In this document: in pieces, positions 1-64,000 of the stretch
Layout of the letters: each line of letters begins with the position of its first letter
How positions within the stretch are numbered: the stretch's first letter is position 1
IMG/VR virus record: IMGVR_UViG_2643221950_000002
Coordinates: 56,138 to 120,137 of that record
Length of the DNA: 64,000 nt
Direction: 5' to 3' (one strand)
Origin: a virus
Lineage: Duplodnaviria; Caudoviricetes
Program-made: the position numbers and the translations under genes
The notes under the pieces: generated by a model
The model's database searches: none
Told to the model about the DNA's origin: nothing
Seen by the model: only the letters and a program-made list of their open reading frames with translations

Positions 1-88
1 TATCCGAATAGCCCGCTATCTTAGCTAGTTTCATAGCCAAAGAAGAATCATCTTCACATTTATTTTTTATGTATGTTTTAAGATTCAT
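1..88 (-). CDS. aimR: Arbitrium receptor AimR, 5' end only (runs off the window)
   Basis: Not in the ORF track. Translates MNLKTYIKNKCEDDSSLAMKLAKIAGYSD, close to the phi3T AimR N-terminus as recalled (IKNECEKDNQLAARLAKLAGY). GGGAGTGGGG RBS upstream; syntenic position. Confidence 0.85.
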   Translation of the reverse strand, partial: MNLKTYIKNKCEDDSSLAMKLAKIAGYSD

Positions 89-109
89 ATGACCCCACTC
101 CCTACAATA

Positions 110-138
110 AATTTACTATAATTTCAATTCATTGTCAA
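110..138 (-). promoter_or_regulatory. SigA promoter for aimR
   Basis: TTGACA-17bp-TAAATT on minus strand, with an AAATAACA motif just upstream. Confidence 0.6.
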
Positions 139-239
139 CTAAATATTTGTTATTTGTTGTTTATTATAAGGAGTTTAATTTTGTTTGATCATATACTATA
201 ATAAACACTTGAATACTGTATCTAAGGAGAAATTAAATC

Positions 240-404
240 ATGTTGAAAGAAATTGATCTTGATAAGATTTACGACATACGAGAATATCCTGATAAACATA
301 GTGGCCGCTGCGATAATTGCGACACAGCACAATTCAAGTCTACAATTTCCAAAGGAGAATTTATTCGTCAATGTGCCAAATGTGGAATGAAAAAGAGGGT
401 TTAA
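240..404 (+). CDS. 54-aa zinc-ribbon protein
   Basis: Not in the track. AAGGAG RBS; MLKEIDLDKIYDIREYPDKHSGRCDNCDTAQFKSTISKGEFIRQCAKCGMKKRV with CxxC...CxxC. Confidence 0.7.
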   Translation: MLKEIDLDKIYDIREYPDKHSGRCDNCDTAQFKSTISKGEFIRQCAKCGMKKRV

Positions 405-562
405 TCCCTCCTCCACTCTTATCCTCCTGGACGAATATCAGCCATTAACTCACCTCCCCCTATTAGCCTCCTACTTTAATTGCTTCAATAATCATTTTCA
501 ACCACCTTCTAAATGAAATACTTCTTTTATTACAAATCCAACTTATCAAATTAGATTAAGCA

Positions 563-1192
563 TTACTCTTTTACATTCTCTCCTGACCGCTCATCAAGAC
601 TATCATAATATGCATCTTTAACCATTGCTTCAACATCTGGCTCATCAAATAAGTCATCATTATGCAACTCAAACCTTGCTTCACCGACCATATCTGCCAA
701 GTTAGGAATATGTTTTGAAAAATATTCAATTGATAGCTCATAACAATTTATTAATTGGATGTATACTTTTACTGCTTCTTCCATACTCAAATTAATTTCA
801 TAATGCATAATTTCATTTCTCTTTTTGTTTAGATATGTCATTGCCTCTTTTAATTTTGGGGGCACTTCTATATCGCAAAGAAGTTCAAGTCTCCTAATCG
901 CTTCAGAAAAACCAACAGTTTGTATATTGGGGGAGACTTCAAAAATGCTATTTTTCTTTTGTTTAATCATTTCTTCTTTTGCTTTCATATATGAAGTAAG
1001 GTCTTTGAAGACTAGATATTCGTTCTTACTTTTTAATAAATATTTAAAAAGCAATTCAGCAGCATGATTTATGGATAGTATTGCATCTTTAATTCTATGA
1101 TCGTGTCCCTCAGTCAATTCCATCATTACCTGAATTGAACTATGCGTTGCGTTAAGGGAATCTACAGCATTATCTAATAATGTAAATTTCAT
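563..1192 (-). CDS. HEPN-like protein
   Basis: 209 aa, helical; N-terminal AAELLFK helix and RNEIMH (R-x4-H) motif. Confidence 0.55.
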   Translation of the reverse strand: MKFTLLDNAVDSLNATHSSIQVMMELTEGHDHRIKDAILSINHAAELLFKYLLKSKNEYLVFKDLTSYMKAKEEMIKQKKNSIFEVSPNIQTVGFSEAIRRLELLCDIEVPPKLKEAMTYLNKKRNEIMHYEINLSMEEAVKVYIQLINCYELSIEYFSKHIPNLADMVGEARFELHNDDLFDEPDVEAMVKDAYYDSLDERSGENVKE

Positions 1193-1222
1193 TTGATCTC
1201 GCCTTTCATTAGAAGAATGATT

Positions 1223-1465
1223 TCATTCGAAAAACTTTTGTCTCTCTTTTAATCTTCTATTCTCTTCCTCTAATTCTGCAATGTACTCTTCATACTGTTG
1301 ATTTTGCGCTTGTCTTCCACCAGTTATTTTATTGAAGATAGCATACATGTATACAAACATTACTGGCACGCCCATAATTGGGCCGAATAGGATGAATACC
1401 AGCCAAACTGCAAATCCCCCGCCAAAAATAATCGTATTTAAATTCATCACTACACCCCTTTTCAA
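1223..1465 (-). CDS. Small membrane protein with coiled-coil tail
   Basis: Hydrophobic N-half; real start probably MNLNTII after AAGGGGTG. Confidence 0.65.
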   Translation of the reverse strand: MKRGVVMNLNTIIFGGGFAVWLVFILFGPIMGVPVMFVYMYAIFNKITGGRQAQNQQYEEYIAELEEENRRLKERQKFFE

Positions 1466-1902
1466 TAGGATTATTTTATCATACGGTTAATCAATACTCA
1501 CCATTTTTTCATTTTATTTCCCTTTGCATATGATCTGAATTTCACATTAAGTACTAAATTATGATGTCTTTTATTAACTGCTATTTCAATGAGGGAAGGA
1601 ATCCCACTCTTAGCTCATGTTAAAAACATCATTTTATTTGGCCTGTAATCAATCATAATGCACGTTACAGGATGCAACACGCTTTTAGAATACAGTACCT
1701 TCTTTTATGTACAGTCTCAATAATTTAATTTGTTGTTTAAGTATTCCTCTACGCTGCCATCAAAACCTATATACCCTACTTCAAGTTCATCTAAAATTTG
1801 TTCCTGATCAGCCCAACATTTAAACATATTGTGCATGTTTGGTTTTGAAAGTTCTTTCTTAATTAATTCTCGCATATCATCCACCCCTTACGTATATGTA
1901 AT

Positions 1903-2013
1903 TTATCCAGAATAAATAAATGCACAAAGCAGCATAATGGCCAATAGACTAAATACAGCAATACTGATCAAATCATCCCGCCGTTTTAGTAACCTCTCTT
2001 GGATCGTTTTCAT
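1903..2013 (-). CDS. 36-aa membrane peptide
   Basis: MKTIQERLLKRRDDLISIAVFSLLAIMLLCAFIYSG; ATGA overlap with the upstream ORF. Confidence 0.5.
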   Translation of the reverse strand: MKTIQERLLKRRDDLISIAVFSLLAIMLLCAFIYSG

Positions 2014-2246
2014 TCTTTTCCACTTACAACATCAGTTTCAATTTCATCATATTGATTAAACAAGAACATATACTCAAGATCAAATGCATCTAAAAATTCT
2101 TGTTTTGCGATATGGCCTGTTATAACTGCGCCTTCTAGGGATTGTTTATCAACTTTTGCAAATACACTCCTTGCCGCTCTTTCAGCTACGTCCTCTAAAC
2201 TTTTTCTAATCTCTTCTTTCACTTCAAACATTTTTTTGTAATCCAT
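2010..2246 (-). CDS. Hypothetical phage protein
   Basis: 78-aa ORF with AAGGGG RBS. Confidence 0.65.
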   Translation of the reverse strand: MDYKKMFEVKEEIRKSLEDVAERAARSVFAKVDKQSLEGAVITGHIAKQEFLDAFDLEYMFLFNQYDEIETDVVSGKE

Positions 2247-2468
2247 AATTAACGCCCCTTTTAGTATATGTTATTTATTTGTTTAAAACTCATGTTTTAT
2301 TTAATTTGTAATATACACTTCTCTTGTGTACTACGTACAAAGAAACCTAATTTAATTTTAATCTATTAACAATACACTTAACTTCTAAACTTCGAATACT
2401 TTAACGTATATGTAATTTTTGTGATTATTTAAAAGGAAGTCGTCATAAGACGACTCAGCCTTATAGGT

Positions 2469-3134
2469 TTAAAAATACTTAGATTCTTCTACATCAACCC
2501 ATTCTTTTAAAGCTGGGAGTATCTCTAATATTTGTTCTTTAATTGGTGATAATTCTAAAGAGATTTGGCCACTTACTTCTGTCAGCATCTCATTTAATTC
2601 ATTTAGCTGATCTCTGATGTGTTTAAAGGTTTGCAATTCAGGAACAGAAAAATAATTTGTTATTCTTGAATTAACAAATGTGAATATGCTATCTAATACT
2701 AATTTATTTACAGATTCTAAATTAGAGGAGTAGATAAATGATTCAAACTTCTTTAAAGGTTTCGGTATTTCAACAAAATCAAGTTCTTCATTTGTAAAAC
2801 TTAAGAAGATTTCGCTATCTGTTTGAACAAAAAGTCTATTATCATTATCCATTCTTCTAGAAAAAAATATCGGTTCACCGTGTCCCATTGCTTCAAGAAC
2901 ATTCCCAGGAGCGTTCTTGTCCCTTCTTATGAAACCAATCATAAATCTTTTAAAATTAGGATTATCATTCCACTTTTCTTTGAAATAAGCTTCGAAATTC
3001 TCTATAGGAAAACTTTGCTCTTTACCCAAAACACTTCCAATCTTCATAATAAATCTTTTCATTTTCTCATTCCTTTTCATTTTTATACTAAGACTATAAA
3101 CAAATGTTGATAATATTTCCATTAATTTGCTCAT
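2469..3134 (-). CDS. Hypothetical protein
   Basis: 221-aa ORF followed by the hairpin AGTCGTCATAAGACGACT. Confidence 0.65.
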   Translation of the reverse strand: MSKLMEILSTFVYSLSIKMKRNEKMKRFIMKIGSVLGKEQSFPIENFEAYFKEKWNDNPNFKRFMIGFIRRDKNAPGNVLEAMGHGEPIFFSRRMDNDNRLFVQTDSEIFLSFTNEELDFVEIPKPLKKFESFIYSSNLESVNKLVLDSIFTFVNSRITNYFSVPELQTFKHIRDQLNELNEMLTEVSGQISLELSPIKEQILEILPALKEWVDVEESKYF

Positions 3135-3169
3135 TTCTTATAAAGGATTAAATAAAAGAAACATTTTAT

Positions 3170-3418
3170 TTAACTTTCAATTTTCAATAATTCAATTGCT
3201 CGATCGTATGCAACAACTTGATTTAAATAGATATCAATACTATTATCCATCAGCCCGTCAGCCGAAAATAAATACTTGTCATCTTTCTTTAGCTTAAATT
3301 CAAGATTGTCCAATGTTCTTTTAATAATAATAATCTGTTCTTGCAATCTATTTTTAGCAATCTCTCTTTCTGCTTCAAGCATAACTAAGTTTTTATTTTC
3401 TTTTGTCATATTTTCCAT
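3170..3418 (-). CDS. Hypothetical phage protein
   Basis: 82 aa, AAAGGAG RBS. Confidence 0.7.
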   Translation of the reverse strand: MENMTKENKNLVMLEAEREIAKNRLQEQIIIIKRTLDNLEFKLKKDDKYLFSADGLMDNSIDIYLNQVVAYDRAIELLKIES

Positions 3419-3436
3419 TCTCCTTTCTGTAGAAAA

Positions 3437-3628
3437 TCAACATTTTATATTAATTTTTGCGTGAGGATTGGGTAATTTATTAATATCAATCCATCGACCA
3501 TTTCTTCCTTTCGGATCACTTATATGCGTTAGGTATACTTCTTTATCAGATGATTTAAGGACTACATATGTAAAACTGTTAATCATCACACAGTGCCCTT
3601 TTTCGTATTTAAAATTATTTAAACACAT
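3437..3628 (-). CDS. Hypothetical phage protein
   Basis: 63-aa ORF in a run of co-oriented ORFs. Confidence 0.5.
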   Translation of the reverse strand: MCLNNFKYEKGHCVMINSFTYVVLKSSDKEVYLTHISDPKGRNGRWIDINKLPNPHAKINIKC

Positions 3629-3631
3629 TGG

Positions 3632-3925
3632 TTAAAGTGTTAGACTTAAATCTAATATTCTCTTTTTACGATCATTAAGCTTCTTTATTTCCTCATCTAT
3701 TCTTTTAAACTTCGATTTCATAACCCTTTCAAAATCTCTTTTCTTGTCGTCTCCATCTAGAAGAATTATTTCACGATCACCCTTAGATGTATTGAAATTG
3801 TAAAGACCTCCAACATGTTGATTTTTCATCCATTTTTCATAATCAGATCGATCAACCTCTTCTTTCTCAATTCTTCCATCTTTATAAAGACTTATTTTTA
3901 ACATCACTTCTCCTCTTTCCTGCAT
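3632..3925 (-). CDS. Hypothetical phage protein
   Basis: Likely start MLKISLY after GAGGAG. Confidence 0.65.
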   Translation of the reverse strand: MQERGEVMLKISLYKDGRIEKEEVDRSDYEKWMKNQHVGGLYNFNTSKGDREIILLDGDDKKRDFERVMKSKFKRIDEEIKKLNDRKKRILDLSLTL

Positions 3926-3937
3926 AAAATTAGAATT

Positions 3938-4171
3938 TTATTCGACTATTCCATATGCTTTGTATATTTCTTCTTTCATACTATGCCCTTGCCGCTCTTC
4001 TTCTTCACCAATCTCTTTAAATGTCATTGTGAACTCATCAATAAGTCTAAAATTGATTTCACCGACTCCTTCCTCGTCAATTACATCATACATTTCATTT
4101 ATTGAGTATTTTACCGTTCCTTTTAAACCATCAACATCTGCATCTAAAATTCTTTTAATTACTTGCTCCAT
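3938..4171 (-). CDS. Hypothetical acidic phage protein
   Basis: 77 aa, AAGGGG RBS, directly behind a promoter. Confidence 0.7.
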   Translation of the reverse strand: MEQVIKRILDADVDGLKGTVKYSINEMYDVIDEEGVGEINFRLIDEFTMTFKEIGEEEERQGHSMKEEIYKAYGIVE

Positions 4172-4240
4172 AATTTTTACATCCCCTTTTTTAAAACGCT
4201 AGAATTTTTATCAACCGTTTCCGTTGTATCTTATAACTAT

Positions 4241-4292
4241 ATTATATATGTTATTTGTACTTTAATCAATAAAAAATGTGTGTTATTTGTAC
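4241..4292 (-). promoter_or_regulatory. SigA promoter with tandem AAATAACA operator motifs
   Basis: TTGATT-aaagtacaaataacata-TATAAT with a second CAAATAACAC upstream. Confidence 0.8.
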
Positions 4293-4293
4293 T

Positions 4294-5901
4294 TTAATTT
4301 CCTAGCATTAAAACTTTTGATGTATCTAACATATAATAACCTTTGTTTTTCATTGTCTTGTTATATTCTCTCTCACCTTCGAATTCATTGATAACCGCTC
4401 TTTCCTCTTCGTTCATTTCAGTAAACTCTGTATTACCGTATGATGGTGGCAACCACCCTTTTTTCTGACTTCCGAAAATATTGAACTTTTTTAAAATCTC
4501 ATCATTTTTAAATTCAATATGACATGTCCCTTTTTTGTAAAACGTTAAATAAAAATACTTCAAATCAATTTTTTTCGTTTCTCCATAGTGTTTAGACATT
4601 TTTAGAACTTCATCAATATTAACATCTTCAGTAAGGCCATTGTCTAGGTAGTTAAACACTTTTTCGATATCTTTGAGTTTATCCATAACAGTATAGTAAG
4701 TTGGATCATAATTACCATCCCAAGTACCATAACCATTTAGTGGAATTACAACTTTTTTGTTTATTTTATAAGATTTGTTTGTTTTCCATCCGTTATATAA
4801 GTGAACATTTTTTGATGTTTTATCATAATAGTGTTTATGGCTGAACTCTTCAAACAAATTTAGAATGGTTTCTTCGACTCCTTGAATCATTTCTTTACTC
4901 ATTTGTATTCTTAATGTGTATATGTTGAATAAAGAGAAATCATAATCCTTTAACTCTTCGACATGCTGCAAATATTTTTGCTTTAGATTGCTTGTAAAAA
5001 GACTCATGAATTCAGCATTATTAAACAGTGTATTCCAATACTTTTGCCTTACACTTTTAATAAATTCGTTTTCCATATCTTCTGTATAGTTATTTGCAGA
5101 AGAATCCAATTCTAATTTTAGTATCGGTTTAGAAGTTTCTTTAAAGCTATTTAAGATTAACGGTTTCATGCTATTGTATTCATTTATAAGTTTCAAGCCT
5201 GCTTTAAGCTCATAGTTAAATTGCTCAACAATTCCCCTTATGTAATCAGAATCAATTAATTGAGTTGATTTATAATCATTTTTAAGTATGTGGCTTTCAT
5301 CCTTTTTCAATTCATTTAAAAGAACACTGTTATATTCACCGTTATCAATTTTTATATAAACTAAAGCTGTCTCTACACTTGTCTTTCTTTCAGAACTAAC
5401 AAAGGCATCTTTTATAAATTCGACATCTGCATCAAGCTCGGTCAACTTTCTAACGAGATATTTCCTGTCATTAGAATAAGGGTTATTTAATGTTTCAGCG
5501 TTTAGTAAACAGACTATCTGACCCGTTCTATGTTGTGATTCAATTAAATTAATGGCCTTTAATAAATGCTTTTCCCCATTGCTGAACGGCGGATTCATAA
5601 ATATAAGATCATATTTCTTGTATGTATTAAAAGTTAGAAAATCATCTGAAATAACTCTGAAATCTTTACCTTTTAACAAGTGGCGCAAGTTCTCATCATG
5701 CTCAATAGCATCGATGTCATACTTTGATTCTCTTCTATATATCTTGGTGTAATCAAATTGCTTATGAATTGCTTCCACCAAATTGCCTGAACCCGCTGAA
5801 GGCTCTAAAACTGATTTAATATACTTCCAATCTACCTTTCTATTCATTTTGTTGATTAAACTTGCTGGAGTTGGGTAAAAATCTAGATTCTCTTTAAACA
5901 T
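4294..5901 (-). CDS. SAM-dependent amino (probably N6-adenine) DNA methyltransferase, DUF4942-type C-terminus
   Basis: FYPTP, motif I LEPSAGSG, motif IV NPPF; 535 aa; no cognate endonuclease seen. Confidence 0.85.
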   Translation of the reverse strand: MFKENLDFYPTPASLINKMNRKVDWKYIKSVLEPSAGSGNLVEAIHKQFDYTKIYRRESKYDIDAIEHDENLRHLLKGKDFRVISDDFLTFNTYKKYDLIFMNPPFSNGEKHLLKAINLIESQHRTGQIVCLLNAETLNNPYSNDRKYLVRKLTELDADVEFIKDAFVSSERKTSVETALVYIKIDNGEYNSVLLNELKKDESHILKNDYKSTQLIDSDYIRGIVEQFNYELKAGLKLINEYNSMKPLILNSFKETSKPILKLELDSSANNYTEDMENEFIKSVRQKYWNTLFNNAEFMSLFTSNLKQKYLQHVEELKDYDFSLFNIYTLRIQMSKEMIQGVEETILNLFEEFSHKHYYDKTSKNVHLYNGWKTNKSYKINKKVVIPLNGYGTWDGNYDPTYYTVMDKLKDIEKVFNYLDNGLTEDVNIDEVLKMSKHYGETKKIDLKYFYLTFYKKGTCHIEFKNDEILKKFNIFGSQKKGWLPPSYGNTEFTEMNEEERAVINEFEGEREYNKTMKNKGYYMLDTSKVLMLGN

Positions 5902-5936
5902 ATTTTCTCCTTTTTTAAAGGCACCTTTACAGAACC

Positions 5937-6407
5937 TTATTTAATTTGATTTAAATGGGATACCCCTTCTTCAATACTCATTCTTAAAACAATTCTCACC
6001 ATCTCCTCCTGAAAACCCGTTTCATCTTTTTTAGATGAGAGATTAATAAGATTTTTCATGTCATTTAAATTGAGGTTAGGCAAAATATCTTTGGTGAAGT
6101 GTTCTTTTGCTTTTTCGATATTTTCTTTTTCATTTTTTGCTTCTCTGATTGAGTTTAGACTTACAACATTTGTTTTTTGCACTTCTTCTTGAACATCTTC
6201 GATTTCTTGTTTCGTTAATTCTGATTCGATTGGTTGGGGTGTAGGATCAGTAATAAAGGCTTCGACTAGTTCAGCTTCACCATTTTTGATTAGTTCCAAT
6301 GCTTCTGATTTTTTTATTGGAAAACTTCTCATTTGAGCCCAGCTGTATCTGTAGTATCTGTTACCTTTTTGTTTAATTAACATCATCTTTACCCTCTCCA
6401 GTCTCAC
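5937..6407 (-). CDS. Hypothetical phage protein
   Basis: 156-aa ORF; start probably at MMLIKQ. Confidence 0.7.
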   Translation of the reverse strand: MRLERVKMMLIKQKGNRYYRYSWAQMRSFPIKKSEALELIKNGEAELVEAFITDPTPQPIESELTKQEIEDVQEEVQKTNVVSLNSIREAKNEKENIEKAKEHFTKDILPNLNLNDMKNLINLSSKKDETGFQEEMVRIVLRMSIEEGVSHLNQIK

Positions 6408-6472
6408 TTTTTATTTTTGCAACCCCTGGCCATTATTGACCAGGACGCTCACAGCCTAATGCCTGTTTATAC

Positions 6473-6667
6473 TCACTGTGACGAGTTTAGCGTATCAACA
6501 TGCTGGATATATCCTTTAGCAATCCATGAGCTGTGAGGAGACCACTCAGCGTCACCCTCTCTCATATAAGCTGTATGTACAGGTGTTCCAGCTTTTCTAT
6601 CAGGATGCTTTTCTTCTGTTAATTTAGTCCATACCCAGTTGTTCGGCTTTACTTTTTTCATATCCAA
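6473..6667 (-). CDS. Hypothetical phage protein
   Basis: 64 aa, AAGGGAGAG RBS. Confidence 0.65.
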   Translation of the reverse strand: MDMKKVKPNNWVWTKLTEEKHPDRKAGTPVHTAYMREGDAEWSPHSSWIAKGYIQHVDTLNSSQ

Positions 6668-6710
6668 TCTCTCCCTTTAAAATATTCATTTTATTGAATT
6701 CTATAACTTC

Positions 6711-6908
6711 TTAATAGATGTAATATAAATCACCATTGTTGTCACTAATTGCGAATCGCTTCAATTGAGTATAACTACTTTTTGGAGTGCCTTTTTTTGT
6801 ATATTTTGATTTAAAAAATTCAGGATGTTTCCCTATTTCTTGTTGTGCTTCTTTTAGTGTTGAAAATTCTCCGATTTTCACAAAGTTGTAAGTAGCGAAA
6901 TATCTCAT
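6711..6908 (-). CDS. Hypothetical phage protein
   Basis: 65 aa, TAATG-coupled to the upstream ORF. Confidence 0.65.
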   Translation of the reverse strand: MRYFATYNFVKIGEFSTLKEAQQEIGKHPEFFKSKYTKKGTPKSSYTQLKRFAISDNNGDLYYIY

Positions 6909-7165
6909 TAGTTCTTTACCTCCTCATATGATCCAATTTCATATTTTTTGTTTCCAAAACTCACAAAAACTTGTCCATTTTCTAATTTCATTAATTTGCG
7001 AAGTGTGGTCATTCTTATACCGTTATTAATAGCAGCGAAATATAAACGTCTTCCTCCAGTTTCTTTTAATTTGAGTTTATCGTATTTATATCCTTCACAA
7101 ACTCCACTATGATTCAAAAATGAGGTATGAATTGTTACATTTATCGCCATTATAATTCTCTCCAT
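6908..7165 (-). CDS. Hypothetical phage protein
   Basis: 85-aa ORF behind the promoter at 7211. Confidence 0.65.
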   Translation of the reverse strand: MERIIMAINVTIHTSFLNHSGVCEGYKYDKLKLKETGGRRLYFAAINNGIRMTTLRKLMKLENGQVFVSFGNKKYEIGSYEEVKN

Positions 7166-7210
7166 TCTTTATTTGTTATTTGACTGAATTTTGTTCTTTT
7201 CTATATCCTT

Positions 7211-7260
7211 ATTATATATGTTATTTGTATTTTAATCAATGATTTTTGTGTGTTATTTTT
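7211..7260 (-). promoter_or_regulatory. SigA promoter with tandem AAATAACA operator motifs
   Basis: TTGATT-aaaatacaaataacata-TATAAT; near-identical to 4241-4292. Confidence 0.8.
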
Positions 7261-7474
7261 AATTTTATTGAGTATTTTATTACGTCCTATGAGGGGTTTG
7301 GGGTGGTGTAGGACGAAAGGGCAATTCAACTTGTTGAAGTGACCAAAGTCAGCACCCCAAGGTCTTATTTTCAGTCTATATATTATATATAATTTTAACT
7401 TCTTTTCTTTTACGAGAGATTGCTCAAAACCGTTGTGGCTGTTGAGTTTTTAAAATGATTTATTGCTTTTGTTT

Positions 7475-8707
7475 TCATAGGTCATTTTCTAACCACTCGA
7501 TTAATAGACGTCTCATTCTAAATGATGGGATGTATATATTGATTGATTTGTTATTCCTTATTGCTGATCTCCATATCCATTGAATCATCTCTGATAAAGC
7601 GTAGATGTCTTGATCTATATTTATGTTATTCTGCTTAAAGAAATCATTAATAGCTGGATTAACAAATCTGTTGATTGAATAAACTAATGATTTCTTATGA
7701 CTGTATTCATTAGTAGCTTTAATATTACACGCTAAAAATCCCTTAGTGTATCCTTTGCCGCTCAACTTCCCTTTATGAGATTTAAAGGTTGTCCATAGAT
7801 TCTCGTTTGATTTAGACTTAATGATATTTTGGTAATAGTTTAAGATATTGTTTTTTAAACGCTTATGTAACACCGATCTACTTTCAAACCAATTTTTAGA
7901 CAATGCGTAATAGTCGTCACCTACCTTGTTCAAATCTCCTTCATATATGTTTATCTTATTCTTCAAAGCAGCCTTAACCTTTTGGTCTAGGGATTCATTA
8001 TGTTTAATTAATTTATAATTTTTATTTTCTTTTATGACTGATAACAATTCATATTCAATACAGTGTAAGTCAAAATAATACTTTTGAATCTGAGCATTAA
8101 ACAAATATGTTAATACGTACACCTCGTTAAACTTAGCAAAAACATCGCTAGGGAATTCCCAGAACAAAACAGATTCATTGTGATAGATTAGATTATCACT
8201 TTTGGCCAGCTTCTTTAATGTCTGAAACTCCCCTTTGTATTCCCTATTCAATTTTTCTTCATTCTCAGAGTTCCACAATATCTTTCCGTTGTTGTTAATG
8301 ATCCAGTTGTTTTTAAATAACATATCTAAATCATCTTTAGAAATATTAAATTTCTTAATCACTTCCATTGCTTCATCAAGTACCAAAGTATAATTGCCTG
8401 AGTAAATTAAATCTTTGGTGGTTTGATCAGACATACTAAACAATGCGTGAGTCGCAACTATATCCTTGTTTTCTGAAAGCAGCTTATGAAAAGAATCAAT
8501 CTTATATAATACTTCTCCCTTTTCTGAGTGAACTTTTGGTTCATGAAATTTTCTGTTGCTACATGACTTCTTAATTCTTGATACTTCATCCAGGTATGGA
8601 GTGATAAAAATAAAATGCTTATCTAAAGATGATTCATTCATGTGATCAATCATTAGACTTGTTTTACCGCTGCCCATAATCGAATCAATAATTTTAACTT
8701 TTGACAT
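7475..8707 (-). CDS. yonV: YonV-like SF2 helicase/ATPase
   Basis: 410 aa; Walker A (DSIMGSGKT), Walker B (VLDE), C-terminal QWIWRSAIR; syntenic. Confidence 0.75.
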   Translation of the reverse strand: MSKVKIIDSIMGSGKTSLMIDHMNESSLDKHFIFITPYLDEVSRIKKSCSNRKFHEPKVHSEKGEVLYKIDSFHKLLSENKDIVATHALFSMSDQTTKDLIYSGNYTLVLDEAMEVIKKFNISKDDLDMLFKNNWIINNNGKILWNSENEEKLNREYKGEFQTLKKLAKSDNLIYHNESVLFWEFPSDVFAKFNEVYVLTYLFNAQIQKYYFDLHCIEYELLSVIKENKNYKLIKHNESLDQKVKAALKNKINIYEGDLNKVGDDYYALSKNWFESRSVLHKRLKNNILNYYQNIIKSKSNENLWTTFKSHKGKLSGKGYTKGFLACNIKATNEYSHKKSLVYSINRFVNPAINDFFKQNNINIDQDIYALSEMIQWIWRSAIRNNKSINIYIPSFRMRRLLIEWLENDL

Positions 8708-8755
8708 TCATTCTCCCCTATTCAAAATTATATGTATGGCGAGCTGAGCTACCGC

Positions 8756-8941
8756 TCACCGTTTAAAACCTTTAAATACAAAGTAAGACAACCAAGTGAT
8801 TATAAGGATCAATGTAGAAATAGCGTATGTCCAAATAATAAATGATTGTGTGTTGCTGCTGAATAAGTCTTTAATAAGCCAGAATACAACGAATGTAATA
8901 CCGAATGTAATTAGTGAGTACCATAATTGTTTATGCTGCAT
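8756..8941 (-). CDS. Two-TM small protein in the yoyJ position
   Basis: 61 aa with two hydrophobic helices, directly downstream of yonT; weak RBS. Confidence 0.55.
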   Translation of the reverse strand: MQHKQLWYSLITFGITFVVFWLIKDLFSSNTQSFIIWTYAISTLILIITWLSYFVFKGFKR

Positions 8942-8980
8942 ATATGTTTACAAAGTGCTGCAAGGTGCTATAATATAGAT

Positions 8981-9079
8981 GACAAAGGGAGAAGTATCTC
9001 CCAATGTCTAATGATGTTTAACGGCGTATACGTTTGCGTGTCCTTGACCTAGGTCGCTTATGTGTACGCTTTTTCTTTT
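8981..9079 (+). ncRNA. SR6-like antisense antitoxin RNA
   Basis: TTTACA (8947) and TGcTATAAT (8966-8974) promoter. The ~100 nt transcript overlaps the yonT 3' end and ends in a GCGTATACG...TGTGTACGC stem followed by TTTTTCTTTT. Confidence 0.7.
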
Positions 9080-9191
9080 GGCTTATACTTTTAGTGATAC
9101 TGACAACCTTCTCAATAATCACAAGCATATTGATTAAGACTGTAGTAAGACTGATTAGTAAAGCCATTATTATAGTCACCTTTTCAAGCAC
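9018..9191 (-). CDS. yonT: YonT-family type I toxin
   Basis: Not in the track. AAAGGAGGTG RBS and GTG start; MLEKVTIIMALLISLTTVLINMLVIIEKVVSITKSISQKKKRTHKRPRSRTRKRIRR (TM helix plus basic tail). Confidence 0.88.
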   Translation of the reverse strand: MLEKVTIIMALLISLTTVLINMLVIIEKVVSITKSISQKKKRTHKRPRSRTRKRIRR

Positions 9192-10107
9192 TTTTGCACC
9201 TCCTTTCCATACTTCTATTATAACATATTATCGTGGTGATGTGTGTTATTTGTTGTTTATTAATGTGATTTATTCATATTTATTTTTGTGCTTATATTCG
9301 TTTGTGTGGTGTGATATATGTGATTAGATAGATAGGTTGTTTGAGTGAATTAAACCTTTGTATGAGGCTGTCAGTATGCTTAGAATTGATATGGTGATGT
9401 GTGAATGATTGATGTTAGGGATAGAATATACTATAGTGAATGTGTCATGTGTGATGGCTAAAATATGATGCGTAATAGTTAGGCTAGATAATGTGATGAA
9501 ATAAAGACAAAGACTATATAATGATAAACATATACATTAAAAAAAATAACACTTCGATTTCCTGTCCCCTGTTATTCACACGAATTGTTCCGCTTAATGG
9601 AACAAACTTTCAAAATCAGATCAATTTTTTAAAATTTTTAAATTTAGTTCAATAAAGTATTGATTTATCTTATTAATTGTGCATTCATTTGGCCGCAAAT
9701 AAAAAAGCAGACTCACCAAGGAATCTGCATTATAACTATAATTATAAGACGTATTCAGAACCATCTATTGCCACTGGAGGGGGTATATTAACATCCAAAC
9801 CGCTAAAACAAAGAACAAATGTGCCCATAGCACTTCCATTTCCACACCCTTTAAATTTTATCGATTTTAGCCTATTTTCTATCGTACTTGCTATCGTAAA
9901 CGCCTTATATATCAACGTTTCCCCCTTCCTCTACTCACTCATTTTTCACGATTTCCTCTAAATTTGTCCACTTTTCCTTACTCCCACAACGACTTTACGA
10001 TCACTCACCATTCATAATAATCGAATTATCGCCAAACACATTGCTATTACTGTTTTTTTTCTCCTTTTGATCAATTTTACGATATCGTCCTCAAAAATTT
10101 ACGATAA

Positions 10108-10139
10108 CAAAAAAATGAGACAGTCAATTGACCATCTCA
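10108..10139 (-). terminator. Intrinsic terminator after the tubulin-like gene
   Basis: TGAGA..GTCAATTGAC..TCTCA stem followed by a T-run on the minus strand. Confidence 0.6.
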
Positions 10140-10145
10140 CTATCT

Positions 10146-11258
10146 TTATCCCTTTAATGATTTAAGTTTCTCTAAGAAACTCCCCTTACTTACCTGCTTT
10201 ACGTCCCTTTTGGTGTTAGTCTGCTGCTTTAAAAATGCTGACTTTGAATTAAACTTTGGAACATATACCTCTTCTTTTACTGGTTCAACTTTTCTTGATT
10301 CAATCAGGTCATCTAATTGCTTCATTCTGTCGTTAATCCACCCTAAGCCACTTAAAATAGAAATCGCTTGATTCTTACCAGTATCATAATACCCTTTAAA
10401 TAAATCTAATGGTTCACCCTCACTGAAAAGTCGCTTAAAGTTAATCTGATCTGTTAAATTTGCATTGCCGTCTATAATAACACCAGCTTTAACTAATGAA
10501 TCAAAAGTGTCTGCGCTATATATCGAATGCTTCCATGACTGTTTAATATCATCATGAAGAGTGTTTGCAAATTTCCCTTTATTATAATCAGATAAATCCA
10601 TTTTCGAAATCACTGTCACACCTGGAGTATTGAAAATTTGGTTTAAGTCCTTCTTGTCTAATGTACTGTAGCTAGATGGAAGGTTTGTATACTCTTCAAC
10701 CTCTTCAAGCATATCAATAAATTGTTTATTTACCTTTTGATATAGCATAGGCTCTGAGAACGATTTAATGCCCTTTAGAGACACTTTAAAATTGTCTAGT
10801 GGAATTATATTCAATTGCTTTTCTGACAGTTCCTGAAGGCATTCAACGGTGTTTAATTGATTCAATATCACTTCACTGTGATCAGGCATCACAGGTACAG
10901 CAACTACGGTTTTGTTATCCAAGTATTCATCTAATAATTCTATTAATGTTGGTGCAATTCCTGATCCTGTACCTCCAGCTGTTGAAAAGACTACGAACAC
11001 AACTTGAATCGATGGCTTTTCCATTGCTTCTTTAATAAATTCAACAGATGATTCCCAGTTATTTTTAAAATAGTTGATAGCTGCTTCCCTATCCTTGCCT
11101 ACCCCTTCGGATCCAACTAGCTTTAGTTTGTCTTCAACAACTTCTAAACTATTTAGATCTGAGCTAGAGTAATTGACTGCGATACTGAAATATCCTCTTT
11201 TCATTGCTTCATCTGCAATGCTCCCACCACATTGACCAATTCCAACAAATCCGTACAT
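10146..11258 (-). CDS. Tubulin/FtsZ-family GTPase (TubZ-like)
   Basis: GIGQCGGSI (T1 loop), GVGKD, STAGGTGSG signature, LDKKD T7-like loop; basic C-terminal tail. Confidence 0.9.
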   Translation of the reverse strand: MYGFVGIGQCGGSIADEAMKRGYFSIAVNYSSSDLNSLEVVEDKLKLVGSEGVGKDREAAINYFKNNWESSVEFIKEAMEKPSIQVVFVVFSTAGGTGSGIAPTLIELLDEYLDNKTVVAVPVMPDHSEVILNQLNTVECLQELSEKQLNIIPLDNFKVSLKGIKSFSEPMLYQKVNKQFIDMLEEVEEYTNLPSSYSTLDKKDLNQIFNTPGVTVISKMDLSDYNKGKFANTLHDDIKQSWKHSIYSADTFDSLVKAGVIIDGNANLTDQINFKRLFSEGEPLDLFKGYYDTGKNQAISILSGLGWINDRMKQLDDLIESRKVEPVKEEVYVPKFNSKSAFLKQQTNTKRDVKQVSKGSFLEKLKSLKG

Positions 11259-11554
11259 TAAACCATTTCCCCTTCCAAATGATATTCTAAGGCCATAATT
11301 CCATATGAAGTAATTATGAATTTATGATGCTTACTTGATGAGTCTCTTTCAATAAGCAGTAGTGCCTCCAATTTACTTAAAGCTGATCTTATAGTCGCTT
11401 CTGAAAATTGAGTATCTAGTTTAACTGATTCGATCTTGAAGTCTTCTTTTGTCATTCCTTTTATTAGCCTGTTCGCTCCGCATTCTTGCAGCAAAGTTAA
11501 CAGTGATACATCGTCAATATTTAATCTAGTAACGACTTCATCAAAATATGTCAT
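11258..11554 (-). CDS. Small winged-helix-like protein, candidate TubR adaptor
   Basis: GGAGGTG RBS before ATG 11554; SEATIRSALSKLEALLLIER...KFIITSYG wHTH pattern; TAATG-coupled to the tubulin gene. Confidence 0.6.
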   Translation of the reverse strand: MTYFDEVVTRLNIDDVSLLTLLQECGANRLIKGMTKEDFKIESVKLDTQFSEATIRSALSKLEALLLIERDSSSKHHKFIITSYGIMALEYHLEGEMV

Positions 11555-11682
11555 ACTGCACCTCCACTGATAGAGTAACAAAAGTTACCTATATAGACAA
11601 CTTTTTTTATCTATTTAAGTGAATTTAATTGAACATTTGAATAAAGACAACACATAATATAAAATTCTCATTGGGTGATATT

Positions 11683-11910
11683 ATGAAATATAAGGTTAAA
11701 AGCAATTTAAAGAGTTACTTACACTCCAAAGGTATTAAACAAAAGTGGCTTGCAGACCAAATAGGCACTAATTCCAGTAGGATTTCTATTTGGTGTACTA
11801 ATAATGATGAAGGTTTTTGTTCTAATCCCCCCTCACTCCCTTACGCTATAGCCCTATGTAAAACATTAGATTGTGATATGCAAGAGATATTCTCCATTAT
11901 TGAAGACTGA
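11683..11910 (+). CDS. XRE/Cro HTH regulator
   Basis: GIKQKWLADQIGTNSSRISIW HTH; divergent from tubRZ. Confidence 0.8.
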   Translation: MKYKVKSNLKSYLHSKGIKQKWLADQIGTNSSRISIWCTNNDEGFCSNPPSLPYAIALCKTLDCDMQEIFSIIED

Positions 11911-11930
11911 TTTCTCAGTCTCTCATAATA

Positions 11931-11984
11931 AAATACAAATAACATATAATTTATATTGACTAAAGTGTAAATAACATATATAAT
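11931..11984 (+). promoter_or_regulatory. SigA promoter of yonP-yonO with tandem AAATAACATATA operators
   Basis: TTGACT-aaagtgtaaataacata-TATAAT plus upstream CAAATAACATATA. Confidence 0.8.
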
Positions 11985-12016
11985 CACCTTATAACGTACT
12001 GAAATGAGGTGATTTA

Positions 12017-12196
12017 TTGGGATCATGTAACAAGCAGGACATCATTGAACTTCTTGAGTATCGCATTGTTAATGGCATTGCTTCTCAGGAAGAGAACACA
12101 TTTTATGAAGACCTCAAATGGTTTGGTAAATTTGACGAGTCTTCTACCCTGTTTAAAAGATTGGCATTACATATTGAAAGACAAAATAACAAATAG
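12017..12196 (+). CDS. yonP: YonP-like small protein
   Basis: TTG start after GAGGTG; MGSCNKQDIIELLEYRIVNG...ERQNNK (59 aa), ending before the yonO RBS. Preferred over track ORF 12009..12233. Confidence 0.6.
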   Translation: MGSCNKQDIIELLEYRIVNGIASQEENTFYEDLKWFGKFDESSTLFKRLALHIERQNNK

Positions 12197-12208
12197 AGGA
12201 GAGCGCTT

Positions 12209-14740
12209 TTGGGGAGAAAAACAAATGATTTAAGCAAACAAGTGTTTATTTATAGTCTTGATACTTCGAGTTTTTATAATGATCGAGAAAATTTGTTACA
12301 TAGAAAGATTTTAAAGTCTTATAGATATAGAGATTTGCTTAAAACACATAATGGGGACACAAAAAAAAATAAGAAATACATAAAAAACAGAATCGCTAAA
12401 TTAAAACAGGAGTTAAATCAAGCCTTCAGTGAACATGAGAGTGTACGGATGCTTAGAGCCGACACATTAACAGACAATAAAAAGATCGCTATGTTTGATT
12501 CAGTTATGACTCGAACTCTAGGTATAAAAGAAAACAATTTCTCTGATGATGTAATTGTGGTTCAGGTATACCATTTCCAGGTGTTCAAGAGTATTCTTGA
12601 TGAAGGTTTTGTACATAATAATGAACTTTATGTTTACTTTACGAGTTCAGCTGGGCAAATACGAACGAAAAAAGCTTGTTTTATTAAGAAGTCTACATAC
12701 GATAAATTTGAAAATGCTTTAACATGTGGACTTAGTCTTGATGATATCAATTCTAATGGTGGGATGAACATCAATAAATGGAATGCTTACCTTGCTTTAT
12801 CGAATAGTGCCAGCAGCCATTGGAATATTGATATAAGTAAAACTGTTGTTGTTGATGATTTAGAAACCGATGTAATGAGTGAAGTTGATTATATCGACCG
12901 CAATACATATGAAATTACTAGAAAGAAAATGAATATTCCTATTGAGCATACTGATGGTTGTGGAATTATATCACCTAAGCTCAGTAGTAAAAGCTTTATG
13001 GTCAGACTGCCGTGGGTTAAAGGATTGTTAGTGCCCTTCGACTTTCATCGTTTTGCAGAAATACATAATAAAACACAAATTACAGATATATACGGTAAGG
13101 TATGGGATATTAAGAAAGATGATATCCAGATTATTTTCACTAAATCGCAATTTAAGATGTGGAAATATTATAAGTCCTGGAACGAATATCAAGAAAAGTT
13201 TGTTCTGTACGGTTGTCTGGGGGCTAAATTAAATGAAGAAGACCCTTCAGTTGAGGGGAAACTTACATATCAAATGCTTCAAACCCTTACTGATATTACT
13301 CATGATGAGCTCAAGTCTATTAGTAACAAAACTGTTGAGGAAATAAAGGCAATTGGTAATGATAAAGATATTATGTTAAAAATTATGGGGGCTACTGAGA
13401 ATCGAAAATTCAGATCGCCTTTGCAAAATGCATTACTCCTCTATCCTCAACTATTGAATGATGATCATGTCAAAGAAACCATTAAGAATAAGAAAAAGAG
13501 TCTTGTAAAAGACGCAAAATCAGGAAAGCTGCAGATTGAAAATTCTAAGTACACCTATCTTTGCCCCGATTTATATGCTTTTTGTGAAAAACTGTTTTTA
13601 GGAATTGAAAATCCGAATGGTTTATTGGATGGCAGCAATGTTTACTGTTCGCTTTATGATGAAGGAGAAATTGATGTACTTCGCTCCCCTCATCTTTATC
13701 GTGAGCATGGTATTAGAAAGAATGTTAGAAGCAAATTGCTAGATGAATGGTTTATCACCAAAGGAGTTTATACAAGTGTTCATGATCCAATCTCAAAATT
13801 GCTCCAGTTTGACAATGACGGGGATAAAGCGCTGATAATATCAGATCCTTTCTTTGTTAATATCGCAAAGAAACATGTCGCTGACATCGTTCCCCTTTAT
13901 TATGAGATGGGTGTTGCAAACAAACAGATGATTAACAGTGAAAATCTCTATGAATCTCTGACCAACGCCTATGCGGTTAATATTGGTGAATACAGTAACA
14001 ACATAACGAAGATTTGGAACAGTTCTTCAGTTAATATTGATGTTATCAAATGGCTATGCGCTGAAAATAACTTTGCTATCGACTATGCAAAAACGTTATT
14101 CATGCCTACAAGACCAGACAATGTTGACAAACAAATTAAAAATTACATAAAAGATAAAGTGCCTTTCTTCTTTGTCCATGCTAAAGATAAGGATATCTCT
14201 TCTGTACAGCCTATTAATGAGAGTACTGTAAATAAACTAGAAGAAATCATTCCAACTGATAGGATTAATTTCAAAGCTGTTGCTGGACACTTCGATTACA
14301 ACTTCTTATTAAAAAACAAACGTATTAAAGAAGATGAAGAATTGGTTAATGAATACATAAAGCTTGATCGAAATAAAAAATGGCTTACTAATAATGAAGA
14401 AACTAAGCCGAATCAGAAGTTATACGTGTATAAGCTCATTAGAGAAAAGCTACTTGAAATAAATAGTGATGAACAATATGTTGTGGATGTTCTTGTGAAA
14501 CATCTGTACAAAAAGAAAAGCAGATATAAAGCAACGTTGTGGGAATGCTTTGGTGAAACCATACTCAATAATCTGAAAAGGAATTTGAAAACTTTCAAAG
14601 GTTGCGTAAAGTGCGGACAAATGTATAAGCCTACCTCGAACAACTCTAGTTTTTGTACAAAGTGTTCAGTCACAATTGAAAAAGAAAAACATAAAAAAAG
14701 ACAGAAATCATATGTATCTAGGACAAAAATGACGGTTTAG
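12209..14740 (+). CDS. yonO: YonO single-subunit DNA-dependent RNA polymerase
   Basis: 843 aa; HTDGCG, RSPH and catalytic DNDGD motifs; C-terminal CxxC...CxxC. Confidence 0.93.
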
Positions 14741-14751
14741 GAAGTGCCTTG

Positions 14752-14834
14752 AGCCTTAGAGCCACAAGGGATACAGCGTTTTTGTGCAAAAATAAAGCTA
14801 TTAAAAAGCGGCTTCAGCCTTAGAGCCACAAGGG
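14752..14834 (+). repeat. 19-bp direct repeat AGCCTTAGAGCCACAAGGG (2 copies)
   Basis: Exact copies at 14752-14770 and 14816-14834. Confidence 0.9.
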
Positions 14835-14963
14835 TTCAGACCGCTTTTGGAGATAATCGTCATAAGGGAGGTAAAAAGCAAATATCCAAATTAAAAAGGT
14901 TAGTATATCTCCCCTCCCCATTTTTAAAAATACAAATTACACATATAATCAGGAGGAATAAGA

Positions 14964-15239
14964 ATGAATAAAACAGAATTAGTCTCAGCGGTGGTTGAAG
15001 CAACAGGATTAGCAAAGAAGGAAGTTTCGACAGTTGTTGAAGCAACATTAGATGCAATTGAATCTACTCTTAAAGAAGAAGGCCAAGTTAAAATTGCTGG
15101 GTTTGGCACATTTGAAGTAGCTACTCGTGCTGCGCGTAAGGGTCGCAACCCTCAAACAGGTGAAGAAATTGATATTCCTGAAACAAAAGCGCCAAAATTT
15201 AAAGCTGCAAAAGCACTTAAAGATGCTGTAAAAGGTTGA
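14964..15239 (+). CDS. yonN: HU-family DNA-binding protein
   Basis: MNKTELV...GFGTFEV..RAARKGRNPQTGEEI. Confidence 0.95.
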   Translation: MNKTELVSAVVEATGLAKKEVSTVVEATLDAIESTLKEEGQVKIAGFGTFEVATRAARKGRNPQTGEEIDIPETKAPKFKAAKALKDAVKG

Positions 15240-15289
15240 TTTTATCTAAATAAATAACGTATATAGACCATCTTGGTTTTTAAGTTGAA

Positions 15290-16300
15290 TGGCTTATGTC
15301 TTCCACGAAGAGGTAGGAGTCTTCGTGATCGACTAATGAATATTAATTAAATAATAGTCATTAGTGGGTTGACTGCCCTGTACAATTTTTCTCCAAACTG
15401 ACTCACTTCCTTTCATAAGTTAGTTCTGACTCACATTTAAGGAGAAGGCTACTCCTGAGTCGGATAATATTCATTTATATAGGTTTGAACACCCCCTTCT
15501 TCAACATATACCAAATGAATATTATCGGGCTATTAATGTCAATAAGTCTTCACGCTTAATTAAATGCGACTGTATCCTAACAGGGACTTGTTATAGGAGG
15601 CATTTTGCTCGACAATTAAAACTAATTGCGGTGTTGTGCTTCGGCCTGCACTTAAGGTGATTGGATGCGTCCAATCTTCTTTTAAAATTTATTTTCCCAA
15701 GCATGTACCTTCTCACACTGGGTAAGAAAAAACCATGCAGAATAAGAGACTGGTGATCTACACGCAATGCTATGTAGATAAGGTGTGTGACCTGACAAGT
15801 AAATTAGTGTTTGTCTCAGAGAAGGGGTTATATTGGTCTTACCCTTCCATTCATTTTTACACTAGCAAGACTTTCACTTGAGTAACAATTACACTTGGTA
15901 TTTCTACAGCACAAGAAATTGTGACTGTCTGACTTATGGATTAGCTAAATTTTAGTAAGAGTACTGTGTGTGCTCCTGTCCATGAGGTTTTAAGTAAAAA
16001 GGCCATCAAGTAGCGATGGTTTCTCCGCAGGCGGGGAGTTGAAATACTGCCAGAAAGTGTGTTTCACTAGCTACTATCTAATCGACTTACTTAAAGTCTG
16101 TCGACTTCAAAGGTTTAATCGCTGAACCCGTAATCAGTGTACCTCCCTATCTTATAAAGATGGGGTTATTCTAGTTAGTAAATTCCTTCGGGTGTTTCCC
16201 CAGCACCCTTCCGACATTTCTTCTTTATTCCCCTTTCTTCTCTCCTTTTTTCGGGTGTTCCAATGTGTCGGCATTGGGCATCCGAAGGAATTTATTCGGT
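15290..16300 (+). ncRNA. Candidate large structured RNA or late-operon leader
   Basis: ~1 kb with no credible ORF and more than 10 adjacent stem-loops. Confidence 0.5.
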
Positions 16301-16337
16301 TCAAAATAAAAATTACATACTATCTGGAGGTTTTATA

Positions 16338-16529
16338 ATGGCAAGCAAAAAGACTAATCAAGTTAACTTAAAAGGATTTTTCGATATGGACGTTATGGAA
16401 GTGACAGAACTTACAAAAGACGACGAACTTAGATACGATTTTAAAGAAATTTTATCTGAATTTAACGGAAAACAGGTCAGCATCACTATTAAGGAAGAAA
16501 ATGAATTGCCTGTAAAAGACAATGAATAA
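16338..16529 (+). CDS. yonK: YonK-family protein
   Basis: GGAGG RBS; 63 aa, MASKKTNQVNLKGFFDMDVMEVTE. Confidence 0.85.
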   Translation: MASKKTNQVNLKGFFDMDVMEVTELTKDDELRYDFKEILSEFNGKQVSITIKEENELPVKDNE

Positions 16530-16531
16530 AG

Positions 16532-17743
16532 GTGGGTGAGTTAATGAATGTAATTGTAAAACCAGAGTTGCAACGTGGAAAAGGCGAAAGCTTTGATGAC
16601 TATTTTATTAGATTACATACAAATAAACACGAGTATAAAATCGACAAGTTTGTTATTAGAGATTTGCTTAACGATGAATCTGGTGAGAACTATGGAGAAA
16701 GTAAATGGCGTAAAGACTATGCTCAATATCGTAAATGGGCTGATTACCATGTAAATAAGAATCTTGATCAAGAGATTGTAGATAAATATGATGAACTCAA
16801 AATTGAAGCTGCTAAAGCAGAAGTACGCAGACGTGATCAGAATAGAGAGTTAACCAAGAAGATTAGAAATTCCGCTCGTTTTGATCGTATCCGTGATGAT
16901 TTGACTGAAGCAATTTTGAATTTAGAGAAAAAACGTCCTCTTAAATTCTCCTCCCCTCCTCCTCCAACATCTGATAAGCATGGTCTAGCACTGTTCAGTG
17001 ACTGGCATTTCGGAATGGACATCAATAATCGAATTAACACTTTTAATGAACAAGTATTCAACGAGAGAGTCCAGAAACTAACTCAGGACGTTATTAAACA
17101 CGGTAAATCAAATGGGATTTCAACTCTGCATGTAGCTAATCTTGGAGATTTAATTGGTGGGCTAATACATGTTTCAACACGAGTTCAAGCTAATACTGAT
17201 TCTATAGAGCAAATTCAATACGTCACAGAAACATTAGCTGAGATTTTGGCAGCATTCGCTAGTGAATTTGAAGAAGTTAAATTCTATAGTGTTGCAGGAA
17301 ACCACGGTCGCCTCTCCCCTTCCAAAAACGATGTAGGCATTAAAGAAAACTTCGAGTATTTAATTAACTGGTATTTAAAAGCTCGTCTAAGCCACATTTC
17401 AAATATCACTATTGAGCAAGAGCAAGACGGTTTCATCCCTACAAAAATTAAAAATCAAGAAGTTGTGTTTGTGCATGGTCATTATGATCGGGTTGATCAG
17501 TGTGTAACACGCTTACCTCAATTACTTGGCTATATCCCTTCTTACATATTCGGTGGACATGTTCACCACAATTACGAAAAAGAATACGGTAGCACAACTG
17601 TAGTTGTTAATGGAGCTTTAGTAGGCGCTGACGACTACGCTATGCAAGGACGCTTTGGAACTAAGCCTTCGCAGAAATTCATGGTATTTGATGAAGAAGG
17701 TATTGAAGCTACATACATAATTCGTTTTAAAGACGGTAGATGA
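16532..17743 (+). CDS. yonJ: YonJ-like metallophosphoesterase
   Basis: SDWH, LGD, GNHG, HGH and GHVH calcineurin-like motifs. Confidence 0.85.
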   Translation: MGELMNVIVKPELQRGKGESFDDYFIRLHTNKHEYKIDKFVIRDLLNDESGENYGESKWRKDYAQYRKWADYHVNKNLDQEIVDKYDELKIEAAKAEVRRRDQNRELTKKIRNSARFDRIRDDLTEAILNLEKKRPLKFSSPPPPTSDKHGLALFSDWHFGMDINNRINTFNEQVFNERVQKLTQDVIKHGKSNGISTLHVANLGDLIGGLIHVSTRVQANTDSIEQIQYVTETLAEILAAFASEFEEVKFYSVAGNHGRLSPSKNDVGIKENFEYLINWYLKARLSHISNITIEQEQDGFIPTKIKNQEVVFVHGHYDRVDQCVTRLPQLLGYIPSYIFGGHVHHNYEKEYGSTTVVVNGALVGADDYAMQGRFGTKPSQKFMVFDEEGIEATYIIRFKDGR

Positions 17744-17756
17744 AAAGGATGATTAA

Positions 17757-17852
17757 ATGTCTGGTAATGAATTTATTCATATCTTAGCAGAACAGTGGCT
17801 AGATTTATCTCATGAAAGCAAGAACATACTTTCACTAATGATTGCCAATTGA
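17757..17852 (+). CDS. 31-aa peptide
   Basis: AAAGGA RBS; MSGNEFIHILAEQWLDLSHESKNILSLMIAN. Confidence 0.35.
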   Translation: MSGNEFIHILAEQWLDLSHESKNILSLMIAN

Positions 17853-17896
17853 TATAAAACTTTAATTTTAACTTAATTTATTGATGAGGATGATGA

Positions 17897-18325
17897 ATGA
17901 TGATTGAACAACTGAATAAAAACGATCTATTTGAATATTTACAAGTTCTTGCTCGACTTAAAGAAGTTGGATATAAATGCGATCAGGAGATTTTTGAAGC
18001 GTTGCGTAGGTTTCGAATGGAATCGGATAAAGAAAAAGATCTAATAATGTATGTAGATCCTGGTCGGGATTATTCGAGAGTTGTTTTAATAGATATGGAT
18101 TCAAACCTGGGTAAAAATTTAACTTTGAAAAGTGTGCGATCCTCAATTAGAGAACAAGCAATATCGATCATTGAATTTATCTTAAAACATCGTCCTTCTA
18201 GGCTGGTTATCGATCCAGCTGGCATAGGGCAGGGTTTATTTGACATGATGATTGAGGAGTCAAGAGGAAGAAAAGTACGCATTTCGAAAAGTGGAGAATT
18301 AACTTACATGGATAAAATCATTTAA
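17897..18325 (+). CDS. Protein in the yonH position resembling a terminase nuclease domain
   Basis: YVDPGR and VIDPAGIGQGLFD resemble GVDVAR and IVDGNGVGSGLID of the terminase. Confidence 0.6.
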   Translation: MMIEQLNKNDLFEYLQVLARLKEVGYKCDQEIFEALRRFRMESDKEKDLIMYVDPGRDYSRVVLIDMDSNLGKNLTLKSVRSSIREQAISIIEFILKHRPSRLVIDPAGIGQGLFDMMIEESRGRKVRISKSGELTYMDKII

Positions 18326-18402
18326 GTATTACAACATATTTTTAAAGCGTCTAGTCTCTAAACTAGGCGTTTCGTAAAATATGTTTTTTGGAGGTGTTAT
18401 AT

Positions 18403-19404
18403 GTGGGAGTCAAAAAAGGAAAAGAATATTTAAAATGTTTAGATTGTCTTAAAGAAAAGGATAAAATGAACGGTTTTTACAACACAAAAAACAAGCTGTA
18501 CGAAAAGATTGGGAAATTCCCTATTTGTAAAACTTGTCTAAAGAAAACAATTAATTATGATGACATGGAAACCGTATATAACACTCTTCAACAAATGGAC
18601 GTAAAGTTTGATCCGTTGTACTGGGAGCAAGCAATTCAGAGAAAAACAGACACGTTCAGTGCATACATCACAATGGCAAACTCGTTAAAGCAATTCAATG
18701 GAACATGCTGGAAAGATAGTTTCATAGAAAATGAAGCTAATAACATGAGTGTTGATACCGCTCCCTCCCCTTCATCAACTGATTACTCTACAGAAATTAC
18801 AGATGACATGGTTGATAAATGGGGATCAGGTTACACTCTTGATGAGTACAAACAATTTGAACGTAAGTATGTTAAGTTGATTAGAAGCTACGGTGAAAAA
18901 ACAGCGCTTCATACTGAAGGTTTGCTTTCATTTATAAGATTTCGTGTCAAAGAAGAGATGTCCACTGCAAGAGGTGATGTTAAAGAAGCGAAAGAATGGG
19001 GAGCGCTTGCTTCTAAAGCCGCTACTGACGCTAAGATCAACGTCTCGCAGCTCAGTAAAAGTGATATTAGTGGTGGTGTTGATGTTATCACGCAACTTTT
19101 TGAAGCTGTGGAAACAGAATTAGGTATTATCCCCCTTCTTCCTCGGTTGACCGCTCAACCCTATGATGATGCCGACTTAATCATTTGGGCAATAATAAAT
19201 TATTACAGAAGATTAGAAGATAAAGAGCCTGTTAATTATGAAGATATTTATCACTTTTATGATGAAATGCTTGAAGAGGATTTTAAATCTAAGGGTCTGA
19301 CTGATGATCAAATCAAAAAGTCGAAAGAAGAAAGAAATAATGTGTTCAGGGATTTAGGTAAAATCTATACTGAGCCATTGTATGAAAATGGTGAAGATGA
19401 GTAA
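18403..19404 (+). CDS. yonG: YonG-like protein (Zn-binding N-terminus; possible small terminase)
   Basis: CLDC...CKTC; TAATG-coupled to the terminase. Confidence 0.7.
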   Translation: MGVKKGKEYLKCLDCLKEKDKMNGFYNTKNKLYEKIGKFPICKTCLKKTINYDDMETVYNTLQQMDVKFDPLYWEQAIQRKTDTFSAYITMANSLKQFNGTCWKDSFIENEANNMSVDTAPSPSSTDYSTEITDDMVDKWGSGYTLDEYKQFERKYVKLIRSYGEKTALHTEGLLSFIRFRVKEEMSTARGDVKEAKEWGALASKAATDAKINVSQLSKSDISGGVDVITQLFEAVETELGIIPLLPRLTAQPYDDADLIIWAIINYYRRLEDKEPVNYEDIYHFYDEMLEEDFKSKGLTDDQIKKSKEERNNVFRDLGKIYTEPLYENGEDE

Positions 19405-22400
19405 TGGCTAGTTATAAAAACTTCACTTCTAAAAATCACAAGAACAGTAACGACAGAAACGATATTTATGAATCCTCTTTCGAAACACCCTTAGAGCGCG
19501 ATGGTGAGAAAAACATCATCAGAAAAAACATTTCTAAATGGGCTGAGTTCACCTCGTTTATTCGCTTTTATCCAGATATATTTTACGATATGCTCAAACC
19601 TGATGTCGGCGGCATTGAACTGGATTTATATCAAAGAATAATGATGAGGACACTTAGTCGTTTCCCCCAAAATTATTTTTGTATTCCTCGTGGTGGATCA
19701 AAATGTGTTGCGGGAGATACGATCCTATTCACTGAAAATGGATTACTAGAAATTGGAGAACTATTCAACTACGAAAAAAAAGAATCTGAAGTTGAAAAAA
19801 TACATAAAATTTCGATGAAAAACAGATATGGTTTAATGGAAACTTCAATGGCTGGTATATCAAGCGGCCTCAAGAAAACGAAGAAAATAAAAACCCAAGA
19901 TGGTTATGACTTGGAAGCAAGTTTAAATCACCCGATATTAGTAATGTGTGAAGATGGACATTTAAGATACAAAGCCTCTAGTGAAATTAAAGTTGGTGAT
20001 TTATTACCGATTTCAAGAAACAATAATGTATTTGGCAATGAAACGAAGTTAAATGTAAATTTTGATGATTTCTTAGGTGGGTTTAGTAATCAAGGCAGAT
20101 GGCAAGTAGAAAGAAACAAATTCAATATTCCTGAGTACATTGATGAGCAATTAGCACTAATAATTGGGTATCTTCTTGGCGACGGTTGTTTAACGAGAAA
20201 CAATTTAATAGGTTTTACAAATGAAGACAAAGATATAATAAAAAATTACAAAGACTATTTTAACAACGTATTAGGTGTTGCGGTAAAGCAAAAAGATGAA
20301 ATCAATTATAATGTATTTGGTAAGCTCATTAGAGAATTTTTCAGACAATTGGGAATGGAAGAAAATGATGCTTTCGGGAAGGAAATACCTAAAATTATAC
20401 TGAAAGCACCTAAAAACATTGTCGCAAAAACAATACAAGGGCTTTTTGATACCGATGGATGTGTGACAAATAAAAGTGTTCAATTTTGCACTGCATCAGA
20501 AAAAATGAGCAAACAAGTCCAAATGTTACTTTTAAATTTCGGTATTATTTCTTTCAGAAAAAAGTATCTGAATAAAAAATACAATACTTATCATTATAAG
20601 ATCAACATTTCCACAAAGAATATTGATCTTTTTTTGCGAGAAATTGGTTTTAGTTGCTCAAGAAAACAAGAAAAACTTATTTCGATTTGCAGCAAAAATC
20701 GTAATCCGAATAAAGATGTAATCCCTTTTCAGCAAAATAACATTAGAGCCATTTATCCAAAAGGTGAAACTAGAGAAAAATTCTATCATGTACTAAAAGG
20801 ATCAAATGGGCTTACTTATGAGAAATTATCACTTTTATTAAATGAAAATGAGTGTTTTGTTAATAAAGATAGCGATGCATTCAATCATTTAATAGAGCTC
20901 TATGATTCTAATTACTATTTCACTAGTGTAATTGAAACAGAGTACTCAGAGGATTATGTGTATGACTTATATATGCCTTTAACAAACTCATTTATAAGTA
21001 ATGGGCTAGTTAGTCATAATACACTGACTCAAATAATGGTTGCTTATCATACTGCTATTTGCTTTCCTAACATTACATTGGCTATTACAGCTTCCACTAA
21101 AGAATCTGCGGTTAAGATTTGGAAAGAAAAACACGATGAGATTTTAAGGTTCTACCCTGCTATGGCTGACGAGATTAAAAGTGAGAACTTTTCCAAAGAC
21201 TCAGGTAGGGTAGAATTTCAAAATGGCGCTATCATTGACAACCTTGCAAACGCACAGTCCTCGAAAGGACTTCGTAGAAGAAGAGGTTCTTTGGAAGAAT
21301 CTGCATTGATTGATAAAGATTTGTACGATGATGCCATTGAACCTATTTTCAATATCCCTCGAACTACAATGACTGGTGAAATTGATCCAACTGAGCTCAA
21401 CGGTCAAATAAACCGCTTTTCCACTTCTGGTTACAAAAACTCCGATGAGTATGAAAAGATATTAACTATGGTTAAAGAAACTGGCGACCTTAAAGGTTCG
21501 TTTGTGTTCGGTTCTGATTGGAGAATACCAATTCATTTTGGTAGGCAGAAAATGTCGACTATTAATAAAGCCAGACAAGGAAACGTCACTCGTTTCAGAC
21601 AGAACTACTTGTGCGATTGGATCGGTGCGAGTGATGGAGCCCTCATTAACATCAGTAAACTCATTAAAGCTAGAACAATAACTCAGCCAGAGCTTTCGTG
21701 TCCTAAAGATAAGAACAAAAATTCCCTATTGAACGAATACGTCATAGGTGTCGATGTTGCGAGATCTGCAGCTGAATCCAACAATAAAACAGCAATTGTC
21801 GTTTTAAAGATTATTAGAAATAGCAATAATCTGATTAGACAAGTTCAAGTTGTAAATATAATTGAACCTCCTAACGGACTTAGTTTCAAGGAGCAGTCCA
21901 TAGTTGTTAAAAGAATTTTTAAAAATTATGGAGGTAATCAGGATTCTTCTCTCTCTAGAGTAAAGGCAGTTATTGTGGATGGAAACGGCGTGGGAAGTGG
22001 TTTAATAGATCGTCTTTTAGAAGATGTCACTGATCCAGAAACCAACGAAGAATTAGGATGTTGGGCTACGATAAATACTGACCAAAAACCTGACGTTCCT
22101 AATTCCCCGGAGATTGTTTACAATTTGAAATCTCAAGGTATTAACCAGGACATCATCACTCAATTTTTAGACTATGTAGAATCTGGTAAGTTGAAGCTGT
22201 TAAAGGCTTATGATGATATTAAAAACCAAAAAGGAATTTTAGATGATGTGATGATAGAAGCTGCGTGTATTCAAACACAGTTATTCATCGATGAAGTTGC
22301 CAACTTAAGAATTAAAAAAAATCAAAATTCTTTTAGTGTAGAGCAAGTGGTTAAACGAATAGATAAAGACAGGTACAGTGCTATAGCTTATGCATTATAT

Positions 22401-22469
22401 TATATTGCTTTATTTTTAGAAAAAGAGGAATCAAACGATGAATATTCGTTCGGGTTCTTTTTCAATTAA
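19404..22469 (+). CDS. yonF: Terminase large subunit with intein
   Basis: PRGGSK/T Walker A, LEES Walker B, GVDVAR and DKDRYSA nuclease motifs; 582 aa after splicing. Confidence 0.93.
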   Translation: MASYKNFTSKNHKNSNDRNDIYESSFETPLERDGEKNIIRKNISKWAEFTSFIRFYPDIFYDMLKPDVGGIELDLYQRIMMRTLSRFPQNYFCIPRGGSKCVAGDTILFTENGLLEIGELFNYEKKESEVEKIHKISMKNRYGLMETSMAGISSGLKKTKKIKTQDGYDLEASLNHPILVMCEDGHLRYKASSEIKVGDLLPISRNNNVFGNETKLNVNFDDFLGGFSNQGRWQVERNKFNIPEYIDEQLALIIGYLLGDGCLTRNNLIGFTNEDKDIIKNYKDYFNNVLGVAVKQKDEINYNVFGKLIREFFRQLGMEENDAFGKEIPKIILKAPKNIVAKTIQGLFDTDGCVTNKSVQFCTASEKMSKQVQMLLLNFGIISFRKKYLNKKYNTYHYKINISTKNIDLFLREIGFSCSRKQEKLISICSKNRNPNKDVIPFQQNNIRAIYPKGETREKFYHVLKGSNGLTYEKLSLLLNENECFVNKDSDAFNHLIELYDSNYYFTSVIETEYSEDYVYDLYMPLTNSFISNGLVSHNTLTQIMVAYHTAICFPNITLAITASTKESAVKIWKEKHDEILRFYPAMADEIKSENFSKDSGRVEFQNGAIIDNLANAQSSKGLRRRRGSLEESALIDKDLYDDAIEPIFNIPRTTMTGEIDPTELNGQINRFSTSGYKNSDEYEKILTMVKETGDLKGSFVFGSDWRIPIHFGRQKMSTINKARQGNVTRFRQNYLCDWIGASDGALINISKLIKARTITQPELSCPKDKNKNSLLNEYVIGVDVARSAAESNNKTAIVVLKIIRNSNNLIRQVQVVNIIEPPNGLSFKEQSIVVKRIFKNYGGNQDSSLSRVKAVIVDGNGVGSGLIDRLLEDVTDPETNEELGCWATINTDQKPDVPNSPEIVYNLKSQGINQDIITQFLDYVESGKLKLLKAYDDIKNQKGILDDVMIEAACIQTQLFIDEVANLRIKKNQNSFSVEQVVKRIDKDRYSAIAYALYYIALFLEKEESNDEYSFGFFFN
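19704..21020 (+). mobile_element. Intein with LAGLIDADG homing endonuclease (439 aa)
   Basis: Starts CVAGDT, block B SLNHPIL, GYLLGDG and GLFDTDG motifs, ends VSHN followed by Thr. Confidence 0.95.
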
Positions 22470-22484
22470 ACGATTGGAGGTGGA

Positions 22485-24026
22485 ATGTTGAAAAAGGAAA
22501 AAAGCGAGTCGTTTGAATTTAACACAGATTTATCATCCCCTATCCCCCTTTCTCTTTACTACTCTTCTTCTGTAAGCTCCTTCAATTACGAAAATGTTAA
22601 ATCATGGCTAAAAGACCACAATAGACACAATAAACAAATCAGAGAAACCTCAGAATATCTCTATAATTTAAATGGAATTTATCGAAATGTGATTGATTAT
22701 ATGGTTTCGCTCGTAACTTTGGATAGAGTTGTCTATGGAAATTCAAGTTCTCATGACAGTTTCGTTTCAGATAAGGCTGACTATACTAGAGCTCTTTCTA
22801 AGATAAACGATAAAGAAATTGCAAGAGATATCATTAGAAAGTTGAGTACTTATGGAACCTCTTTTCATTATTTTGAATCTTTCAGAGATGATCCCTTCCC
22901 TTCTACTCTAAGTGATCTTGAAATTGAAGGGATGACTGAAATCAATAACAGAGATGATTTTAATTGTTCTGTGTTAACTCTCCCTATTGACTATTGTAAA
23001 ATTGTTGGTCGGAAGAACTCATCTTATTTGGTTGCGTTTAATGTATCTTACTTTGATAAATTCACAGGTAACGGCAGATCCTTGAAACTTAAAAGGTGGC
23101 CGAAGGAGTTTAGACAAGGTTATGTCGAGTATAAAAAGGATTTGAATAAACGCTGGATTGTGTTAGACAACAATAGAACTATAGCGAACAAAGCTAGTGC
23201 AGGAATAGAAGATCAATGGGGTCGACCTATAGGATTAGCTGCATTTGTTGATATGGTTTATGATGATTATTTTGTTGATACGAAACGTAATATCTTAGAT
23301 GAGCTAAACAGTACCCTAATTTATCAAACGTTGCCTGAGGGTGAAAAAAAAGGTATTTCTTCCCTCTCTCAAACACAGCAAGAACAACAGCATATAAGCA
23401 TCAAAAATGCACTTAGCTCTAGAAATGGCTTAACTGGATATAAGTTTTTCTCATTGGCATCAGGAACTAAGTTAAATAAGCTTGAAACCAACGTTGATTT
23501 TCTGAAAGTTAAAGGTGAAGACGAATTAATTAAAAGGATATCAACTAACCTTGGCTTTGCAGGTTCCGCATTGAATGGTCAAGATGGAAACTACTCTTCT
23601 CAATCAACGAATATCGAAATGGTCTCCTCTCAAATATTCTCCTGGTTAGAACAAATCTCCAATGAATTCAACAAGGTAATAAACGCAAATATTATCAATA
23701 ATCCAAAATCATTTATTGAAGTTTATTATCTCCCTCTTACGCACGTTAACAGAAAAGAAAAAGTTCAAAACATGAAAGATTTGTACACCAGTGGTCGTGG
23801 AAGTTTGACTGCATGGATTGCAGCAACTGGTTGGAATCCTGATGCTTATATATCTTTAATGGAATACGAAAAACAAGAAAAATTTGATGAGAAATACCCA
23901 GTCCATGAAACATCATTCACGCTAAGCAAAGATAAAAAAGCTGGCGCTCCAGAAAAAGACTCGCACAACGAGAATACCATAAAATCTAAAACTAATAACA
24001 GTAACGGGACACCTTCGGGATCTTGA
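22485..24026 (+). CDS. yonE: Portal protein
   Basis: 513 aa, follows the terminase. Confidence 0.8.
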   Translation: MLKKEKSESFEFNTDLSSPIPLSLYYSSSVSSFNYENVKSWLKDHNRHNKQIRETSEYLYNLNGIYRNVIDYMVSLVTLDRVVYGNSSSHDSFVSDKADYTRALSKINDKEIARDIIRKLSTYGTSFHYFESFRDDPFPSTLSDLEIEGMTEINNRDDFNCSVLTLPIDYCKIVGRKNSSYLVAFNVSYFDKFTGNGRSLKLKRWPKEFRQGYVEYKKDLNKRWIVLDNNRTIANKASAGIEDQWGRPIGLAAFVDMVYDDYFVDTKRNILDELNSTLIYQTLPEGEKKGISSLSQTQQEQQHISIKNALSSRNGLTGYKFFSLASGTKLNKLETNVDFLKVKGEDELIKRISTNLGFAGSALNGQDGNYSSQSTNIEMVSSQIFSWLEQISNEFNKVINANIINNPKSFIEVYYLPLTHVNRKEKVQNMKDLYTSGRGSLTAWIAATGWNPDAYISLMEYEKQEKFDEKYPVHETSFTLSKDKKAGAPEKDSHNENTIKSKTNNSNGTPSGS

Positions 24027-24044
24027 AAGGAGGTGTAAATTTAT

Positions 24045-25184
24045 TTGAGAAGCGCAATTTTAGAAATTAACAATAGCAAAAAAGTTAATGGTAGGACTTA
24101 TTTGAAATGGGTAGTCCTTGAAATTCATGAGAACGATACCATATTTAATAAAAATGGTATCACGTGGTTGGAAAAGTACATTAAAGCTAACCTGGAGTCT
24201 ATTCAGGGAATGCCCCTTTGTGTTGAGTTTATTGATTATGAAAATAGCGAACCCTTCGGACATGGGCTAACTGAAATCAAAGACGGTACACCACTATTTG
24301 AGAATAGTGCAGTTGTAGGTGTTACAACTAATGGCTACATCGATTCTATTGAAGTGAATGGGCAACAAAAACGAGTGCTCATTGGCGAAGGCTACATTTA
24401 CAACCAGAGGTATCCTAAGTTTGTTCAGTGGCTGAAGTCGAAAATGTTTGATGGCGATTTTCCTGAGACATCTGTGGAAATATCAGCTGTTGAAGGAAAA
24501 ACGAATATTGAATATGAAGGTGGCTACAAAGAAGAAGGTCGTGTCCCTATGATCTTCGATTTTACTGGAGATGCGATACTAGGCGTTGATCCAGCGGATG
24601 ACTCAGCAGTGTTGTTAGAGCTAAATAGCAAAAATAAGGAGGATAAAATCTTGTCTAAAGAAAAAGAAGCACTTGTGGAACTTAACGAAAAACTTAAAGT
24701 GGATATCGAATCCCTGGAAGCTAAAGTTTCCGAATTAAATGAATTACTGACTAAAAAAACAAATGAACTTAATGCAGCAGTGCAAGCAGTTAAAGATGAG
24801 AAAGCTAAAACTGAGGCTAAAGATGAAGAAGTTAAAAAAGCTAAAGAGGACAAAGAAAAGGCTGATGCAGAAATTAACTCTTTAAAAGAATTTAAAAAAT
24901 CAGTTACAGAGGAAACTCTGAAAACAGAGTTGAACCAGCATCTTTCTCGGTATACAGAAGAAGAAAAATCTGTTGCCAAAGAGAAAATTGAGCTCTTCTC
25001 AACCTCCCCTACTGAGGAGTTAAAAACCCAAATCGTTTCAGAAATCAACTCTGCTATTGCACAATCTTACATTAGTCAAAGAATGAAACAAACTTCAAAT
25101 GAGATTAATAGCGTGAACGACATTTACTCAGAAATTAACGAAACTGGCAATGAAGCTTCTGTAACTATTGAGGAACTTTATTAA
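24045..25184 (+). CDS. yonD: Prohead protease/scaffold
   Basis: FGHG...TSVEI protease-like N-half and coiled-coil C-half. Confidence 0.7.
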   Translation: MRSAILEINNSKKVNGRTYLKWVVLEIHENDTIFNKNGITWLEKYIKANLESIQGMPLCVEFIDYENSEPFGHGLTEIKDGTPLFENSAVVGVTTNGYIDSIEVNGQQKRVLIGEGYIYNQRYPKFVQWLKSKMFDGDFPETSVEISAVEGKTNIEYEGGYKEEGRVPMIFDFTGDAILGVDPADDSAVLLELNSKNKEDKILSKEKEALVELNEKLKVDIESLEAKVSELNELLTKKTNELNAAVQAVKDEKAKTEAKDEEVKKAKEDKEKADAEINSLKEFKKSVTEETLKTELNQHLSRYTEEEKSVAKEKIELFSTSPTEELKTQIVSEINSAIAQSYISQRMKQTSNEINSVNDIYSEINETGNEASVTIEELY

Positions 25185-25218
25185 TAAAATAAGACTTTTA
25201 TAGAAAAGAGGAAATTGA

Positions 25219-25683
25219 ATGTTTAAATTCGGTACGATTGGCGCTTTTAAACAAGTGCAAAATAATCCAAGATGTAAAGCTACAAAAGATTTGGTTCCTG
25301 GTTATGTAGTCTTACCAGATGATTCTACAGGACTAGCCCCTACTCCTTCATCTGCAGCTGCTGCTAAAGGAGATGTTTATGTTGTAGGCAACATTATCGA
25401 CAAACCTGAGATTCGAAATAAAGCTGATTTCAAGGTTTTGAAAGATGAGTTTGTAAGAGCTTTTCGATTAGCGGATTGCGTTGGCTTGCCTATTGAACTT
25501 AGCCAGGATACTGTGGTTGACTTCGAAAACATTGTTAAAAACGATGTTTTAGTCTCTGCTTCAGATGGCTCAGGAAAATGGGTTAAATCTGATGGTACAG
25601 ATGATGAATATAAAGTAAAACTTAAAGTGCTTGAAAATACAACATTCGGTGGCAATGGACTTTATCTTACGGTTCAGGGCTAA
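25219..25683 (+). CDS. yonC: Head decoration-like protein
   Basis: 154 aa between the scaffold and capsid genes. Confidence 0.55.
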   Translation: MFKFGTIGAFKQVQNNPRCKATKDLVPGYVVLPDDSTGLAPTPSSAAAAKGDVYVVGNIIDKPEIRNKADFKVLKDEFVRAFRLADCVGLPIELSQDTVVDFENIVKNDVLVSASDGSGKWVKSDGTDDEYKVKLKVLENTTFGGNGLYLTVQG

Positions 25684-25707
25684 TTCTATCGCTGGAGGAA
25701 TTAAATA

Positions 25708-26814
25708 ATGAAAATTGAATTAAACAACGCAAGACGTGATTCTGATGTTTTTGCACATACTAAATTAAATACTAAGTCTCCAATTGTAGAAATCTTTTCT
25801 GCAGTTGCAACTGGTAAAGATTTATCTAAATTTAATGGCGCTAAAGTTGATGCTGCTATGAAGCACGTCAAAAATTTAGGAGACCAAGCTCTGGCTGGTA
25901 ATCCAGTTGCTAAAGCTGAGATCAATCAAATTGTAAGATTTGCAATTGAACCTAAGTTAATTTCAGCTTTAAAATTGTTCGATTTCATGGGTAATTTTAA
26001 ACCAATCGGCTATGATGAACAGCCTATGATGACGACATATGCACATGAGTCGATTAGAAGTGGTTTTCAAGCTTCTCGTGGTGATGTTCCATTCGCAACT
26101 ACAGCTTGGAGAGAATACCCGATTGCTACTCAAACCATTTCATCCGGTTACGCAGTAAACTACCGTGAAATTATGAGTGGTAATCTCGACAAGGTCGCTG
26201 AAGGCATGGATCAAGTTCAAATCGACATGATGAATAAGGCGATGTATTACGTAGTAAATGAAATGTTTAATGCTATCAAAAAGGCTAAAGGCGTAAAATA
26301 TTTCTCTGAAAGCCCTGGTATTGCTAAGAGTGCTGTGGATGACACGATTAAGAAGATTCGTAGATTTGGACAACCTTCAATTGTAGGAGACTATTCAGTT
26401 GTTTCGCAGTTAAATGATTTCGCAGGATACCAAGCTGTGGCTGGAGATGCTTCAAGCACAAAATTGCCTGAGTCAGTTATGGATGAGATCAGAAAAACTG
26501 GTTTACTGAGTACATACAAAGGATCTTCTATTGTCGAGCTTCCAAACAGCTACAATCTGACAGAGCTAAATAAAGCTAAGGACAACTTCAAAACTTATCT
26601 TCCAGAAGGCCTCCTCTTCTTCATTCCTCAAGGTGCTAAATCACCACTGCAAGTGTTCCAAAAAGGCGGAATCTCAACTATGACAGGTAATGATGTGGTC
26701 ACTGGTACTGAAATCACTCGTTTTGATTTGGAACTAGGTGCTGGAGTTGCTGAAGGCATGGAACATCAAATCGGCTTAATCCGAGATGAAAATTTCGAAA
26801 TCACACCAGAGTAA
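25708..26814 (+). CDS. yonB: Major capsid protein
   Basis: 368 aa; position and strong RBS; followed by a hairpin. Confidence 0.75.
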   Translation: MKIELNNARRDSDVFAHTKLNTKSPIVEIFSAVATGKDLSKFNGAKVDAAMKHVKNLGDQALAGNPVAKAEINQIVRFAIEPKLISALKLFDFMGNFKPIGYDEQPMMTTYAHESIRSGFQASRGDVPFATTAWREYPIATQTISSGYAVNYREIMSGNLDKVAEGMDQVQIDMMNKAMYYVVNEMFNAIKKAKGVKYFSESPGIAKSAVDDTIKKIRRFGQPSIVGDYSVVSQLNDFAGYQAVAGDASSTKLPESVMDEIRKTGLLSTYKGSSIVELPNSYNLTELNKAKDNFKTYLPEGLLFFIPQGAKSPLQVFQKGGISTMTGNDVVTGTEITRFDLELGAGVAEGMEHQIGLIRDENFEITPE

Positions 26815-26861
26815 TATTTAATATGGAGGGCATTGTCCCTCCTTAAACACGGAGGGATATA

Positions 26862-27323
26862 ATGTCAATCGATTTAGATAAGAAAATTAAAATCAAAAAC
26901 TTGTGTTCTTGGGATTTGTACTTCAAAAAATTTGAGTCTAATGGAGATTTCAAACTTCCTGCTAACGGAGTAAGACAAATTACTGTAGCTGAAGTTCAGT
27001 CCCAAGTTTATGATAATGTGAAAATGTTTGCTGGAACTGATGGGGTTGGATCTCACGCTAAGATTTATATTGACGACAAAGAAACTAGAGTTCATTTAGG
27101 ATTTGAAAGTGACGATACTACTCAAAATGTTATTGATCAGGAAACGATTAAAAAGATTTTAACTCTTAAGACTCAAAAATCATTTGAAGACAATGTGAAA
27201 AAATCTATTAAGTTAGATTCTGAAAAAGCCCAACTATTTGAAGTTGCAAAGGATTCTAAGATCAATGATCATAGCAAAATTAAGTTCATTGAGGAATACA
27301 CTGGCTTTAAGTTTGATGCATAA
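26862..27323 (+). CDS. yonA: YonA-like virion protein
   Basis: 153 aa; synteny. Confidence 0.6.
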   Translation: MSIDLDKKIKIKNLCSWDLYFKKFESNGDFKLPANGVRQITVAEVQSQVYDNVKMFAGTDGVGSHAKIYIDDKETRVHLGFESDDTTQNVIDQETIKKILTLKTQKSFEDNVKKSIKLDSEKAQLFEVAKDSKINDHSKIKFIEEYTGFKFDA

Positions 27324-27333
27324 GGGATAGATT

Positions 27334-27723
27334 ATGATGGCTGGATATGAAGATGTATTAAATTCATTTCATTCAAAATTTCAATCAAATGAAGTAGTTC
27401 CAGAAGGACTAGAGAAACAATTTTTCATTGAAGCGTTAGCTTCGTATGAGCTTGATCTCGAGCCGCTTAAGTACGATGAATCTACAGAAGAGTTCAGTGA
27501 AGTTATGTCTAGACCAAAAATTAAACTACTTGGGCTGCTTATGTACAAACAACATTTAGGGCGATATAGAGATCGAGCTTTAAAGTTGAACAATGTGATT
27601 GGTAGAGACATTCAATTAACAGGCTTGGCGAATACTAAAGCTCAAGTAAATAGAGCATACGAAGATTTGTCTGATGAAATAGATGCTTTATTACACAAGC
27701 TTAAAACAAATAATTTTGAATGA
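27334..27723 (+). CDS. yomZ: Head-tail adaptor-like protein
   Basis: 129 aa; synteny. Confidence 0.55.
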   Translation: MMAGYEDVLNSFHSKFQSNEVVPEGLEKQFFIEALASYELDLEPLKYDESTEEFSEVMSRPKIKLLGLLMYKQHLGRYRDRALKLNNVIGRDIQLTGLANTKAQVNRAYEDLSDEIDALLHKLKTNNFE

Positions 27724-27732
27724 GGTGCTTAA

Positions 27733-28395
27733 ATGTCTAAAGATTGGTATTTGAGTTCTTCTTCAAACTATTTGAGTGGATGGGAGAACGAAGAGTTTTC
27801 TGCAAATAAATATGAGATATTCAAAGAGATATTAGCAAACTCTCCAGAAACTTATAGTGTTTTATTAAACGATAAGCCTGTTGATGTTATTATCCAAACA
27901 ACTCAAGATAGTGAAGTTAAAAAAGTTATAACAGTTTTGGGGTTGTTGAATCGTGGCGATCTTATCTTGTACGACAGTTCTTATTGGCTGGTTAATTCTC
28001 GACCAACTGATAATAAAATGAATGATAGCGCAACTATGAAACAATGCAACAGCTCAATCAAACTATCGACAGGTGACATACAGGTTGACACGGGCAAAAT
28101 AAATGAAATCACTGGGCAGCCGATTAAAAAACTTGTTCCTGGTGAAAGTATTGAAATCCCTTGTGTATTTGAGAGAACTGTTTCAGTTAACAGCTCTGAT
28201 CAACCGATCAATCTTCCTGATGGTCAAGCTCACATCACTCTCCCCTACTCTACTAATCCTCAGTTAAAAATTGGGTTAAAAACGCAATTTTATTCAGAAG
28301 AGTATATTGTTCACGATATTGATTATTCAAAAGTAATTGATGGTGTGGGCACCATTAAACTCATCGCAAAAAAGAAAGTCAGTGATAACAAATGA
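27733..28395 (+). CDS. yomX: Head closure-like protein
   Basis: 220 aa; synteny. Confidence 0.55.
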   Translation: MSKDWYLSSSSNYLSGWENEEFSANKYEIFKEILANSPETYSVLLNDKPVDVIIQTTQDSEVKKVITVLGLLNRGDLILYDSSYWLVNSRPTDNKMNDSATMKQCNSSIKLSTGDIQVDTGKINEITGQPIKKLVPGESIEIPCVFERTVSVNSSDQPINLPDGQAHITLPYSTNPQLKIGLKTQFYSEEYIVHDIDYSKVIDGVGTIKLIAKKKVSDNK

Positions 28396-28916
28396 GTATG
28401 ATGGTACAACATATAACGGACATTTTTAGAGAAATAATGAATGACAGAGATGTTAATCGGCTCCTCTATTATAAAGATGATCCCCTTTCACCCGATCTTC
28501 CTGATGTCCAAAGTTTGGATAACTATTATGAACCTGCTATCGAAGAAGATAGAGGTCTCACTCTCCCACCTATCTATTCTAATTTGTTTAAACGTGCACC
28601 TAAAACAGATGATCTTAACTCTCAACCAATCTGTAGAGTATGTATATATTTAGGCTCTGGAATCCCCAAAAGCCCAAATGAAAGCTATAAACTCCTAAAC
28701 CAAGACATTATGATCGACGTTTACACACATATAGACACATTTGAGGAAACTGAATTCAGGAACACAAAGATATCTGATAGGATTTGCAACCTTTTATTCG
28801 AAAAGAACATAACTGGCTTCGGATCAATGATTACATACAAGAGATTGCTTATTCCTAATCCGCCTGATGGCCATCTTGGATACAAACTGATTTTCACGTT
28901 TGGAGCTTCTAAATGA
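28392..28916 (+). CDS. yomW: Tail completion-like protein
   Basis: 174 aa; ATGA overlap; synteny. Confidence 0.55.
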   Translation: MSMMVQHITDIFREIMNDRDVNRLLYYKDDPLSPDLPDVQSLDNYYEPAIEEDRGLTLPPIYSNLFKRAPKTDDLNSQPICRVCIYLGSGIPKSPNESYKLLNQDIMIDVYTHIDTFEETEFRNTKISDRICNLLFEKNITGFGSMITYKRLLIPNPPDGHLGYKLIFTFGASK

Positions 28917-29623
28917 TTAGCAACAAGGATTTTTTCTTTTTGGGAGATTCGGTGATGACCGAAATTGGTGAAATATCATTTATCAAGCTGAGAGATTATC
29001 CTAATTATGTGCATTATTTAAATGCTATTAAGATGTCGAAAAAAGAAATCGTTAGAGAGTATGAAAAATTAAACGAAGCTGAGAACTTGAATGAGCTAAT
29101 TATAGAGCTTAAGCGTAGCAGCTTATTTAATATTGTAAATCATATCCTTCCTGATTTTAGTGAGGCCTATCATAAAGTTTTCGAGAAGATATTTGTTGAT
29201 AAAGAAAGATTATCTGAAATTAACCCAAACAATTTTAACAGTTTAAGAAAACTGGTGCTTGATATGCATTGTCTATCCGAAGAGAAGATATCAACCAATG
29301 AAGAAATACAAGAATTTGACGATTTGGCCAAAATGTTAAAGCGGCAAGACAGTCAAAATGACCTTAAAGATATTGTTAGTTGCGTGGCTGCCTTTAATGG
29401 GTACACATACAGCGAAATAGCTGACATGACTGTTTATCAATTGCAACTAAGCTTCTACAGAATGGCAGAGATTATGAATTACAATACCACAACGTTATTC
29501 GCAACGGTTTCTTCTGAAGCTAAGATTAACGACTGGAGTAAATCAATTGATCTTTATAAAGAAGATTCATATCATCTCAACGCAAAAGAAGCAAAAAATT
29601 TAGAAAAACTATTTGGAGACTGA
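28913..29623 (+). CDS. yomV: YomV-like protein
   Basis: 236 aa; YTYSEIADMTVYQL tail-chaperone-like motif. Confidence 0.6.
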   Translation: MISNKDFFFLGDSVMTEIGEISFIKLRDYPNYVHYLNAIKMSKKEIVREYEKLNEAENLNELIIELKRSSLFNIVNHILPDFSEAYHKVFEKIFVDKERLSEINPNNFNSLRKLVLDMHCLSEEKISTNEEIQEFDDLAKMLKRQDSQNDLKDIVSCVAAFNGYTYSEIADMTVYQLQLSFYRMAEIMNYNTTTLFATVSSEAKINDWSKSIDLYKEDSYHLNAKEAKNLEKLFGD

Positions 29624-29655
29624 TAAAGTCTCTTTTTTTATTAGGAGGAAAACTT

Positions 29656-30432
29656 TTGAGCAAACAAACAGTAATCCATGAAGTTGGAAAAATCACTGTT
29701 CGCAGAATTAGCGATAAGAAAGTTATCGGTAGCTCTGTGACACAAATGACTCAGTTCACACAACAAGTTCAGCAGGACTTTTTAAAGGGTGGCTGGGGCA
29801 ATAGAGACTTATACGTAATTAACTCAAGCAAAGAGGTTTCAGGTAACGTCAGAAACGCATTCTTTGATCTTGATTTCATGGCAATGCAACAAGGAGTTAA
29901 AATTGAAAATGAGGCCATTTCTGTATGGGAAGATGAAAATTTAACTGTCTCTGAAACTAATACCGTTAAATTAAGCTATATTCCGATTTCTGAAGTTACT
30001 CTTACAAATGAAGACGGCGAACATTTGAATGTCTCAACAACTTCTACTGAAGTTGCAGTCCCTGAGCAATTTGCTAAAAAAGAAGCTGTAATCACAGTGT
30101 TCTATCAAATTGAAGTAGATGCTGAAACTGTGGAAATCAGTGGTGAAAAATTCTCTGAGAACTATGAATTTGAAATCCATACAATTGAGTACGATCCTAA
30201 GACATCTAAAGTTTACAGTGATCTATATATTCAATTACCTAAAGTCAATTTCTCTGGAGAAGCTGATATTTCACTGGAAGCAGGTCAAGCTTATACTCCA
30301 GAAATCGGATACCGAGCTTTGGCGGATGAAAATGGAAAAATCGGTAAGTTTTCACGTGTGAAAAGAAATGCTGATGGATCTAAAGGTATCGTAAAAGACG
30401 ATCAAACAACTCCTCCAGTAGACGGAGAATAA
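29656..30432 (+). CDS. yomU: Major tail tube protein
   Basis: 258 aa; AGGAGG RBS; followed by a terminator. Confidence 0.65.
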   Translation: MSKQTVIHEVGKITVRRISDKKVIGSSVTQMTQFTQQVQQDFLKGGWGNRDLYVINSSKEVSGNVRNAFFDLDFMAMQQGVKIENEAISVWEDENLTVSETNTVKLSYIPISEVTLTNEDGEHLNVSTTSTEVAVPEQFAKKEAVITVFYQIEVDAETVEISGEKFSENYEFEIHTIEYDPKTSKVYSDLYIQLPKVNFSGEADISLEAGQAYTPEIGYRALADENGKIGKFSRVKRNADGSKGIVKDDQTTPPVDGE

Positions 30433-30450
30433 GTAGATTTTTGATTAACT

Positions 30451-30476
30451 GAGGAGGTCTCCCCTCCTCTTTTTAT
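30451..30476 (+). terminator. Intrinsic terminator
   Basis: GAGGAGG-tctcc-CCTCCTC followed by TTTTT. Confidence 0.7.
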
Positions 30477-30482
30477 TAAGGA

Positions 30483-30848
30483 GTGATTATTATAGCAGAA
30501 GATACAGCTCCTATTGTAGTAATTCCTGATCGTACATCATTTGTTTTTCATGAGAAGTCAGTCTCCCCTTCTGACGGTGAATCATTAGAAGTTAAACACT
30601 ACCAAAAATTAGCCATCAGCATCACTGGGACATCTACTTCAAGAAAAATTTCGTTTGTGGGATTGACGAATGATGATCAGGAAATTGAATTAGGAGGTAC
30701 TCAGTTAAGTGATTACCGAATAGCAACTGGAACAGAAGGAATTAACGAGGCTTGGGAATTCCCGATTTCCCCTTTCAAAAAAGTATTTATTAAATTAGAA
30801 GATGTGACTGATGGAGATGTCTCTGTGTTTGGGGAGGCTTCGACATAA
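30483..30848 (+). CDS. yomS: YomS-like virion protein
   Basis: 121 aa; synteny. Confidence 0.55.
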   Translation: MIIIAEDTAPIVVIPDRTSFVFHEKSVSPSDGESLEVKHYQKLAISITGTSTSRKISFVGLTNDDQEIELGGTQLSDYRIATGTEGINEAWEFPISPFKKVFIKLEDVTDGDVSVFGEAST

Positions 30849-31930
30849 TGCTTGATTCATTAGTAAGAGGGTTGTACAAAAGGCTAGAGAAGCAAATTGC
30901 TAACCTCAAAGACCTCTTTTTAACCAGTGAAGATTCCATGAAGCGTGATGTTGAAATCTTCAAAAGTGATAATGATTCATTTAAGTTGGAAATTAAAAGT
31001 GACTTAGAAACTCATAAGCATGACACTAAAAACCCTCATGCTGTCACAAAAGAGCAAGTTGGACTTGGTGATGTATTGAACATCGAACAAGCCAGCAAGA
31101 CAGAGTTTAATAAACATCAAAACGACTCTGATATCCATGTTGATCAAGATCAAAAAGAACAATGGAATAAAAAAGAAACCATTGAAGGTTCTCAAGAGAA
31201 AGCTGATTTGGCTTTAGTAAATTCTAAAGAATACACAGATGAGCATGAACTGAAAACAAACTTACATACTCAGCCAGGTGAGAAAGACAAATGGAACGGT
31301 TATGAAAGTTTGATAGACATGTTAGCGACAACTTTGGATGCTGCACAAAAATTCAAGTTGACTCAAGATGACGGGAAAGCTCAAAATCTTGCAAACGGAA
31401 CTGATGTATTGACTCTCCCCCCTGGAGTTTACACAGGTCAAAGTTTAACTAATGCCCCTTCTGCAACAGATCCCTTCCTCTTCTTAATCAATTCTAAGGA
31501 CAACTCCAATAAGACTATCTTGGCAATCTCATTGAAAAATAATGAAACATGGCTTTTCACGAGGCTACAAAATGTAAATTCAACTTGGAACAAGCTTGTA
31601 TCCTCTAATGACCTTAATGTGGTTTGGGTTAATACTACTTTAGTAGTCGGGACTACAAACCCGCAATACCCACTAAGACACAGATACATTCCTGTTTCTA
31701 AAACTTTAGAGATACAGGGAACATTCACCGCTCCGCTCGGTGCAACAATTGCCAAGTTATCTTATTTCCCTGTTCAAAACATTGATTTTACAGGTGTTAC
31801 TGTAGGTTCTTATGGGCAAGCACGAATGACACTAACGACAACAGGAGACTTAATCTATTCTGGTTTGTTTTCTAAGGATGATAGCAAAGTTGAAAGAGTG
31901 TCCTTAAATGAAACTATACCACTATCATAA
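30848..31930 (+). CDS. yomR: YomR/XkdV-like fibre or baseplate protein
   Basis: NPHAVTKEQVGLGDV fibre repeat; 360 aa. Confidence 0.7.
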   Translation: MLDSLVRGLYKRLEKQIANLKDLFLTSEDSMKRDVEIFKSDNDSFKLEIKSDLETHKHDTKNPHAVTKEQVGLGDVLNIEQASKTEFNKHQNDSDIHVDQDQKEQWNKKETIEGSQEKADLALVNSKEYTDEHELKTNLHTQPGEKDKWNGYESLIDMLATTLDAAQKFKLTQDDGKAQNLANGTDVLTLPPGVYTGQSLTNAPSATDPFLFLINSKDNSNKTILAISLKNNETWLFTRLQNVNSTWNKLVSSNDLNVVWVNTTLVVGTTNPQYPLRHRYIPVSKTLEIQGTFTAPLGATIAKLSYFPVQNIDFTGVTVGSYGQARMTLTTTGDLIYSGLFSKDDSKVERVSLNETIPLS

Positions 31931-31944
31931 AGAGGGTCACATCT

Positions 31945-32217
31945 ATGAAAACAATATTTTACTATGATGAAAACTTTATTTACTTAAGACAATCTGATTA
32001 CTTTGAAGGAGAAGTTTTGCCAGAAATGAGCACAGATATCGCACCTCCCCAATCACTATATTTAGGTAAATTTTATCCCGAAGAAAAGACATGGAAAGAA
32101 TCAGCTACTCAAGAATACATGGATTCTTTTAAAGTCGAACCTGAGCCATCTGAAATAAGCATGGTTAAACAACAGTTATCTGAACTTTACTATTTTATTG
32201 CGATGGGAGGAATTTAG
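31945..32217 (+). CDS. Fibre assembly protein (YomQ-like)
   Basis: STDIAPP...WKESATQEY motif. Confidence 0.6.
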   Translation: MKTIFYYDENFIYLRQSDYFEGEVLPEMSTDIAPPQSLYLGKFYPEEKTWKESATQEYMDSFKVEPEPSEISMVKQQLSELYYFIAMGGI

Positions 32218-32367
32218 ATGGCAATCGATTGGTATAAAGCAATCAAAGGATTTTACGATGATGGATTGTGGACTAAAGAGATGGTGTATAACACAGTTGC
32301 TGTTGGAAGAATTACGCCTGAACAATATGAACAAATTACTGGGGAGCAGTATACTCCACCACAATAA
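32218..32367 (+). CDS. yomP: XkdX-family protein
   Basis: Not in the track: MAIDWYKAIKGFYDDGLWTKEMVYNTVAVGRITPEQYEQITGEQYTPPQ. Confidence 0.88.
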   Translation: MAIDWYKAIKGFYDDGLWTKEMVYNTVAVGRITPEQYEQITGEQYTPPQ

Positions 32368-32401
32368 AATAAGAATTTTATTGAAAAAAGGAGGATTGCC
32401 A

Positions 32402-32584
32402 TTGAGACTTTTTGATGTATCTGAGGACATTTTACTTTTAAAGGGATTCTGGAAAGAGTCCTTTTGCGGAAAGGTAAGATGGCTTTTCTTTTTGTATCCT
32501 ATGTGTCTATATACAGCAATAATTTTAAAACTCGCTATAACTTTATATTCAATAAAACATAAAATGTTTTTCAAAAAACGCTAA
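32402..32584 (+). CDS. 60-aa membrane protein (moron-like)
   Basis: AAGGAGG RBS and TTG start; one TM; followed by terminator AACACCTC...GAGGTGTT-TTT. Confidence 0.55.
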   Translation: MRLFDVSEDILLLKGFWKESFCGKVRWLFFLYPMCLYTAIILKLAITLYSIKHKMFFKKR

Positions 32585-32632
32585 CACCTCTCCCCTATTT
32601 GAGGTGTTTTTATTTTAATCATAAGGAGAGAT

Positions 32633-33115
32633 ATGATGACAACACAAAAATTAACGCTAGATCATATTAAGGATGGGAATAAAAAGTACGATGAGAAAGT
32701 CAAAGTGCAGTTAGATGATAAGTTCCATGTTCACATCTACCCCAACTTTGATCCAGTTAAGATTACACAAATGATTAAAATGGCTCTAGAAGATGTAGCT
32801 GAAATTGAGTCGAATAAAAAGATTAAACACAAGCTTAATTTCGTTGATCTTTTAAATATTTATACAATCCTCACCTTCAGTGATGTCGCTAATATACCAC
32901 AAGGCATCACTTCTAAAGTTAACTTAATGATTGAATTGGTTAAGTCCCCATACTATAAAATAATCAACGATTCTTTTCCAAAGGAAAGCTTCGAGAGTAT
33001 CGATGAAAAATTACGTTCTATGACAGAAGGTATGATTGCGACTCAAGAAGCACTTGTTGACAAAGCGAACGAAGAAATATTGAAAAAAGTTGAAAAACTA
33101 ACTGCTGAAGCATAA
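32633..33115 (+). CDS. yomO: YomO-like protein
   Basis: 160 aa; synteny. Confidence 0.55.
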   Translation: MMTTQKLTLDHIKDGNKKYDEKVKVQLDDKFHVHIYPNFDPVKITQMIKMALEDVAEIESNKKIKHKLNFVDLLNIYTILTFSDVANIPQGITSKVNLMIELVKSPYYKIINDSFPKESFESIDEKLRSMTEGMIATQEALVDKANEEILKKVEKLTAEA

Positions 33116-33537
33116 TGGCCAAGAATCATAAAGAATTAGCCGTTATGCTTGAAAAAGCAGCTTTAAAAGCCTTGCAGTCTGGCAGTAATACAAAAGAGCT
33201 CTTAGTCAAAACAGGACAAGAGCAAGTTCAAACAGTGGTATATGATTCATATAGTCCAGTGGAATATAACCGAACTGGTGAGTTAAAGGCATCATTTGTT
33301 GTTGCGAATGAATCAAATGGTATTTCGTTAGATAACACAAGAACAGATGAGGGACGAGATGTTGCGACTATTGTTGAGACCGGTGAAGGGTATCAATTCC
33401 CTGACGAATATGGTTATGGCTATGGTGAGCCTCGTCCTTTTATGAGCAACACTGCTGAAAAGCTCAAACACAGTGGTGAATTAGTGGAAGCTGCTATGAA
33501 AGATGTTCGCAAGGCTGGTTATAAGACAATCAAATAG
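33115..33537 (+). CDS. yomN: YomN-like neck/tail component
   Basis: YNRTGEL...PRPFM (HK97 gp10-like pattern). Confidence 0.6.
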   Translation: MAKNHKELAVMLEKAALKALQSGSNTKELLVKTGQEQVQTVVYDSYSPVEYNRTGELKASFVVANESNGISLDNTRTDEGRDVATIVETGEGYQFPDEYGYGYGEPRPFMSNTAEKLKHSGELVEAAMKDVRKAGYKTIK

Positions 33538-33556
33538 CCTGGCGGTGAATTTAATA

Positions 33557-34558
33557 ATGAGCAAAGAAATCGAACAAAACATGCTGCGTAAAAGAGCGCA
33601 AAAGCTACCTGAAGTCACTGATGATATGTGGTCGCAAGTTGATCAGGAACATCAAGACCTGGTTTCAGAATTTCTGGATGCCAACTCGTTCAGAGACAAA
33701 ACTAAAAAACAGTACCATTCTACACTTCGTCAATTTTTCTGGTGGGTGCACACATCATTAAACGGAAAGAAACTATACAAGATCACTAAAAGAGATTTTA
33801 TACGATATCAGAGCTTCTTGAAAAATCGTGGAATGTCTTCAAGTGGCATTGCTCTAAAAAAAGCTTCAGTATCTTCCCTCAACAATTATCTTGAAAATGT
33901 AGTTGCGGAAGATGATCCAAACTACAAAACATTTCGAAACTTCACTCGTGGTCTCCCTGCTATACCTAAAACGGTGACTTATGAAAAAGTTAAAGTGACA
34001 TATGATGATTACAAATTAATGATGGACACACTAGAAGAAGACGAAAACTATCTTGGGATGGCATGGCTGGCCACTGCGTTTAATGTTGGGGGTCGTAGAG
34101 CTGAGCTAGTCCAATTTAAAACAGAGCTATTGGATTATCCTATTAATGAAGATCAATCGTACGTTATGAGTCATAAAGTTTTTGGTAAAGGTAAAGGCGA
34201 AGGAAAAGTACTGGAATACATGGTGAATTTAGAGGCTATAAAATACATGAAGTTATGGCATGAGAAGCGTGGCTATGACCATGAGTATATTTTTACAACG
34301 CAATACGGCGGAGAACCTAAGCAGATTTCAGAGTCCTGGGCGGATTATTTTTGTTCAGATGTTCTGTCAGATATTCTTGGCAGACGTATCAACCCCCACC
34401 TATTCAAAGCCTCTTGCATTACTTATCTTCTCGAAGTTAAAAAAATCAAGTTGGAATTGGTTAGTAAATACATCGCTCATCATGAAGATGTATCAACTAC
34501 AATCAAGCATTACGACTTAAGAAACTTTGAGGAAGAAAAGAATCAAATCTTCGCTTGA
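33557..34558 (+). CDS. yomM: Tyrosine recombinase YomM
   Basis: 333 aa from ATG 33557; GGRRAEL (R), GKG (K), PHLFK (HxxK), HH..TTIKHY (Y). Confidence 0.88.
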   Translation: MSKEIEQNMLRKRAQKLPEVTDDMWSQVDQEHQDLVSEFLDANSFRDKTKKQYHSTLRQFFWWVHTSLNGKKLYKITKRDFIRYQSFLKNRGMSSSGIALKKASVSSLNNYLENVVAEDDPNYKTFRNFTRGLPAIPKTVTYEKVKVTYDDYKLMMDTLEEDENYLGMAWLATAFNVGGRRAELVQFKTELLDYPINEDQSYVMSHKVFGKGKGEGKVLEYMVNLEAIKYMKLWHEKRGYDHEYIFTTQYGGEPKQISESWADYFCSDVLSDILGRRINPHLFKASCITYLLEVKKIKLELVSKYIAHHEDVSTTIKHYDLRNFEEEKNQIFA

Positions 34559-34852
34559 AATCCCTCTTTTATTCAGAATCAAAATCCTTCTTTTGAGGGA
34601 TTTTGCTTATGGTTAAAAATTGCAATGTCTTACGAGAGCCAATTATTATTAAATATATATTTTTAAATTTCTTACTCCGTTTCGTTCAATCGTTATCATT
34701 ACTTAAGATTTGTGTTCCACTTCTGTATGTTAATTGGACATTATTCTTTCTTAATATCAGCTGTTTAAAATTGTTAATTTTTTCATGATCTTGTGTTATC
34801 ATTAGAGTTGATAAAATTGAAATGAATAAACGTTCGAGGTGGATTAGATAAG

Positions 34853-35443
34853 ATGAGTGCAGTTTCAGAGCCAGTATTGGAATTGAAGGTAAAAAAAGAA
34901 CGAGATATGACAATGTATTTTGCAATGCGTGCAGTTGTTGCATTTTGTTTATTTGCAGGGTATTGTTATTCAGTAAAAAAAGATATTGATTATGTTCAAT
35001 TTTTCATTACTACACTATTATTGTTTGCTCCATTTGCATTGGATTACTATCCTCGTCAAAATGACGATAAAGCGGAAATAATTTTACGGAAATGGGGTAT
35101 GCTAATACCAAGCGGTGCAATTATAGGGGTTCTGTTATTGGGGCTTTTTAATGGAGATTCAAACTATTGGTCAAGTAATACTGCAATTTGGTTAAAGGTG
35201 ATTTGTATTGGCGCTGGATTTTTAGTGGCAATACTTGCTTATGTTGACTACAATAATTACAATCGAAGAAGCCAATTTACTCAGATTATGAAACAACACG
35301 CTGTTGAATATATTGAAGAATCGAATGCTGAATCTGCTGAAGCGCGCTTCAAAAGAAATGAGGCTATTAAAAAGGAAGGCCTTAAACGAGTTGTAATTGA
35401 AAGCGGGAAGAAAAGAAAAAAGAAAAAGCCTAATAAGATTTAG
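34853..35443 (+). CDS. Four-TM membrane protein with basic tail
   Basis: 196 aa; hydrophobic segments. Confidence 0.75.
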   Translation: MSAVSEPVLELKVKKERDMTMYFAMRAVVAFCLFAGYCYSVKKDIDYVQFFITTLLLFAPFALDYYPRQNDDKAEIILRKWGMLIPSGAIIGVLLLGLFNGDSNYWSSNTAIWLKVICIGAGFLVAILAYVDYNNYNRRSQFTQIMKQHAVEYIEESNAESAEARFKRNEAIKKEGLKRVVIESGKKRKKKKPNKI

Positions 35444-35465
35444 TAGTTAACTTGGAGGAAGCTAA

Positions 35466-35906
35466 ATGGATTACTTAGTTTTATTACTGATTTTTGTGGG
35501 ATTAATGTATATCACTACCTCATATGCTGCATATCGAGAAATTCGTGAGAAAAATTTAAAAGTGGCATTTAATTGGTACAATGTTTTTTTCTTTTTGATC
35601 ACCCCAGTAAGTGTTAGTATTATTCACTTGAAAATGGCATATCGCTTTTATAGAGAAGGACGAAAAAAAGAAGCGAGATTACTTTTCGCTTTAGCTACTT
35701 TTAAAATTTCTTCAGGCATAGCGATTTATTTAGAGTTCATGGTTCACTCAACCATAGTGGATGCTGTTTATGCAAAAAACCAGAAAAAGATGGCGGTAGC
35801 CAAAGAAGCGAGAAAGGTTTCTAAAGAAACGCTTAAATGGGGTAATTTAAAAGAATCTATAAAAAATCCTTTAGATTATCTTGATGCGGTTTTTAAACCA
35901 GCTTAA
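35466..35906 (+). CDS. Membrane protein
   Basis: 146 aa, GGAGG RBS, about 3 TM; terminator at 35939-35964. Confidence 0.75.
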   Translation: MDYLVLLLIFVGLMYITTSYAAYREIREKNLKVAFNWYNVFFFLITPVSVSIIHLKMAYRFYREGRKKEARLLFALATFKISSGIAIYLEFMVHSTIVDAVYAKNQKKMAVAKEARKVSKETLKWGNLKESIKNPLDYLDAVFKPA

Positions 35907-35974
35907 TCATGAAGAATAAAATATTACTGAGTTCCTCTAACCTCACTTAACGTGGGGTTTTTCTATGCCATCAT

Positions 35975-36001
35975 TTAACAATTCTCCCCTTCTGCCGATA
36001 A
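35975..36001 (+). promoter_or_regulatory. SigD-type promoter
   Basis: TTAA-15bp-GCCGATAA versus consensus TAAA-N15-GCCGATAT. Confidence 0.65.
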
Positions 36002-36021
36002 TTCTGTTGAGGTGGTAAAGG

Positions 36022-36558
36022 ATGATAGGCAAGAAGAAACAAAAAAGAATAGACAATTATAAAATAAAAAAATTTAATCACAAGAACTTTAATAAACACA
36101 CCTTAAAGAGCAGCTTGATAGCAATGAATAAACGTGTATTTGTTGCGTATATAAAATTCCATTTCCCTCTTAACGGGCAGAAAGCAAGAAAGTATCAAGA
36201 TAAATATAAGGTCTTGCAATCTCTTGAGGAAGCTGTATTGATAAATGCTATTTCTAGAACAAAAGCTTTAGAAATAATATACGAAACAAAATATGTCATT
36301 CCATTTGTTGGGGCTTTAATTGCAGTGGTTGTTGTTCCAGCAATAATAGCCTTTGGAGATTCTTTTATAGTTGATTATCCTGTATATAAAAAAGAAATTA
36401 AGTTAGGAGCGGTTGTTGTCGCTTCGTTATGTGCAGTAGCTGTGTCAGTGTTCATTACACACAGCATAAAAAAAGATAAAAATGTTCTTGCTCTGCTTGT
36501 GTCCTTTCGAGAGTTGTTGGAACAGGCTTTAGCAGCAAAGAAGAACGATGAAAAGTGA
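36022..36558 (+). CDS. Two-TM protein, paralog A
   Basis: 178 aa; aligns by eye with 36679..37170. Confidence 0.8.
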   Translation: MIGKKKQKRIDNYKIKKFNHKNFNKHTLKSSLIAMNKRVFVAYIKFHFPLNGQKARKYQDKYKVLQSLEEAVLINAISRTKALEIIYETKYVIPFVGALIAVVVVPAIIAFGDSFIVDYPVYKKEIKLGAVVVASLCAVAVSVFITHSIKKDKNVLALLVSFRELLEQALAAKKNDEK

Positions 36559-36631
36559 CTTCTCGCCCCTCCTTTCTAATTAAAGCAATGCTTATTATGG
36601 AAATTCCAATATAATATAATGAGGATTAAAC

Positions 36632-36658
36632 TCAAAATCGCCCCCTTTTTTCCGATAT
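36632..36658 (+). promoter_or_regulatory. SigD-type promoter
   Basis: TCAA-15bp-TCCGATAT. Confidence 0.65.
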
Positions 36659-36678
36659 TATCCATGAGGTGATTTGGA

Positions 36679-37170
36679 ATGAATTGTGAAAATTGTATGG
36701 GAAAATTCGATAGGGAAACAATGGAAGATGCTTTGTTGAATTGGAACGAGAAGGATTTTATAAAATATTTGAATACACATTTTTCAATTGAAGGTAAATC
36801 GGAAAGTCCAAGAGAAAAAGTAAATGTTCTAAGATCGCTTGATGAAGTAGTCTTAGAAATAGCTTCAGCAAGGATTGATGGTCTTGAAAAAATCTATGAT
36901 GATAAACATATTATATTCTTTATTGGCGCTTTGATAGCAGCTGCTACACCTGCTGTAACTGCTATATTCTTGCCTTTCACTTCGGGAGAAGTTCATCCGA
37001 GTGCCTCAGGAGAAGTCTATCCGAGGATAGCTGCATCCTTCTTTACTCTATGTTCACTAATGTTTTTCAAGACATATTTAGGTAGGGATAAAAATATACT
37101 CGCTGTCCTTGTATCGTTTAGAAAATTACTTGAACAAGCCATGGATAAAAAGAGAGATGAAAGTGATTAA
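36679..37170 (+). CDS. Two-TM protein, paralog B
   Basis: DKNILAVLVSFRKLLEQA versus DKNVLALLVSFRELLEQA in paralog A. Confidence 0.8.
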   Translation: MNCENCMGKFDRETMEDALLNWNEKDFIKYLNTHFSIEGKSESPREKVNVLRSLDEVVLEIASARIDGLEKIYDDKHIIFFIGALIAAATPAVTAIFLPFTSGEVHPSASGEVYPRIAASFFTLCSLMFFKTYLGRDKNILAVLVSFRKLLEQAMDKKRDESD

Positions 37171-37192
37171 CCTCTCCCCTGTTCTCATATTT

Positions 37193-37508
37193 GGGCTCAC
37201 CTCAAACTTATGTCAAATGGTTAGCTTCATGTCTGTCAATTTGACAGGTATTAAAGGGGCTAGTTTTAACCGACTCCCTATCTGTATGATAGGAACACTA
37301 TGCCGGTCACCACTATCATTTAAAATGATGGTATTCAGCTGCCTAAGTTGAAATTAGGGACGTATATAAATCCACTCTCATTTAAAATGATAGTGAGAAA
37401 GTTCACTTTCCGAATACTGTCGTCTTAAACTACTGTATTATATTTAGAGTGAAATAGATTCTGATGTCATTTAAAACGACACCAGCTTCACGATTAAGAA
37501 TGAGTATC
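37193..37508. repeat. Array of divergent ~21-27 bp imperfect palindromes related to a segment of the Bro-N gene
   Basis: TCATTTAAAA(T/C)GA three times plus related palindromes; 37377-37394 is the exact reverse complement of 39351-39368. Confidence 0.8.
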
Positions 37509-37578
37509 CCCTGCCCTGTTCCTCTAGATTGGGTTATCATGGTATACTATAGGAAAAATATACTGGTGGTGGGAATGA

Positions 37579-38208
37579 GTGGGTTGGCTTATTTTTGGAT
37601 TTTTAGCGTTTTGCGGGGTAGGCATTTTCCTAGTCATGAAATCAATAGATCATCAAAATAACAGAAAAAAAGCACTCGATAGCATTGATGACGAAAATTA
37701 TTCCCGAGCTTATACTTCAACTGACGGATCAACCAAAATATTCTTCGATGAAACAAGTGAAAAAGTAAAAATTGGCTACATTTCAATTGACAACTTTAAA
37801 GACAGTAATGTTACTCCCGTCATAAAAACGTATGACTTCAAAGATATAGTTGATGTTGAGGTTAATATAGATGGCAGTACTGTATCAAAAGTGTCTAAAG
37901 GAGATTCGATTTTAGGGGCAACTGTAGGTGGAGCAATCGGAGGCGGAATTGGCGCCATAATTGGAAGTAATAGTGCTTCTAGTAAAACAAGCGATTACAT
38001 CAATTATATTCATTTAAGAATTTGTTTTGAAGACTACGATACACCCTTCTATGATGTTGCTTTTTACAGTGGAGTTGTTTATGATCCTGAATTACCAACA
38101 TCGATTAAAAAATCATCGCCTGAAGCTCAGAAAGCTTTAAAGGAAGCAGAAACTTGGTTTAGATATTTCAAATTAGCTATACGAAACGCAGAAAAAGTCG
38201 CTCATTAA
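37579..38208 (+). CDS. Membrane-anchored protein with glycine zipper
   Basis: N-terminal TM; GATVGGAIGGGIGAIIG. Confidence 0.75.
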   Translation: MGWLIFGFLAFCGVGIFLVMKSIDHQNNRKKALDSIDDENYSRAYTSTDGSTKIFFDETSEKVKIGYISIDNFKDSNVTPVIKTYDFKDIVDVEVNIDGSTVSKVSKGDSILGATVGGAIGGGIGAIIGSNSASSKTSDYINYIHLRICFEDYDTPFYDVAFYSGVVYDPELPTSIKKSSPEAQKALKEAETWFRYFKLAIRNAEKVAH

Positions 38209-38219
38209 TTTTGGGCGAC

Positions 38220-38468
38220 TTAATTTTTTAAGCGGCTTTCTACTTCGAATAGCCTTTTATTTAGCAGGACTGTTTTGTTGTCTACATTTTGAATCTGTTT
38301 TAAATGTGCAGTGATATCTTTCGGTTGGTTTTCTTCCAATCTGTCTAGTTTAACGTTGATTTGATTGAATTCTTTATTCGTATCTTCTCTGAAATCCACA
38401 ATTTCAGATTTAATTGTCTTCAACTCATTTGAAAGTTCATGGATAGCTTGTAAAATTTTGTCCTCCAT
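38220..38468 (-). CDS. Small coiled-coil protein
   Basis: 82 aa; GAGGAGGG RBS; shared hairpin 38195-38221. Confidence 0.7.
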   Translation of the reverse strand: MEDKILQAIHELSNELKTIKSEIVDFREDTNKEFNQINVKLDRLEENQPKDITAHLKQIQNVDNKTVLLNKRLFEVESRLKN

Positions 38469-38516
38469 TTTGTATCACCCCTCCTCTAATTATAACATCA
38501 CTTGCAATACTTTTGC

Positions 38517-38786
38517 TTAGGACTCTTCTTTAACTTCCTCCAAAACAACCACATCTTGAAGATCGCACTCTAAATACTCACATATTTTAATTATTGAGCT
38601 CAATGACACAGGTTCATTTCTAGACAACTTTGAAATAGTGGCTGATGATACATCCACATTATTCCTAAGATCCACCTTCTTTTTCCTTTTTTTCACTAAT
38701 GTAATCTCTAAAGGCATGTAATTTGGTCTTAACTTCAATTTTCCACCCCGTATTCTTTTTTGTGTTCTTATTATACACCAATACAC
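38517..38786 (-). CDS. Cro/C1-type HTH regulator (start probably downstream of 38786)
   Basis: VSSATISKLSRNEPVSLSSIIKICEYLECDLQDVV; divergent from the Bro operon. Confidence 0.8.
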   Translation of the reverse strand: MYWCIIRTQKRIRGGKLKLRPNYMPLEITLVKKRKKKVDLRNNVDVSSATISKLSRNEPVSLSSIIKICEYLECDLQDVVVLEEVKEES

Positions 38787-38968
38787 AAAAAATGTTTAAT
38801 TATAAAACAAAATTTATAAAAAAGTTGTTGACTTGTCTGTTTTTATAATGGTAACCTTTGTTTAGAAACAAAACAAAACAGTCTCTAAACGAAACAAAGA
38901 GGTGATAAAAATAAACTTAAAGAAGCTCAAAATTACCAAGGTATTGTTATTAGTGAGGAGGAAGAGCC

Positions 38969-39205
38969 ATGTCACCTAACAATGTTACTGGGACAATATT
39001 GTTAGAAGTTTCAAAAAATGTTGATTCTAACAAGGAAGAGTTAGCTATATTGGAGTCCTATTACTCTATTTCAGAAGAAAGAGTCCAACTAGACGAACTG
39101 TTGCTTGTGCACAAGAACGGTAAAAAACTAGGAACTGTTAAGGTACATAACGTGAGTATTTCTTGGAATAATTTTAACGGGGGAATGAAAAATGAATCAA
39201 TTTGA
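38969..39205 (+). CDS. Hypothetical protein
   Basis: 78 aa; GAGGAGG RBS. Confidence 0.7.
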   Translation: MSPNNVTGTILLEVSKNVDSNKEELAILESYYSISEERVQLDELLLVHKNGKKLGTVKVHNVSISWNNFNGGMKNESI

Positions 39206-39890
39206 AAGAGCTTTTGATTATAAAGGGAATAATGTAAGAACGTTTATGAGAGATGAAGAAACTTGGTTTGTAGCAAGGGATGTATGTAACATATTAGAAA
39301 TTGGCAATCCGAGTCAAGCGCTGAGCCGTCTTGATGATGATGAAAAGAATACTATCATTTTAAATGAGGGTATTGGGAATCCAAATAAAACAATCGTTAA
39401 TGAACCAGGTCTCTACACATTAATCTTGAGCAGTCGCAAACCTGAAGCGAAACAATTCAAACGTTGGGTGACTCATGACGTACTTCCTGTAATTCGCAAA
39501 AGCGGGATGTATATCTCAGAGGATGCAACCAGAGAGCAGAAACTATTTAACTACGATTTGTTAGAAGAGACTTTTAGAAATTGTGGAATTGAAAATCTGC
39601 ATGAACTTTATAAGGAATGTGTGGAATATTACAAAGAAAATAAGATTCGATTAGATTATAAAAGAAGCTCTAAGCATAGACGAAATGATAAGAAAAAATC
39701 ACTTTCTGATTCTCGAATTGAAATAATGAAAAAGATTGAAAACGTACTTCAAGAACGAGAATTGAATTATAAGCAATCTCTCAATTTTGCCTTTGTATCA
39801 GTTGTATCTGAATTATTAAAGATTATTGCATTGGACATTAAGTCAATAAAACACAACAAAACTAGAGGAAAGCTGGCTCAAGCGAGATGA
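39192..39890 (+). CDS. Bro-N domain antirepressor-like protein
   Basis: WFVARDVCNILE...LDDDEK...VNEPGLYTLILSSRKPEAKQFKRWVTHDVLPVIRKSG. Confidence 0.92.
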   Translation: MNQFERAFDYKGNNVRTFMRDEETWFVARDVCNILEIGNPSQALSRLDDDEKNTIILNEGIGNPNKTIVNEPGLYTLILSSRKPEAKQFKRWVTHDVLPVIRKSGMYISEDATREQKLFNYDLLEETFRNCGIENLHELYKECVEYYKENKIRLDYKRSSKHRRNDKKKSLSDSRIEIMKKIENVLQERELNYKQSLNFAFVSVVSELLKIIALDIKSIKHNKTRGKLAQAR

Positions 39891-40099
39891 CCAAGTTTGT
39901 TAATCCCATCATATTAGATGTAGTTGCAATGGTTGATCAAACTTCTTCATCTCAAGAGCTTGCTGATATTTCTACTGAGCGTCTCTTAGCAAAATTTAAC
40001 GATATACTTGAAATTGTTCTGGTGAATAGACATGGAGAGACTCTCAAACTAGAGGCATATGAGTTGAACTATGAAGTGAACGAATCCGAAGAAGTATAA
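39887..40099 (+). CDS. Hypothetical protein
   Basis: 70 aa, ATGA-coupled; terminator at 40107-40154. Confidence 0.65.
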   Translation: MTKFVNPIILDVVAMVDQTSSSQELADISTERLLAKFNDILEIVLVNRHGETLKLEAYELNYEVNESEEV

Positions 40100-40164
40100 A
40101 GAATATAAAAACAGCTGTGCTGAATGTGTTTTCCTACAAACGGCACAGCTTTTTCAATAAGGCT

Positions 40165-40857
40165 TCATTTAGAAATTGAAGTTAATATCCCGTCTTCAAA
40201 GTACAAGTATTTATTTCCTTTATAAACCCACTGTTTTAAGGTTCTATTTTTAGTGACATTTGTATTAACTTTTGTTGGTCTACCCCACCCGTTCAAAAGC
40301 ACATCATCTTCCGTCATTCCAATAGATACGTCTTGTGGATTCAATGATCTATCCTCTATTTGTTTCTTCCTTTCGTATTCATCAATCTCATTCTTATCTC
40401 TTGCTGCGTTTTGGTTTTTAAGATTCTCTAAAGATTTAATTCTATCCAAATTATCTTTCTTGATTTGCTTGTATTTTAAATCAGTATGAGCATTTGAATG
40501 TTTAACCTTATCTAACATGGCTTCAATGTATGCATATGAATCATAGTTTTCAACATTTGTTTTCTTTTCATTTAACTCTTTATTTTTTTTGAAAGCAGAA
40601 GCTATAAAATAATAGTCTTTTTGAAAAACTTCCTTTAATTCAGCAGTTTTGCTAATAACCTCATCAAATTTTTCTTCTTTTATAAGCCTTATAAGCTTTC
40701 TATCTTCTTCAGTTAATTTGTGCCTATCATTAGCGGAACTCGTTTCTTCATTAGCCGTTACAGTTTTAGTATTAGAAGATTCTTCTGTTACCTTGTTCTG
40801 ACCACATCCAGACAAGATAACAACAGTTCCCAATATAAATAATATGGATTTCTTCAT
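40165..40857 (-). CDS. Lipoprotein in the yomJ position (candidate superinfection exclusion)
   Basis: Signal peptide with lipobox LSGC; C-terminal IGMT..V...WG.P....QWVY domain; antisense to the late operon. Confidence 0.75.
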   Translation of the reverse strand: MKKSILFILGTVVILSGCGQNKVTEESSNTKTVTANEETSSANDRHKLTEEDRKLIRLIKEEKFDEVISKTAELKEVFQKDYYFIASAFKKNKELNEKKTNVENYDSYAYIEAMLDKVKHSNAHTDLKYKQIKKDNLDRIKSLENLKNQNAARDKNEIDEYERKKQIEDRSLNPQDVSIGMTEDDVLLNGWGRPTKVNTNVTKNRTLKQWVYKGNKYLYFEDGILTSISK

Positions 40858-40955
40858 GGCGTTCCCCCATTTACCTTATGTTAAAAGTATAGCTGTAATA
40901 AACTGCTTAATCAAACACAATTTCCCGTATGCACTGAAAGGATGTGAGCAATTAA

Positions 40956-43900
40956 TTGAGCGAACAACTAAAAATATTTGTTACTCCCGTAGCAGATACC
41001 TCTTCACAGACAACTGAAAATCTAAACAGGCAAATTAAGCAGTTACAATCCAAACTGAATGCCATTGAGTTAAAAACAAACATTGACACCAACACCCTAA
41101 AGACTCTAAAAGAGTTCACTTCTGCATTTGACAAATATCAGTCCAATTTAAAAAATTACAACGACACAGTTAAAGAAACCACAAGAATCACCCAACATCT
41201 TAATGGCAATGTTACAAAGGTAACTCAGGAACATAAACGCAGTGGAGAAATTATCCAGCGAACAACTGAGAAAATTAAAGAGCAAACAACCGAAACTAAT
41301 AAATTAGCAAGTGCTCAACAAAAACTCGGCCAAGTTGTTAAAAATACCGAGAGAATGAATGCTCAAGGTAAAGTTACTGGTTCTACACAGAAAAATCGAG
41401 ATGGTTACAAGGATTTTACATATAATCTTGATGAAAAAGGAAACGTGAAAAACTCTACTGTTTCCACTAACTTCGATAAAAAAAGAAAAGATATTGATGC
41501 GTTAAACGCCTCTCTTCAAAGACTTCGTGAGCAAGGTATTTTATCCGATACCACCCTCTCTTCCCTTGGTCGTAAAATCAACCTTGCTCAATCCTCAGCC
41601 CAAATTGATTCCCTCAAGCAAAAAATTCGTACATTAGATGACAAGTCGTCTGCTGTTGCAAAGAATAACGAGCTAAAGCAAACAATTGCACTATATCAAA
41701 GACAAGCTCAGCTTAATGCGAACAACTTAACGAGCAAGTATGGAAATAACCTTAGCAACAGTAGCAAAACTCAGATTCAAGAGTACCTTCTTGCTGTTAC
41801 TCAACTCACCTCTAAAACCCCTGCATTATCCTCAAAGATAAAAGACCTCAATATGCAGTTTAGAGAGCTTTCGTCCTCTATTCAAAACTCAACTCAAAGA
41901 GCAACAACATTTGGACAACAATTGGGTGATGCTTTTAGTCGTATTCCAGCATATTTGCTGTCAGGTTCTATATTTTATGGAGCTATTACAGCTCTAAAAA
42001 ATATAACTCAGCAAGCTGTTGAAATTGACACTCTAATGACAAATATCCGAAGAGTCATGGATTTGCCAGATTACAAATTCAATGAGCTCCTTCAAACTTC
42101 ATTAGATTTAAGTAATGAATTATCAAACAAAGTATCAGATGTTCTAGAAATTACGGGAAGTTTTGGTCGAATGGGTTTTCAGGCAGATGAACTTTCCGAT
42201 TTAACCAAAACAGCACAAGTTTTGCAGAATATTTCAGATCTAACTGCATCAGATACTGTAAACACTCTTACTGCAGCCATGCTCAATTTCAACGTATCAG
42301 CAAAAGATTCAATTTCTATCGCTGATAAACTTAATGAAGTTGACAACAATTTTGCAATTTCCACGCTCGACATGGCTAATTCGATAAGAAAAGCTGGAAG
42401 TACCGCTTCCACCTTCGGTGTTGAATTGAATGACTTAATCGGCTATACAGCAGCCATTGGAAGCACAACACGTGAAAGTGGAAATATAGTCGGTAACTCA
42501 TTAAAGACCATTTTTGCGAGAATTGGTAATAATAGAAGCTCTATTAAAGCCTTAGATCAAATCGGCATCTCTGTGCAAACGGCAGCTGGTGAAGCAAAAA
42601 CTTCAAGTCAGTTAATTGGCGAAGTAGCAGAAAAATGGGACAGCTTGTCTGATGCCCAAAAGCAAAACACATCGATTGGTGTTGCGGGTATTTATCAGTT
42701 ATCTAGATTTAACGCCCTATTGAATAACTACTCTATCTATCAAGACGCAGCTAACACTTCTGCAAACTCAATGGGTTCGGCATGGAAAGAACAAGAAAAG
42801 TATGCTGATAGCTTACAGGCACGGATAAACCGCCTTCAAAATACGGTTACTGAATTCGCTGTTGCCGCCAGTGATGCCTTCATTTCAGATGGTCTTATCG
42901 CTTCTACAGAAGCTCTAGGAAATTTCATGGGATTGACTACTGGCTTAATTAAAAATATCGGTTTCCTTGCTCCTGCTTTCGCAACAGCTACAGTGGCCAC
43001 TATACTGTTTTCTAATGCTTTAAGAACAACGGCTATGCAAAGTGGCGCTCAAATCATTAACACACTTAAAGCACTCCCTCTTACATTGCAAACATACTCT
43101 ACTGGTGCAGGGATAGCAGCAACGACAAATAGAGTTCTTTCCCTTTCTTTTGCCACTTTAGGAAAAGCAGCAAAATCTGCTGGAATGTTTTTAGCTGGAG
43201 CCGCATTGCCTATTGCAGGATTTGCTGCATTGGGTTTTGTTGTTGAGAAATTGGTTAGCGCTTATTCTGATGCAAAAAAAGCTCAAGAGGATTTCGAGAC
43301 TGCACAAAGCACCTCTATCGAAGCTTGGACTACGAATAAAGAAGCTACTCAAGGGTTAATCGATAAGTATAAAGAACTTCGTAAAGCTAAAGATGACAAC
43401 CAACTAACGCCTGAAAAAGAACAGGAATACTTATCAGTTTCACAACAGTTAGCAGCAACATTCCCTAACCTTGTTGAAGGGTATGATGCTCAAGGTAATG
43501 CCATCATTAAGAACAACGAAGCCTTAAAAGAGGCAATTAAATATACTGAAGAGATGGCAAATTTCAATAAACGTGATCTGAAAGATAATGCAGCCTCTAA
43601 TTTTGAAGATCAAATTAAAAAGCTTAAAGATTTGAACAAAGAAATGGAAGCTAATAAAGCCTTAGCTGATAACTACAAAGAAGGTTCAAGTTGGATTACA
43701 AGAATCTTCGAAAACCCTTTCGCAAATAATGATGATTATGTAAAAGAAGGATACAAATACGAACGTGAAGCCTTGCGTGCGAAACAATCAATAGTAAGCG
43801 CAAATGCTGAAATTCAGGCTTCAGTATTAGATGTAATCAGTGCCTTTAATTCAATTGATATTAACCCAAACATCAAACAATCAATCACCGATATTTTAAA

Positions 43901-46900
43901 CACAATGGACTTTAGTAAATTGAGTCCTGAACAAATTAAGAGCTTTTCGCAGCAAGTATCTGTCATTATGGACTCGCTCCAAAAATCACTAAACAATGGC
44001 AACGGATCGGAATTTGATAAACAAACAGACTCACTGAAATCTCTTATTACTGAGTTTTCTGATGGGAAAGTGAAAGTCGATAACTTGAACCTCTCCTACT
44101 CCACGCTTAAGGATTCGTTAGATAAGGCTAAAAATTCTGGCGATTCAGCGAAAGTCACCTGGAATGAAAATGGTGAAGGTGTAGATGAGTTAGGTGAATC
44201 GGTTGGAAATCTATCCGATAAGCTCAAAGAAGTTAAAGGTGATATTGAAGCTACGACAGATGTATTAGATCAATTACTACAATCTGGTCAAGCTACTGCA
44301 GCGATGGAAGCTTTACAAGGTGATGTATACGATGATTTAGCTGATCAAGTTTCCCCTCTAAATGGTTTATTGGAAAAGATGGCCGAAGGTAAGTCTATTT
44401 CTGCTTCAGAAGCGATGAAGCTTATCCAAAAGGAAAAAGATTTAGCTGGGGCTATTTCAATAGAAAACGGAATTGTTAAAATTAATCGTGATGCAGTAAT
44501 CAAGCTACGAAACGCTAAGGTTAAAGCATATGCAGATATGCAAACTTCCGTAAAACAAGAGTTATTGAATCAAGCGAATGCCTTAAATAAGAAAATCGGG
44601 TATTACAAATCTGAAATCACAGCAATTAAAACTGTTCAAGATGCATTGAGAAAAAAGGCAGAGTTGGAAAAGTTAAAAGAAGATTCTTTGAAAATGACCA
44701 ATGGTAAGCAAGATCAGCTTGCGATTGAACAATTTAAGGCTGCTCAAAGAGATCTTGGTGAATTATCTGGTATCACTGACCAACTGGAAGAATTAGATAA
44801 GCTTTCAGAATTAACTCAAGCATCTTTAAATGAAACTGGAACGTCTTTTGAAACAATGTCGGATTCAGCTGACAAGGCTTCAAAATCAACGAAAGATTCA
44901 ATCTATGTTGCAGACAAATATAAAGAAGCATTAGAGCGAGTCAATAAGCAAATTGAAGAACAAAATAGAAAGACCAACGACTACCCTAAATGGAGTCAGA
45001 AATATCGTGATTCAATTAAGAAGGAAATCAAGGCGTTAGAAAGAAAAGAAAAACTTCTTAAGAGTCAGATTAAGCTACTTAAAGAACAAATTAAATCTGG
45101 ATACATTGCTCAAACGGGCATAGTTGATTCTTCTTCATCCTACTCCCCTTCTAGATCTTCATATTCTGCTTCAGGCGGTTCTTATTCAGGTAAGTATTCA
45201 AACATTATTAATCAAGCTGCATCGAAATATAATGTTCCAGCTGCGCTAATCGCTGCGGTTATTAAACAAGAATCTAACTTTAACCCTAATGCTCGTTCAC
45301 ATGCAGGCGCAACAGGATTAATGCAACTTATGCCTGCTACAGCTAGAGGTCTAGGAGTTAAGAATTCTAAAGATCCTTATCAAAATATTATGGGTGGTAC
45401 TAAGTACCTTAAACAAATGCTTGATAAATTCGGGTCAATTGAAAAAGCTTTAGCCGCATACAATGCGGGGCCTGGCAATGTAACGAAGTATGGCGGCGTA
45501 CCACCTATTAAAGAAACGCAGAATTACGTTAAGAAAGTGAACAGTTACTTTAAACAAATGGGTGGCTCACTATCCTCTAGTGGTGGATCGGCTGCTGGTT
45601 ACTATGACTCAATGAGAAGAACATCTCATTTCGGTCAGCAAGAAAAAGGTTTACGATCTGCTCCTCATAAAGGTTTAGATTTAGCTGCTAAATCTGGTAC
45701 TCCTATCAAGTCTCTAAAATCAGGTAAAGTCCTTACTGCAGCATACTCTAAATCTGCTGGTTATTGGGTAGTTGTTCAACAAGATGACGGCACAGTAGCC
45801 AAATACATGCATATGCAAAAAGGACTCAAAGTCAAAGCTGGGCAAAAGGTTCAAGCTGGCCAAACTCTCGGCAAGATGGGAAGCACTGGTCGTTCTACTG
45901 GTACTCATCTTCATATGCAGATTGAGAAAAACGGTAAAGCGATTGATCCAGAAGCATATATGCAACAAATCGGATCAGATTTGTCTAGCTCTGAAGCTGA
46001 ACGTCAACAAGCTATTTCGCAAGCTAAGTCTGATTTATTGGGACTTGAAGGTGACCTATCTTCTGTCAAAGACCAAATTCAAGACCTACAATATGAAATC
46101 GTTCAGTCAAAACTTGATGAATTTGAAAAACGTAAGTCTGATTTAGAGTTGAAAGTTGCTCAAAACCAATCTAAAGCCAGTCGCTATCTCAATGATAGTG
46201 CTCAGTTTAGAAAATATACAAATGAGCAGCGTAAAGCAGTTGAAGCGCAACAAAAGATACAATCTCAAAAGGTTAGTTGGATAAACAAAGAGCTAAAGCA
46301 AAATAAGCAATTAAACGCTGCTCAACGTGATCAATTACGTGAAGAATTAAAGCAAGCTAAACTTGACCTCATCAGCATCAAAGATCAAGTTTATGAGCTA
46401 CAAGCTACCATTGTTCAATCTAAAACTGATCAAATTCTTAACAATATTGATAAGTCAGTCAAAAAGACTGAATCAAAGCTTAAGAATGTCGACATTAAGA
46501 TCCAAACAACTGAAGAAGACAAAGATAAAGTTAAGTACTATAGTCAGCAAATCAAGCTGATTCAACAGCAACAAAAAGAAGCTGCTAAATACATAACACA
46601 GCTTGAAAAACAGAAAAAATCAGCTAAAGGATTCCCAGAGATCCAAAAGCAAATATCGGATGAGATCGCATCTTGGAAAGATAAGCAAAAGGATTTCAAC
46701 TTAGAGCTATATCAAACCAAGAAAAGTATTAAAGATATTTACAAATCGCTTGCTGATGAAGTCGTCTCTATCTATAAAGAGATGTACGAAAAGATGCGTG
46801 ATATCGAACTTGAAGCTCATCGTAAAGCTACTCAAGATATCATTGACGGTATCGATAAGGAAGATGATGAAGCAAAGTTCCAAAAGGATTTAAAAGATCG

Positions 46901-47810
46901 TCAGGAAAGCATTCAAAAGCTTTTAGAACAGATAAATCAATACGCATTAGATGACTCAGAGTTCGGTAAGTCGAAGGTAAAAGAACTAACTGAACAGATG
47001 CAAAAAGAGCAGCTTGACTTAGATCAATTCCTCAAAGATCGTGAAAACTCCAAGCGTAAAGAAGCTTTGCAGGATCAACTTGAAAAAGATGAGAAATCAA
47101 TCAACACAAAATATGATGATCTTGTAAACGATGAGCGTGGGTTCAAGGATTTAGAAGGAAAATTGATGAATGGTAAGATCAGTGACATCAATAAGCAGCT
47201 TTCTGAGTTCACTAAATTCATCAATTCAAATATGGAGTCAATTGGTAAGTCTATCTCTAACAATTTGATTGATAAGCTTAAAGAGGCTTCAAAAGCTCTT
47301 GGAGTTGTCGTTAAAGGAAATACAACAGGTAAAAAGGTAGCCGCTTTTGACACTGGTGGTTACACTGGTACTGGCTTAGGTAGCGGTAAATTAGCTGTAC
47401 TCCATGATAAAGAGCTAGTTCTTAACAAGACTGACACTGAAAATATGCTTAAAGCTGTCGAAATCGTAAGAGACATCAGCCAAAATGATATGTCGTTTAC
47501 CCCGAAATGGGGAACTGGACAAAAGCTGAGTTCAGTGATTTCTGCAGTTCCGACCGAAGTTAAGATGGCTGGTGCGAATATTGTTAAAAGTGCTGCGTCA
47601 GCTATCAGCATTATTCCTAGCGCTATCACCAAACTTACCAAAGCTCCTCAGCCTTCTGTAAACAGCACAGATAACAACGTAGGCAATATTGGCGAATTGC
47701 ATTTTCATATTGAAAATATGTATGGTGACCAGAATACAGTAGATAAGTTTTCTGATACTGTTATAAAGAAAATCACTAACTATACCAAACAGAATTATGG
47801 AAGTTTATAA
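40956..47810 (+). CDS. cwlP: Tape measure protein with lytic transglycosylase and M23 peptidase (CwlP/YomI)
   Basis: 2284 aa; QESNF..GLMQLM..AAYNAG (SLT) and HKGLD..HLH (M23). Confidence 0.95.
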   Translation: MSEQLKIFVTPVADTSSQTTENLNRQIKQLQSKLNAIELKTNIDTNTLKTLKEFTSAFDKYQSNLKNYNDTVKETTRITQHLNGNVTKVTQEHKRSGEIIQRTTEKIKEQTTETNKLASAQQKLGQVVKNTERMNAQGKVTGSTQKNRDGYKDFTYNLDEKGNVKNSTVSTNFDKKRKDIDALNASLQRLREQGILSDTTLSSLGRKINLAQSSAQIDSLKQKIRTLDDKSSAVAKNNELKQTIALYQRQAQLNANNLTSKYGNNLSNSSKTQIQEYLLAVTQLTSKTPALSSKIKDLNMQFRELSSSIQNSTQRATTFGQQLGDAFSRIPAYLLSGSIFYGAITALKNITQQAVEIDTLMTNIRRVMDLPDYKFNELLQTSLDLSNELSNKVSDVLEITGSFGRMGFQADELSDLTKTAQVLQNISDLTASDTVNTLTAAMLNFNVSAKDSISIADKLNEVDNNFAISTLDMANSIRKAGSTASTFGVELNDLIGYTAAIGSTTRESGNIVGNSLKTIFARIGNNRSSIKALDQIGISVQTAAGEAKTSSQLIGEVAEKWDSLSDAQKQNTSIGVAGIYQLSRFNALLNNYSIYQDAANTSANSMGSAWKEQEKYADSLQARINRLQNTVTEFAVAASDAFISDGLIASTEALGNFMGLTTGLIKNIGFLAPAFATATVATILFSNALRTTAMQSGAQIINTLKALPLTLQTYSTGAGIAATTNRVLSLSFATLGKAAKSAGMFLAGAALPIAGFAALGFVVEKLVSAYSDAKKAQEDFETAQSTSIEAWTTNKEATQGLIDKYKELRKAKDDNQLTPEKEQEYLSVSQQLAATFPNLVEGYDAQGNAIIKNNEALKEAIKYTEEMANFNKRDLKDNAASNFEDQIKKLKDLNKEMEANKALADNYKEGSSWITRIFENPFANNDDYVKEGYKYEREALRAKQSIVSANAEIQASVLDVISAFNSIDINPNIKQSITDILNTMDFSKLSPEQIKSFSQQVSVIMDSLQKSLNNGNGSEFDKQTDSLKSLITEFSDGKVKVDNLNLSYSTLKDSLDKAKNSGDSAKVTWNENGEGVDELGESVGNLSDKLKEVKGDIEATTDVLDQLLQSGQATAAMEALQGDVYDDLADQVSPLNGLLEKMAEGKSISASEAMKLIQKEKDLAGAISIENGIVKINRDAVIKLRNAKVKAYADMQTSVKQELLNQANALNKKIGYYKSEITAIKTVQDALRKKAELEKLKEDSLKMTNGKQDQLAIEQFKAAQRDLGELSGITDQLEELDKLSELTQASLNETGTSFETMSDSADKASKSTKDSIYVADKYKEALERVNKQIEEQNRKTNDYPKWSQKYRDSIKKEIKALERKEKLLKSQIKLLKEQIKSGYIAQTGIVDSSSSYSPSRSSYSASGGSYSGKYSNIINQAASKYNVPAALIAAVIKQESNFNPNARSHAGATGLMQLMPATARGLGVKNSKDPYQNIMGGTKYLKQMLDKFGSIEKALAAYNAGPGNVTKYGGVPPIKETQNYVKKVNSYFKQMGGSLSSSGGSAAGYYDSMRRTSHFGQQEKGLRSAPHKGLDLAAKSGTPIKSLKSGKVLTAAYSKSAGYWVVVQQDDGTVAKYMHMQKGLKVKAGQKVQAGQTLGKMGSTGRSTGTHLHMQIEKNGKAIDPEAYMQQIGSDLSSSEAERQQAISQAKSDLLGLEGDLSSVKDQIQDLQYEIVQSKLDEFEKRKSDLELKVAQNQSKASRYLNDSAQFRKYTNEQRKAVEAQQKIQSQKVSWINKELKQNKQLNAAQRDQLREELKQAKLDLISIKDQVYELQATIVQSKTDQILNNIDKSVKKTESKLKNVDIKIQTTEEDKDKVKYYSQQIKLIQQQQKEAAKYITQLEKQKKSAKGFPEIQKQISDEIASWKDKQKDFNLELYQTKKSIKDIYKSLADEVVSIYKEMYEKMRDIELEAHRKATQDIIDGIDKEDDEAKFQKDLKDRQESIQKLLEQINQYALDDSEFGKSKVKELTEQMQKEQLDLDQFLKDRENSKRKEALQDQLEKDEKSINTKYDDLVNDERGFKDLEGKLMNGKISDINKQLSEFTKFINSNMESIGKSISNNLIDKLKEASKALGVVVKGNTTGKKVAAFDTGGYTGTGLGSGKLAVLHDKELVLNKTDTENMLKAVEIVRDISQNDMSFTPKWGTGQKLSSVISAVPTEVKMAGANIVKSAASAISIIPSAITKLTKAPQPSVNSTDNNVGNIGELHFHIENMYGDQNTVDKFSDTVIKKITNYTKQNYGSL

Positions 47811-47855
47811 AGAGCCTAGCCTTTAGGCTCTTACTTCGTTTAAAAAGGTGATTAA

Positions 47856-48647
47856 ATGATTAGAGAAAGTCAATACTTTATCTTTAACCACATCAGATCT
47901 ACAGACATGGGTGTAGCGAATGTTAATACTGACGGTGGATTACAAGAGGAAAATTTTTTAGCGGGAAAGACAGTTAACGAGACTTTTATAAAAGGCCGGT
48001 CAGAACCCATTGTTGATAGCGTTGCCTATGAGCCGTACGAAGTTTCTTTAAATTTCTATGTAGATCAGAATATCAAAGAGGGTTTCTATAAGAATAGGAA
48101 TTTGACTCAAAAGAAACTTAGAGAAATTGCAAGTTGGTTAAGTGTTACAGATTACTCCCCTCTCGCCTTCAGCTCAAATTTAGATATTATCTATTATGCA
48201 ATGCCTGTAAATCCGATTGATTTGGTTCATAACTGTTCTGAAGATGGGTACGTTCGGCTAACTATGAAGGTACTCCCTTTTAAATTCGGAGTTAAGGTAG
48301 TCTCCCCCTGGATAGACCCCTCAAGACATCAAGATAATATTTTAAAAATAGACAATAAAGGTGATCTTGATATACCTCTTTCAATGGAAATTAAAAAAAT
48401 AGGTAATGGAGATATTCAAATCACAAATCTCAGTTCATATAGGAGTCCGTTTTCTTTTGATGGATTAATGGATAATGAAATTGTAAAAGTTGATTCAATT
48501 AAAGAAATCTTAGAATCGAGTGTTTCTGGCTATGAATGCTATGAACAGTCTAATGAAAATTTTATTGTGCTTGGCAAGGGGCAAAATCGAATTAAAGTCG
48601 AAGGATCTTGTTTGATTAGATTTAGTTATCGCTTTAAATATTTCTAG
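47856..48647 (+). CDS. yomH: Distal tail protein
   Basis: 263 aa, follows the tape measure gene. Confidence 0.75.
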   Translation: MIRESQYFIFNHIRSTDMGVANVNTDGGLQEENFLAGKTVNETFIKGRSEPIVDSVAYEPYEVSLNFYVDQNIKEGFYKNRNLTQKKLREIASWLSVTDYSPLAFSSNLDIIYYAMPVNPIDLVHNCSEDGYVRLTMKVLPFKFGVKVVSPWIDPSRHQDNILKIDNKGDLDIPLSMEIKKIGNGDIQITNLSSYRSPFSFDGLMDNEIVKVDSIKEILESSVSGYECYEQSNENFIVLGKGQNRIKVEGSCLIRFSYRFKYF

Positions 48648-48650
48648 GAG

Positions 48651-51356
48651 GTGAAGCTTCCGTTGAATCTAGGTGAATTCACTTTCAAGCCAGGTAAACT
48701 TAGACTTGAATTGTGCAAAACGAATAAAAAGAAAATAGCTAACATAGTGGATTTCTCAAATGCATCTGTAAACTTGAATCATGCTGCAATTAACGACTTG
48801 ACTTTTAATATACCTCTTAAAGCTAGGTATGGTGATGAAATTAAAACAAACCACGTCACTAAGCTAATTAAGGAATGGTACCTAATCAAAGCAACATTCT
48901 TGAACCGTACAGAATACTATGTAATTGACAGTATTACAGATTCCAGTAGCCAAGAAAAAGATGATATTCAGATTAATTGCCAACTAACTCCTTACATGCT
49001 TCACAAATCTAAGATCATGCAGTACGAAGGCATTTCTAAGAATTTAAAAGAGATTGGCGAAGTTTGTTTAAACGAAACAAGTTGGACTGTAGGCGAAATT
49101 GATAATTCCTTCAACGAAAAAAGGCGTTCATTTTCAATCAGCTCTATGACATCAAGATATGATTTTTTAAAAAACATCTGCGAAACGTTTGATGCAACGC
49201 CAGTTTTCGATACCATCAAAAACACAGTCTCATTCTACAGAAGTGATGAAATCTCAAAGTTTAAAGGTGTTAAAATTTCTTCTCATAACTTTATGATTGA
49301 TATGACAGACACTCGTAGCATGGAAGATGTTGTTACCAGACTTCACGTAACTGGAAAAGATGGCATTGTGATAAATTCAGTTAATCCAACAGGTCAAGGA
49401 TACTTAGATGACTTCAGCTTCTTTTTAAGCCCTTTTCAGCGTGATGAAAATAGGATTGTAATTAAGAAAAGTGATTACATGAGCAATGAACTGTGTCATG
49501 CCTTGTTAGACTACAATGAAATGGTGGATAAAGAGTCCGAAACATTTAAACGTCTGCTGGATGAAAAAAAACACATAGAAGCCAATAAGACAACTCAGGA
49601 AAATGAGCTATATGTGCTGAAAAATTTAGAATTACAACAAATTTTGGATCGAATTGAAGTGGTTAAAGAAACCAATGGTGATACTAAGGATTTAATCAAA
49701 CAAAGGGATTTAAAATTAAGTCAGGTTGATACTAAAAAAAGTGAAATTACTCAAAGCGAAGCAAAAATTAATTCATTGACCAGTGACATTACTACTTTGA
49801 AAAATCGATTAGATATGCCCGCTTTTTTGGGCGAAATGCTGTTCAACGAGTTAATTCCGTTTATTCACAAAGGAGAATGGACTAACGACAACATTTTTGA
49901 TGAAACGGAACTGTATGAAAAAAGCTATGAAGAGTTAGAGAAACGAAGATCCCCCCCTATTGACATTAAGACAAACATAGTCAACCTGTATAATGCAGTA
50001 AGTGAAAAAGACTATTGGAATAGAATTTCTTTAGGTGACATAGTAAGAATTCAAAACAAAGAATTTGGCACTGAGTATAGAGCTACTTTAGCTGGGATGA
50101 GCTTGAATTTTGATGATTCCACTATTTCTGTGACACTTACAAATGGCAAAAAACCAAAAAGCATTGAGCAAGAATGGTCAGATATGCTCTATAGAAATAA
50201 AAAGGCTTCGACTGAGTTCAACACTCGTAAAATTGACTATGATCGGCTTGCTACCAATTACAATGCACGTAATGACCGTATTTCAATTCCTCCTTCTACT
50301 CCGATTGTAGGAGTGAAATCCGTATCACACAAAGTAAATGAAAATGGTTCTGTAGATATTTCGGTCTCTTGGATTTATCCAACCTCTGATGAAGATAAAT
50401 ACAACATTGACGGCTTTATCGTACATTGTTATCCTGACACTTCTTCAGATACCTACTTGTTTGGCGCTTCGTTAGCTAAGGAGCAACGAATTTCTGTCAG
50501 ATATGATAAGCGAATAGCTACCTTTACATCACAAGTTCCAACAAAATATTTCACCTTTGGAGTACAAGCATACAGAAATGTTGAAACTTCTATTAGTTCA
50601 AATGGTGTTTTGTTATCTGATATAGTTCAACCGCAAACGCCAAGTGAGAATCCGTATAGGCCTTCCAGTACCGTTGAGGTTAAAGGAAAAGTAAATGGAT
50701 TGTATCAGATTTCTACGAATGAAAAGCCTTCTAATCCTGACGTTGGTACTCTTTGGATTAATCCTGCAACTAATAAATCTGAACTATATGATGGTGAACA
50801 ATGGATTGTCCAGACTGCAGGTAGTGCAGACTCTTTAAATGGGATCACTCCTGCTTTACATGAAGAACCAAACACTATACCTGTAAGAGATGATAAAGGT
50901 GTAATTTCAGCATCTATTTCGGGTAGCGCATCTAAATTAGGCGAGTATACTGACCAAGATTTTATTCTAAAGACAGATAGAGATGCGCCGAACGGTGTTG
51001 CAGCATTAGATGCTAATGGAAAGATTAAGTCGACTAATCTGCAGCAATTAAGTTTTGTAGGCACATATATCGGCAATGGGACTCGAAACAGAACAGTCCC
51101 TCTCCCCTTCACCCCTTCCTTAGTTAAAGTTAAATCAACAGTTCAAAGCGATCCTGCATTAGCTATTGTAAGCACAAGCGGTGGATACGTTGAGGAAATA
51201 TTCGAATCAAATATCTATTTTAAAGGAATAAACAACCTTCCTGACAACACAAACGGCCGACTTGTAGACATGGGATTTATGACAGGTTCTGATTCTACGT
51301 TTAAAGGTAACAAACAAGGAGTTACGTACTATTTCGAAGCTTACAGAAATCTATAA
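48651..51356 (+). CDS. yomG: Tail-associated (Tal/hub) protein
   Basis: 901 aa; VVTRLHVTGKDG, ISLGDIV. Confidence 0.75.
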   Translation: MKLPLNLGEFTFKPGKLRLELCKTNKKKIANIVDFSNASVNLNHAAINDLTFNIPLKARYGDEIKTNHVTKLIKEWYLIKATFLNRTEYYVIDSITDSSSQEKDDIQINCQLTPYMLHKSKIMQYEGISKNLKEIGEVCLNETSWTVGEIDNSFNEKRRSFSISSMTSRYDFLKNICETFDATPVFDTIKNTVSFYRSDEISKFKGVKISSHNFMIDMTDTRSMEDVVTRLHVTGKDGIVINSVNPTGQGYLDDFSFFLSPFQRDENRIVIKKSDYMSNELCHALLDYNEMVDKESETFKRLLDEKKHIEANKTTQENELYVLKNLELQQILDRIEVVKETNGDTKDLIKQRDLKLSQVDTKKSEITQSEAKINSLTSDITTLKNRLDMPAFLGEMLFNELIPFIHKGEWTNDNIFDETELYEKSYEELEKRRSPPIDIKTNIVNLYNAVSEKDYWNRISLGDIVRIQNKEFGTEYRATLAGMSLNFDDSTISVTLTNGKKPKSIEQEWSDMLYRNKKASTEFNTRKIDYDRLATNYNARNDRISIPPSTPIVGVKSVSHKVNENGSVDISVSWIYPTSDEDKYNIDGFIVHCYPDTSSDTYLFGASLAKEQRISVRYDKRIATFTSQVPTKYFTFGVQAYRNVETSISSNGVLLSDIVQPQTPSENPYRPSSTVEVKGKVNGLYQISTNEKPSNPDVGTLWINPATNKSELYDGEQWIVQTAGSADSLNGITPALHEEPNTIPVRDDKGVISASISGSASKLGEYTDQDFILKTDRDAPNGVAALDANGKIKSTNLQQLSFVGTYIGNGTRNRTVPLPFTPSLVKVKSTVQSDPALAIVSTSGGYVEEIFESNIYFKGINNLPDNTNGRLVDMGFMTGSDSTFKGNKQGVTYYFEAYRNL

Positions 51357-51373
51357 GAAAGGAGTGATACTGA

Positions 51374-52192
51374 ATGGATTTCCCAAAACTTTATAATGAC
51401 CCTGTCTTGTACCACAAAAGAAAAAATACATATGACGATCCATATATGAGCTATGATGAAACCCACTCTATTCTAAACGGAAGTATATTTTTAACCGAAA
51501 ACCCTAATCGTGAAAATAGAGTTGTTGTAATTGGCGGCAATATTGAGTGGAAAGAAATTGAAGATGGTGAATTAGAAGATGACTGTTATCGTGTTGATTA
51601 CATGATGGGAGTTGTCTTTTTTAATGCCTCTAACGACGGAAAAGAATTGCAAGTTAAATACGTTGGCGAAGGTGCTCACTTCTTCCCTGCAGCACGTATT
51701 TGGATTAAACGTTCAGGTAATACAGTCGTTGAGACACTTCAAGGATTAATTGATGAAGCAGAAGATTGCATTATTCGCATGAACGAGAGAATTTTAGAGT
51801 GTGAACGAGTCATCAAACGCTGTATAGAAATAACTACTTGGTGCCGTCAAATCACTTCACAATATGAACGTGTCGTTGAAGAAACTAAGAAGAAATACTA
51901 CCCATCTGTCAATAACTACTCTGATTTAATTGTTGAATACCCAAACCCGCAGGTCGGTTGGACTGTCGCTGTTAAGAACATCAAAACAGTTTATCGTTGG
52001 GATGGATTCGAATGGGTTGATATAGGTGTTTCAGAAGTCTATGAAGGATTCAACATTCTTTTGAGTGCTTATGAGCCCCACAGTTTAAATTATATTTGGT
52101 ATCAAGATGAGAGTTTAAGTCCTACCAAGAAAAGAGTTGTCATTTCTAATGCAGCTCCAGAAACAGGGCAGATATGGTATAAGCCTGATTGA
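51374..52192 (+). CDS. yomF: YomF-like tail tip protein
   Basis: 272 aa; synteny. Confidence 0.7.
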   Translation: MDFPKLYNDPVLYHKRKNTYDDPYMSYDETHSILNGSIFLTENPNRENRVVVIGGNIEWKEIEDGELEDDCYRVDYMMGVVFFNASNDGKELQVKYVGEGAHFFPAARIWIKRSGNTVVETLQGLIDEAEDCIIRMNERILECERVIKRCIEITTWCRQITSQYERVVEETKKKYYPSVNNYSDLIVEYPNPQVGWTVAVKNIKTVYRWDGFEWVDIGVSEVYEGFNILLSAYEPHSLNYIWYQDESLSPTKKRVVISNAAPETGQIWYKPD

Positions 52193-52216
52193 TACACATA
52201 AAGGAGGAATTAATTA

Positions 52217-54334
52217 ATGGGTTTTAGAATGCCACATCCTGTTACTGGCGAATATGTACCAATGGCCATTGAATTGCTGAAATCTGATGGTGTTGGATAT
52301 ACTGCACCTGAAATTAAAGCCAAATTTGATGGAATTCTAGATTCAGTAACAAACCTATCTACAACAACTTCTGATAAGCTGAAAGAAATGGCTGATTTAA
52401 TTGGAGACATTGGCGAGCTTGCAGGAGATACTGGAAGTATTGTAGATACAATTAAAAAAGAACTAAACCAACGTGGGATAAACGTTAAATGGCTTGGTGC
52501 AGTTGGAGATGGCGAAACAGATGACACATCAGCTTTCCTTGCTGCAGAAGCTCTATCTAACAATGAGTATCCGATCTTCGTTCCACCAGGTACTTATTTA
52601 GCTGATCAAGCCGACTTGAAAGGCAATTACTTCGGTAACGGCGCATTCCTTATTGTCAAAGAAAGAGAAGCTTTTAATGCTACGGCTCCCCCAAGTCAAA
52701 AAAGAGATCAACGTCTGTTCCCTCTTACCTCTACCCCTCTTCCTATCCTCAATGAATTCTATGGAAAAAATTCAGGATACAAAATTACTTTAGACGCTTA
52801 CGGCAACACATCTACAGGGGAAGATTCTTTAAGAAACCTTACTTCTGGTAAGCAAAATACTGCTGTTGGCTTCTTATCTCAAATGAATAACCAAACACAA
52901 TACTCAAACGTTTCAATTGGTGGAAGTTCATTAGCCCAAGGAACTTATTACAGCCGTACTACAGCTATCGGAAACAACTCCTTAAAATGGGCAGGTATTA
53001 AAGATCCCATAGTTTCTAGACATGAGTTGTGGCTTAATGAGAAAGATTTGAATAATATTTGGAATATTTCAGGGACGGATTCTTACATTCTTAAGCAGAT
53101 GAACCCAGAAGTTGAGAAGCTGATTCAGCCTACAGGATATCCTGCTCCACAAGGTGCTGTTATTGTTAACGAGGGCGGAGGATTTCCTGCAGCAACTTCT
53201 TCATCTCAAGTGCTAGGGAATACTGGAATTGGTCGTAACGCCTTGCTTCAATTGGTTAGAGGTATCCATAATACCGCAATTGGATATCAAGCTCTGGCAA
53301 GATCTTATACTACCGAAAGATGTACTGCTATTGGTGCGTTTGCATTGGCCAACAACCTCGCTGGCAAAGAAAATATCGGTATTGGCAGAAATGCGATGAA
53401 ATATAACCAAACTGGTCAAAAGAACATTGTTATCGGTAATAACGCTATGGGTTATGACGTATTTGGTACCAGAAATATTTTCATTGGACATCAAGCTGGC
53501 CAAAGATCAAACGGAAATAAGAATGCCTCCCATACTTTAAATACCGTTATTGGAACATATGCTCATCAAAATAAAACAGACGGCGAAGCAAACGTCTCTA
53601 TCGGTGCTAGAACACTTCTAAACGGTGCAAATGGCAGTCGAAACGTTGTTGTAGGAACGGAAGCTGGCATTAACTATACTGGCAATAACTCTATTATCAT
53701 CGGGAATAAAGCGATGCCTAGCAGTAACCAAGATCGATTATTGTGGATTGATTATGGCAATGACGGCAATGCCTCTCCTTTCATCTATGGTGATATGGGA
53801 AATAACATTATGAACGTTCGTGCAAACTTGCGACCAGACACTGATGCTTCTCAATCGTTAGGTGCGCCTTCCAGACGATGGGCAAACATCTATGCTTCAA
53901 ATGGAACGATCAACACTTCTGATGAAAGATACAAACAAAACATTACTGATATTCCTGATGAATGGCTGGATGCTTGGTCTGAAGTTAATTTCTGTAGATT
54001 TAAATTTAAAGATGCAGTAATTGAAAAAGGAAGTTCTGCAAGATGGCATATTGGTGTCATTGCTCAGAAAATTGATGAAGTGTTTAAAAAGCATGGCTTG
54101 GATGCAACTGAAATTGGATTGCTTTGTTATGACAAGTGGGATTCTGAATTTGTAAACAAGGTAGACCCTAAAACAGGTGAATTCACTGGAGGAACAATCG
54201 AAGTTGTAAAAGGCGGGTACATGTGGGGCATTCGTGCTGATGAGTGTCAATTCCTAGAAATGGCTCTAATGAGACGTGAAACCGAAAAGATGCAGCAAGA
54301 GATGCGTGAACTTAAGGCTGCATTATTGAAATAA
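52217..54334 (+). CDS. Tail spike with beta-helical repeats and C-terminal S74 intramolecular chaperone (yomE position)
   Basis: GAVGDGETDDT; NTAIG-type 14-residue repeats; TSDERYK...HIGVIAQ. Confidence 0.85.
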   Translation: MGFRMPHPVTGEYVPMAIELLKSDGVGYTAPEIKAKFDGILDSVTNLSTTTSDKLKEMADLIGDIGELAGDTGSIVDTIKKELNQRGINVKWLGAVGDGETDDTSAFLAAEALSNNEYPIFVPPGTYLADQADLKGNYFGNGAFLIVKEREAFNATAPPSQKRDQRLFPLTSTPLPILNEFYGKNSGYKITLDAYGNTSTGEDSLRNLTSGKQNTAVGFLSQMNNQTQYSNVSIGGSSLAQGTYYSRTTAIGNNSLKWAGIKDPIVSRHELWLNEKDLNNIWNISGTDSYILKQMNPEVEKLIQPTGYPAPQGAVIVNEGGGFPAATSSSQVLGNTGIGRNALLQLVRGIHNTAIGYQALARSYTTERCTAIGAFALANNLAGKENIGIGRNAMKYNQTGQKNIVIGNNAMGYDVFGTRNIFIGHQAGQRSNGNKNASHTLNTVIGTYAHQNKTDGEANVSIGARTLLNGANGSRNVVVGTEAGINYTGNNSIIIGNKAMPSSNQDRLLWIDYGNDGNASPFIYGDMGNNIMNVRANLRPDTDASQSLGAPSRRWANIYASNGTINTSDERYKQNITDIPDEWLDAWSEVNFCRFKFKDAVIEKGSSARWHIGVIAQKIDEVFKKHGLDATEIGLLCYDKWDSEFVNKVDPKTGEFTGGTIEVVKGGYMWGIRADECQFLEMALMRRETEKMQQEMRELKAALLK

Positions 54335-54403
54335 AACTATGATTTTATAGGAATATATTCAATACATAACAGAGAAAGACAGAGCATGTGTGAGAACGAG
54401 AGA

Positions 54404-54430
54404 GCTTGGGTTATCCCCTGCTCTCTTTTT
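54404..54430 (+). terminator. Intrinsic terminator
   Basis: GAGAGC..GGG-ttat-CCC..GCTCTC followed by TTTTT. Confidence 0.55.
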
Positions 54431-54463
54431 GTGCTCAAAAAATTAATTGGAGGAATTTACTTA

Positions 54464-55825
54464 ATGAACATTATTCAAAGTTTGTTGACTCCCAACAAAT
54501 ACTCCAGACCTCAAACAGCTTTAAAAGGTGTGAAAGCTGTTGTAATTCACTGGGTTGCTAATCCAGGATCATCTGCAGAAGGAAACCGCAATTTCTTCAA
54601 CAATCGTAAAAGTGGTACCTCGGGCTTTGGATCAGCACATTACATTGTAGAAGGTACTAAAGTAATTCAGTGCTTACCAAATAGTGAGTTAGCTTATCAT
54701 GTTGGTTCAAATGTTTACACAGCGAGTGCACTTAGAAACTTGAGCTCTTATCCAAACAACTGTACCATCGGCATCGAAATGACTCACCCTGATTGGACAG
54801 GTAAGCCTGATGCTACAACTTATAAAACAACTGTAGAATTAGCTGCTTCCCTTCTTAAAACATATGGTCTAAAATCTGAAAACCTATGGACACATCACCA
54901 AGTAGTAGGATGGAAAGATTGTCATCGCTATTACACTAACAACCCTAACGCATGGGTGCAGTTTGTTAGCGATGTTAATAAAGCTTTAACAGGTAAAACT
55001 GTAACTATTCCAACACCAAAACCATCAAACAATAACGATCTTGAATTGGTCGAAGCTTACGGTCTTGGTGATAAAGGTGCAAAAGTTAAAGAAATTCAGT
55101 CTAATCTAATTAAACTTGGCTATAAATTACCTAAATACGGTGCGGACTCCCACTTTGGTGATGAAACTGTTGCTGCTGTGAAGGCATTCCAAAAAGCAAA
55201 CAAGCTTGCAGTAGATGGAATCGCTGGTAAAGCAACTCTTGCTAAAATTAAAGAGTTGCTAGCTAAATCAAAAACCCCTTCTCCCACTACTCCCTCCAAG
55301 TCTACCTCTTCTAAAGCAAGTGGCTCTCTAAAATCTAAAGTAGACGGTCTTCGATTTTACGCTAAAGCCTCATGGGATGATAAAGATGTTGTAGGTACTG
55401 TCAATAAAGGCGTTGGTTTCCCTACTGTTGTCGAAAAAGTTAAGGTCGAAACATCGTATCAATATAAAGTGAAAAACTCTAAGGGTGCGACTTATTACAT
55501 TACTGCTTCTGATAAGTATGTTGAAGTAACAGGCGCAGTTAAAACATCTACTCCTGTTAAGAAAGCCACAAAACCAAAACAAGCAGCTAAGAGCTCATCA
55601 GTTAAATCTGTTGGAAAGATCAAAATTATCGGCGTTTCAAATGCAGCTATTATTATGGATAAGCCTGACCGCAATTCAGCCAAGAATTTAGACACCATCG
55701 CTTTAGACAAAACAATTGAAATTTCAGGATCTGTAAAAGGTTCTAACAACCCCAAAGGATACTGGGAAGTAATTTATAAAGGTAAACGAGCCTATATTTC
55801 AGGTCAGTACGGAAGTAAAGTATAA
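54464..55825 (+). CDS. blyA: Endolysin: amidase_2, PG-binding and SH3-like domains
   Basis: VIHWVAN, SAHY, AYHVG, GWKDC; VDGIAGKAT; GGAGG RBS before ATG 54464. Confidence 0.9.
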   Translation: MNIIQSLLTPNKYSRPQTALKGVKAVVIHWVANPGSSAEGNRNFFNNRKSGTSGFGSAHYIVEGTKVIQCLPNSELAYHVGSNVYTASALRNLSSYPNNCTIGIEMTHPDWTGKPDATTYKTTVELAASLLKTYGLKSENLWTHHQVVGWKDCHRYYTNNPNAWVQFVSDVNKALTGKTVTIPTPKPSNNNDLELVEAYGLGDKGAKVKEIQSNLIKLGYKLPKYGADSHFGDETVAAVKAFQKANKLAVDGIAGKATLAKIKELLAKSKTPSPTTPSKSTSSKASGSLKSKVDGLRFYAKASWDDKDVVGTVNKGVGFPTVVEKVKVETSYQYKVKNSKGATYYITASDKYVEVTGAVKTSTPVKKATKPKQAAKSSSVKSVGKIKIIGVSNAAIIMDKPDRNSAKNLDTIALDKTIEISGSVKGSNNPKGYWEVIYKGKRAYISGQYGSKV

Positions 55826-55926
55826 CTAAATTAATATAGATTTTTGTGGATTTACAAATATCCATGAGAATTTATAAAAATCAACTTCAAGGAGGTGATG
55901 AGTCATCTCCTTTTTAATTGTAGAGG

Positions 55927-56325
55927 ATGGTATTTATGGCTGATGGAAATTACGATGTTTTAAAACTTGAGATTGACCACATCAAAAACAATATTAGAGA
56001 ACTTGAAGCTGATAGAAAAATAATGATGAAAACTAATCAGACATTAAGTGAAAATGTTGTCAGAATTACAACTTTGCTAGAAAATCAGGCCACAAACATC
56101 AATGAACAAAATAGAAAAATTGATACAAATCAACAACACTTGAATAATGAAATAGCTGGTTTAAGAAATGAACTGCAAAGAAGTGCTGATCTTCAAACTA
56201 AATGGTATCAAGACTTTCTCTCAAGCGCCTCAGGCCAAGTATTTAAAATATTATTAATCGTTGTGCTTGGTTTACTTGGAGCCAATCTTGCAGGTGTAGA
56301 CATTATGAAATTATTCGGAAAGTAG
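55927..56325 (+). CDS. Holin-associated protein (coiled coil plus C-terminal TM)
   Basis: Between the lysin and holin genes. Confidence 0.65.
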   Translation: MVFMADGNYDVLKLEIDHIKNNIRELEADRKIMMKTNQTLSENVVRITTLLENQATNINEQNRKIDTNQQHLNNEIAGLRNELQRSADLQTKWYQDFLSSASGQVFKILLIVVLGLLGANLAGVDIMKLFGK

Positions 56326-56334
56326 GAATGTTAA

Positions 56335-56586
56335 ATGAAAATCAACTGGAAAGTACGTTTAAAAAAGAAAACATTTTGGGTAGCTATCTTCTCTGCTACT
56401 CTTATTTTTGTTCAATCTATTGCTCAATCATTCGGATATGATTTGACTGGTCTTGGTGATGACTTAACTGAAAAATTTAATGCTTTTCTTACTCTGTTAA
56501 CTGTTATGGGTATTGTAGTTGATCCTACTACTAAAGGCGTGTCAGACAGCGATCAAGCTTTAGAATATGATGAGCCAAGAGAATAA
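56335..56586 (+). CDS. phiLC3-family holin
   Basis: MKINWKVRLKKKTFW...DPTTKGVSDS. Confidence 0.92.
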   Translation: MKINWKVRLKKKTFWVAIFSATLIFVQSIAQSFGYDLTGLGDDLTEKFNAFLTLLTVMGIVVDPTTKGVSDSDQALEYDEPRE

Positions 56587-56852
56587 TGAATACTGTTAAT
56601 ATTAAGTATTCGCCATACCCAAATCAATTCAAAGAAGCTCATATTAATGCAGAGGGTGAAGAAAAAACCCTCACTCTATTACTTGATGAAATAGAAGTCC
56701 CTGCTTCAAGCGAAGAAAGTGATGTAGTGGTTTTCCCTGTTCTCAAGATTTCACTTTCTGAAGGCTTGGGCAACGAAGACATTTTAAGGATGGAAAAAGA
56801 AGATGCTAAAGCATTTCTTCAAGTTTTAAAAGATATGATTAAACAAATGTGA
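56586..56852 (+). CDS. Hypothetical protein
   Basis: 88 aa, TAATG-coupled; terminator at 56851-56877. Confidence 0.65.
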   Translation: MNTVNIKYSPYPNQFKEAHINAEGEEKTLTLLLDEIEVPASSEESDVVVFPVLKISLSEGLGNEDILRMEKEDAKAFLQVLKDMIKQM

Positions 56853-56899
56853 GAGAGGTAATCCCTCTCTTTTTTTTCATTTTTAATGGAGGTTAAATT

Positions 56900-57184
56900 A
56901 TGCGATTAGGATCTGGATACAAAGGCTCTTTAAAACTAGAGTCAACAAACATTGAGAACTTCGATATTGTCCCTCCAGAATCACAAGGTTCTAATAGGCC
57001 GACACAGTTTTATAAATTTCAATTTCGCAATGACCAAGATTGCACTGTTTCTATAAATCACGGAGAACCGATTTTCATCAGGTCTGGGGATGGCTTTTCA
57101 ATGGATCATATAGACACTCCTATCTTTAGCTTTGTAATCAAAGAAAAAGGAATTCAGTATAACTTTGCAGGTGCTCACACATGA
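56900..57184 (+). CDS. Small putative virion protein
   Basis: 94 aa; GGAGG RBS. Confidence 0.65.
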   Translation: MRLGSGYKGSLKLESTNIENFDIVPPESQGSNRPTQFYKFQFRNDQDCTVSINHGEPIFIRSGDGFSMDHIDTPIFSFVIKEKGIQYNFAGAHT

Positions 57185-57438
57185 GTTTTTTCAACCCGAG
57201 AGTAAGTAGCGGAATATCACTGAAATGGTCTTTTGAATATATCCCTAATGAGAACGAGCAGACAGTCTCGTTTATTGAAGTTCCAGATTACGACCCAACT
57301 AAAGATCAACTTGCAGTTATTGTTGGAGGAGTTGAGTGCTCCCCTTCCTCTTATGTAAAAACCGATAAAAACAATATAACCTTCAATAACCCAGTTGATA
57401 CGAATTTGTTCGAGATCATGGTGAGATGTTTTGGATAG
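57181..57438 (+). CDS. Small putative virion protein
   Basis: 85 aa; resembles the VPEY..D...V..NGV segment of the next ORF. Confidence 0.6.
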   Translation: MSFFNPRVSSGISLKWSFEYIPNENEQTVSFIEVPDYDPTKDQLAVIVGGVECSPSSYVKTDKNNITFNNPVDTNLFEIMVRCFG

Positions 57439-57453
57439 AAATGAGGTGATAAT

Positions 57454-59556
57454 TTGAATTTAATCTTACAGACCATACAGCACTTAGCTGGAAAAGAAGC
57501 AATCCTCGTTGTTGAAAATAAAACGAAGCTTGAAAATGGACAAGAAGGAGCTATCTATGCAGTTTTAAGCGATGAATCACAGTTAAATAAACCAACTCTT
57601 TATATTTATAGAGGTGGGCAATTTGAGCTTGTCAGTGGATCTTTTGTCGATGATGGTGAGCTAAGTTTTCTTGATCTGATTGATACACCTGCTTCATACG
57701 AAGGTTTTGCGAATAAATGGATCAAGATAAATCCAAGTGGTACTGGACTTATATTTGTAGATGCTCCACAAGGCGGTGGTTCAGGTGGTGATGCTTCTTC
57801 TATCGTGTTCACCTCTACTGACTCAATTGAGTCAGACACCGTACAAACAGCCATTGAAGAACTCGACTTTAAAAAAGCTCCTGTTGATAGCCCTGTATTT
57901 GAAGGTGTTGTCCAATTACCCGAAACAACTTCCATTGGAAATGTTAAACCTAAAGAAATTGCTTACTTACAAGGGTTAACAGGCAATGTCGAAAACAGGT
58001 TAAAAACTACAGCAGAAGACATCAGAACAGTTAATGATTCTACTGATCAACTTGAGATAAAAAGTCATATACACAGCAACAAGCAAGTGATTGATAAATT
58101 TTCTGAGCAAAACGGAAACCTAATGTACGGCAGTTCAAAAGTGGCTTCTGGAGATATGCAAAGATCAATCTATGATGCAGACGGAGATGATATAGTTGAC
58201 TTCGCAAAATCGCTGTCTGGACAAGTAGCCTCAATCGATGAGATTAATAGTTTATTGGGTGTTACTGGAAATATACAGGATCAGATTAATGGAATCACTA
58301 CAGGAGTTCAGTTTAAAGGTGAGTTTGATACATACTCAGCTGCTATGCAAGCTTTTCCTTCTCCACAGCGTGGATATTGGATTTTCATAAAAAGTGATTC
58401 GAATCACAGTGGAAGTAAAACTCAGTACATTTACAGTGGAGATGTTTGGGTATATGCGGGAGGCGCTTCTTCTATAAATGATGCCACATCAACAGTTAAA
58501 GGTGGAATTACATTAAGTGGTGACTTGACAGGGACGGCTTCTCTTCCCCAATTGGCCAAGAACGGTGTTGAAGCTGGAACATACCTTAATCCCACTGTTA
58601 CAGTTGATGAAAAAGGAAGAGTTTCGAGTATAGCTAATGGGCAAGCAACTGCTATTAATGACAATAACGTTGATAAGGTATCGACTTGGTCAAGTGATAA
58701 AATTAACGAATCTTTAAATTTCAAGTCTAGTACTAATCACACTCATACAAACCTTCACGATCCTGCTTTATTAGGTACAGTTTTAGTTGATGAATCTAGT
58801 ATCGGAAACAATAAAGTGCTTGCGTATAACGAAGGCACTGAAAGACTGAATTACATACCTATCGAAAGCAGTTCGGTGGTTGTCGGCATGAAGAAAATCA
58901 CCGGAAACTATGAGTTGATTGCTGGAGGGTATACGAAACTTGCAGTAGATGAAACTGGCAAAAAGATCACAATTACTTCAATCAACAGCGGCGGGATTAA
59001 ATATCGTTATGAATCATTACCTAATGATCGATCTATCCCTGTTAAGTTGTTTAATGTACCAGAATATGAAAACAACAATGACACAATGATAGTTTACAAA
59101 AACGGAGTTCTTCAATCAAAACAGATGGATTACATTGAGAAATCGAATAAATCCATTGAATTTATTAAAGAAATCCCTGTTGAAGACCATATTGTTTTTA
59201 TTGCAATGTCAGGAGGACGAGGTGGAGTGCCTACATTAAGCGAAATCAATGAGACTGTTGAATTACTTCCGAGTGAGACAAAAACCCTCTCATTAGATGC
59301 GTGGTTTGATAAGTATGATATTAGAACGGTATATGCAAAAGATGAGAACAAAAATTTAATATCTGTATCTGTTTTTGATAAGTCTTCAAATGGAGACATT
59401 GTGTATCAGAGCTTGAAGTCAGATTCAATCTACGATATCGCTAACATTCCCTGTCAAGACAAAGATGGAACGCAGAAAATACATGTTCAATTGATCAATC
59501 ACAGTCAGAACAATGCACAAGTAACACTAAAAATCAAAACAACAAACTTACTATAG
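57454..59556 (+). CDS. Fibre-like structural protein
   Basis: 700 aa; DATSTVKGGITLSGDL, AGTY...TVDEKGRV and TWSSDKI fibre motifs. Confidence 0.75.
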   Translation: MNLILQTIQHLAGKEAILVVENKTKLENGQEGAIYAVLSDESQLNKPTLYIYRGGQFELVSGSFVDDGELSFLDLIDTPASYEGFANKWIKINPSGTGLIFVDAPQGGGSGGDASSIVFTSTDSIESDTVQTAIEELDFKKAPVDSPVFEGVVQLPETTSIGNVKPKEIAYLQGLTGNVENRLKTTAEDIRTVNDSTDQLEIKSHIHSNKQVIDKFSEQNGNLMYGSSKVASGDMQRSIYDADGDDIVDFAKSLSGQVASIDEINSLLGVTGNIQDQINGITTGVQFKGEFDTYSAAMQAFPSPQRGYWIFIKSDSNHSGSKTQYIYSGDVWVYAGGASSINDATSTVKGGITLSGDLTGTASLPQLAKNGVEAGTYLNPTVTVDEKGRVSSIANGQATAINDNNVDKVSTWSSDKINESLNFKSSTNHTHTNLHDPALLGTVLVDESSIGNNKVLAYNEGTERLNYIPIESSSVVVGMKKITGNYELIAGGYTKLAVDETGKKITITSINSGGIKYRYESLPNDRSIPVKLFNVPEYENNNDTMIVYKNGVLQSKQMDYIEKSNKSIEFIKEIPVEDHIVFIAMSGGRGGVPTLSEINETVELLPSETKTLSLDAWFDKYDIRTVYAKDENKNLISVSVFDKSSNGDIVYQSLKSDSIYDIANIPCQDKDGTQKIHVQLINHSQNNAQVTLKIKTTNLL

Positions 59557-59566
59557 GAGGTTATTT

Positions 59567-60415
59567 ATGGGATACATATTTACAACTGGGACTTGTCTTA
59601 AGAGCGACCTCTACTCAGTGATTAAGAATTCTCTAATTAATGCTGGATGGGAAAACAAATCCTCTAACTCTACTTCTGATTATGACGTGTTCTACTCCTC
59701 TGGAGAATCAGGAGATAAAAAACTAGTTTTCCAAATGAGGCCAACTGATGTCACAGACAAAAACTCAATAATCTCAACTGATTATTGCACAGCTTCATTT
59801 AGATTAGTTGAATCATACACACCGGGTTCAAATGGTGCCGCTGGAACTGTAGGTAGACCAAGTGAGCCATGGAAGTATTTCATGGTTTCCCCCTCTACTG
59901 GATTGCTATCTAAAGATACTGTAATGACGTATCGTCTAAATGTAAACAAGAATAGGTTGATTATCGTCATTGAAAGTCCCTCTGCAACTGGTCTAGGGTG
60001 TGTTCTAAATTACATTGGAATTCCTGACGAAATTTATGCGGATGAGCCAGATAGCCGAGGTTTAATTTATGCTACAACAACAAGAGCAGATTCTGCTAAC
60101 AATGTAATCATTTCAAATTCACCAATTAATATTGCTCCAGCAACCAGTGCTACAGTTAGGCCGATTATAGTAAACCTATCACCAAAGAACCCAAACACTC
60201 AAGGTTTTTATATGTTGTCTGAGTTTTACTATGGAAATACCAGTGAAGGCACCAGAGGTAAAATCACTGGTATCTATGGGCTTCCTAACGATAATGTACT
60301 CCATGGAAGTATTATAGAGGACGGTTCTAGACAATACTTTGTAATTGTTCCTGGGGTTCTTTCTAGTAACTCTTTCGGCACTGCAGCTATAGCAATCGAA
60401 GTCACAGGATATTAA
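59567..60415 (+). CDS. Putative virion protein, paralog 1
   Basis: LY..I...L..AGW.N..S...DYDV.YS.GE.G N-terminus shared by three ORFs. Confidence 0.7.
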   Translation: MGYIFTTGTCLKSDLYSVIKNSLINAGWENKSSNSTSDYDVFYSSGESGDKKLVFQMRPTDVTDKNSIISTDYCTASFRLVESYTPGSNGAAGTVGRPSEPWKYFMVSPSTGLLSKDTVMTYRLNVNKNRLIIVIESPSATGLGCVLNYIGIPDEIYADEPDSRGLIYATTTRADSANNVIISNSPINIAPATSATVRPIIVNLSPKNPNTQGFYMLSEFYYGNTSEGTRGKITGIYGLPNDNVLHGSIIEDGSRQYFVIVPGVLSSNSFGTAAIAIEVTGY

Positions 60416-60417
60416 TT

Positions 60418-61266
60418 ATGAGTGTGTTCAAGAAGGAAACCATTAAGAAAAAGAATCTCTATAATCGAATTATTTCCTTGTTAATCGATGCCGGATGGAC
60501 TAATGTTACATCGAATCCAAACACAGATTTTGATGTTATGTATTCCACAGGTGAGACTGGTAAAGAAAGTATCTATTTTAATATTCGTCCTTTTGCTAGT
60601 GCAGTTACTTCCCCTTCTGCTTCAACAAATTTTTCATCAACTGACTACGCTTACTTTTCCTTCAGGTTATGTAAGGAATACACCCCCTCTTCTACTCCAA
60701 TGAATTCTGGGACTTTCAAAAGAAATGAAGCTTGGAACATTGTTTTTATAACAACTGCTGCAACGCTTAATCCAGAAACTGACTTAACTTTGTATTACTC
60801 AGTAAACAGGGATCGGATAATTTTCACTGTCGTTCCTCCTACTATCTTGCGATCGAATGCCAGCATATGCTATTTTGGTAAACCTTCTATTTACGGCAAA
60901 ACAGCCAAGAATGTAAATTGTCTTTATGCTACTTCAGCTAACCCATTGACTATTGGGAAAGTGTTAATGGACGATCAAGCAGACTATCCTCAAGCAACTT
61001 CTTATTTATTAAGTACTTTTATGAGCGATAACTTAACCAACATTTTTGGCACTATGTTTATTAGTCCAATTGCTTTTGGTGACAACCTAGAAGGTGTGAG
61101 AGGTTATTTAGATGGACTATATGCTATAAAAGACACTGCCTTGTTAGATGGAGATGTTTACATTGACTCTATCACAAAGAAAAAATTTAAGGTGTTCTAT
61201 ACTTACTACACAACTAACCGAACAACCTCTTTCCCCTCAAACTACACTGGAATAGAGGTGGAATAA
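60418..61266 (+). CDS. Putative virion protein, paralog 2
   Basis: Same shared motifs; 282 aa. Confidence 0.7.
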   Translation: MSVFKKETIKKKNLYNRIISLLIDAGWTNVTSNPNTDFDVMYSTGETGKESIYFNIRPFASAVTSPSASTNFSSTDYAYFSFRLCKEYTPSSTPMNSGTFKRNEAWNIVFITTAATLNPETDLTLYYSVNRDRIIFTVVPPTILRSNASICYFGKPSIYGKTAKNVNCLYATSANPLTIGKVLMDDQADYPQATSYLLSTFMSDNLTNIFGTMFISPIAFGDNLEGVRGYLDGLYAIKDTALLDGDVYIDSITKKKFKVFYTYYTTNRTTSFPSNYTGIEVE

Positions 61267-61538
61267 TGGATAAGTTAAAAGGATTTATAATGAGCTCAAC
61301 TTTATATGGTCAGAGAAAGCCATCGTATACTAAAGTTAAGATTATTCCCCCTACCCCTGCTGTAGGATTAAGGGACTCGAATTTTGAAAAACAGATCATT
61401 GTTTCTGATCCAATTGCAATTAAATCAGCAAAAAAGAAAACTGATATTAGAAAAGGATTCGTTTTAGGTGGATCATCCATGAATGCCCCTAGACAAACAC
61501 CATTAGAGCATAGTTGGACTAAGGGGATGAAGAATTAA
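61266..61538 (+). CDS. Hypothetical protein
   Basis: 90 aa; TAATG-coupled on both sides. Confidence 0.65.
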   Translation: MDKLKGFIMSSTLYGQRKPSYTKVKIIPPTPAVGLRDSNFEKQIIVSDPIAIKSAKKKTDIRKGFVLGGSSMNAPRQTPLEHSWTKGMKN

Positions 61539-62389
61539 TGTCTGATACAATTTTCAATAAAATAACTGTTTTAAAGAAAGATTTATATAGTAAGTTGAAA
61601 CAAATCATGCTTGAATCAGGATGGCAAAATATTTCTAGCCGTCCATCAACTGACTATGATGTGATGTTCTCAAATGGTGAGGATGGAAAGAAAGAAATCT
61701 ATTTTCAGATAAGAGATATTGCTAGTACAATTGCTGGATCATCTACATCATTTTCAAATTCTAGCGCAAGAGTCTTTTCAATGAGATTATCAGGAAAATA
61801 CTTGCCTGGACCTTCTGGTGTTTCGGGTACCTTTTCAAAAAACAGTGACACTTGGAAAACTGTAGCGATAACTTATCAATCAGAAATTCTTCCTAATCAG
61901 CCAATTGAACTTTATTACAGCTGTAATAAGGACAGAATTATCTTCTTGACTGACTATGCTCTATCTCTTGCGCTGCCCTCTACATTGAATTACATAGGTG
62001 TTCCAGTAACATTTGCAGATGAACATGAATGGAGCGCTTGTGCATTTGCATCAAGTAGCATTGGAAGTGGCAGACGGTTGTATGTGTCTGACATCAAAAA
62101 TGATTATACTGCAACTGTACCAATCACTTGCTTAACCTACTTAGGGTTAGGTAGTAAGAATAAAATCGGTGAAAACATATTGATGAGTAACGTTATTTAT
62201 GGGAGTACTAGCGAAGGCTTAAAGGGTACAATACCTGAAGTTTTCTCTTTCGGTTCTACAGATGGACTTGTTAATGGAGACTTAATTAAAGATGCAGATA
62301 AAGCATACAAAATTTTTGAAACAACTCCTGGAACATCAACAGTATATTCCTCATTTATTTCAAAATTTATTGCGATTAGAGTTCAATAA
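61538..62389 (+). CDS. Putative virion protein, paralog 3
   Basis: Same shared motifs; 283 aa. Confidence 0.7.
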   Translation: MSDTIFNKITVLKKDLYSKLKQIMLESGWQNISSRPSTDYDVMFSNGEDGKKEIYFQIRDIASTIAGSSTSFSNSSARVFSMRLSGKYLPGPSGVSGTFSKNSDTWKTVAITYQSEILPNQPIELYYSCNKDRIIFLTDYALSLALPSTLNYIGVPVTFADEHEWSACAFASSSIGSGRRLYVSDIKNDYTATVPITCLTYLGLGSKNKIGENILMSNVIYGSTSEGLKGTIPEVFSFGSTDGLVNGDLIKDADKAYKIFETTPGTSTVYSSFISKFIAIRVQ

Positions 62390-62394
62390 ACAAA

Positions 62395-62426
62395 GCCCCT
62401 CCTCATTTGAGTAGGGGTATTTTTTT
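62395..62426 (+). terminator. Terminator of the late operon
   Basis: GCCCCT.CTCA-t-TGAG.AGGGGT followed by a T-run. Confidence 0.75.
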
Positions 62427-62440
62427 CGTTTTTATCAAAT

Positions 62441-62567
62441 AAAAAAAGACATTCCAACAACTGTCCACGTTTATGGAATGTCTTTTTTGTTTAGCCTAGG
62501 CTATTCCAGTAGCCCAAGCTCGTTCCACCTCAAAGGAGGTGAAAAATATGAAGCTATCCACTATTAT
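62441..62567 (-). ncRNA. Candidate ~125-nt sRNA
   Basis: TTGATT-17-TACAAT promoter (62602-62574), anti-SD CACCTCCTTT, terminator AAGACATTCCA...TGGAATGTCTT followed by a T-run. Confidence 0.55.
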
Positions 62568-62731
62568 AATTAAATTGTAACTTATAACAGTCTAGCAATC
62601 AAATGAATTCATCTTAGAGGTTTCAATTTTTATGAGAAAAATAAAGGTGCTCACAGAATAATCCATGAACACCTTCTAGCCCTTCTTCATTAAGAAAAAA
62701 TTAATACATCAGAAATCATTTTATGTCAACA

Positions 62732-64000
62732 TTAACTTTTATGGCCGCCCGTTAAGCCAGCTCTATACAATGCCGTACCACCTTTAGTATATGAAACTGC
62801 CCGAAGCAGCGATTTCGATCCGTATTTATTCCTAATACCATCCATAACGTAGCCAAGCTGTCTTTTTTTCTCCAATCCTCTTTCATCAAATAAAGTTAGC
62901 TGCTGATTAGTATCTTCTTCAATTTTACTTAATGTTACTGAAATACTTCTGACCGTCTTATGCTGATAAAACGTGTTAAACAACTCCATACACGTGTTAT
63001 AGATGTCCATAGTGATATTGGTTGGACTTTCAATTGTCTTGCTTCTGTGGAACCCACCGCCATATTCTTCTTTGCTATATCCGATACCTAAACTAATCGT
63101 TCTCCCTACTTTGTTATGATCTCTCGTTCGTTTAGCTACCTCTTCGCATATTTCAAGAATCACAGCTTTGATTTCTTCTTTTGTCGTATAATCTCTGAGT
63201 AGAATCTGACTTTTCCCGAAACTAACTTGCCCTTGTGGCACTGGAGCACCTATTTCGGATAGGTCTATGCCCCAAGCATGGTGAAACATTTGGTTTCCCA
63301 TAACTCCGAATTTCTTTTCTAAAGTTTCTAATGGATATTTAGCTAGTGCGCCGACTGTGAATATGCCCATTCGATTCAAGTTTTGTTCCATTCGCCTACC
63401 TATTCCCCACATCTTAGAGATTGGCTTAACTGGCCATAGTTTTTCTGGAATGTCTTCATATCTCCATCTAACTATACCATTCGGTGCTTTCTTACTTTCT
63501 AAATCCAAAGCAAGTTTGCTAATCAACATATTATCACCAATTCCAATTGTACAAGGTAAGCCAAATTCTCTCATGATGGCATCTTGGATATGTTCAGCAA
63601 TCTCTTCAACACTGTTCCACATTCTCATAACACCATCAACTTTTAAAAATGATTCGTCTATGGAATAAGTATGAACATCACATTCTGGAACATAACGATA
63701 AAACAATTGAGTGATTTTAGTTGAAACATTTATAAATGTATCCATTTTAGGATTAACTATATGGATTCTTGGATCATTGGGAATCTCGAATAGCCTAGAT
63801 CCTGTTTTAATTTTAAAATCTTGTTTGAGTTTAGGGCTTGCTGCTAACACTACACTCCCCTGTCTCTCTGTGTTGCCCACTACAGCTAAATAACACTCTA
63901 GAGGGTCTAAGCCCATCATAACCGCTGAAATTGAAGCGTAAAAGGATTTCATGTCTACACACAGTATTTTGTGACGTGGAAACTTGGTGTAATCAATCAT
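62732..64000 (-). CDS. uvrX: Y-family lesion-bypass DNA polymerase UvrX
   Basis: CVDMKSFYAS, YSIDE, WGIG motifs; 422 aa. Confidence 0.93.
   Translation of the reverse strand: MIDYTKFPRHKILCVDMKSFYASISAVMMGLDPLECYLAVVGNTERQGSVVLAASPKLKQDFKIKTGSRLFEIPNDPRIHIVNPKMDTFINVSTKITQLFYRYVPECDVHTYSIDESFLKVDGVMRMWNSVEEIAEHIQDAIMREFGLPCTIGIGDNMLISKLALDLESKKAPNGIVRWRYEDIPEKLWPVKPISKMWGIGRRMEQNLNRMGIFTVGALAKYPLETLEKKFGVMGNQMFHHAWGIDLSEIGAPVPQGQVSFGKSQILLRDYTTKEEIKAVILEICEEVAKRTRDHNKVGRTISLGIGYSKEEYGGGFHRSKTIESPTNITMDIYNTCMELFNTFYQHKTVRSISVTLSKIEEDTNQQLTLFDERGLEKKRQLGYVMDGIRNKYGSKSLLRAVSYTKGGTALYRAGLTGGHKS

Follow-up and report, generated by a model that had tools for sequence, protein, structure and literature searches.

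Location of the motif in the window

The DNA analysed here, hereafter the window, is a stretch of 64,000 nucleotides (positions 56,138 to 120,137 of the viral record IMGVR_UViG_2643221950_000002) from an SPbeta-like Bacillus phage, the whole genome of which (G000) has 120,137 bp. The strict 16-base palindrome TAAAA-N6-TTTTA is present in this phage and its relatives in about 30 copies of intergenic type, and no published description of it was found in the literature. The exact copies of the window (n = 13) begin at positions 1621, 2284, 3153, 3925, 6678, 15229, 17855, 25185, 25536, 28277, 32365, 54332 and 61558, and the whole genome contains 29. An earlier sequence-only reading had listed nine of those in the window, all of which were recovered, and had missed four (15229, 25536, 28277 and 61558).

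The site 1621..1636 is located between the small ORFs 1717..1884 and 1223..1465 (both on the minus strand). Run X3 keeps only positions 1620-1639 of this place, with joints from 1260 to 1620 and from 1639 to 1703 and with skipped or replaced parts on either side, and the homology with L004 begins at window position 1610. The site 2284..2299, between the minus-strand ORFs 2469..3134 and 2010..2246, is found as the same 16-mer in G004 and G005; a contig piece of X2 (2172-2299) extends exactly to the final base of the site, after which come 1038 other letters. The site 3153..3168 lies 1 nt past the stop codon of ORF 3170..3418 (minus strand) and 18 nt ahead of the start of ORF 2469..3134; the homology with L005 begins at window position 3154 and X6 displays a joint from 3173 to 3420. 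The site 3925..3940 supplies, as a TAA on the minus strand, the stop codon of the minus-strand ORF 3938..4171. Joints end at 3920 in X2, X3 and X7, L005 retains the centre of this copy with the genes on either side absent, and the same 16-mer occurs at another map position in SPBc2, G004 and G008. The site 6678..6693, between the minus-strand ORFs 6711..6908 and 6473..6667, is bordered by joints from 6692 to 7188 (X3) and from 6694 to 7193 (X2).

Two one-mismatch quasi-sites, of a class that is not above background, are found in the same region and coincide with joints in the contigs of other strains. At 3432..3447, upstream of the Shine-Dalgarno (SD) sequence of ORF 3170..3418, the homology with L005 ends at 3448, and X2 and X3 have the window part from 3448 to 3920 swapped for 380 other letters. 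At 514..529, X3 has a joint from 531 to 1233 and X7 a loose end at 529; the joint evidence is weak here, since it comes from a single place and the one-mismatch class is not enriched.

Further along the window, the site 15229..15244 overlaps the 3' end of the HU-like gene 14964..15239 (plus strand) and has a positional copy in G005 with one substitution in the centre. The site 17855..17870, located 26 nt upstream of the ATG at 17897, is represented by an identical 16-mer at the syntenic place in SPBc2, G005, G007 and G008, where the flanks differ. In the late region, the site 25185..25200 directly follows the stop codon of ORF 24045..25184 and precedes the ATG at 25219 by 18 nt. Three exact copies lie within ORFs: 25536..25551 (ORF 25219..25683), whose 16-mer occurs in no other genome examined and which is perhaps there by chance; 28277..28292 (ORF 27733..28395); and 61558..61573, located 20 nt inside ORF 61538..62389. 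The last two have the same 16-mers in G004 and G005. The small ORF 32218..32367 ends on the TAA of the site 32365..32380; an SD sequence comes next, and the homology with G005 ends at window position 32381 (G000 88518). Likewise, the tail-spike gene 52217..54334 terminates on the TAA of the site 54332..54347; the endolysin gene follows from 54386. Homology gaps of about 2.1-2.3 kb lie ahead of this site in the pairs G000/G004, G004/G005 and G000/G001 (108160 to 110458), and homology is back at window position 54321 with G001 (G000 110458) and 54331 with G004 (G000 110468); between G000 and G005 there is no homology break at this place. Finally, a one-mismatch copy (34556-34571) and a CAAAA-N6-TTTTG (34580-34595), both possibly chance occurrences, make up the stretch 34556..34595. 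The former overlaps the stop codon of a YomM-like ORF (33557..34558, plus strand), a tyrosine-recombinase homologue considered here as a candidate binder; the longest ORF starts at 33503 and its homologues start at about 33557.

Enrichment of the motif and specificity of the spacer

The motif stands far above a Markov background. Simulations of the window at order 3 and order 5 (40 each) gave means of 1.10 and 1.23 copies with a maximum of 5, and the simulated means for the whole genome were 2.2-2.3 (maximum 6) against the 29 copies observed. Among 100 dinucleotide shuffles of the window, the mean was 0.85, the maximum 4, and none reached 13. The enrichment of N6 over other spacings, which had been set beforehand as a test, was found at both scales: a scan of the spacers N0-N20 gave 13 copies at N6 and 0-2 at any other length in the window, and 29 at N6 and 0-5 at any other length in the genome. 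The inverted order TTTTA-Nk-TAAAA gave 0-4 matches, and TAAAA-N6 came far ahead of every other pattern, in G000 and in SPBc2, when each possible 5-base palindromic arm was scanned in an unbiased way with spacers of 0 to 12.

As a class, N6 copies with one mismatch show no enrichment (35 in the genome versus 27-58 at N3-N10), and CAAAA-N6-TTTTG was found twice against a mean of 0.6. The imperfect copies reported earlier at 514, 3432, 34556 and 34580 are present as written. As enrichment is limited to exact copies, recognition of the motif is sharp.

These controls contradict the explanation by which the motif would be a by-product of A+T-rich intergenic composition and A-tract helical phasing, with no specific function. 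We leave it next to no probability, although the motif is all A/T and the shorter pattern AAAA-N6-TTTT is itself somewhat in excess (45 versus 10-32 at other spacers). Of these 45 instances, 29 have the outer T and A of the full motif, the shuffled and simulated sequences yield only 1-2 copies, and neither the one-mismatch copies nor the host genome is enriched.

Distribution in phages, hosts and gene junctions

SPbeta itself has 34 copies and the motif is common to five further SPbeta-like proviruses. Seven SPbeta-like genomes contain 21-34 N6 sites each, versus 0-5 at the other N3-N10 spacers. There is no enrichment in the host chromosome: 53 sites are present in a host genome of 3.9 Mb, where the reversed control pattern gives 51, and four prophage contigs of about 116 kb in total account for at least 24 of these sites. 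A second host genome has 35 sites versus 43 for the reversed control.

With gene calls that are crude (our own ORF/SD caller), 165 of 192 copies are located at gene junctions. In G000, 22 of the 29 sites are at least half outside coding sequence, where noncoding DNA represents 11.2% of the genome; by the same criterion, this is the case for one of the ten copies with other spacers (N3-N10). Among the 139 co-directional sites, 35 begin 1-5 nt before the end of the upstream ORF and 69 are placed 15-34 nt ahead of the next start codon, the typical layout being stop codon, site, SD sequence and start. The junction placement, the overlap with stop codons and the position ahead of the next SD sequence, all noticed by eye in the sequence-only reading, are therefore borne out. 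The copies occur across both gene arms, late structural operon included, and some are placed between a terminator and the next promoter.

The frequency of this layout would suit an intercistronic element acting at the RNA level, as a hairpin, a processing site or a translation-initiation enhancer, and in 32-nt folds the arms are paired in the minimum free energy (MFE) structure at 19 of 29 sites. However, these folds have a mean MFE of just -2.1 kcal/mol, a hairpin consisting of nothing but the arms is unstable (+0.7 to +1.8 kcal/mol), and copies between terminators and promoters are not accounted for. An RNA element would also leave unexplained the fixed 6-nt loop, the conserved loop sequences and the dyad symmetry, the last because the two arms are different sequences as RNA. 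We judge this explanation, and with it the RNA-processing fallback proposed earlier, very unlikely.

Architecture of the site

A gene-oriented logo of 52 junction sites reveals symmetric flanks, with A at -1 (44/52), T at -6 (35) and Y at -5 (47) on the left side, and W at +16 (52/52), R at +20 (51) and A at +21 (46) on the right side. The extended site can be written as about T-Y-T-r-r-A-TAAAA-N6-TTTTA-W-n-b-A-R-A, that is an 11-6-11 arrangement of 28 bp in which the outer flanks are weaker. This geometry fits that of tyrosine-recombinase core sites, as had been proposed from the inverted arms. Many operators bound by HTH dimers also have a 5-N6-5 dyad geometry. An integron-like shuffling system, the first suggestion of the earlier reading, was not retained: the site is not an attC, and copies are spread over both gene arms and the late structural operon.

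The 6-bp centre is identical in 64 of 77 positional pairs within groups. Its identity of 0.96 drops to 0.77-0.79 over the 6 nt next to it and to 0.61-0.68 at greater distance. The spacer had been described as constant in length and variable in sequence; the centres do differ from copy to copy, with no strong consensus among them, but each is strongly conserved at its own copy. Eighteen 16-mers are common to groups whose conserved genes have only about 70% identity. Nine sites of G000 have the same 16-mer in SPBc2, seven of them collinear, where by our own estimate fewer than one would be expected by chance.

Homology breakpoints and gene turnover

Between related phages, homology often begins or ends within a few bases of a copy. 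Of the 92 within-group pairs, 24 are homologous on both sides of the site and 23 on neither side, while 27 share the downstream flank alone and 18 the upstream flank alone; the neighbouring proteins give the same picture of turnover. Between SPBc2 and phi3T, 10 of 72 ends of BLAST alignments (HSPs) are at a site, and in 9 of these 10, which were aligned, the border is inside the site or within about 6 nt of its edge. Two hybrid copies, the only ones among eight genomes, combine the flank of one site with the centre of another, the intervening cassette being missing. In the contigs of four other runs, 28 joint ends fall in window positions 1-9000, and 10 of them are at most 5 nt from the edge of a site (an exact site in 8 cases), whereas such positions represent about 1.7% of this region; some of these joints rest on pieces of just 20-29 nt, a length against which the tool itself cautions.

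Over all junctions, those with the motif are richer in breakpoints (odds ratios of 2.2-6.5). When junctions are matched for gap length, breakpoints occur at 34% of those with the motif and 19% of those without, an enrichment of about 2-fold (pooled odds ratio 2.2 at p = 0.0025, from five non-independent pairs of which one alone reaches p < 0.05 on its own). Per genome pair, 5-10 of 38-85 breakpoints are within 12 bp of a site. Many borders between differing gene contents coincide with the motif at the level of a few bases, but more than 80% of homology breakpoints are away from it, and recurrent window borders without a motif are observed at 7211-7216, 6487, 6667, 2012/2032 and 4271. The crossovers of a laboratory phi3T-SPbeta hybrid are inside long identical tracts and are uninformative on the sites.

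Proposed function

Since the centre is kept at each copy while the neighbouring genes are swapped, the motif most likely marks built-in joints for gene exchange. Our preferred reading, held with about even confidence, is that the motif is a double-stranded DNA site for a phage-encoded dimer and acts as a fixed crossover joint. A dimeric protein of SPbeta-like phages would recognise the dyad-symmetric site. The copies behave as fixed joints, in that related phages have the same copy, centre and order but other genes on one side or on both. The exchange partners would be co-resident relatives, such as a prophage and an infecting phage, with the crossover at or in the site. It could proceed either by a site-specific reaction of a phage Cre/Xer-like recombinase, in which matching centres would be required and the centre would serve as an address, or by protein-stimulated recombination at short homology. 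The breakpoint excess could also stem merely from a conserved island giving short homology, which counts against a joint.

Such an island is what is assumed if the motif instead serves as operator, or as architectural site, for a global DNA-binding protein of the phage that silences, insulates or times downstream genes, the link with mosaic borders being a by-product. This dispersed-regulator alternative is a live rival, to which we attribute a clearly lower probability than to a crossover joint. The protein could be an Xre-type HTH dimer, the ParB-like YopQ or, on the model of MrpR, a recombinase-like protein without catalytic activity. Besides the dyad geometry and the breakpoint enrichment of only about 2-fold, this alternative agrees with the copies placed 5' of SD sequences or promoters, and in SPBc2 there are copies that adjoin the MrpR-bound promoter regions of aimR, yorE and yosX. 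MrpR, a third recombinase-like SPbeta protein, is known as a pure repressor (PMC10516654), and YopP and YopQ are located in the lysogeny operon (PMC8612738). On the other hand, the distance from site to start codon or promoter is not fixed (5th-95th percentile 10-218 nt), and an uncontacted spacer should drift or converge, whereas the centres are conserved at each copy and differ between copies. Replacement of the downstream gene leaves identical copies in place as often as replacement of the upstream gene does (pairs with one homologous flank, 27 against 18). Copies also occur within the late operon, a single one transcribed by YonO (PMC5467207), and the ChAP-seq of MrpR gave ten peaks, all at SPBRE promoters, and not about 34 places (PMC10516654).

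The motif might also be where a site-specific phage enzyme nicks or cuts the DNA, or where a different initiator sets off DNA transactions, for example recombination-dependent replication or the processing of branched DNA before packaging. Breaks would then start homologous recombination and gene conversion, which would homogenise the site and its near flanks and place borders there. The sharp recognition of exact copies, the borders at either edge or inside the site, the place of YomM among late genes and the fall of identity with distance (0.96, 0.78, 0.67 and 0.61), which resembles a conversion gradient, are compatible with this. However, this explanation calls for a hypothetical nuclease and has no need of the strong junction preference, and we hold it to be improbable.

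Candidate proteins

If the motif is a crossover joint, the acting protein may be a recombinase homologue. The YomM-like ORF gives a weak match with Cre (E = 0.009) and has 671 homologues, the best 120 of which are 61-99% identical. Its model matches XerA, Cre, XerH and IntI, and the residues R198, K229/K235, H299, K302, H327 and Y337 are invariant in 24 sequences. The family has a two-domain Cre/Xer-like fold with an invariant Tyr. The YopP-like ORF exceeds the PF00589 cut-off. Catalysis by YomM and YopP is uncertain, because both have a Lys at the place of the second catalytic Arg. On slender grounds, we tentatively prefer the YomM family to YopP as the acting protein, an assignment that is itself rather doubtful. 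YomM, put forward as candidate enzyme in the sequence-only reading, is indeed a Cre/Xer-like homologue, but its link with the motif is unproven, the sole hint being a co-occurrence in four records. The one complete record without motif enrichment has neither a recombinase ORF of 329-345 aa nor a YomM-like match, and three motif-enriched distant records each contain a recombinase ORF of this size, one of them YomM-like (35% identity).

Occurrence of the palindrome in the SPbeta-like phage

The window, bases 56138-120137 of the provirus record, belongs to an SPbeta-like phage. An ORF of 843 aa (12209-14740) and its surroundings display about 69% nucleotide identity, by distant blastn, with yonO/yonN of SPBc2 (SPbeta itself), of its relative phi3T and of the Goe and SPbetaL phages, and the closest genome match of the YonO-like protein is a Bacillus pumilus contig (93%). 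No match to phages was obtained by megablast with the interval 30000-40000. The minus-strand genes up to about position 12000 form the end of the long "early" arm, and the genes beyond this position are mostly plus-strand late, structural genes. The interval 12209-15239 contains the gene of the YonO-like single-chain RNA polymerase (843 aa) and, downstream of it, an HU-like gene (91 aa); a copy of the palindrome at 15229 overlaps the 3' end of the latter.

The exact palindrome TAAAA-N6-TTTTA (referred to as the site, composed of two 5-base arms and a 6-bp centre) is found 13 times in the window and 29 times in the whole provirus genome (record G000, 120,137 bp). All nine exact copies that had been listed by eye in the sequence-only reading were recovered, together with four others (15229, 25536, 28277 and 61558). 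Dinucleotide shuffles of the window contain 0.85 copies on average with a maximum of 4, and none of 100 shuffles reaches 13; Markov simulations of order 3 and 5 (40 each) give means of 1.10 and 1.23 with a maximum of 5. For the whole genome, the simulated means are 2.2-2.3 against the 29 copies observed. An artefact of base composition has thus a negligible probability, since shuffled and simulated windows yield about one copy. The preference for the 6-bp spacer, for which a refuting comparison had been set in advance, is clear-cut over the scanned range N0-N20, with 13 copies against 0-2 at the other spacings in the window and 29 against 0-5 in the genome; the opposite arrangement TTTTA-Nk-TAAAA is present 0-4 times. 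In an unbiased scan of all 5-base palindromic arms with spacers of 0 to 12, TAAAA-N6 came far on top in both G000 and SPBc2. The proposed location at gene junctions is likewise borne out: 22 of the 29 sites lie for at least half of their length outside coding sequence, which represents 11.2% of the genome, versus 1 of 10 for the other spacers.

The near-copies reported at 514, 3432 and 34556, and the CAAAA-N6-TTTTG at 34580, are indeed present, but the class of one-mismatch N6 copies is not raised (35, against 27-58 for N3-N10). No excess of this class was detected in any of the seven genomes examined; recognition thus requires all ten positions of the arms. Fifteen symmetric arm variants were not enriched in seven Bacillus-type genomes. 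The AT-box of ComK has the spacing A4-N5-T4. A site of this type was rejected, AAAA-N5-TTTT being unraised (23, against 45 at N6).

Distribution in related phages, hosts and distant loci

In SPBc2, 34 copies have the N6 spacing, and each other spacing yields 0-4. The counts are 21-30 in five more SPbeta-like proviruses, complete or nearly so, versus 0-3 for the control pattern, in which the arms are reversed. No enrichment was observed in a 3.9-Mb genome of the B. pumilus group (53 sites and 51 for the control), where at least 24 of the 53 sites belong to four prophage contigs totalling about 116 kb, nor in a second host genome (35 and 43). This amounts to a site about every 4 kb in the phage, compared with roughly every 130 kb in the host. 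A site for a host factor was rejected on the basis of these unenriched chromosomes.

In distant loci bearing YonO or YonV the strict motif fades and the relaxed half-site T[A/G]AAA appears. The first 50 kb of the Psychrobacillus phage Perkons contain 8 TAAAA and 6 TGAAA N6 palindromes, and a Paenibacillus prophage locus contains 10 relaxed sites against 0.67. In a 51-kb IMG/VR metagenomic fragment (L058/G013), 50 relaxed sites T[A/G]AAA-N6-TTT[T/C]A were counted in about 43 kb, against one for the control. TGAAA is a second arm in Perkons, in this fragment and in record L129. The relaxed motif is not above control in one complete related phage of similar size (7 versus 10). The L058/G013 fragment carries nearly one relaxed site per small gene, each with a Shine-Dalgarno (SD, ribosome-binding) sequence a few bases after it, and the TAAAA and TGAAA half-sites are freely mixed inside single copies.

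In the database record of SPBc2, the copies at 2629 and 116415 are covered only by generic stem_loop features. In the literature covered by the searches, a published description of the motif was found neither with the motif string nor with broader keywords; the text of an SPbeta comparative-genomics preprint contains neither "palindrom" nor "motif".

Structure of the site

A logo was built from 52 junction sites of G000 and SPBc2, oriented by the local gene direction. Outside the arms the conservation is weak but symmetric: T at -6 (35 of 52), Y at -5 (47), A at -1 (44), W at +16 (52), R at +20 (51) and A at +21 (46). Core and flanks thus form an imperfect 28-bp palindrome of the form 11-6-11, each arm having 5 strict and about 6 weaker symmetric positions around an invariant 6-bp spacer. 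A single half-site is used in both arms, and the binder would accordingly be a homodimer. The dyad symmetry, the fixed spacer, the sharp specificity of the arms and the restriction to the phage point to a double-stranded DNA site of a putative phage-encoded dimer.

In seven genomes, 165 of 192 sites are located at junctions. Of 139 co-directional sites, 35 have their first base 1-5 nt ahead of the end of the upstream ORF, the TAA of the motif being usually the stop codon; in 69, a distance of 15-34 nt, which includes an SD sequence, separates the site from the next start codon. The distribution of the distances from site to start has long tails (10-218 nt from the 5th to the 95th percentile), and some copies, such as those upstream of aimR and yorE in SPBc2, follow an intrinsic terminator and precede the next promoter. 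An RNA element is very unlikely: the hairpin of the arms would be unstable as RNA, with values of +0.7 to +1.8 kcal/mol. By-eye inspection of 63 oriented sites revealed neither a -35/-10 pair nor a sigma-A-type promoter in the 16-28 bp element. The promoter of YonO was rejected as an identity of the motif: transcription of the late operon by YonO begins at a single site, upstream of yonK (PMC5467207), whereas the roughly 30 copies of the motif are found mostly in the early arm.

Two readings of such a dyad have to be weighed. In the first, the site at module borders would be recognised by a protein and act as a fixed crossover joint, related phages exchanging modules by crossover at or in the conserved dyad; we consider this as having about an even chance of being correct, and the binder is only a candidate. 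In the second, which we regard as possible but rather unlikely, the site would serve a global phage regulator as an operator or an architectural element, and recombination would be a by-product. The dyad itself agrees with an operator, but its position relative to the start codons is variable. A nicking or initiation site appears improbable to us.

Conservation of the 6-bp centre

The spacer had been described as constant in length and variable in sequence. It does differ between copies, with 98 distinct 16-mers among 192 sites, but it is conserved at each given copy. In two closer groups, where the homologous flanks are 86-91% identical, the centre is identical in 64 of 77 positional pairs. 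The identity per base is 0.96 in the centre, 0.77-0.79 in the six adjoining bases and 0.61-0.68 beyond. Eighteen 16-mers are common to groups whose conserved genes are only about 70% identical. Nine sites of G000 have the same 16-mer as a site of SPBc2, where the chance estimate is below one (29 x 34 pairs over 4096 centres), and seven of them occur in collinear order on the early and late arms. In the alignments the 16-mer, with one to three bases on each side, stands as an island of identity in flanks that are otherwise unalignable. The divergence of the flanks limited positional mapping across groups by blast alignments to 17 pairs.

No strong consensus of the centre emerges across copies, although it is conserved at each of them. 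This copy-specific conservation is the feature that best separates a crossover joint from a plain operator, in which the uncontacted spacer should drift or converge on a consensus. It would be the expected product either of a requirement for matching overlaps or of frequent conversion started at the site.

Borders of homology at the sites

Many borders of homology are found within about 6 nt of the edges of a site, but most are located elsewhere. In the comparison of G000 with a B. pumilus prophage, homology ends at G000 positions 5318, 36760, 38606, 45348, 46954 and 110458; all six ends are at most 15 nt from a site and two are exactly at a site edge. The comparison with two IMG/VR relatives gave two starts of homology (1610 and 3154) and one end (3448) in the window. 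One relative (L005) is devoid of 3448-3924 and of 3941-6419, yet the centre of the site at 3925 is kept between the two missing parts, as a single copy with one mismatch.

The best-resolved pair is SPBc2 and phi3T, which have several identical 16-mers in common; 10 of 72 HSP ends fall at a site. Nine of these ends were aligned, and the border lies inside the site or at most about 6 nt from its edge. The whole site travels with the downstream gene in four cases, and the left arm, with or without the centre, travels with the upstream gene in two cases. One phi3T copy (79388) is a hybrid that associates the upstream flank of the SPBc2 site 87599 with the centre of the SPBc2 site 88400, the yoqH-yoqI interval being absent. 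A second hybrid copy of the same kind links the related records G008 and G007. In both hybrids the crossover is at one border of the centre and different centres are joined, so that crossovers between different copies can fall at the arm-centre border. Single-strand exchange or microhomology would account for this better than classical exchange dependent on the spacer. Around SPBc2 39886 and phi3T (PP526178) 28589-28640, the start of the near-identical late region of the two phages (99.9% over 13 kb) precedes by about 45 nt the site that follows yomM; to the left of this start the two phages are unrelated.

The contigs of four other public sequencing runs were compared with window 1-9000, and 14 "skip" joints, corresponding to 28 ends, were obtained. 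Ten of the 28 ends are at most 5 nt from a site edge, whereas such positions represent about 1.7% of the stretch. They are located at 1620, 1639, 2299, 3173, 3920 (twice), 6692 and 6694 for the exact sites, and at 531 and 3448 for the one-mismatch copies starting at 514 and 3432. In one run, only 20 nt around the site at 1621 are kept between two replaced parts; several island pieces of this comparison are only 20-29 nt long, a size about which the tool gives a warning.

Among 92 pairs of identical 16-mers within groups, the 200-nt flanks are homologous on both sides in 24 pairs, downstream only in 27, upstream only in 18 and on neither side in 23. A comparison of the neighbouring ORFs by blastp agrees, with 14, 12, 11 and 24 of 61 pairs, respectively; the gene calls come from our own home-made ORF caller, and the counts in which neither neighbour is homologous are an upper bound. 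The site at 54332 lies between the tail-spike gene (52217-54334) and the endolysin gene. It is preceded by homology gaps of about 2.1-2.3 kb when G000 is compared with its relatives G004 and G001, and when G004 is compared with a third relative, G005. Homology resumes at this site with G001 (G000 110458) and with G004 (G000 110468); no break is observed there between G000 and G005.

The three-gene segment 3941-6419, missing from L005, was found in the sequencing runs X2, X3 and X6. It contains a 535-aa accessory gene (4294-5901, minus strand) with DNA-methyltransferase-like PHROG matches. The left border of the segment missing in L005 is a G+C-rich inverted repeat (6386-6420), terminator-like on the minus strand and located after the ORF 6473..6667(-); the palindrome is absent from this border.

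Specificity of the association with breakpoints

Only 5-10 of the 38-85 breakpoints of a genome pair are at most 12 bp from a site, and in the lists of events neither end of most replacements carries a site. Mosaic borders can form without the motif, which is present at only a minority of them. Recurrent borders without motif are found in the window at 6487, 6667, 2012/2032 and 4271, and in three runs at 7211-7216. At this last position the contigs of X2, X3 and X7 stop matching or show loose ends, within a 300-nt gap upstream of the yonV-like gene 7475..8707(-).

When all junctions are considered, those with the motif are richer in breakpoints (OR 2.2-6.5, p 0.0006-0.13 in ten ordered pairs), and they are also longer, with a median gap of 91 nt versus 26 nt. 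Among co-directional junctions of 30-300 nt, a breakpoint is present in 32 of 94 (34%) with the motif and in 57 of 299 (19%) without it, with a pooled OR of 2.2 and p = 0.0025; the genome pairs are not independent, and only one of the five has p < 0.05 by itself. The proportions are 30% and 18% (p = 0.04) when the gap is 30-120 nt long. This length-matched test tempers the claim of a crossover joint, the enrichment being only about 2-fold. In a laboratory hybrid of phi3T and SPbeta (PP526179), the two parents are identical over the tracts (3.2 kb and at least 13 kb) in which the crossovers took place; the crossovers are therefore not resolvable, and the hybrid is uninformative on the sites.

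Candidate proteins

A single ORF of G000 passed the cut-off of the Pfam family Phage_integrase (PF00589). It is located at G000 52779-53861 on the minus strand (L151 1357-2439), and it is YopP-like, as it adjoins ORFs of the sizes of yopQ and yopR. Searched against the PDB sequences, this protein gave nothing at E <= 0.01. According to the literature, YopP contains a XerC-type domain and YopQ a ParB-type domain (PMC8612738), SPbeta integrates by the serine recombinase SprA (PMC10516654, PMC8612738), and MrpR (YopR) is a repressor of recombinase fold that binds the 15-bp SPBRE at ten promoters and has no recombination activity (PMC10516654).

The YomM-like ORF (33503/33557-34558) displays only sub-threshold matches to an N-terminal SAM-like domain and a weak match to Cre (E = 0.009). 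The YomM family is large and unusually conserved: 671 matches were recovered at E <= 1e-5, and the best 120 of the 671 are 61-99% identical. Homologues are named tyrosine recombinases in their sources, in Bacillus, Priestia, Paenibacillus, Brevibacillus, Virgibacillus and phage Perkons. The residues R198, E201, K229, K235, H299, K302, H327 and Y337 are invariant in 24 aligned members; by our own reading of the catalytic roles, they would form the recombinase pattern with a Lys (K302) at the position of the second Arg. The AlphaFold model of YomM (pLDDT 76.6) matches XerA, Cre, the Tn1549 Int, XerH, IntI and the core of lambda Int over about 300-330 columns, and on this model YomM is predicted to be a simple two-domain recombinase homologue, of the kind that binds palindromic core sites. 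The usual H-x-x-R of tyrosine recombinases is replaced by H-x-x-K in both the YomM-like and the YopP-like proteins (for YopP, by our own reading). All 24 YomM-family sequences, which come from several genera, share this Lys as well as an R-R pair placed five residues before the His.

Three distant records enriched for the relaxed motif (39 versus 12, 13 versus 2 and 26 versus 5) each contain a PF00589 ORF of 329-345 aa, one of which is detectably YomM-like (35% identity). The complete record without enrichment has only a 303-aa YopP-like ORF. This co-occurrence of motif and recombinase is a weak hint, with n = 4 and some of the records being fragments.

A more specific form of the crossover joint, which we put forward tentatively and consider rather doubtful, would be a natural system of addressed cassette exchange with about 30 core sites of Cre/Xer type that share their arms and have individual centres. 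A simple tyrosine recombinase of the phage, the candidate being the YomM family with its H-x-x-K variant, would swap modules between co-resident relatives. As the swap would take place only at joints with matching centres, deletions within one genome would be avoided.

Comparison with known systems

The simple core sites of tyrosine recombinases have inverted arms around a spacer that must match, as in Xer/dif (11-6-11), Cre/loxP (13-8-13) and FLP/FRT, and heterospecific lox and FRT variants are used for cassette exchange. The palindrome resembles these sites by its inverted arms around a 6-bp centre, about 28 bp in total, and by the conservation of the centre at each copy, which is what a need for matching overlaps would select; moreover, the phage encodes two-domain Cre/Xer-like homologues. 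It differs from them in having about 30 copies scattered over a genome, where one or two would be usual, and only 5 strict positions per arm. The candidate recombinases differ from the enzymes of these sites by the Lys at the position of the second catalytic Arg, and the two hybrid copies, which join different centres, depart from classical spacer-dependent exchange.

Integrons consist of a platform (intI, attI and Pc) and one array of co-oriented cassettes; attC is a long imperfect palindrome, recognised as a folded single strand through paired core sites and extrahelical bases. The sequence-only reading had proposed an integron-like shuffling system: this reading is supported in part, as the sites would act as joints, but not as an integron. 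The site measures 16-28 bp with a strict 5-N6-5 core and an unstable hairpin, and the copies are distributed over both gene arms and the late operon. As in integron arrays, single genes or short runs are bounded by imperfect palindromes that often overlap a stop codon, and the crossover of the two hybrid copies is at one border of the centre. By form and distribution, however, the site is far shorter than attC, its copies are dispersed over a 120-kb genome, and most replacements are not bounded by sites.

The pdif/dif modules of Acinetobacter plasmids comprise many short Xer-type sites in accessory regions, and the modules that they flank are common to several replicons (PMC6449649). The multiple short sites flanking shared gene modules are similar to ours (Mindlin et al. 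2019). In contrast to the pdif sites, which are dif-like, have two different half-sites and depend on the host XerC/XerD, the arms are identical here and the host chromosome is unenriched; moreover, the element is a phage instead of a plasmid, and copies are also present in the structural operon. By analogy, the pdif modules may be regarded as the nearest case of dispersed core sites around exchangeable modules.

The PeSL (promoter-early stem-loops) of T4-type phages are repeats of a strong sigma-70-type promoter and a terminator stem-loop that bound insertions, deletions and replacements in hyperplastic regions (PMC2839356). The likeness concerns short intergenic repeats among small non-essential genes that bound the differences between relatives (Arbiol et al. 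2010). Unlike PeSL, the motif is 16-28 bp long, has no promoter by eye and no stable stem, and each copy has its own centre. The PeSL cassettes would be the nearest analogue in phages. The motif belongs to neither the pdif, the PeSL nor the integron class, since the defining features tested are lacking.

It is a long-standing question whether the mosaics of tailed phages result from illegitimate recombination and selection or from exchange at dedicated linkers. SPbeta, phi3T and their relatives in B. subtilis and B. pumilus have one sharply defined site at about 30 gene borders, and the copies outlast the replacement of neighbouring genes, including the tail-spike gene beside the site at 54332. 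If these sites are true crossover joints, mosaicism would be partly programmed in this family, which is directly testable in a tractable host, and the sites with their enzyme could be used as multiplexed orthogonal recombination tools. Addressed exchange would give a molecular form to the "linker" idea of the modular theory and would be a natural counterpart of recombinase-mediated cassette exchange. If the sites are operators instead, they would indicate an unknown global regulator in a phage whose lysis-lysogeny circuit is intensively studied.

Another repeated intergenic element of the same phage family is SPBRE, the operator of MrpR, whose 15 bp occur at about ten promoters (Kohm et al. 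2023, PMC10516654). SPBRE also has a binder with the tyrosine-recombinase fold, but its sequence is different and the 34 copies of the palindrome in SPBc2 are mostly away from these promoters. Identity with SPBRE was rejected, as the k-mers common to the ten MrpR-bound upstream regions are an unrelated sequence. A second palindrome, ATACA-N7-TGTAT, is enriched in SPBc2 (6 against 0.25) and in record L008 (4 against 0); it probably corresponds to the SPBRE/MrpR operator region picked out by the k-mer comparison.

Follow-up and report, generated by a model that had tools for sequence, protein, structure and literature searches.

SPbeta is a model temperate phage, and its YonO protein is, to our knowledge, the sole characterised single-chain relative of cellular RNA polymerases. 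According to the available text of Forrest et al. 2017 (PMC5467207), YonO transcribes the late genes of SPbeta as one operon that starts upstream of an “unannotated non-coding RNA”; this RNA lies downstream of the YonO start site at B. subtilis 168 position 2225998, and the YonO promoter was left undefined. The packaging start (pac) of SPbeta was mapped between yonR and yonP, as stated in the accessible part of Kohm et al. (bioRxiv 2021.11.22.469490), and the same position, upstream of yonO, is given in the corresponding part of the review by Kohm and Hertel (PMC8270828). The DUF3800 and skipping-rope motifs are listed as orphan RNAs of unknown function in the available text of Weinberg et al. 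2017 (PMC5737381). Here, we analyse the homologous region in a 64,000-nt stretch of DNA (hereafter the window), part of an SPbeta-like provirus from an IMG/VR record, and resolve its hairpin-rich gap into defined parts with coordinates and helices. Some of these parts cannot be YonO-specific, which matters for how the one known promoter of YonO and its 1-2 kb leader work.

The gap between yonN and yonK

Gene order (yonO-yonN-gap-yonK-yonJ), Pfam matches and tblastn comparison identify the locus as the head of an SPbeta-like late operon:

12209..14740, + strand: yonO-like single-chain RNA polymerase gene (843-aa ORF; Pfam RdRP PF05183, E 6.5e-10; 72% identity to SPbeta YonO by tblastn)
14964..15239, + strand: yonN-like HU gene, left border of the gap (Pfam Bac_DNA_binding, E 7.1e-35; 67% identity to its SPbeta counterpart by tblastn)
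15240-16337: gene-free gap, 1098 nt between the HU end at 15239 and the YonK start at 16338
16327-31, + strand: GGAGG, ribosome-binding site of yonK
16338-16529, + strand: yonK, right border of the gap (Pfam YonK, E 5.3e-28; 79% identity to its SPbeta counterpart by tblastn)
16544-17743, + strand: yonJ-like metallophosphatase gene

The sequence-only reading of this DNA had placed a hairpin-dense non-coding region of ~1 kb between HU and yonK, where the late operon that YonO transcribes in SPbeta begins, and this position agrees with the late operon as described in the available text of Forrest et al. 2017 (PMC5467207). It had also called the region unusual. The long gap is real, but it is not an oddity of one genome: the homologous gap, without an annotated feature, measures 1681 nt in SPbeta and 1544 nt in SPbetaL7, and a long gap is the rule in the SPbeta-like phage family.

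When the gap was compared by blastn with 60 related loci anchored on yonJ, four collinear conserved blocks emerged with variable DNA between them, in the same order as in the SPbeta gap:

15513-15671 (core 15619-15671): block A
15693-15799: block B
16082-16151: block C
16184-16315: block D

These blocks are present or absent independently of each other in the relatives, and none of the 26 matching phage records covers at least 80% of the whole gap, only islands being common to the window and SPbeta. The modules described below carry the letters of these blocks.

The gap is non-coding and without a conserved ORF. ARAGORN called no tRNA in the window. The gap offers fourteen possible ORFs, 25-58 aa long, and one relative (L087) carries a small ORF as an insertion in the spacer between blocks B and C, preceded by a good ribosome-binding site of its own, so that unannotated small proteins might be invoked to account for the conservation. 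However, not one of the 14, all at least 25 aa in length, is preserved with its start, frame and openness in every one of the 4 closest relatives, the conserved blocks change at paired columns and not at third positions, and the distance between A and B ranges from 20 to 227 nt among phages. We regard small proteins as a hardly credible explanation, and the structured-RNA reading, for which conserved small ORFs had been named in advance as one possible refutation, stands on this point.

Fold strength was assessed in 150-nt windows, each against 200 dinucleotide shuffles. The eight gap windows gave z-scores of -3.31, -3.51, -2.71, -0.56, -0.83, -1.11, -4.25 and -3.03; five of the eight thus beat their shuffles (z -2.7 to -4.3), compared with none of 12 coding controls of 150 nt from yonO, yonJ and one downstream gene (z +1.36 to -1.11, mean about 0). 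The z-scores show that the earlier impression of a high density of stable hairpins was correct for the 5' third, the surroundings of module A and the 3' fifth, and not for the middle. All eight stems named in the sequence-only reading are present, five as inverted repeats (15304-11/15320-27, 15332-48/15349-65, 15458-76/15513-31, 15654-65/15670-81, 15756-62/15773-79), two as scored terminator-like hairpins (16003-16019, 16145-16165) and one, the GAAGGG/CCCTTC stem at 15821-26/15842-47, both in the sequence and in the minimum free energy (MFE) fold. What had gone unnoticed is the largest structure of all, the long-range helix of 13 bp (16177-89/16284-96) that closes module D. The 5' part is made up of the following elements:

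15304..15531, + strand: 5' part of the gap with inverted repeats I6, I2, I7 and I1 (z -3.31, -3.51)
15304-11/15320-27, + strand: 5' hairpin, an inverted repeat
15332-48/15349-65, 15425-33/15456-64 and 15458-76/15513-31, + strand: AT-rich long hairpins

The AT-rich hairpins have a repeated AATGAATATT-like word in common, and the 5' part as a whole is kept in 4 close relatives. Two of the long hairpins also occur in SPbeta (L001 ~1925-1975 and 2080-2160), where one compensatory and one G-U change were read by eye and not from a formal count.

The Rfam search that had been proposed as a check yielded no family above threshold in the gap: with Rfam 15 and matches up to E 10, positions 14500-16800 gave four chance matches far under threshold (13.7-18.3 bits against gathering scores of 39-55), and no phage pRNA, ROOL, GOLLD, skipping-rope, riboswitch or ribozyme family exceeded its threshold over modules A-D. 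Likewise, no Rfam 15 family lies over A or B in five further loci (L001, L010, L065, L101, L102). A packaging RNA had been among the earlier suggestions, and the region does head a packaging and head module in three phage types, as would suit a pac site or a phi29-like pRNA. Against this, the opening point of the SPbeta genome lies between yonR and yonP, upstream of yonO, in the available parts of both sources (bioRxiv 2021.11.22.469490; PMC8270828), and the Rfam scan up to E 10 returned no packaging-RNA family in the gap. We abandon this suggestion as very improbable.

Modules A and B are structured RNAs

The two central modules carry the strongest evidence of structure:

15631-15681, + strand: module A, two UNCG-capped hairpins
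15631..15651, + strand: hairpin 1 of module A, irregular 8-bp stem with a UUCG tetraloop
15654..15681, + strand: hairpin 2 of module A (repeat I4), 12-bp stem with apex GAUGCGUC (UGCG loop), followed by UUUUAAAA
15701-15847, + strand: module B, multi-helix domain of ~150 nt with a candidate pseudoknot
15701-05/15734-38, + strand: helix P1 of module B
15707-10/15720-23, + strand: inner hairpin P1a of module B
15713-18/15785-90, + strand: candidate pseudoknot of module B, P1a loop with the stretch behind P3
15757-62/15773-78, + strand: helix P3 of module B
15790-99, + strand: invariant tail ACCUGACAAG of module B
15821-26/15842-47, + strand: trailing hairpin P4 of module B

In module B (alignment A2, 39 distinct sequences), compensatory change was found in four of the five pairs of P1 and in five of the six pairs of P3. 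Ten pairs changed on both sides, the lineages carry four different stem sequences, and 99.0% of cells are paired compared with 93.0% in shuffles and 14-56% in slid controls. Module A (alignment A3, 45 distinct sequences) shows compensatory change in 8/12 pairs of hairpin 2 around the invariant apex; in hairpin 1, it is seen at one of eight pairs, with one-sided change at four, and one pair occurs as U-G, U-A and C-G. Here, 87% of cells are paired, a value that none of 500 shuffles attained (80.5% in shuffles), and the nine pairs changed on both sides were reached by 144/500 shuffles too. For both modules, paired percentage, cell count and covariation score were reached by 0/500 shuffles, although the cell counts overstate the independent events because the covariation comes from ~4-5 lineages, close kinship links many of the 39-45 “distinct” rows, and the sequences were gathered by patterns and blast matches that demand conserved motifs. 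Taken together, modules A and B are genuine structured RNAs. Their strand follows from G-U pairs, found in 12/45 and 8/45 cells of module A and as U-G in 34/39 sequences at one pair of module B, as these would be A-C on the opposite strand; the RNA is thus on the + strand. Covariance models built from our own alignments matched the window over 15683-15803 (R1, 109.6 bits; module B, present once in the window) and 15618-15701 (R2, 82.9 bits; module A).

Beyond its helices, module B holds long invariant single-stranded stretches such as the tail listed above. Its candidate pseudoknot has compensatory change at 1/6 pairs (C-G in the window type, U-A elsewhere), and an alternative helix competes for the same bases. 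A thermodynamic excess was not seen for module B (z -0.56, +0.29). The P4 hairpin with its loop UUAUA..GGUCUU was also recognised by eye behind module B in SPbeta and L086, where no U run follows the stem, and neither a conserved terminator nor a helix sequestering a ribosome-binding site was found behind the module. Of the features of a riboswitch, module B has an aptamer-like conserved fold, and a conserved expression platform was not found behind it.

Hairpin 2 of module A is terminator-like, with a U run behind the stem in the window and in phage Goe3. The window's copy might be built like a short RNA of ~55-60 nt, in which a first hairpin at the 5' end is followed by a terminator-like hairpin and a U run, and a hairpin-insensitive polymerase could read through the latter. 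SPbeta-type copies have just UUU followed by A's and L005-type copies have no U run, so that a short terminated RNA cannot hold for all carriers. In phage 015DV004, a sigma-70-like site (TTGACG-17-TATCTT, 9/12 match) ends 1-2 nt ahead of module A; such a promoter-like site is absent ahead of the Goe3 copy. In two relatives, L025 and L096, hairpin 1 is without its 5' half, which has been lost.

The 3' part of the gap and the yonK leader

Downstream of module B, the gap continues as follows:

15848..16082, + strand: variable spacer (z -0.83, -1.11)
16083-16139, + strand: module C with hairpins 16083-86/16100-03 and 16120-25/16134-39, the latter with the conserved loop AACCCGUAA
16145..16165, + strand: terminator-like hairpin CCCUAUCUU/AAGAUGGGG, followed by UUAUUCU
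16177..16296, + strand: module D, multi-helix domain of ~120 nt adjoining the yonK ribosome-binding site
16177-89/16284-96, + strand: closing helix D1 of module D, 13 bp
16190-96/16202-08, + strand: hairpin D2
16210-14/16251-55, + strand: helix D4 around a 36-nt CU-rich loop (16215-50) with UCUCC
16260-65/16272-77, + strand: hairpin D3

A five-way alignment with the 4 closest relatives shows the spacer to vary by deletion, replacement or expansion; it is absent in L004 and gave no blastn match to SPbeta-type loci. Block C shares 85-87% identity with SPbeta-type loci, and each pair of module C is maintained in 15-21 of the 21 sequences, but compensatory change is nearly lacking, which makes its structure no more than plausible. 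In L098, a tRNA-like stretch that neither ARAGORN nor Rfam calls takes the place of this block. The terminator-like hairpin behind module C occupies the position of the DUF3800-VIII RNA (RF03075) of SPbeta. With a gathering score of 40.2 bits, that RNA reached 47.5 in SPbeta (L001 3060-3125) and 56.4 in L010, and it had no match in positions 14500-16800 of the window up to E 10. A DUF3800 protein gene was found in none of four records (SPbeta, the record of L010, 015DV004 and this phage).

No other block is kept as widely as module D, which has blastn matches in most related loci and folds well below shuffles (z -4.25, -3.03). Across 39 distinct sequences of three sequence types (alignment A4), D1, D2 and D3 show one compensatory pair each, with 93%, 99.6% and 91% of cells paired; D4 was left unscored because its sequence is invariant and misaligned by one column. 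Compensatory change at three pairs weakly supports module D as a structured RNA. In the MFE fold of the window, UCUCC at 16241-45 pairs with the GGAGG ahead of yonK, and in that of L005 the CU-rich stretch also pairs with the ribosome-binding site; the SPbeta fold does not show this pairing, which makes two of three folds with a non-significant z. These predicted folds give a weak hint that the CU-rich loop of module D might sequester the yonK ribosome-binding site and thereby control translation.

Portable modules and their likely role

Among 50,697 phage records, 54 match the A+B stretch of Bacillus phage 015DV004. Those with 80% or more of it are 14 Bastillevirinae (Herelleviridae) myophages, namely 015DV/000TH phages, SIOphi, Mawwa, TimeGriffin, fHSPT3, KKP_404x phages and Yucatan; SPbeta-like phages match it in part, and 15 further myophages (Goe3, Goe7, BSP12/14/38, BM-P1 and others) carry module A only. 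In the myophages, the element sits in a largely non-coding stretch with a repressor-like gene on one side and the portal gene on the other, and in Goe3, BSP14, BSP38 and BM-P1 it lies within a tRNA island, which in Goe3 also holds a skipping-rope RNA (50.9 bits). Each module is also found alone, B in the L086/L090-type contigs, a third type of phage, beside small-terminase or HNH endonuclease genes, and A in Goe3-type phages and the L005-L009 group. When IMG/VR was scanned with patterns, 57 stretches proved to hold A and 46 to hold B. The two modules are ~20 nt apart here, ~47 nt in the myophages and ~227 nt in SPbeta. In all three phage types, they are located in non-coding DNA on the same strand and upstream of packaging and head genes. 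A tRNA-Trp gene lies in the same gap of L007 and L035. Near-identical copies among Bacillus phages of three kinds show that A and B are portable and shared horizontally.

Nor are they tied to YonO. A YonO homologue was found in none of three Bastillevirinae phage records carrying A or B, and the covariance models did not find either module in the distant YonO phages L038, L045, L053 and L058, in the first of which a 414-aa ORF fills the position of the gap. This distribution, together with the presence of B in the third phage type, marks A and B as portable elements and not as a YonO promoter, and the modules are neither confined to YonO phages nor required by them. It bears on an alternative in which the repeats (15304-15531 and module A) would be a promoter or control region of YonO at the DNA level, acting as extruded hairpins or bent DNA with the aid of HU. 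In favour of this, the repeats lie close to HU and yonO in the SPbeta-like loci examined, and the 5' AT-rich hairpins repeat a common word. By a provisional mapping on B. subtilis 168 gene coordinates, the published YonO start site might fall within ~20 nt of hairpin 1 of module A. The promoter is, moreover, undefined in the available text of Forrest et al. (PMC5467207). However, module A resides in phages in which YonO was not found and is missing from distant YonO phages, the G-U pairs in hairpins 1 and 2 fit a one-strand RNA and not a cruciform, and the 5' half of hairpin 1 is dispensed with in L025 and L096. A DNA element is thus improbable.

Our preferred reading, to which we assign a probability of about 0.5, is that the gap forms a gene-free start to the late operon and is a mosaic of independently conserved + strand RNA modules, of which A and B would be directed at the host and D would act in cis. 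The earlier idea of a large structured ncRNA holds in so far as the region is structured, by compensatory changes in A and B and weakly in D, but not as a single RNA, given the separable blocks and variable spacers; a cluster of sRNAs, with its separable modules, comes closest among the options that had been offered. Modules A and B would be self-contained RNA elements riding on the late primary transcript and might act as folded domains on something in the host, for example a defence protein, a protein that binds RNA or an RNase, rather than on the phage's own polymerase or on yonK. Since the carriers of A and B have only the host in common, a host component would be the most likely target. 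Module D, fixed beside the yonK ribosome-binding site in B. subtilis-group relatives, would be a cis-acting 5'-UTR element with a role in yonK translation or mRNA stability.

Going one step further, A and B might be new classes of mobile phage ncRNA that are swapped among unrelated Bacillus phages and serve in trans as decoy or inhibitor of a host factor with B as the core, a proposal that we put forward tentatively and with more doubt than trust. Their expression would then come from the head of the late genes, similar to the tRNA islands that house modules, and a host nuclease or defence protein may be the target; the compact fold, the candidate pseudoknot and the aptamer-like conservation would suit B as the core. 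The constant same-strand placement ahead of packaging genes fits action in cis equally well.

The main rival to the host-directed reading is a cis-acting leader, in which the modules would regulate the late operon by antitermination or anti-pausing, by protecting the 5' end from RNases, or as a ligand- or protein-responsive switch before yonK. The shared strand and position upstream of packaging and head genes in all three phage types would be expected of such a leader, as would a single late operon that begins upstream of the ncRNA (available text of Forrest et al., PMC5467207). The many invariant unpaired nucleotides and the candidate pseudoknot of module B are typical of aptamer-like folds, and module D abuts the ribosome-binding site with its conserved UCUCC. 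However, the phages that carry A and B differ in their polymerases (YonO found in 0/3 Bastillevirinae) and in the genes downstream, the next gene lies at variable distance from B (~490 nt here, ~750 nt in SPbeta), and in 015DV004 a promoter-like site (10/12) and a 13-bp terminator-like hairpin separate the RNA from the portal gene. Furthermore, an expression platform behind B was not found, P4 being without a U run in SPbeta and L086, and both modules are missing from the distant YonO phages. The antitermination variant in particular is weakened by the finding of A and B in phages in which YonO was not found and their lack in distant YonO phages. We consider a cis-acting leader possible, yet on this evidence rather unlikely. 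Transcript data from four of 24 sequencing runs for an SPbeta-identical IMG/VR locus comprised two raw-read RNA runs with 0 reads anywhere on the stretch, a Ribo-seq run with 10 reads and 0 in the leader, and a contig run with a single 7.6-kb contig spanning the stretch.

In the published literature, outside the supplements of Forrest 2017 and Weinberg 2017, we found no description of modules A and B, which are motifs absent from Rfam 15 and common to otherwise little-related phage families. Their sharing points to a host-directed RNA function late in infection, as part of a non-tRNA RNA cargo that is poorly charted.

Among known systems, the virion RNA polymerase of phage N4 uses hairpin promoters, and the resemblance lies in an unusual phage polymerase and hairpin-forming DNA near a start site; in contrast, YonO is not known to read hairpins, and module A also occurs outside YonO phages. 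HK022 put and the EAR element of B. subtilis are leader RNAs that modify the transcribing multi-subunit polymerase of the host. Like them, the modules are structured RNA with hairpins, close to where a long operon begins, but A and B occur in phages with and without YonO, and there is no sequence or model match. DUF3800-VIII is likewise an orphan structured motif and is located in the yonN-yonK gap of SPbeta and L010 just behind block C; it differs in its absence from the window and shows no likeness to A or B. Skipping-rope, ROOL and GOLLD are conserved structured RNAs of phages and prophages, often near tRNAs and some with their own terminators (available text of Weinberg et al. 2017, PMC5737381), although ROOL and GOLLD are far larger than A (~50 nt) and B (~150 nt) and none of these families had a match in the window. 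The gap of SPbeta itself differs from that of the window by the wider spacing of A and B given above. The available text of Forrest et al. (PMC5467207) gives no sequence, ends, structure or function for its ncRNA, which nevertheless lies, like the modules described here, between yonN and yonK where the YonO-dependent late operon begins.

Variation in module A and a B-type core outside the gap

In two SPbeta-like relatives (L025, 2888-2971; L096, 1576-1659), about 16 nt have been lost from module A, the pair of UNCG-capped hairpins in the yonN-yonK gap, and these correspond to the 5' half of hairpin 1; hairpin 2 is intact despite this loss. In the myophages, the 160 nt preceding module A are G-rich and contain repeated GGGTTAGGG-like words (about 3830-3990 in L065, the locus of phage 015DV004), and a similar G-rich stretch with GGGTTAGGG-like words lies ahead of module A in the related locus L102. 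Myophage ORFs annotated as “hypothetical protein”, e.g. gene 202, overlap conserved RNA hairpins, and such ORFs are probably not real genes.

Two of the related loci, L009 and L143, come from a single 164.5-kb IMG/VR provirus contig. Its yonN-yonK gap holds module A without the multi-helix module B, and a B-type core is located elsewhere on the contig:

L143 3349-3375: B-type core, outside the yonN-yonK gap

This core adjoins an ORF of 189 aa, equal in length to the ORF following module B in L086, a contig of a third phage type that carries B without A.

tRNA genes and other insertions in the yonN-yonK gap

Two SPbeta-like proviruses carry a tRNA gene inside the gap, about 285 nt downstream of module A:

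L007 3633-3704: tRNA-Trp gene
L035 2092-2163: tRNA-Trp gene

In the close relative L098 (minus strand), block C is replaced by other sequence, aligned to about 16000-16140 of the window, which has tRNA-like ends (GGTGGCGGAATAGGTAGAC... at the start and a T-arm-like GGTGCAAATCCTCGTCCGCACC at the end) together with a long insert; neither ARAGORN nor Rfam made a call for this tRNA-like replacement. In another close relative, L087, the variable spacer has gained a small ORF, aligned between 15932 and 15968 of the window, and the ribosome-binding site of this inserted ORF, AAGGAGG, is a strong one.

A further SPbeta-like prophage (L057) lies on a contig filed under a 9.1-Mb genome labelled Streptomyces. 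This contig is probably Bacillus contamination of the assembly, since none of 150 other genomes of the same genus gave a match.

Repeats upstream of the HU gene, and an Rfam motif

No DUF3800 protein gene was found in SPbeta, the record of L010, 015DV004 or the phage of the window. The DUF3800-VIII RNA motif of Rfam is present at two related loci:

L001 3060-3125: DUF3800-VIII RNA motif, in the SPbeta late leader
L010 4552-4618: DUF3800-VIII RNA motif

Between yonO and the HU gene of the window, a 19-nt word occurs twice:

14752-14770: AGCCTTAGAGCCACAAGGG, first copy
14816-14834: AGCCTTAGAGCCACAAGGG, second copy

The second copy is situated within the loop of a long hairpin, AAAAGCGG...CCGCTTTT, and this hairpin looks like a two-way terminator.

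Follow-up and report, generated by a model that had tools for sequence, protein, structure and literature searches.

A bank of palindromic variants of a Bro-N gene element in an SPbeta-like prophage

The window studied here (the whole stretch of DNA analysed, 64,000 nucleotides) contains a 325-bp non-coding insert that is a bank of dyad-symmetric elements of about 21-27 bp. Six or more of these are variants of a single element located within Bro-N genes, where it is kept, across many phyla, as symmetry and not as sequence. Few domains are as common in phages and large DNA viruses as Bro-N, and little is known of what it binds. The reading that we tentatively favor, at a probability of roughly one in three, is that dimers of Bro-N would bind the palindromes, and that the array would be a bank of sites of several types placed upstream of a promoter. 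Phages may thus have an as yet undescribed means of sensing or blunting one another's antirepressors.

Organization of the array and its neighborhood

The main features of the region are:

33503-34558, plus strand: YomM-like, tyrosine-recombinase-like gene, 83% identical to SPbeta YomM; neighbor of the array, not its partner
37164-37184, plus strand: left direct repeat bracketing the insert (repeat search family D3), overlapping the stop codon of the upstream gene
37182-37506, no strand assigned: array, a 325-bp non-coding insert in an SPbeta-like Bacillus prophage
37487-37587, plus strand: conserved tail, with candidate promoter TGGTATACT (37540-37548) and the ribosome site of the downstream gene
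37501-37521, plus strand: right direct repeat bracketing the insert (family D3)
37579-38208, plus strand: downstream gene for a small protein of 209 aa that is hydrophobic over a stretch near its N terminus; member of phrog_27819 (E 1.1e-33), of unknown function
38517-38786, minus strand: Cro/C1-type HTH gene (PF13443, E 1.8e-10), divergent from the Bro operon
39192-39890, plus strand: Bro-N antirepressor-family gene (Pfam PF02498; phrog_130, 'anti-repressor Ant')
39348-39374, plus strand: coding palindrome, in the codons for residues 53-61, the predicted first strand and turn of the wing hairpin

The array is a presence/absence insert, a point that the first-pass annotation of this DNA had not made. 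In L157, from Bacillus pumilus and the closest named relative, window positions 36676-37181 are joined straight onto 37507-38589 and the array is absent; it is also absent from sequencing run X2, where unrelated sequence extends as far as 37507. The two direct repeats that bracket the insert are 81% identical, and L157 has one hybrid copy of them. No ORFs were found in the array, whose units are separated by 5-30 bp.

The tail that follows the insert is 95-97% identical in L010, L011 and L157 despite differing neighbor genes. To judge by its sequence, TGGTATACT at 37540-37548 is a likely promoter next to the array. A consensus promoter scan returned only a minus-strand site, 37575-37546, pointing into the array. 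A terminator-like site lies at 38195-38221. The sole tblastn match of the 209-aa protein, at 30% identity, is to a gene of Geobacillus virus E3 with the depositor annotation 'putative immunity protein'. Neither this protein nor the neighboring 163-aa protein has relatives in the viral contigs, and tblastn found none for the 163-aa protein.

Palindromes are denser in the array than expected: eight score at least 5.5, against 1.80 +/- 1.32 (maximum 6) in 200 shuffles, and four score at least 7, against 0.34 (maximum 3) in 200 shuffles. Spacer and Bro gene share an uninterrupted match of up to 18 bases, where 300 shuffles gave a mean of 9.8 and a maximum of 15. Among the 555 palindromes of score at least 6 in the 120-kb record, only three array units and the Bro gene reach at least 18/21 bases to a Bro segment. 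A second palindrome-rich place, at genome position 48,850, is ordinary sequence in which no Bro-like units were found.

Units of the array

The units are numbered from left to right; for those listed here no strand is assigned.

37229-37251: unit 2, palindrome with core CTGTCAATTTGACAG, score 7
37255-37280: unit 3, decayed palindrome (score 3), GVVLTD type
37311-37336: unit 4, NTIILNEGI type, the window's own Bro allele
37340-37360: unit 5, KFNLG type
37373-37395: unit 6, in which 18 bases are the exact reverse complement of part of the window's own Bro segment
37413-37439: unit 7, NTVVLTDGI type
37461-37485: unit 8, resembling the alleles of L041 (DVISTD) and L011 (AGVVLND)

Nine palindromic units had been claimed in the first-pass annotation. 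Six are real (37229-37251, 37312-37332, 37340-37360, 37373-37395, 37413-37439 and 37461-37485), and a seventh, 37255-37280, is poor as a palindrome yet Bro-like. The remaining two, units 1 and 9 at 37193 (score 3.5) and 37486 (score 3), are not palindromes and match Bro alleles at 13/21 and 14/21 bases, as in the null. Two further palindromes, 37277-37293 and 37397-37410, had been overlooked; each scores 6 and neither is Bro-like. Units 1, 2 and 9 and these two extra palindromes match no intact Bro allele.

The proposal that the array is a library of Bro-segment variants is supported by comparison. Six of 11 tested sites agree with Bro alleles, foreign or own, at 16-20 of 21 bases, the foreign alleles occupying the very same codons in the Bro genes of other phages, and only 0-9 of 200 arm-permuted controls reach these scores. 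The segment matched consists of the codons directly after DEDEK in own and foreign Bro-N genes. The translations quoted for the units were reproduced, and the motif types GV.LTD and KFNLG, named in the annotation, do occur at that position in Bro genes. Also borne out are the exact 18-base reverse complement of 39351-39368 at 37377-37394, within unit 6, and the 22/24 match of 37312-37335, within unit 4, to 39351-39374.

The best allele matches are 19/21 to L021 for unit 3 (0/200 controls), 19/21 to L017 for unit 4 (3/200), 17/21 to L204 for unit 5 (9/200), 20/21 to L068 (TLISNDS) for unit 6 (0/200), 16/21 to L014 for unit 7 (4/200; its L010 copy, 18/21) and 18/21 to L041 for unit 8 (0/200), which also aligns to the L011 Bro gene. 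Unit 2 reaches 13/21, as in the null, and its surroundings (37228-37254) are 92.6% identical over 27 bases to L229 5456-5482, a Bro-like fragment in an Anoxybacillus prophage. Unit 4 is also present in the arrays of L010 and L011, where the window's Bro allele matches the copies at 20/21. Most units are in sense orientation relative to the best-matching Bro allele. In alignments, the likeness to Bro genes ends at the ends of the palindromes, and the flanks show none.

The palindrome within Bro-N genes

The gene at 39192-39890 is the only Bro-N gene in the 120-kb record; it scores 88.9 bits against PF02498 (cut-off 25.6; E 3.6e-25) and matches phrog_130 at E 3.5e-46. As the annotation had described, it carries the palindrome AATACTATCATTTTAAATGAGGGTATT at 39348-39374, translated NTIILNEGI. 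The center of this allele, T TTA AAT in frame, resembles a slippery heptamer; a frameshift was considered and dropped, since other alleles lack the heptamer and the site lies at the center of the stem.

Beyond what the annotation had noticed, the coding palindrome is general to the family: it was found in three independent sets of Bro-N genes that span several phyla. Among 56 distinct genes of the viral set, the bins centered at +4 to +21 hold 2, 5 and 5 scores of at least 8, and there are none elsewhere in 330 nt. For 65 new genes of the genome set, the bins +4 to +15 and +16 to +27 hold 15 and 9, and two other bins hold one each. The metagenome set has a palindrome at the position in 24 of 55 new genes and one elsewhere in 3 of 55. 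The protein sequence by itself does not account for the coding palindrome, whose score lies in the top 5% of synonymous-codon resamples for 25 of 50 genes (mean 6.58 versus 4.23).

In an AlphaFold2 (AF2) model (pLDDT 79.7), two helices are followed by a hairpin formed by residues 52-56 and 65-69. Among solved structures it comes closest to winged-helix-like DNA-binding domains (APSES PCG2 with DNA, Mbp1, Dachshund/Ski and DdrC), and by the model the codons of the palindrome would specify strand one of the beta-hairpin 'wing' in such a fold. Passages of PMC8096241 describe Bro-N as a DNA-binding domain. Between Bro orthologues of 83-92% identity, nearly all differences fall at residues 36-46 and 52-69, a hypervariable patch that corresponds in the model to the second helix, with its preceding loop, and the wing.

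The dyad centers on a single base in 65 of 65 cases. Pairing is 78-85% at the innermost three positions, dips at positions 8-9 and reaches 94-97% at positions 10-11. The symmetry looks like that of duplex DNA; in the innermost three positions an RNA loop could not pair. This bears directly on control at the RNA level, in which the dyads would be hairpins in transcripts and RNA from the array would pair, or compete for a factor, with the Bro mRNA hairpin of the same or other phages, an RNA immunity like that of P1 c4 or of P4 CI with seqA. On balance we regard this as unlikely. Several observations speak for it. Mismatches on the coding strand are more often G.T than A.C (36 versus 16), which leans to an RNA hairpin; both array strands fold better than shuffles (z -3.6 and -4.1); and over 18 bases the plus strand of unit 6 is exactly complementary to the phage's own Bro mRNA. 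No plus-strand terminator was found between the upstream gene and the array, and the minus-strand promoter-like site mentioned above faces the array. A Bro-like dyad upstream of a Bro gene in L164 and in L019 looks like an intrinsic terminator, and passages of PMC10111431 place the P4 immunity RNA and its targets inside a Bro-network gene. These points have to be set against the symmetry through the center and against the orientation of the units, most of which are in sense, so that a plus-strand array RNA would make a poorer antisense. Moreover, a cmscan of 30000-45000 against Rfam (E <= 1) placed no family on the array, C4 and isrK included, and gave only two unrelated weak hits, and the contigs of six phages that carry the coding palindrome contain neither another copy of their dyad nor a partner sequence nor an array.

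Distribution and variation of arrays

Among 38 SPbeta-like loci, the array is present in all 4 with a Bro gene and in none of the 34 without one. The link to yomM that the annotation had drawn does not hold: of 38 loci that have a YomM-like gene, 34 lack the array, and YomM was rejected as the enzyme of the array. The YomM-like gene of the window matches Cre in the PDB at E about 0.01, and YomM conservation stands at 83-96% whether or not a phage has an array. Megablast and blastn searches of GenBank phages with 36600-38300 found no relatives, and a metagenome scan yielded neither a close relative (at least 74%) nor another array of the SPbeta type. Independent banks with these unit types do lie beside Bro genes in Paenibacillus (L207) and Anoxybacillus (L229) prophages, a further point absent from the annotation. 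Very close relatives of the window, with genomes about 97% identical, have 0, 1 or several units and vary by deletion between units; units have been lost in runs X5 and X7, and the L011 array also varies by deletion between units. In L011 and L012 no unit is close to the phage's own Bro allele, and self-regulation therefore cannot be the general purpose of the array.

The units of L010 have palindrome scores of 8-12, a symmetry at least equal to that of the coding palindromes; its copies of units 5 and 8 are perfect palindromes (8+1+8 and 12+1+12). The insert is 92.8% identical between the window and L010, against 87-89% for the Bro and tail genes. Within this region, 17 of 162 positions differ in the units and 7 of 173 in the spacers and tail (Fisher p 0.03; 0.15 without unit 3).

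Such variation is what might be expected if the array had no function, the Bro palindromes being hot spots of template switching or illegitimate recombination and the array their debris, kept symmetric by arm-to-arm correction. Units of L229 and L012 still keep flanking Bro codons, DDDEK upstream and GIGNP downstream, and are gene fragments for that reason. The deletions between units, the lack of any visible consequence where the array is absent (L157 and X2) and the excess of differences in the units, which fits a mutational hot spot, point the same way. We nevertheless doubt this explanation. The units are 85-95% like living alleles and their flanks have no likeness, whereas decaying fragments should keep recognizable flanks; the L010 units, free of coding constraint, are at least as symmetric as coding ones; and compact banks with shared unit types occur in three genera, with differing order and spacers. 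The insert, moreover, is better conserved than its neighboring genes, and debris would leave unexplained a coding palindrome kept across phyla beyond codon needs.

The annotation had also suggested donor cassettes; on this reading the units would be silent copies that are copied into the Bro gene and change its wing. The wing is indeed part of the hypervariable patch, and the array alleles of one phage are the expressed alleles of another, as with the window's allele and unit 4 of L010 and L011, or unit 8 and the L011 allele. The present comparisons disfavor the idea, which we judge highly improbable. No flanking homology is shared between units and gene, and the palindrome is present in six phages without arrays. 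Among the differences listed for relatives with 0, 1 or several units, X2, X5 and X7 included, none lies inside the Bro palindrome 39348-39374. The wing patch that differs among orthologues comprises 17-18 residues and extends beyond the palindrome; it is common to other Bro sequences over 57 bases, so that ordinary recombination in conserved flanks explains the allele swaps. There is no dedicated enzyme, YomM not being associated with the array, and a crossover at the center would delete or invert the intervening 2 kb.

Possible role of the palindromes

The dyad symmetry is of operator size, and the units might be read by another protein, such as the neighboring HTH repressor (38517-38786), the Cre-like YomM homolog (33503-34558) or a host factor. 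We consider this very unlikely: the arms vary from unit to unit, so that one protein could not read all of them; inspection of the HTH/Bro promoter region (38787-38968) by eye found no unit-like site; and YomM is conserved regardless of the array. An operator of a CI-type repressor was rejected, as the dyad is present only once in six other phages.

The reading as sites for Bro-N dimers draws support from the matches of units to foreign alleles, from the position-specific and duplex-like palindrome kept beyond the needs of the protein, from the modelled resemblance to DNA-binding folds with a hypervariable wing, from an array that tracks the Bro gene and from the banks in Paenibacillus and Anoxybacillus. 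Under this reading each dyad would be bound by a Bro-N dimer of corresponding type, and the specificity-bearing wing and its site would be one piece of DNA, travelling together. The single self-site of most phages would serve autoregulation. Here a set of sites would have accumulated directly before the likely promoter of a gene for a small membrane protein, covering the phage's own type (units 4 and 6) and the types of other phages (units 3, 5, 7 and 8). Bro from the prophage itself, or from a co-resident or superinfecting phage, may then bind the bank, and either the neighboring gene would be switched, making the bank a sensor, or Bro would be soaked up by a decoy; a choice between these is a guess. 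Against a site bank of this kind, the array is dispensable, L157 and X2 being without it and X5 and X7 having lost units. We know of no demonstrated precedent for a wing that reads the very DNA encoding it in the Bro-N domain. It is conceivable, if doubtful, that the operator of Bro-N proteins lies inside the codons of their own DNA-reading wing, the two forming an indivisible, exchangeable specificity cassette, and that 'tripwire' banks of many types in some prophages detect rival or co-resident antirepressors and switch on the neighboring membrane-protein gene, with exclusion or co-induction as the result.

The dyad keeps to a single codon position in different phyla, beyond the needs of the protein, and so gives the whole Bro-N family a concrete candidate target. 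If one and the same DNA serves as wing and site, a regulator and its operator would stay linked in a new way as both diversify, and non-coding banks of foreign types would be a new device of phages for sensing or decoying one another. Even if the array is debris, the conserved coding palindrome still needs explaining, and it affects both the recombination of Bro genes and the typing of their alleles.

Comparison with known systems

No description of the Bro palindrome bank was found in print, the papers searched yielding neither a palindrome inside Bro genes nor comparable arrays. Several known systems share single properties with it. Like the array, integron attC sites form a row of imperfect palindromes with structure more conserved than sequence, near a tyrosine recombinase and in a cassette-like region. 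However, attC sites are 55-140 bp long, have conserved R boxes and each follow a gene cassette, whereas the units are 21-27 bp, stand back to back without genes or ORFs between them and do not track the recombinase (34 of 38 YomM-like loci lack the array). The units are not a CRISPR array, as they differ from one another; all that they repeat is a 13-base core with three occurrences, spaced by 62 and 89. Nor are they dispersed palindromes of the REP/BIME kind, since Bro-like palindromes are confined to the array and the Bro gene in the 120-kb record. A shufflon or invertase system is not indicated: there are no alternative Bro ends by the units, and the contigs of four related runs show deletions and no inversion joints. 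The hr regions of baculoviruses are, as generally described, arrays of imperfect palindromes of about 30 bp near bro genes, and in this they resemble the present array; they are near-identical copies that act as enhancers and origins, and to our knowledge are not copies of a bro coding segment.

Sites of a binding protein within its own coding sequence are known from parS inside spo0J and from the lambda ori iterons inside gene O, and HK022 Roi reportedly recognizes part of its own gene. In these cases the location inside the binder's gene keeps site and specificity together. They differ from the model proposed here in that, as far as is known, the site lies outside the codons of the DNA-reading element and there are no banks of heterologous sites. 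Roi was considered as a Bro-N precedent and set aside: a Bro-N query did not match it (best tblastn E 1.7, elsewhere than roi), and no palindrome of the gene scores above 6.

In P1 and P7 the c4 RNA (ImmI) controls ant, and short repeats in or beside the antirepressor gene set immunity specificity. Similarly, in P4, as described in parts of PMC10111431, the CI RNA acts with seqA and seqC in the Bro-network gene eta; as in the array, short repeats in or beside a gene set immunity specificity and vary among relatives. Both P4 CI and P1 c4 rely on complementary RNA sites whose position is not fixed in the Bro-N domain, in contrast to the base-centered dyads and the many-type array seen here, and no C4 or isrK antisense immunity RNA was detected in the cmscan of 30000-45000 (E <= 1). 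Finally, SPbeta-like phages have another repeated regulatory DNA element that is bound by a phage protein, SPBRE, which parts of PMC10516654 describe as the 15-bp operator of the master repressor MrpR at about ten early promoters. By that description SPBRE is one conserved motif, whereas the units are mutually different, form one cluster in the late region and occur only with the Bro module.

Genomic context

The window makes up the right half of a provirus record 120,137 bp long. We read it as an SPbeta-like prophage because its 351-aa ORF at 33503-34558 is 83% identical to SPbeta YomM and because the closest named relatives of the region around its Bro gene (a Bro-N, PF02498, antirepressor-family gene) are prophages of Bacillus pumilus (83%) and B. 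glycinifermentans (74%). A non-coding array (37182-37506), here also called a bank, lies within a 408-bp gap between a 163-aa ORF (36679-37170) and a 209-aa ORF (37579-38208).

Features downstream of the array
82-aa ORF
Cro/C1-type HTH gene, minus strand
78-aa ORF
39192-39890, plus strand, Bro-N gene, the only one of the record
70-aa ORF

The 163-aa ORF is a tandem paralogue of 36022-36558. The two small products contain hydrophobic stretches and have C-termini alike; neither matched a Pfam or PHROG family, and in the relatives L010 and L011 other genes replace this region. Positions 38787-38968, which separate the HTH gene from the Bro operon, include a promoter close to consensus (TTGACT ... 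TATAAT) together with repeats of GTTTAGAAAC / GTCTCTAAAC. These repeats do not resemble the array units and probably serve the HTH protein as operators. The 120-kb record (34% G+C) has 24 plus-strand and 5 minus-strand copies of a C-rich octamer, T[CA][TG]CCCC[TC], one form being TCTCCCCT; plus-strand sites are at window positions 35983, 36563, 36638, 37173 and 37505, with 19 more in the record. Copies are found where the small variable genes near the array meet one another, and also within the direct repeat bracketing the array. Some form arms of terminator hairpins. The octamer may be a module-boundary or late-transcription signal.

The YomM-like protein is 96% identical in L010 and L011, a conservation far above that of its neighbours. 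Its match to Cre recombinase is weak (E about 0.01) and covers the N-terminal half only, to the first catalytic arginine, and near the C-terminus it reads H-L-F-K at the expected HxxR box. For these reasons it may bind DNA without acting as a recombinase, as has been shown for MrpR of SPbeta.

Palindromes of the array and of the Bro gene

The array contains six imperfect palindromes (37229-51, 37312-32, 37340-60, 37373-95, 37413-39 and 37461-85), each having arms 9-12 bases long and no more than two mismatches; the palindrome score and unit borders are definitions specific to this analysis. A looser score raises the count in the 408-bp gap to 8 palindromes, where 200 shuffles gave 1.80 +/- 1.32 (maximum 6); strong palindromes number 4, where the shuffles gave 0.34. 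The first-pass annotation had listed nine palindromic units, and six of these stand, whereas 37193 and 37486 are not palindromes and 37255 is a poor one. The palindrome that it placed in the Bro coding sequence is present, spanning 27 bases (39348-39374) and translated NTIILNEGI; the centre reads, in frame, T TTA AAT, the form of a -1 slippery heptamer, which is missing from other alleles. Its two cross-matches also hold: read as their reverse complement, the 18 bases of 37377-37394 are identical to part of the Bro palindrome, and 37312-37335, in unit 4, agrees with that palindrome at 22 of 24 bases. The longest exact match between gap and Bro gene is 18 bases, with 9.8 expected and a maximum of 15 in shuffles. 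Throughout the 120-kb record, the only palindromes with at least 18/21 identity to a Bro segment are three array units and that of the Bro gene. That the units are sites of some other protein we consider very unlikely.

A position-fixed dyad in Bro-N genes

Among the 56 distinct Bro-N genes of the viral set, all palindromes scoring at least 8 within 330 nt of the domain are centred 4-21 nt past the K51 codon, where three bins hold 2, 5 and 5, with zero elsewhere. The genome set (65 further distinct genes), which includes GC-rich versions from Actinobacteria and Proteobacteria, gave 15 and 9 in the bins over +4 to +27 and one in each of two other bins, and the metagenome set (55 further genes) has a palindrome at that position in 24 and elsewhere in 3; these sets are redundant by descent, and gene counts do not equal independent events. 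Bro-N genes contain a conserved, position-fixed dyad element, its symmetry kept despite widely different sequences. Resampling of synonymous codons under a fixed protein sequence put the real score of 25 of 50 genes among the top 5% (mean 6.58 versus 4.23). We therefore attribute the symmetry to the DNA or RNA and not to the peptide.

Array units resemble Bro alleles of other phages

Versions of the segment just after DEDEK are termed alleles and named by translation. For the 42 bases surrounding this codon position, Bro-N genes drawn from viral contigs, species genomes and metagenomes supplied 170 distinct versions. The central 21 bases of each array site were then compared with the 169 foreign ones. 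In controls the arm positions of the same unit were permuted, with centre, composition and symmetry kept.

Best matches of array units to foreign Bro alleles (identical bases; locus and allele; controls reaching the match)
Unit 3: 19/21; L021 (GVVLTD); 0/200
Unit 4: 19/21; L017 (NTIILNEGI); 3/200
Unit 5: 17/21; L204 (KLNLG); 9/200
Unit 6: 20/21; L068 (TLISNDS); 0/200
Unit 7: 16/21; L014; 4/200
Unit 8: 18/21; L041; 0/200

The earlier suggestion that the array is a library of Bro-segment variants is supported for units 3-8, which resemble foreign alleles at that codon position (16-20/21). Sites 37204, 37240, 37285, 37403 and 37497 were null-like, with no match among the 169 alleles. Elsewhere in Bro genes the best match of any unit was at most 16/21 (13-15 for the window's units), and likeness stops at the palindrome ends in every aligned pair of unit and Bro gene. 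Unit 2 is 92.6% identical over 27 bases to a Bro-like fragment of an Anoxybacillus prophage. The units thus appear to be copies of Bro alleles; on these comparisons, non-coding banks contain dyad variants resembling the Bro alleles of other phages.

Duplex site or RNA hairpin

A symmetry profile was drawn from the 65 segments scoring at least 7, out of 115 in the viral and genome sets. The centre of each of the 65 dyads is a single base; in none does it fall between two bases. Counting outwards, the first three positions pair at 85, 83 and 78%; the figure drops to 55-63% for positions 8-9, rises to 97 and 94% for positions 10-11 and fades by position 14. Since the innermost bases of a hairpin loop are unable to pair, such a profile agrees better with a duplex site recognised by a dimer than with a stem-loop in RNA. 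Non-coding units follow this pattern too; those of L010, for example, include perfect 8+1+8 and 12+1+12 palindromes. Counted against the duplex reading are the coding-strand mismatches (36 G.T versus 16 A.C) and one Bro-like dyad, upstream of Bro in Geobacillus, that has a T run after it in the manner of a terminator. On either strand the array folds better than its shuffles, which is expected of any palindrome-rich stretch. We regard action of the dyads and array at the RNA level as unlikely.

The Bro-N protein

An AlphaFold2 model of residues 1-119 (28-row alignment, pLDDT 79.7) runs in the order of three strands, helices 28-35 and 40-45, a hairpin of strands 52-56 and 65-69, and two helices. 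Foldseek ranked first the N-domain of baculovirus Orf22 (E 7e-4), followed by the APSES domains of PCG2 (with DNA) and Mbp1, Ski/Dachshund and DdrC (E 0.03-0.1), which are known as winged-helix-like DNA binders whose helix and wing touch DNA. Five full-length orthologues (74-92% identical to the window's Bro; 88% mean column identity) vary almost only at residues 36-46 and 52-69. The GNPSQA helix motif is common to most of 16 distinct genes with an NTIILNEGI-like wing, the proteins being otherwise diverged; L010 Bro is a recombinant, with the GNPSQA helix and another wing. Since the allele patch that sets the window apart from L010 covers 17-18 residues and is common, over 57 bases, to the Anoxybacillus fragment, we infer that Bro alleles travel by ordinary recombination in conserved flanks.

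Distribution and turnover of arrays

The survey took in 38 viral loci that carry a YomM-like gene, each with flanks of up to 10 kb in both directions. A Bro-N gene is present in 4, representing three distinct phages (L130 and L139 are near-identical), and all 4 have at least three Bro-like dyads upstream of it; the remaining 34 have neither Bro-N gene nor array. Control DNA (661 kb) yielded 2 palindromes reaching 17/21. No second copy or array was found in the contigs of six other phages with strongly palindromic Bro alleles (G004, G006-G010), two of which are 54-56% complete. Banks are linked to Bro genes. In the Paenibacillus prophage L207, dyads of types seen in the array occupy the gap directly after the Bro gene, five by reading and two by the scan (18 and 19/21), and the Geobacillus-type loci L164 and L019 have one dyad directly upstream of Bro, 19/21 identical to another phage's allele. 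The Anoxybacillus prophage L229 retains a fragment still reading VDDDEKNTIILNEGIGNP, with the window's exact 27-base allele, followed by a unit-2-type dyad.

Several details of these loci were recorded. The L207 stretch (5900-6080, a Paenibacillus maysiensis contig) is a second, independent bank, its five dyads by eye of KGV..DTL, RFNLG, IISND and KFNLG types; it lies in an early operon, after a Bro-N/ANT gene that itself follows cI-like and cro-like genes. The dyads at L164:4908-4932 and L019:3908-3932 are terminator-like hairpins, ATGGGGTAAGTAAATTTTACCCCAT then TTTTT, some 50-75 bp ahead of the Bro ORF, and the genome supplying their 19/21 match is L189. At L229:5330-5480 (an Anoxybacillus sp. 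chromosome) two Bro gene fragments lie past a 118-aa Bro-N ORF: the first carries the window's allele with flanks DDDEK and GIGNP, and the second continues from its dyad into ...TLINESGLYSLIL. The left border of the first, CTGTAGATGA, is the same in an L012 array unit, so the L229 and L012 fragments are of common descent.

Banks turn over fast. In the B. pumilus locus L157, position 37181 is joined straight to 37507, and the array, bracketed by a 21-base direct repeat, is therefore a 325-bp presence/absence difference. Sequencing-run contigs matching the downstream 2.4 kb at about 97% vary in array content: X2 has no array, X7 retains unit 4 alone, and in X5 a deletion between the cores repeated in units 4 and 6 has removed 37310-37371. 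L011 carries a hybrid of units 6 and 8. The insert of L010 has 92.8% identity to that of the window, as against 87-89% for Bro and the tail genes, and the genes to either side of it are replaced. Differences fall at 17/162 positions in units, 3/72 in spacers and 4/101 in the tail (Fisher p 0.03; 0.15 without unit 3), an excess in units that is suggestive only. That the array is functionless debris of a recombination hot spot seems improbable to us. Among the listed differences of X2, X5 and X7 from the window, none lies inside the Bro palindrome, and we give very little credence to the units being donor cassettes.

Interpretation

We favour, at a probability of roughly 0.35, the reading that the dyad in the Bro-N gene is a candidate site of the Bro-N dimer itself. 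On that view the bank would gather sites for Bro proteins of several types, in front of a gene for a small membrane protein and beside a conserved promoter-like stretch (TGGTATACT, 37540-48), a putative promoter read from sequence. A literature search limited to the main texts of open-access papers found no description of such arrays or of a Bro coding palindrome. Wherever defining features could be tested, the array differs from each of the families that could absorb it.
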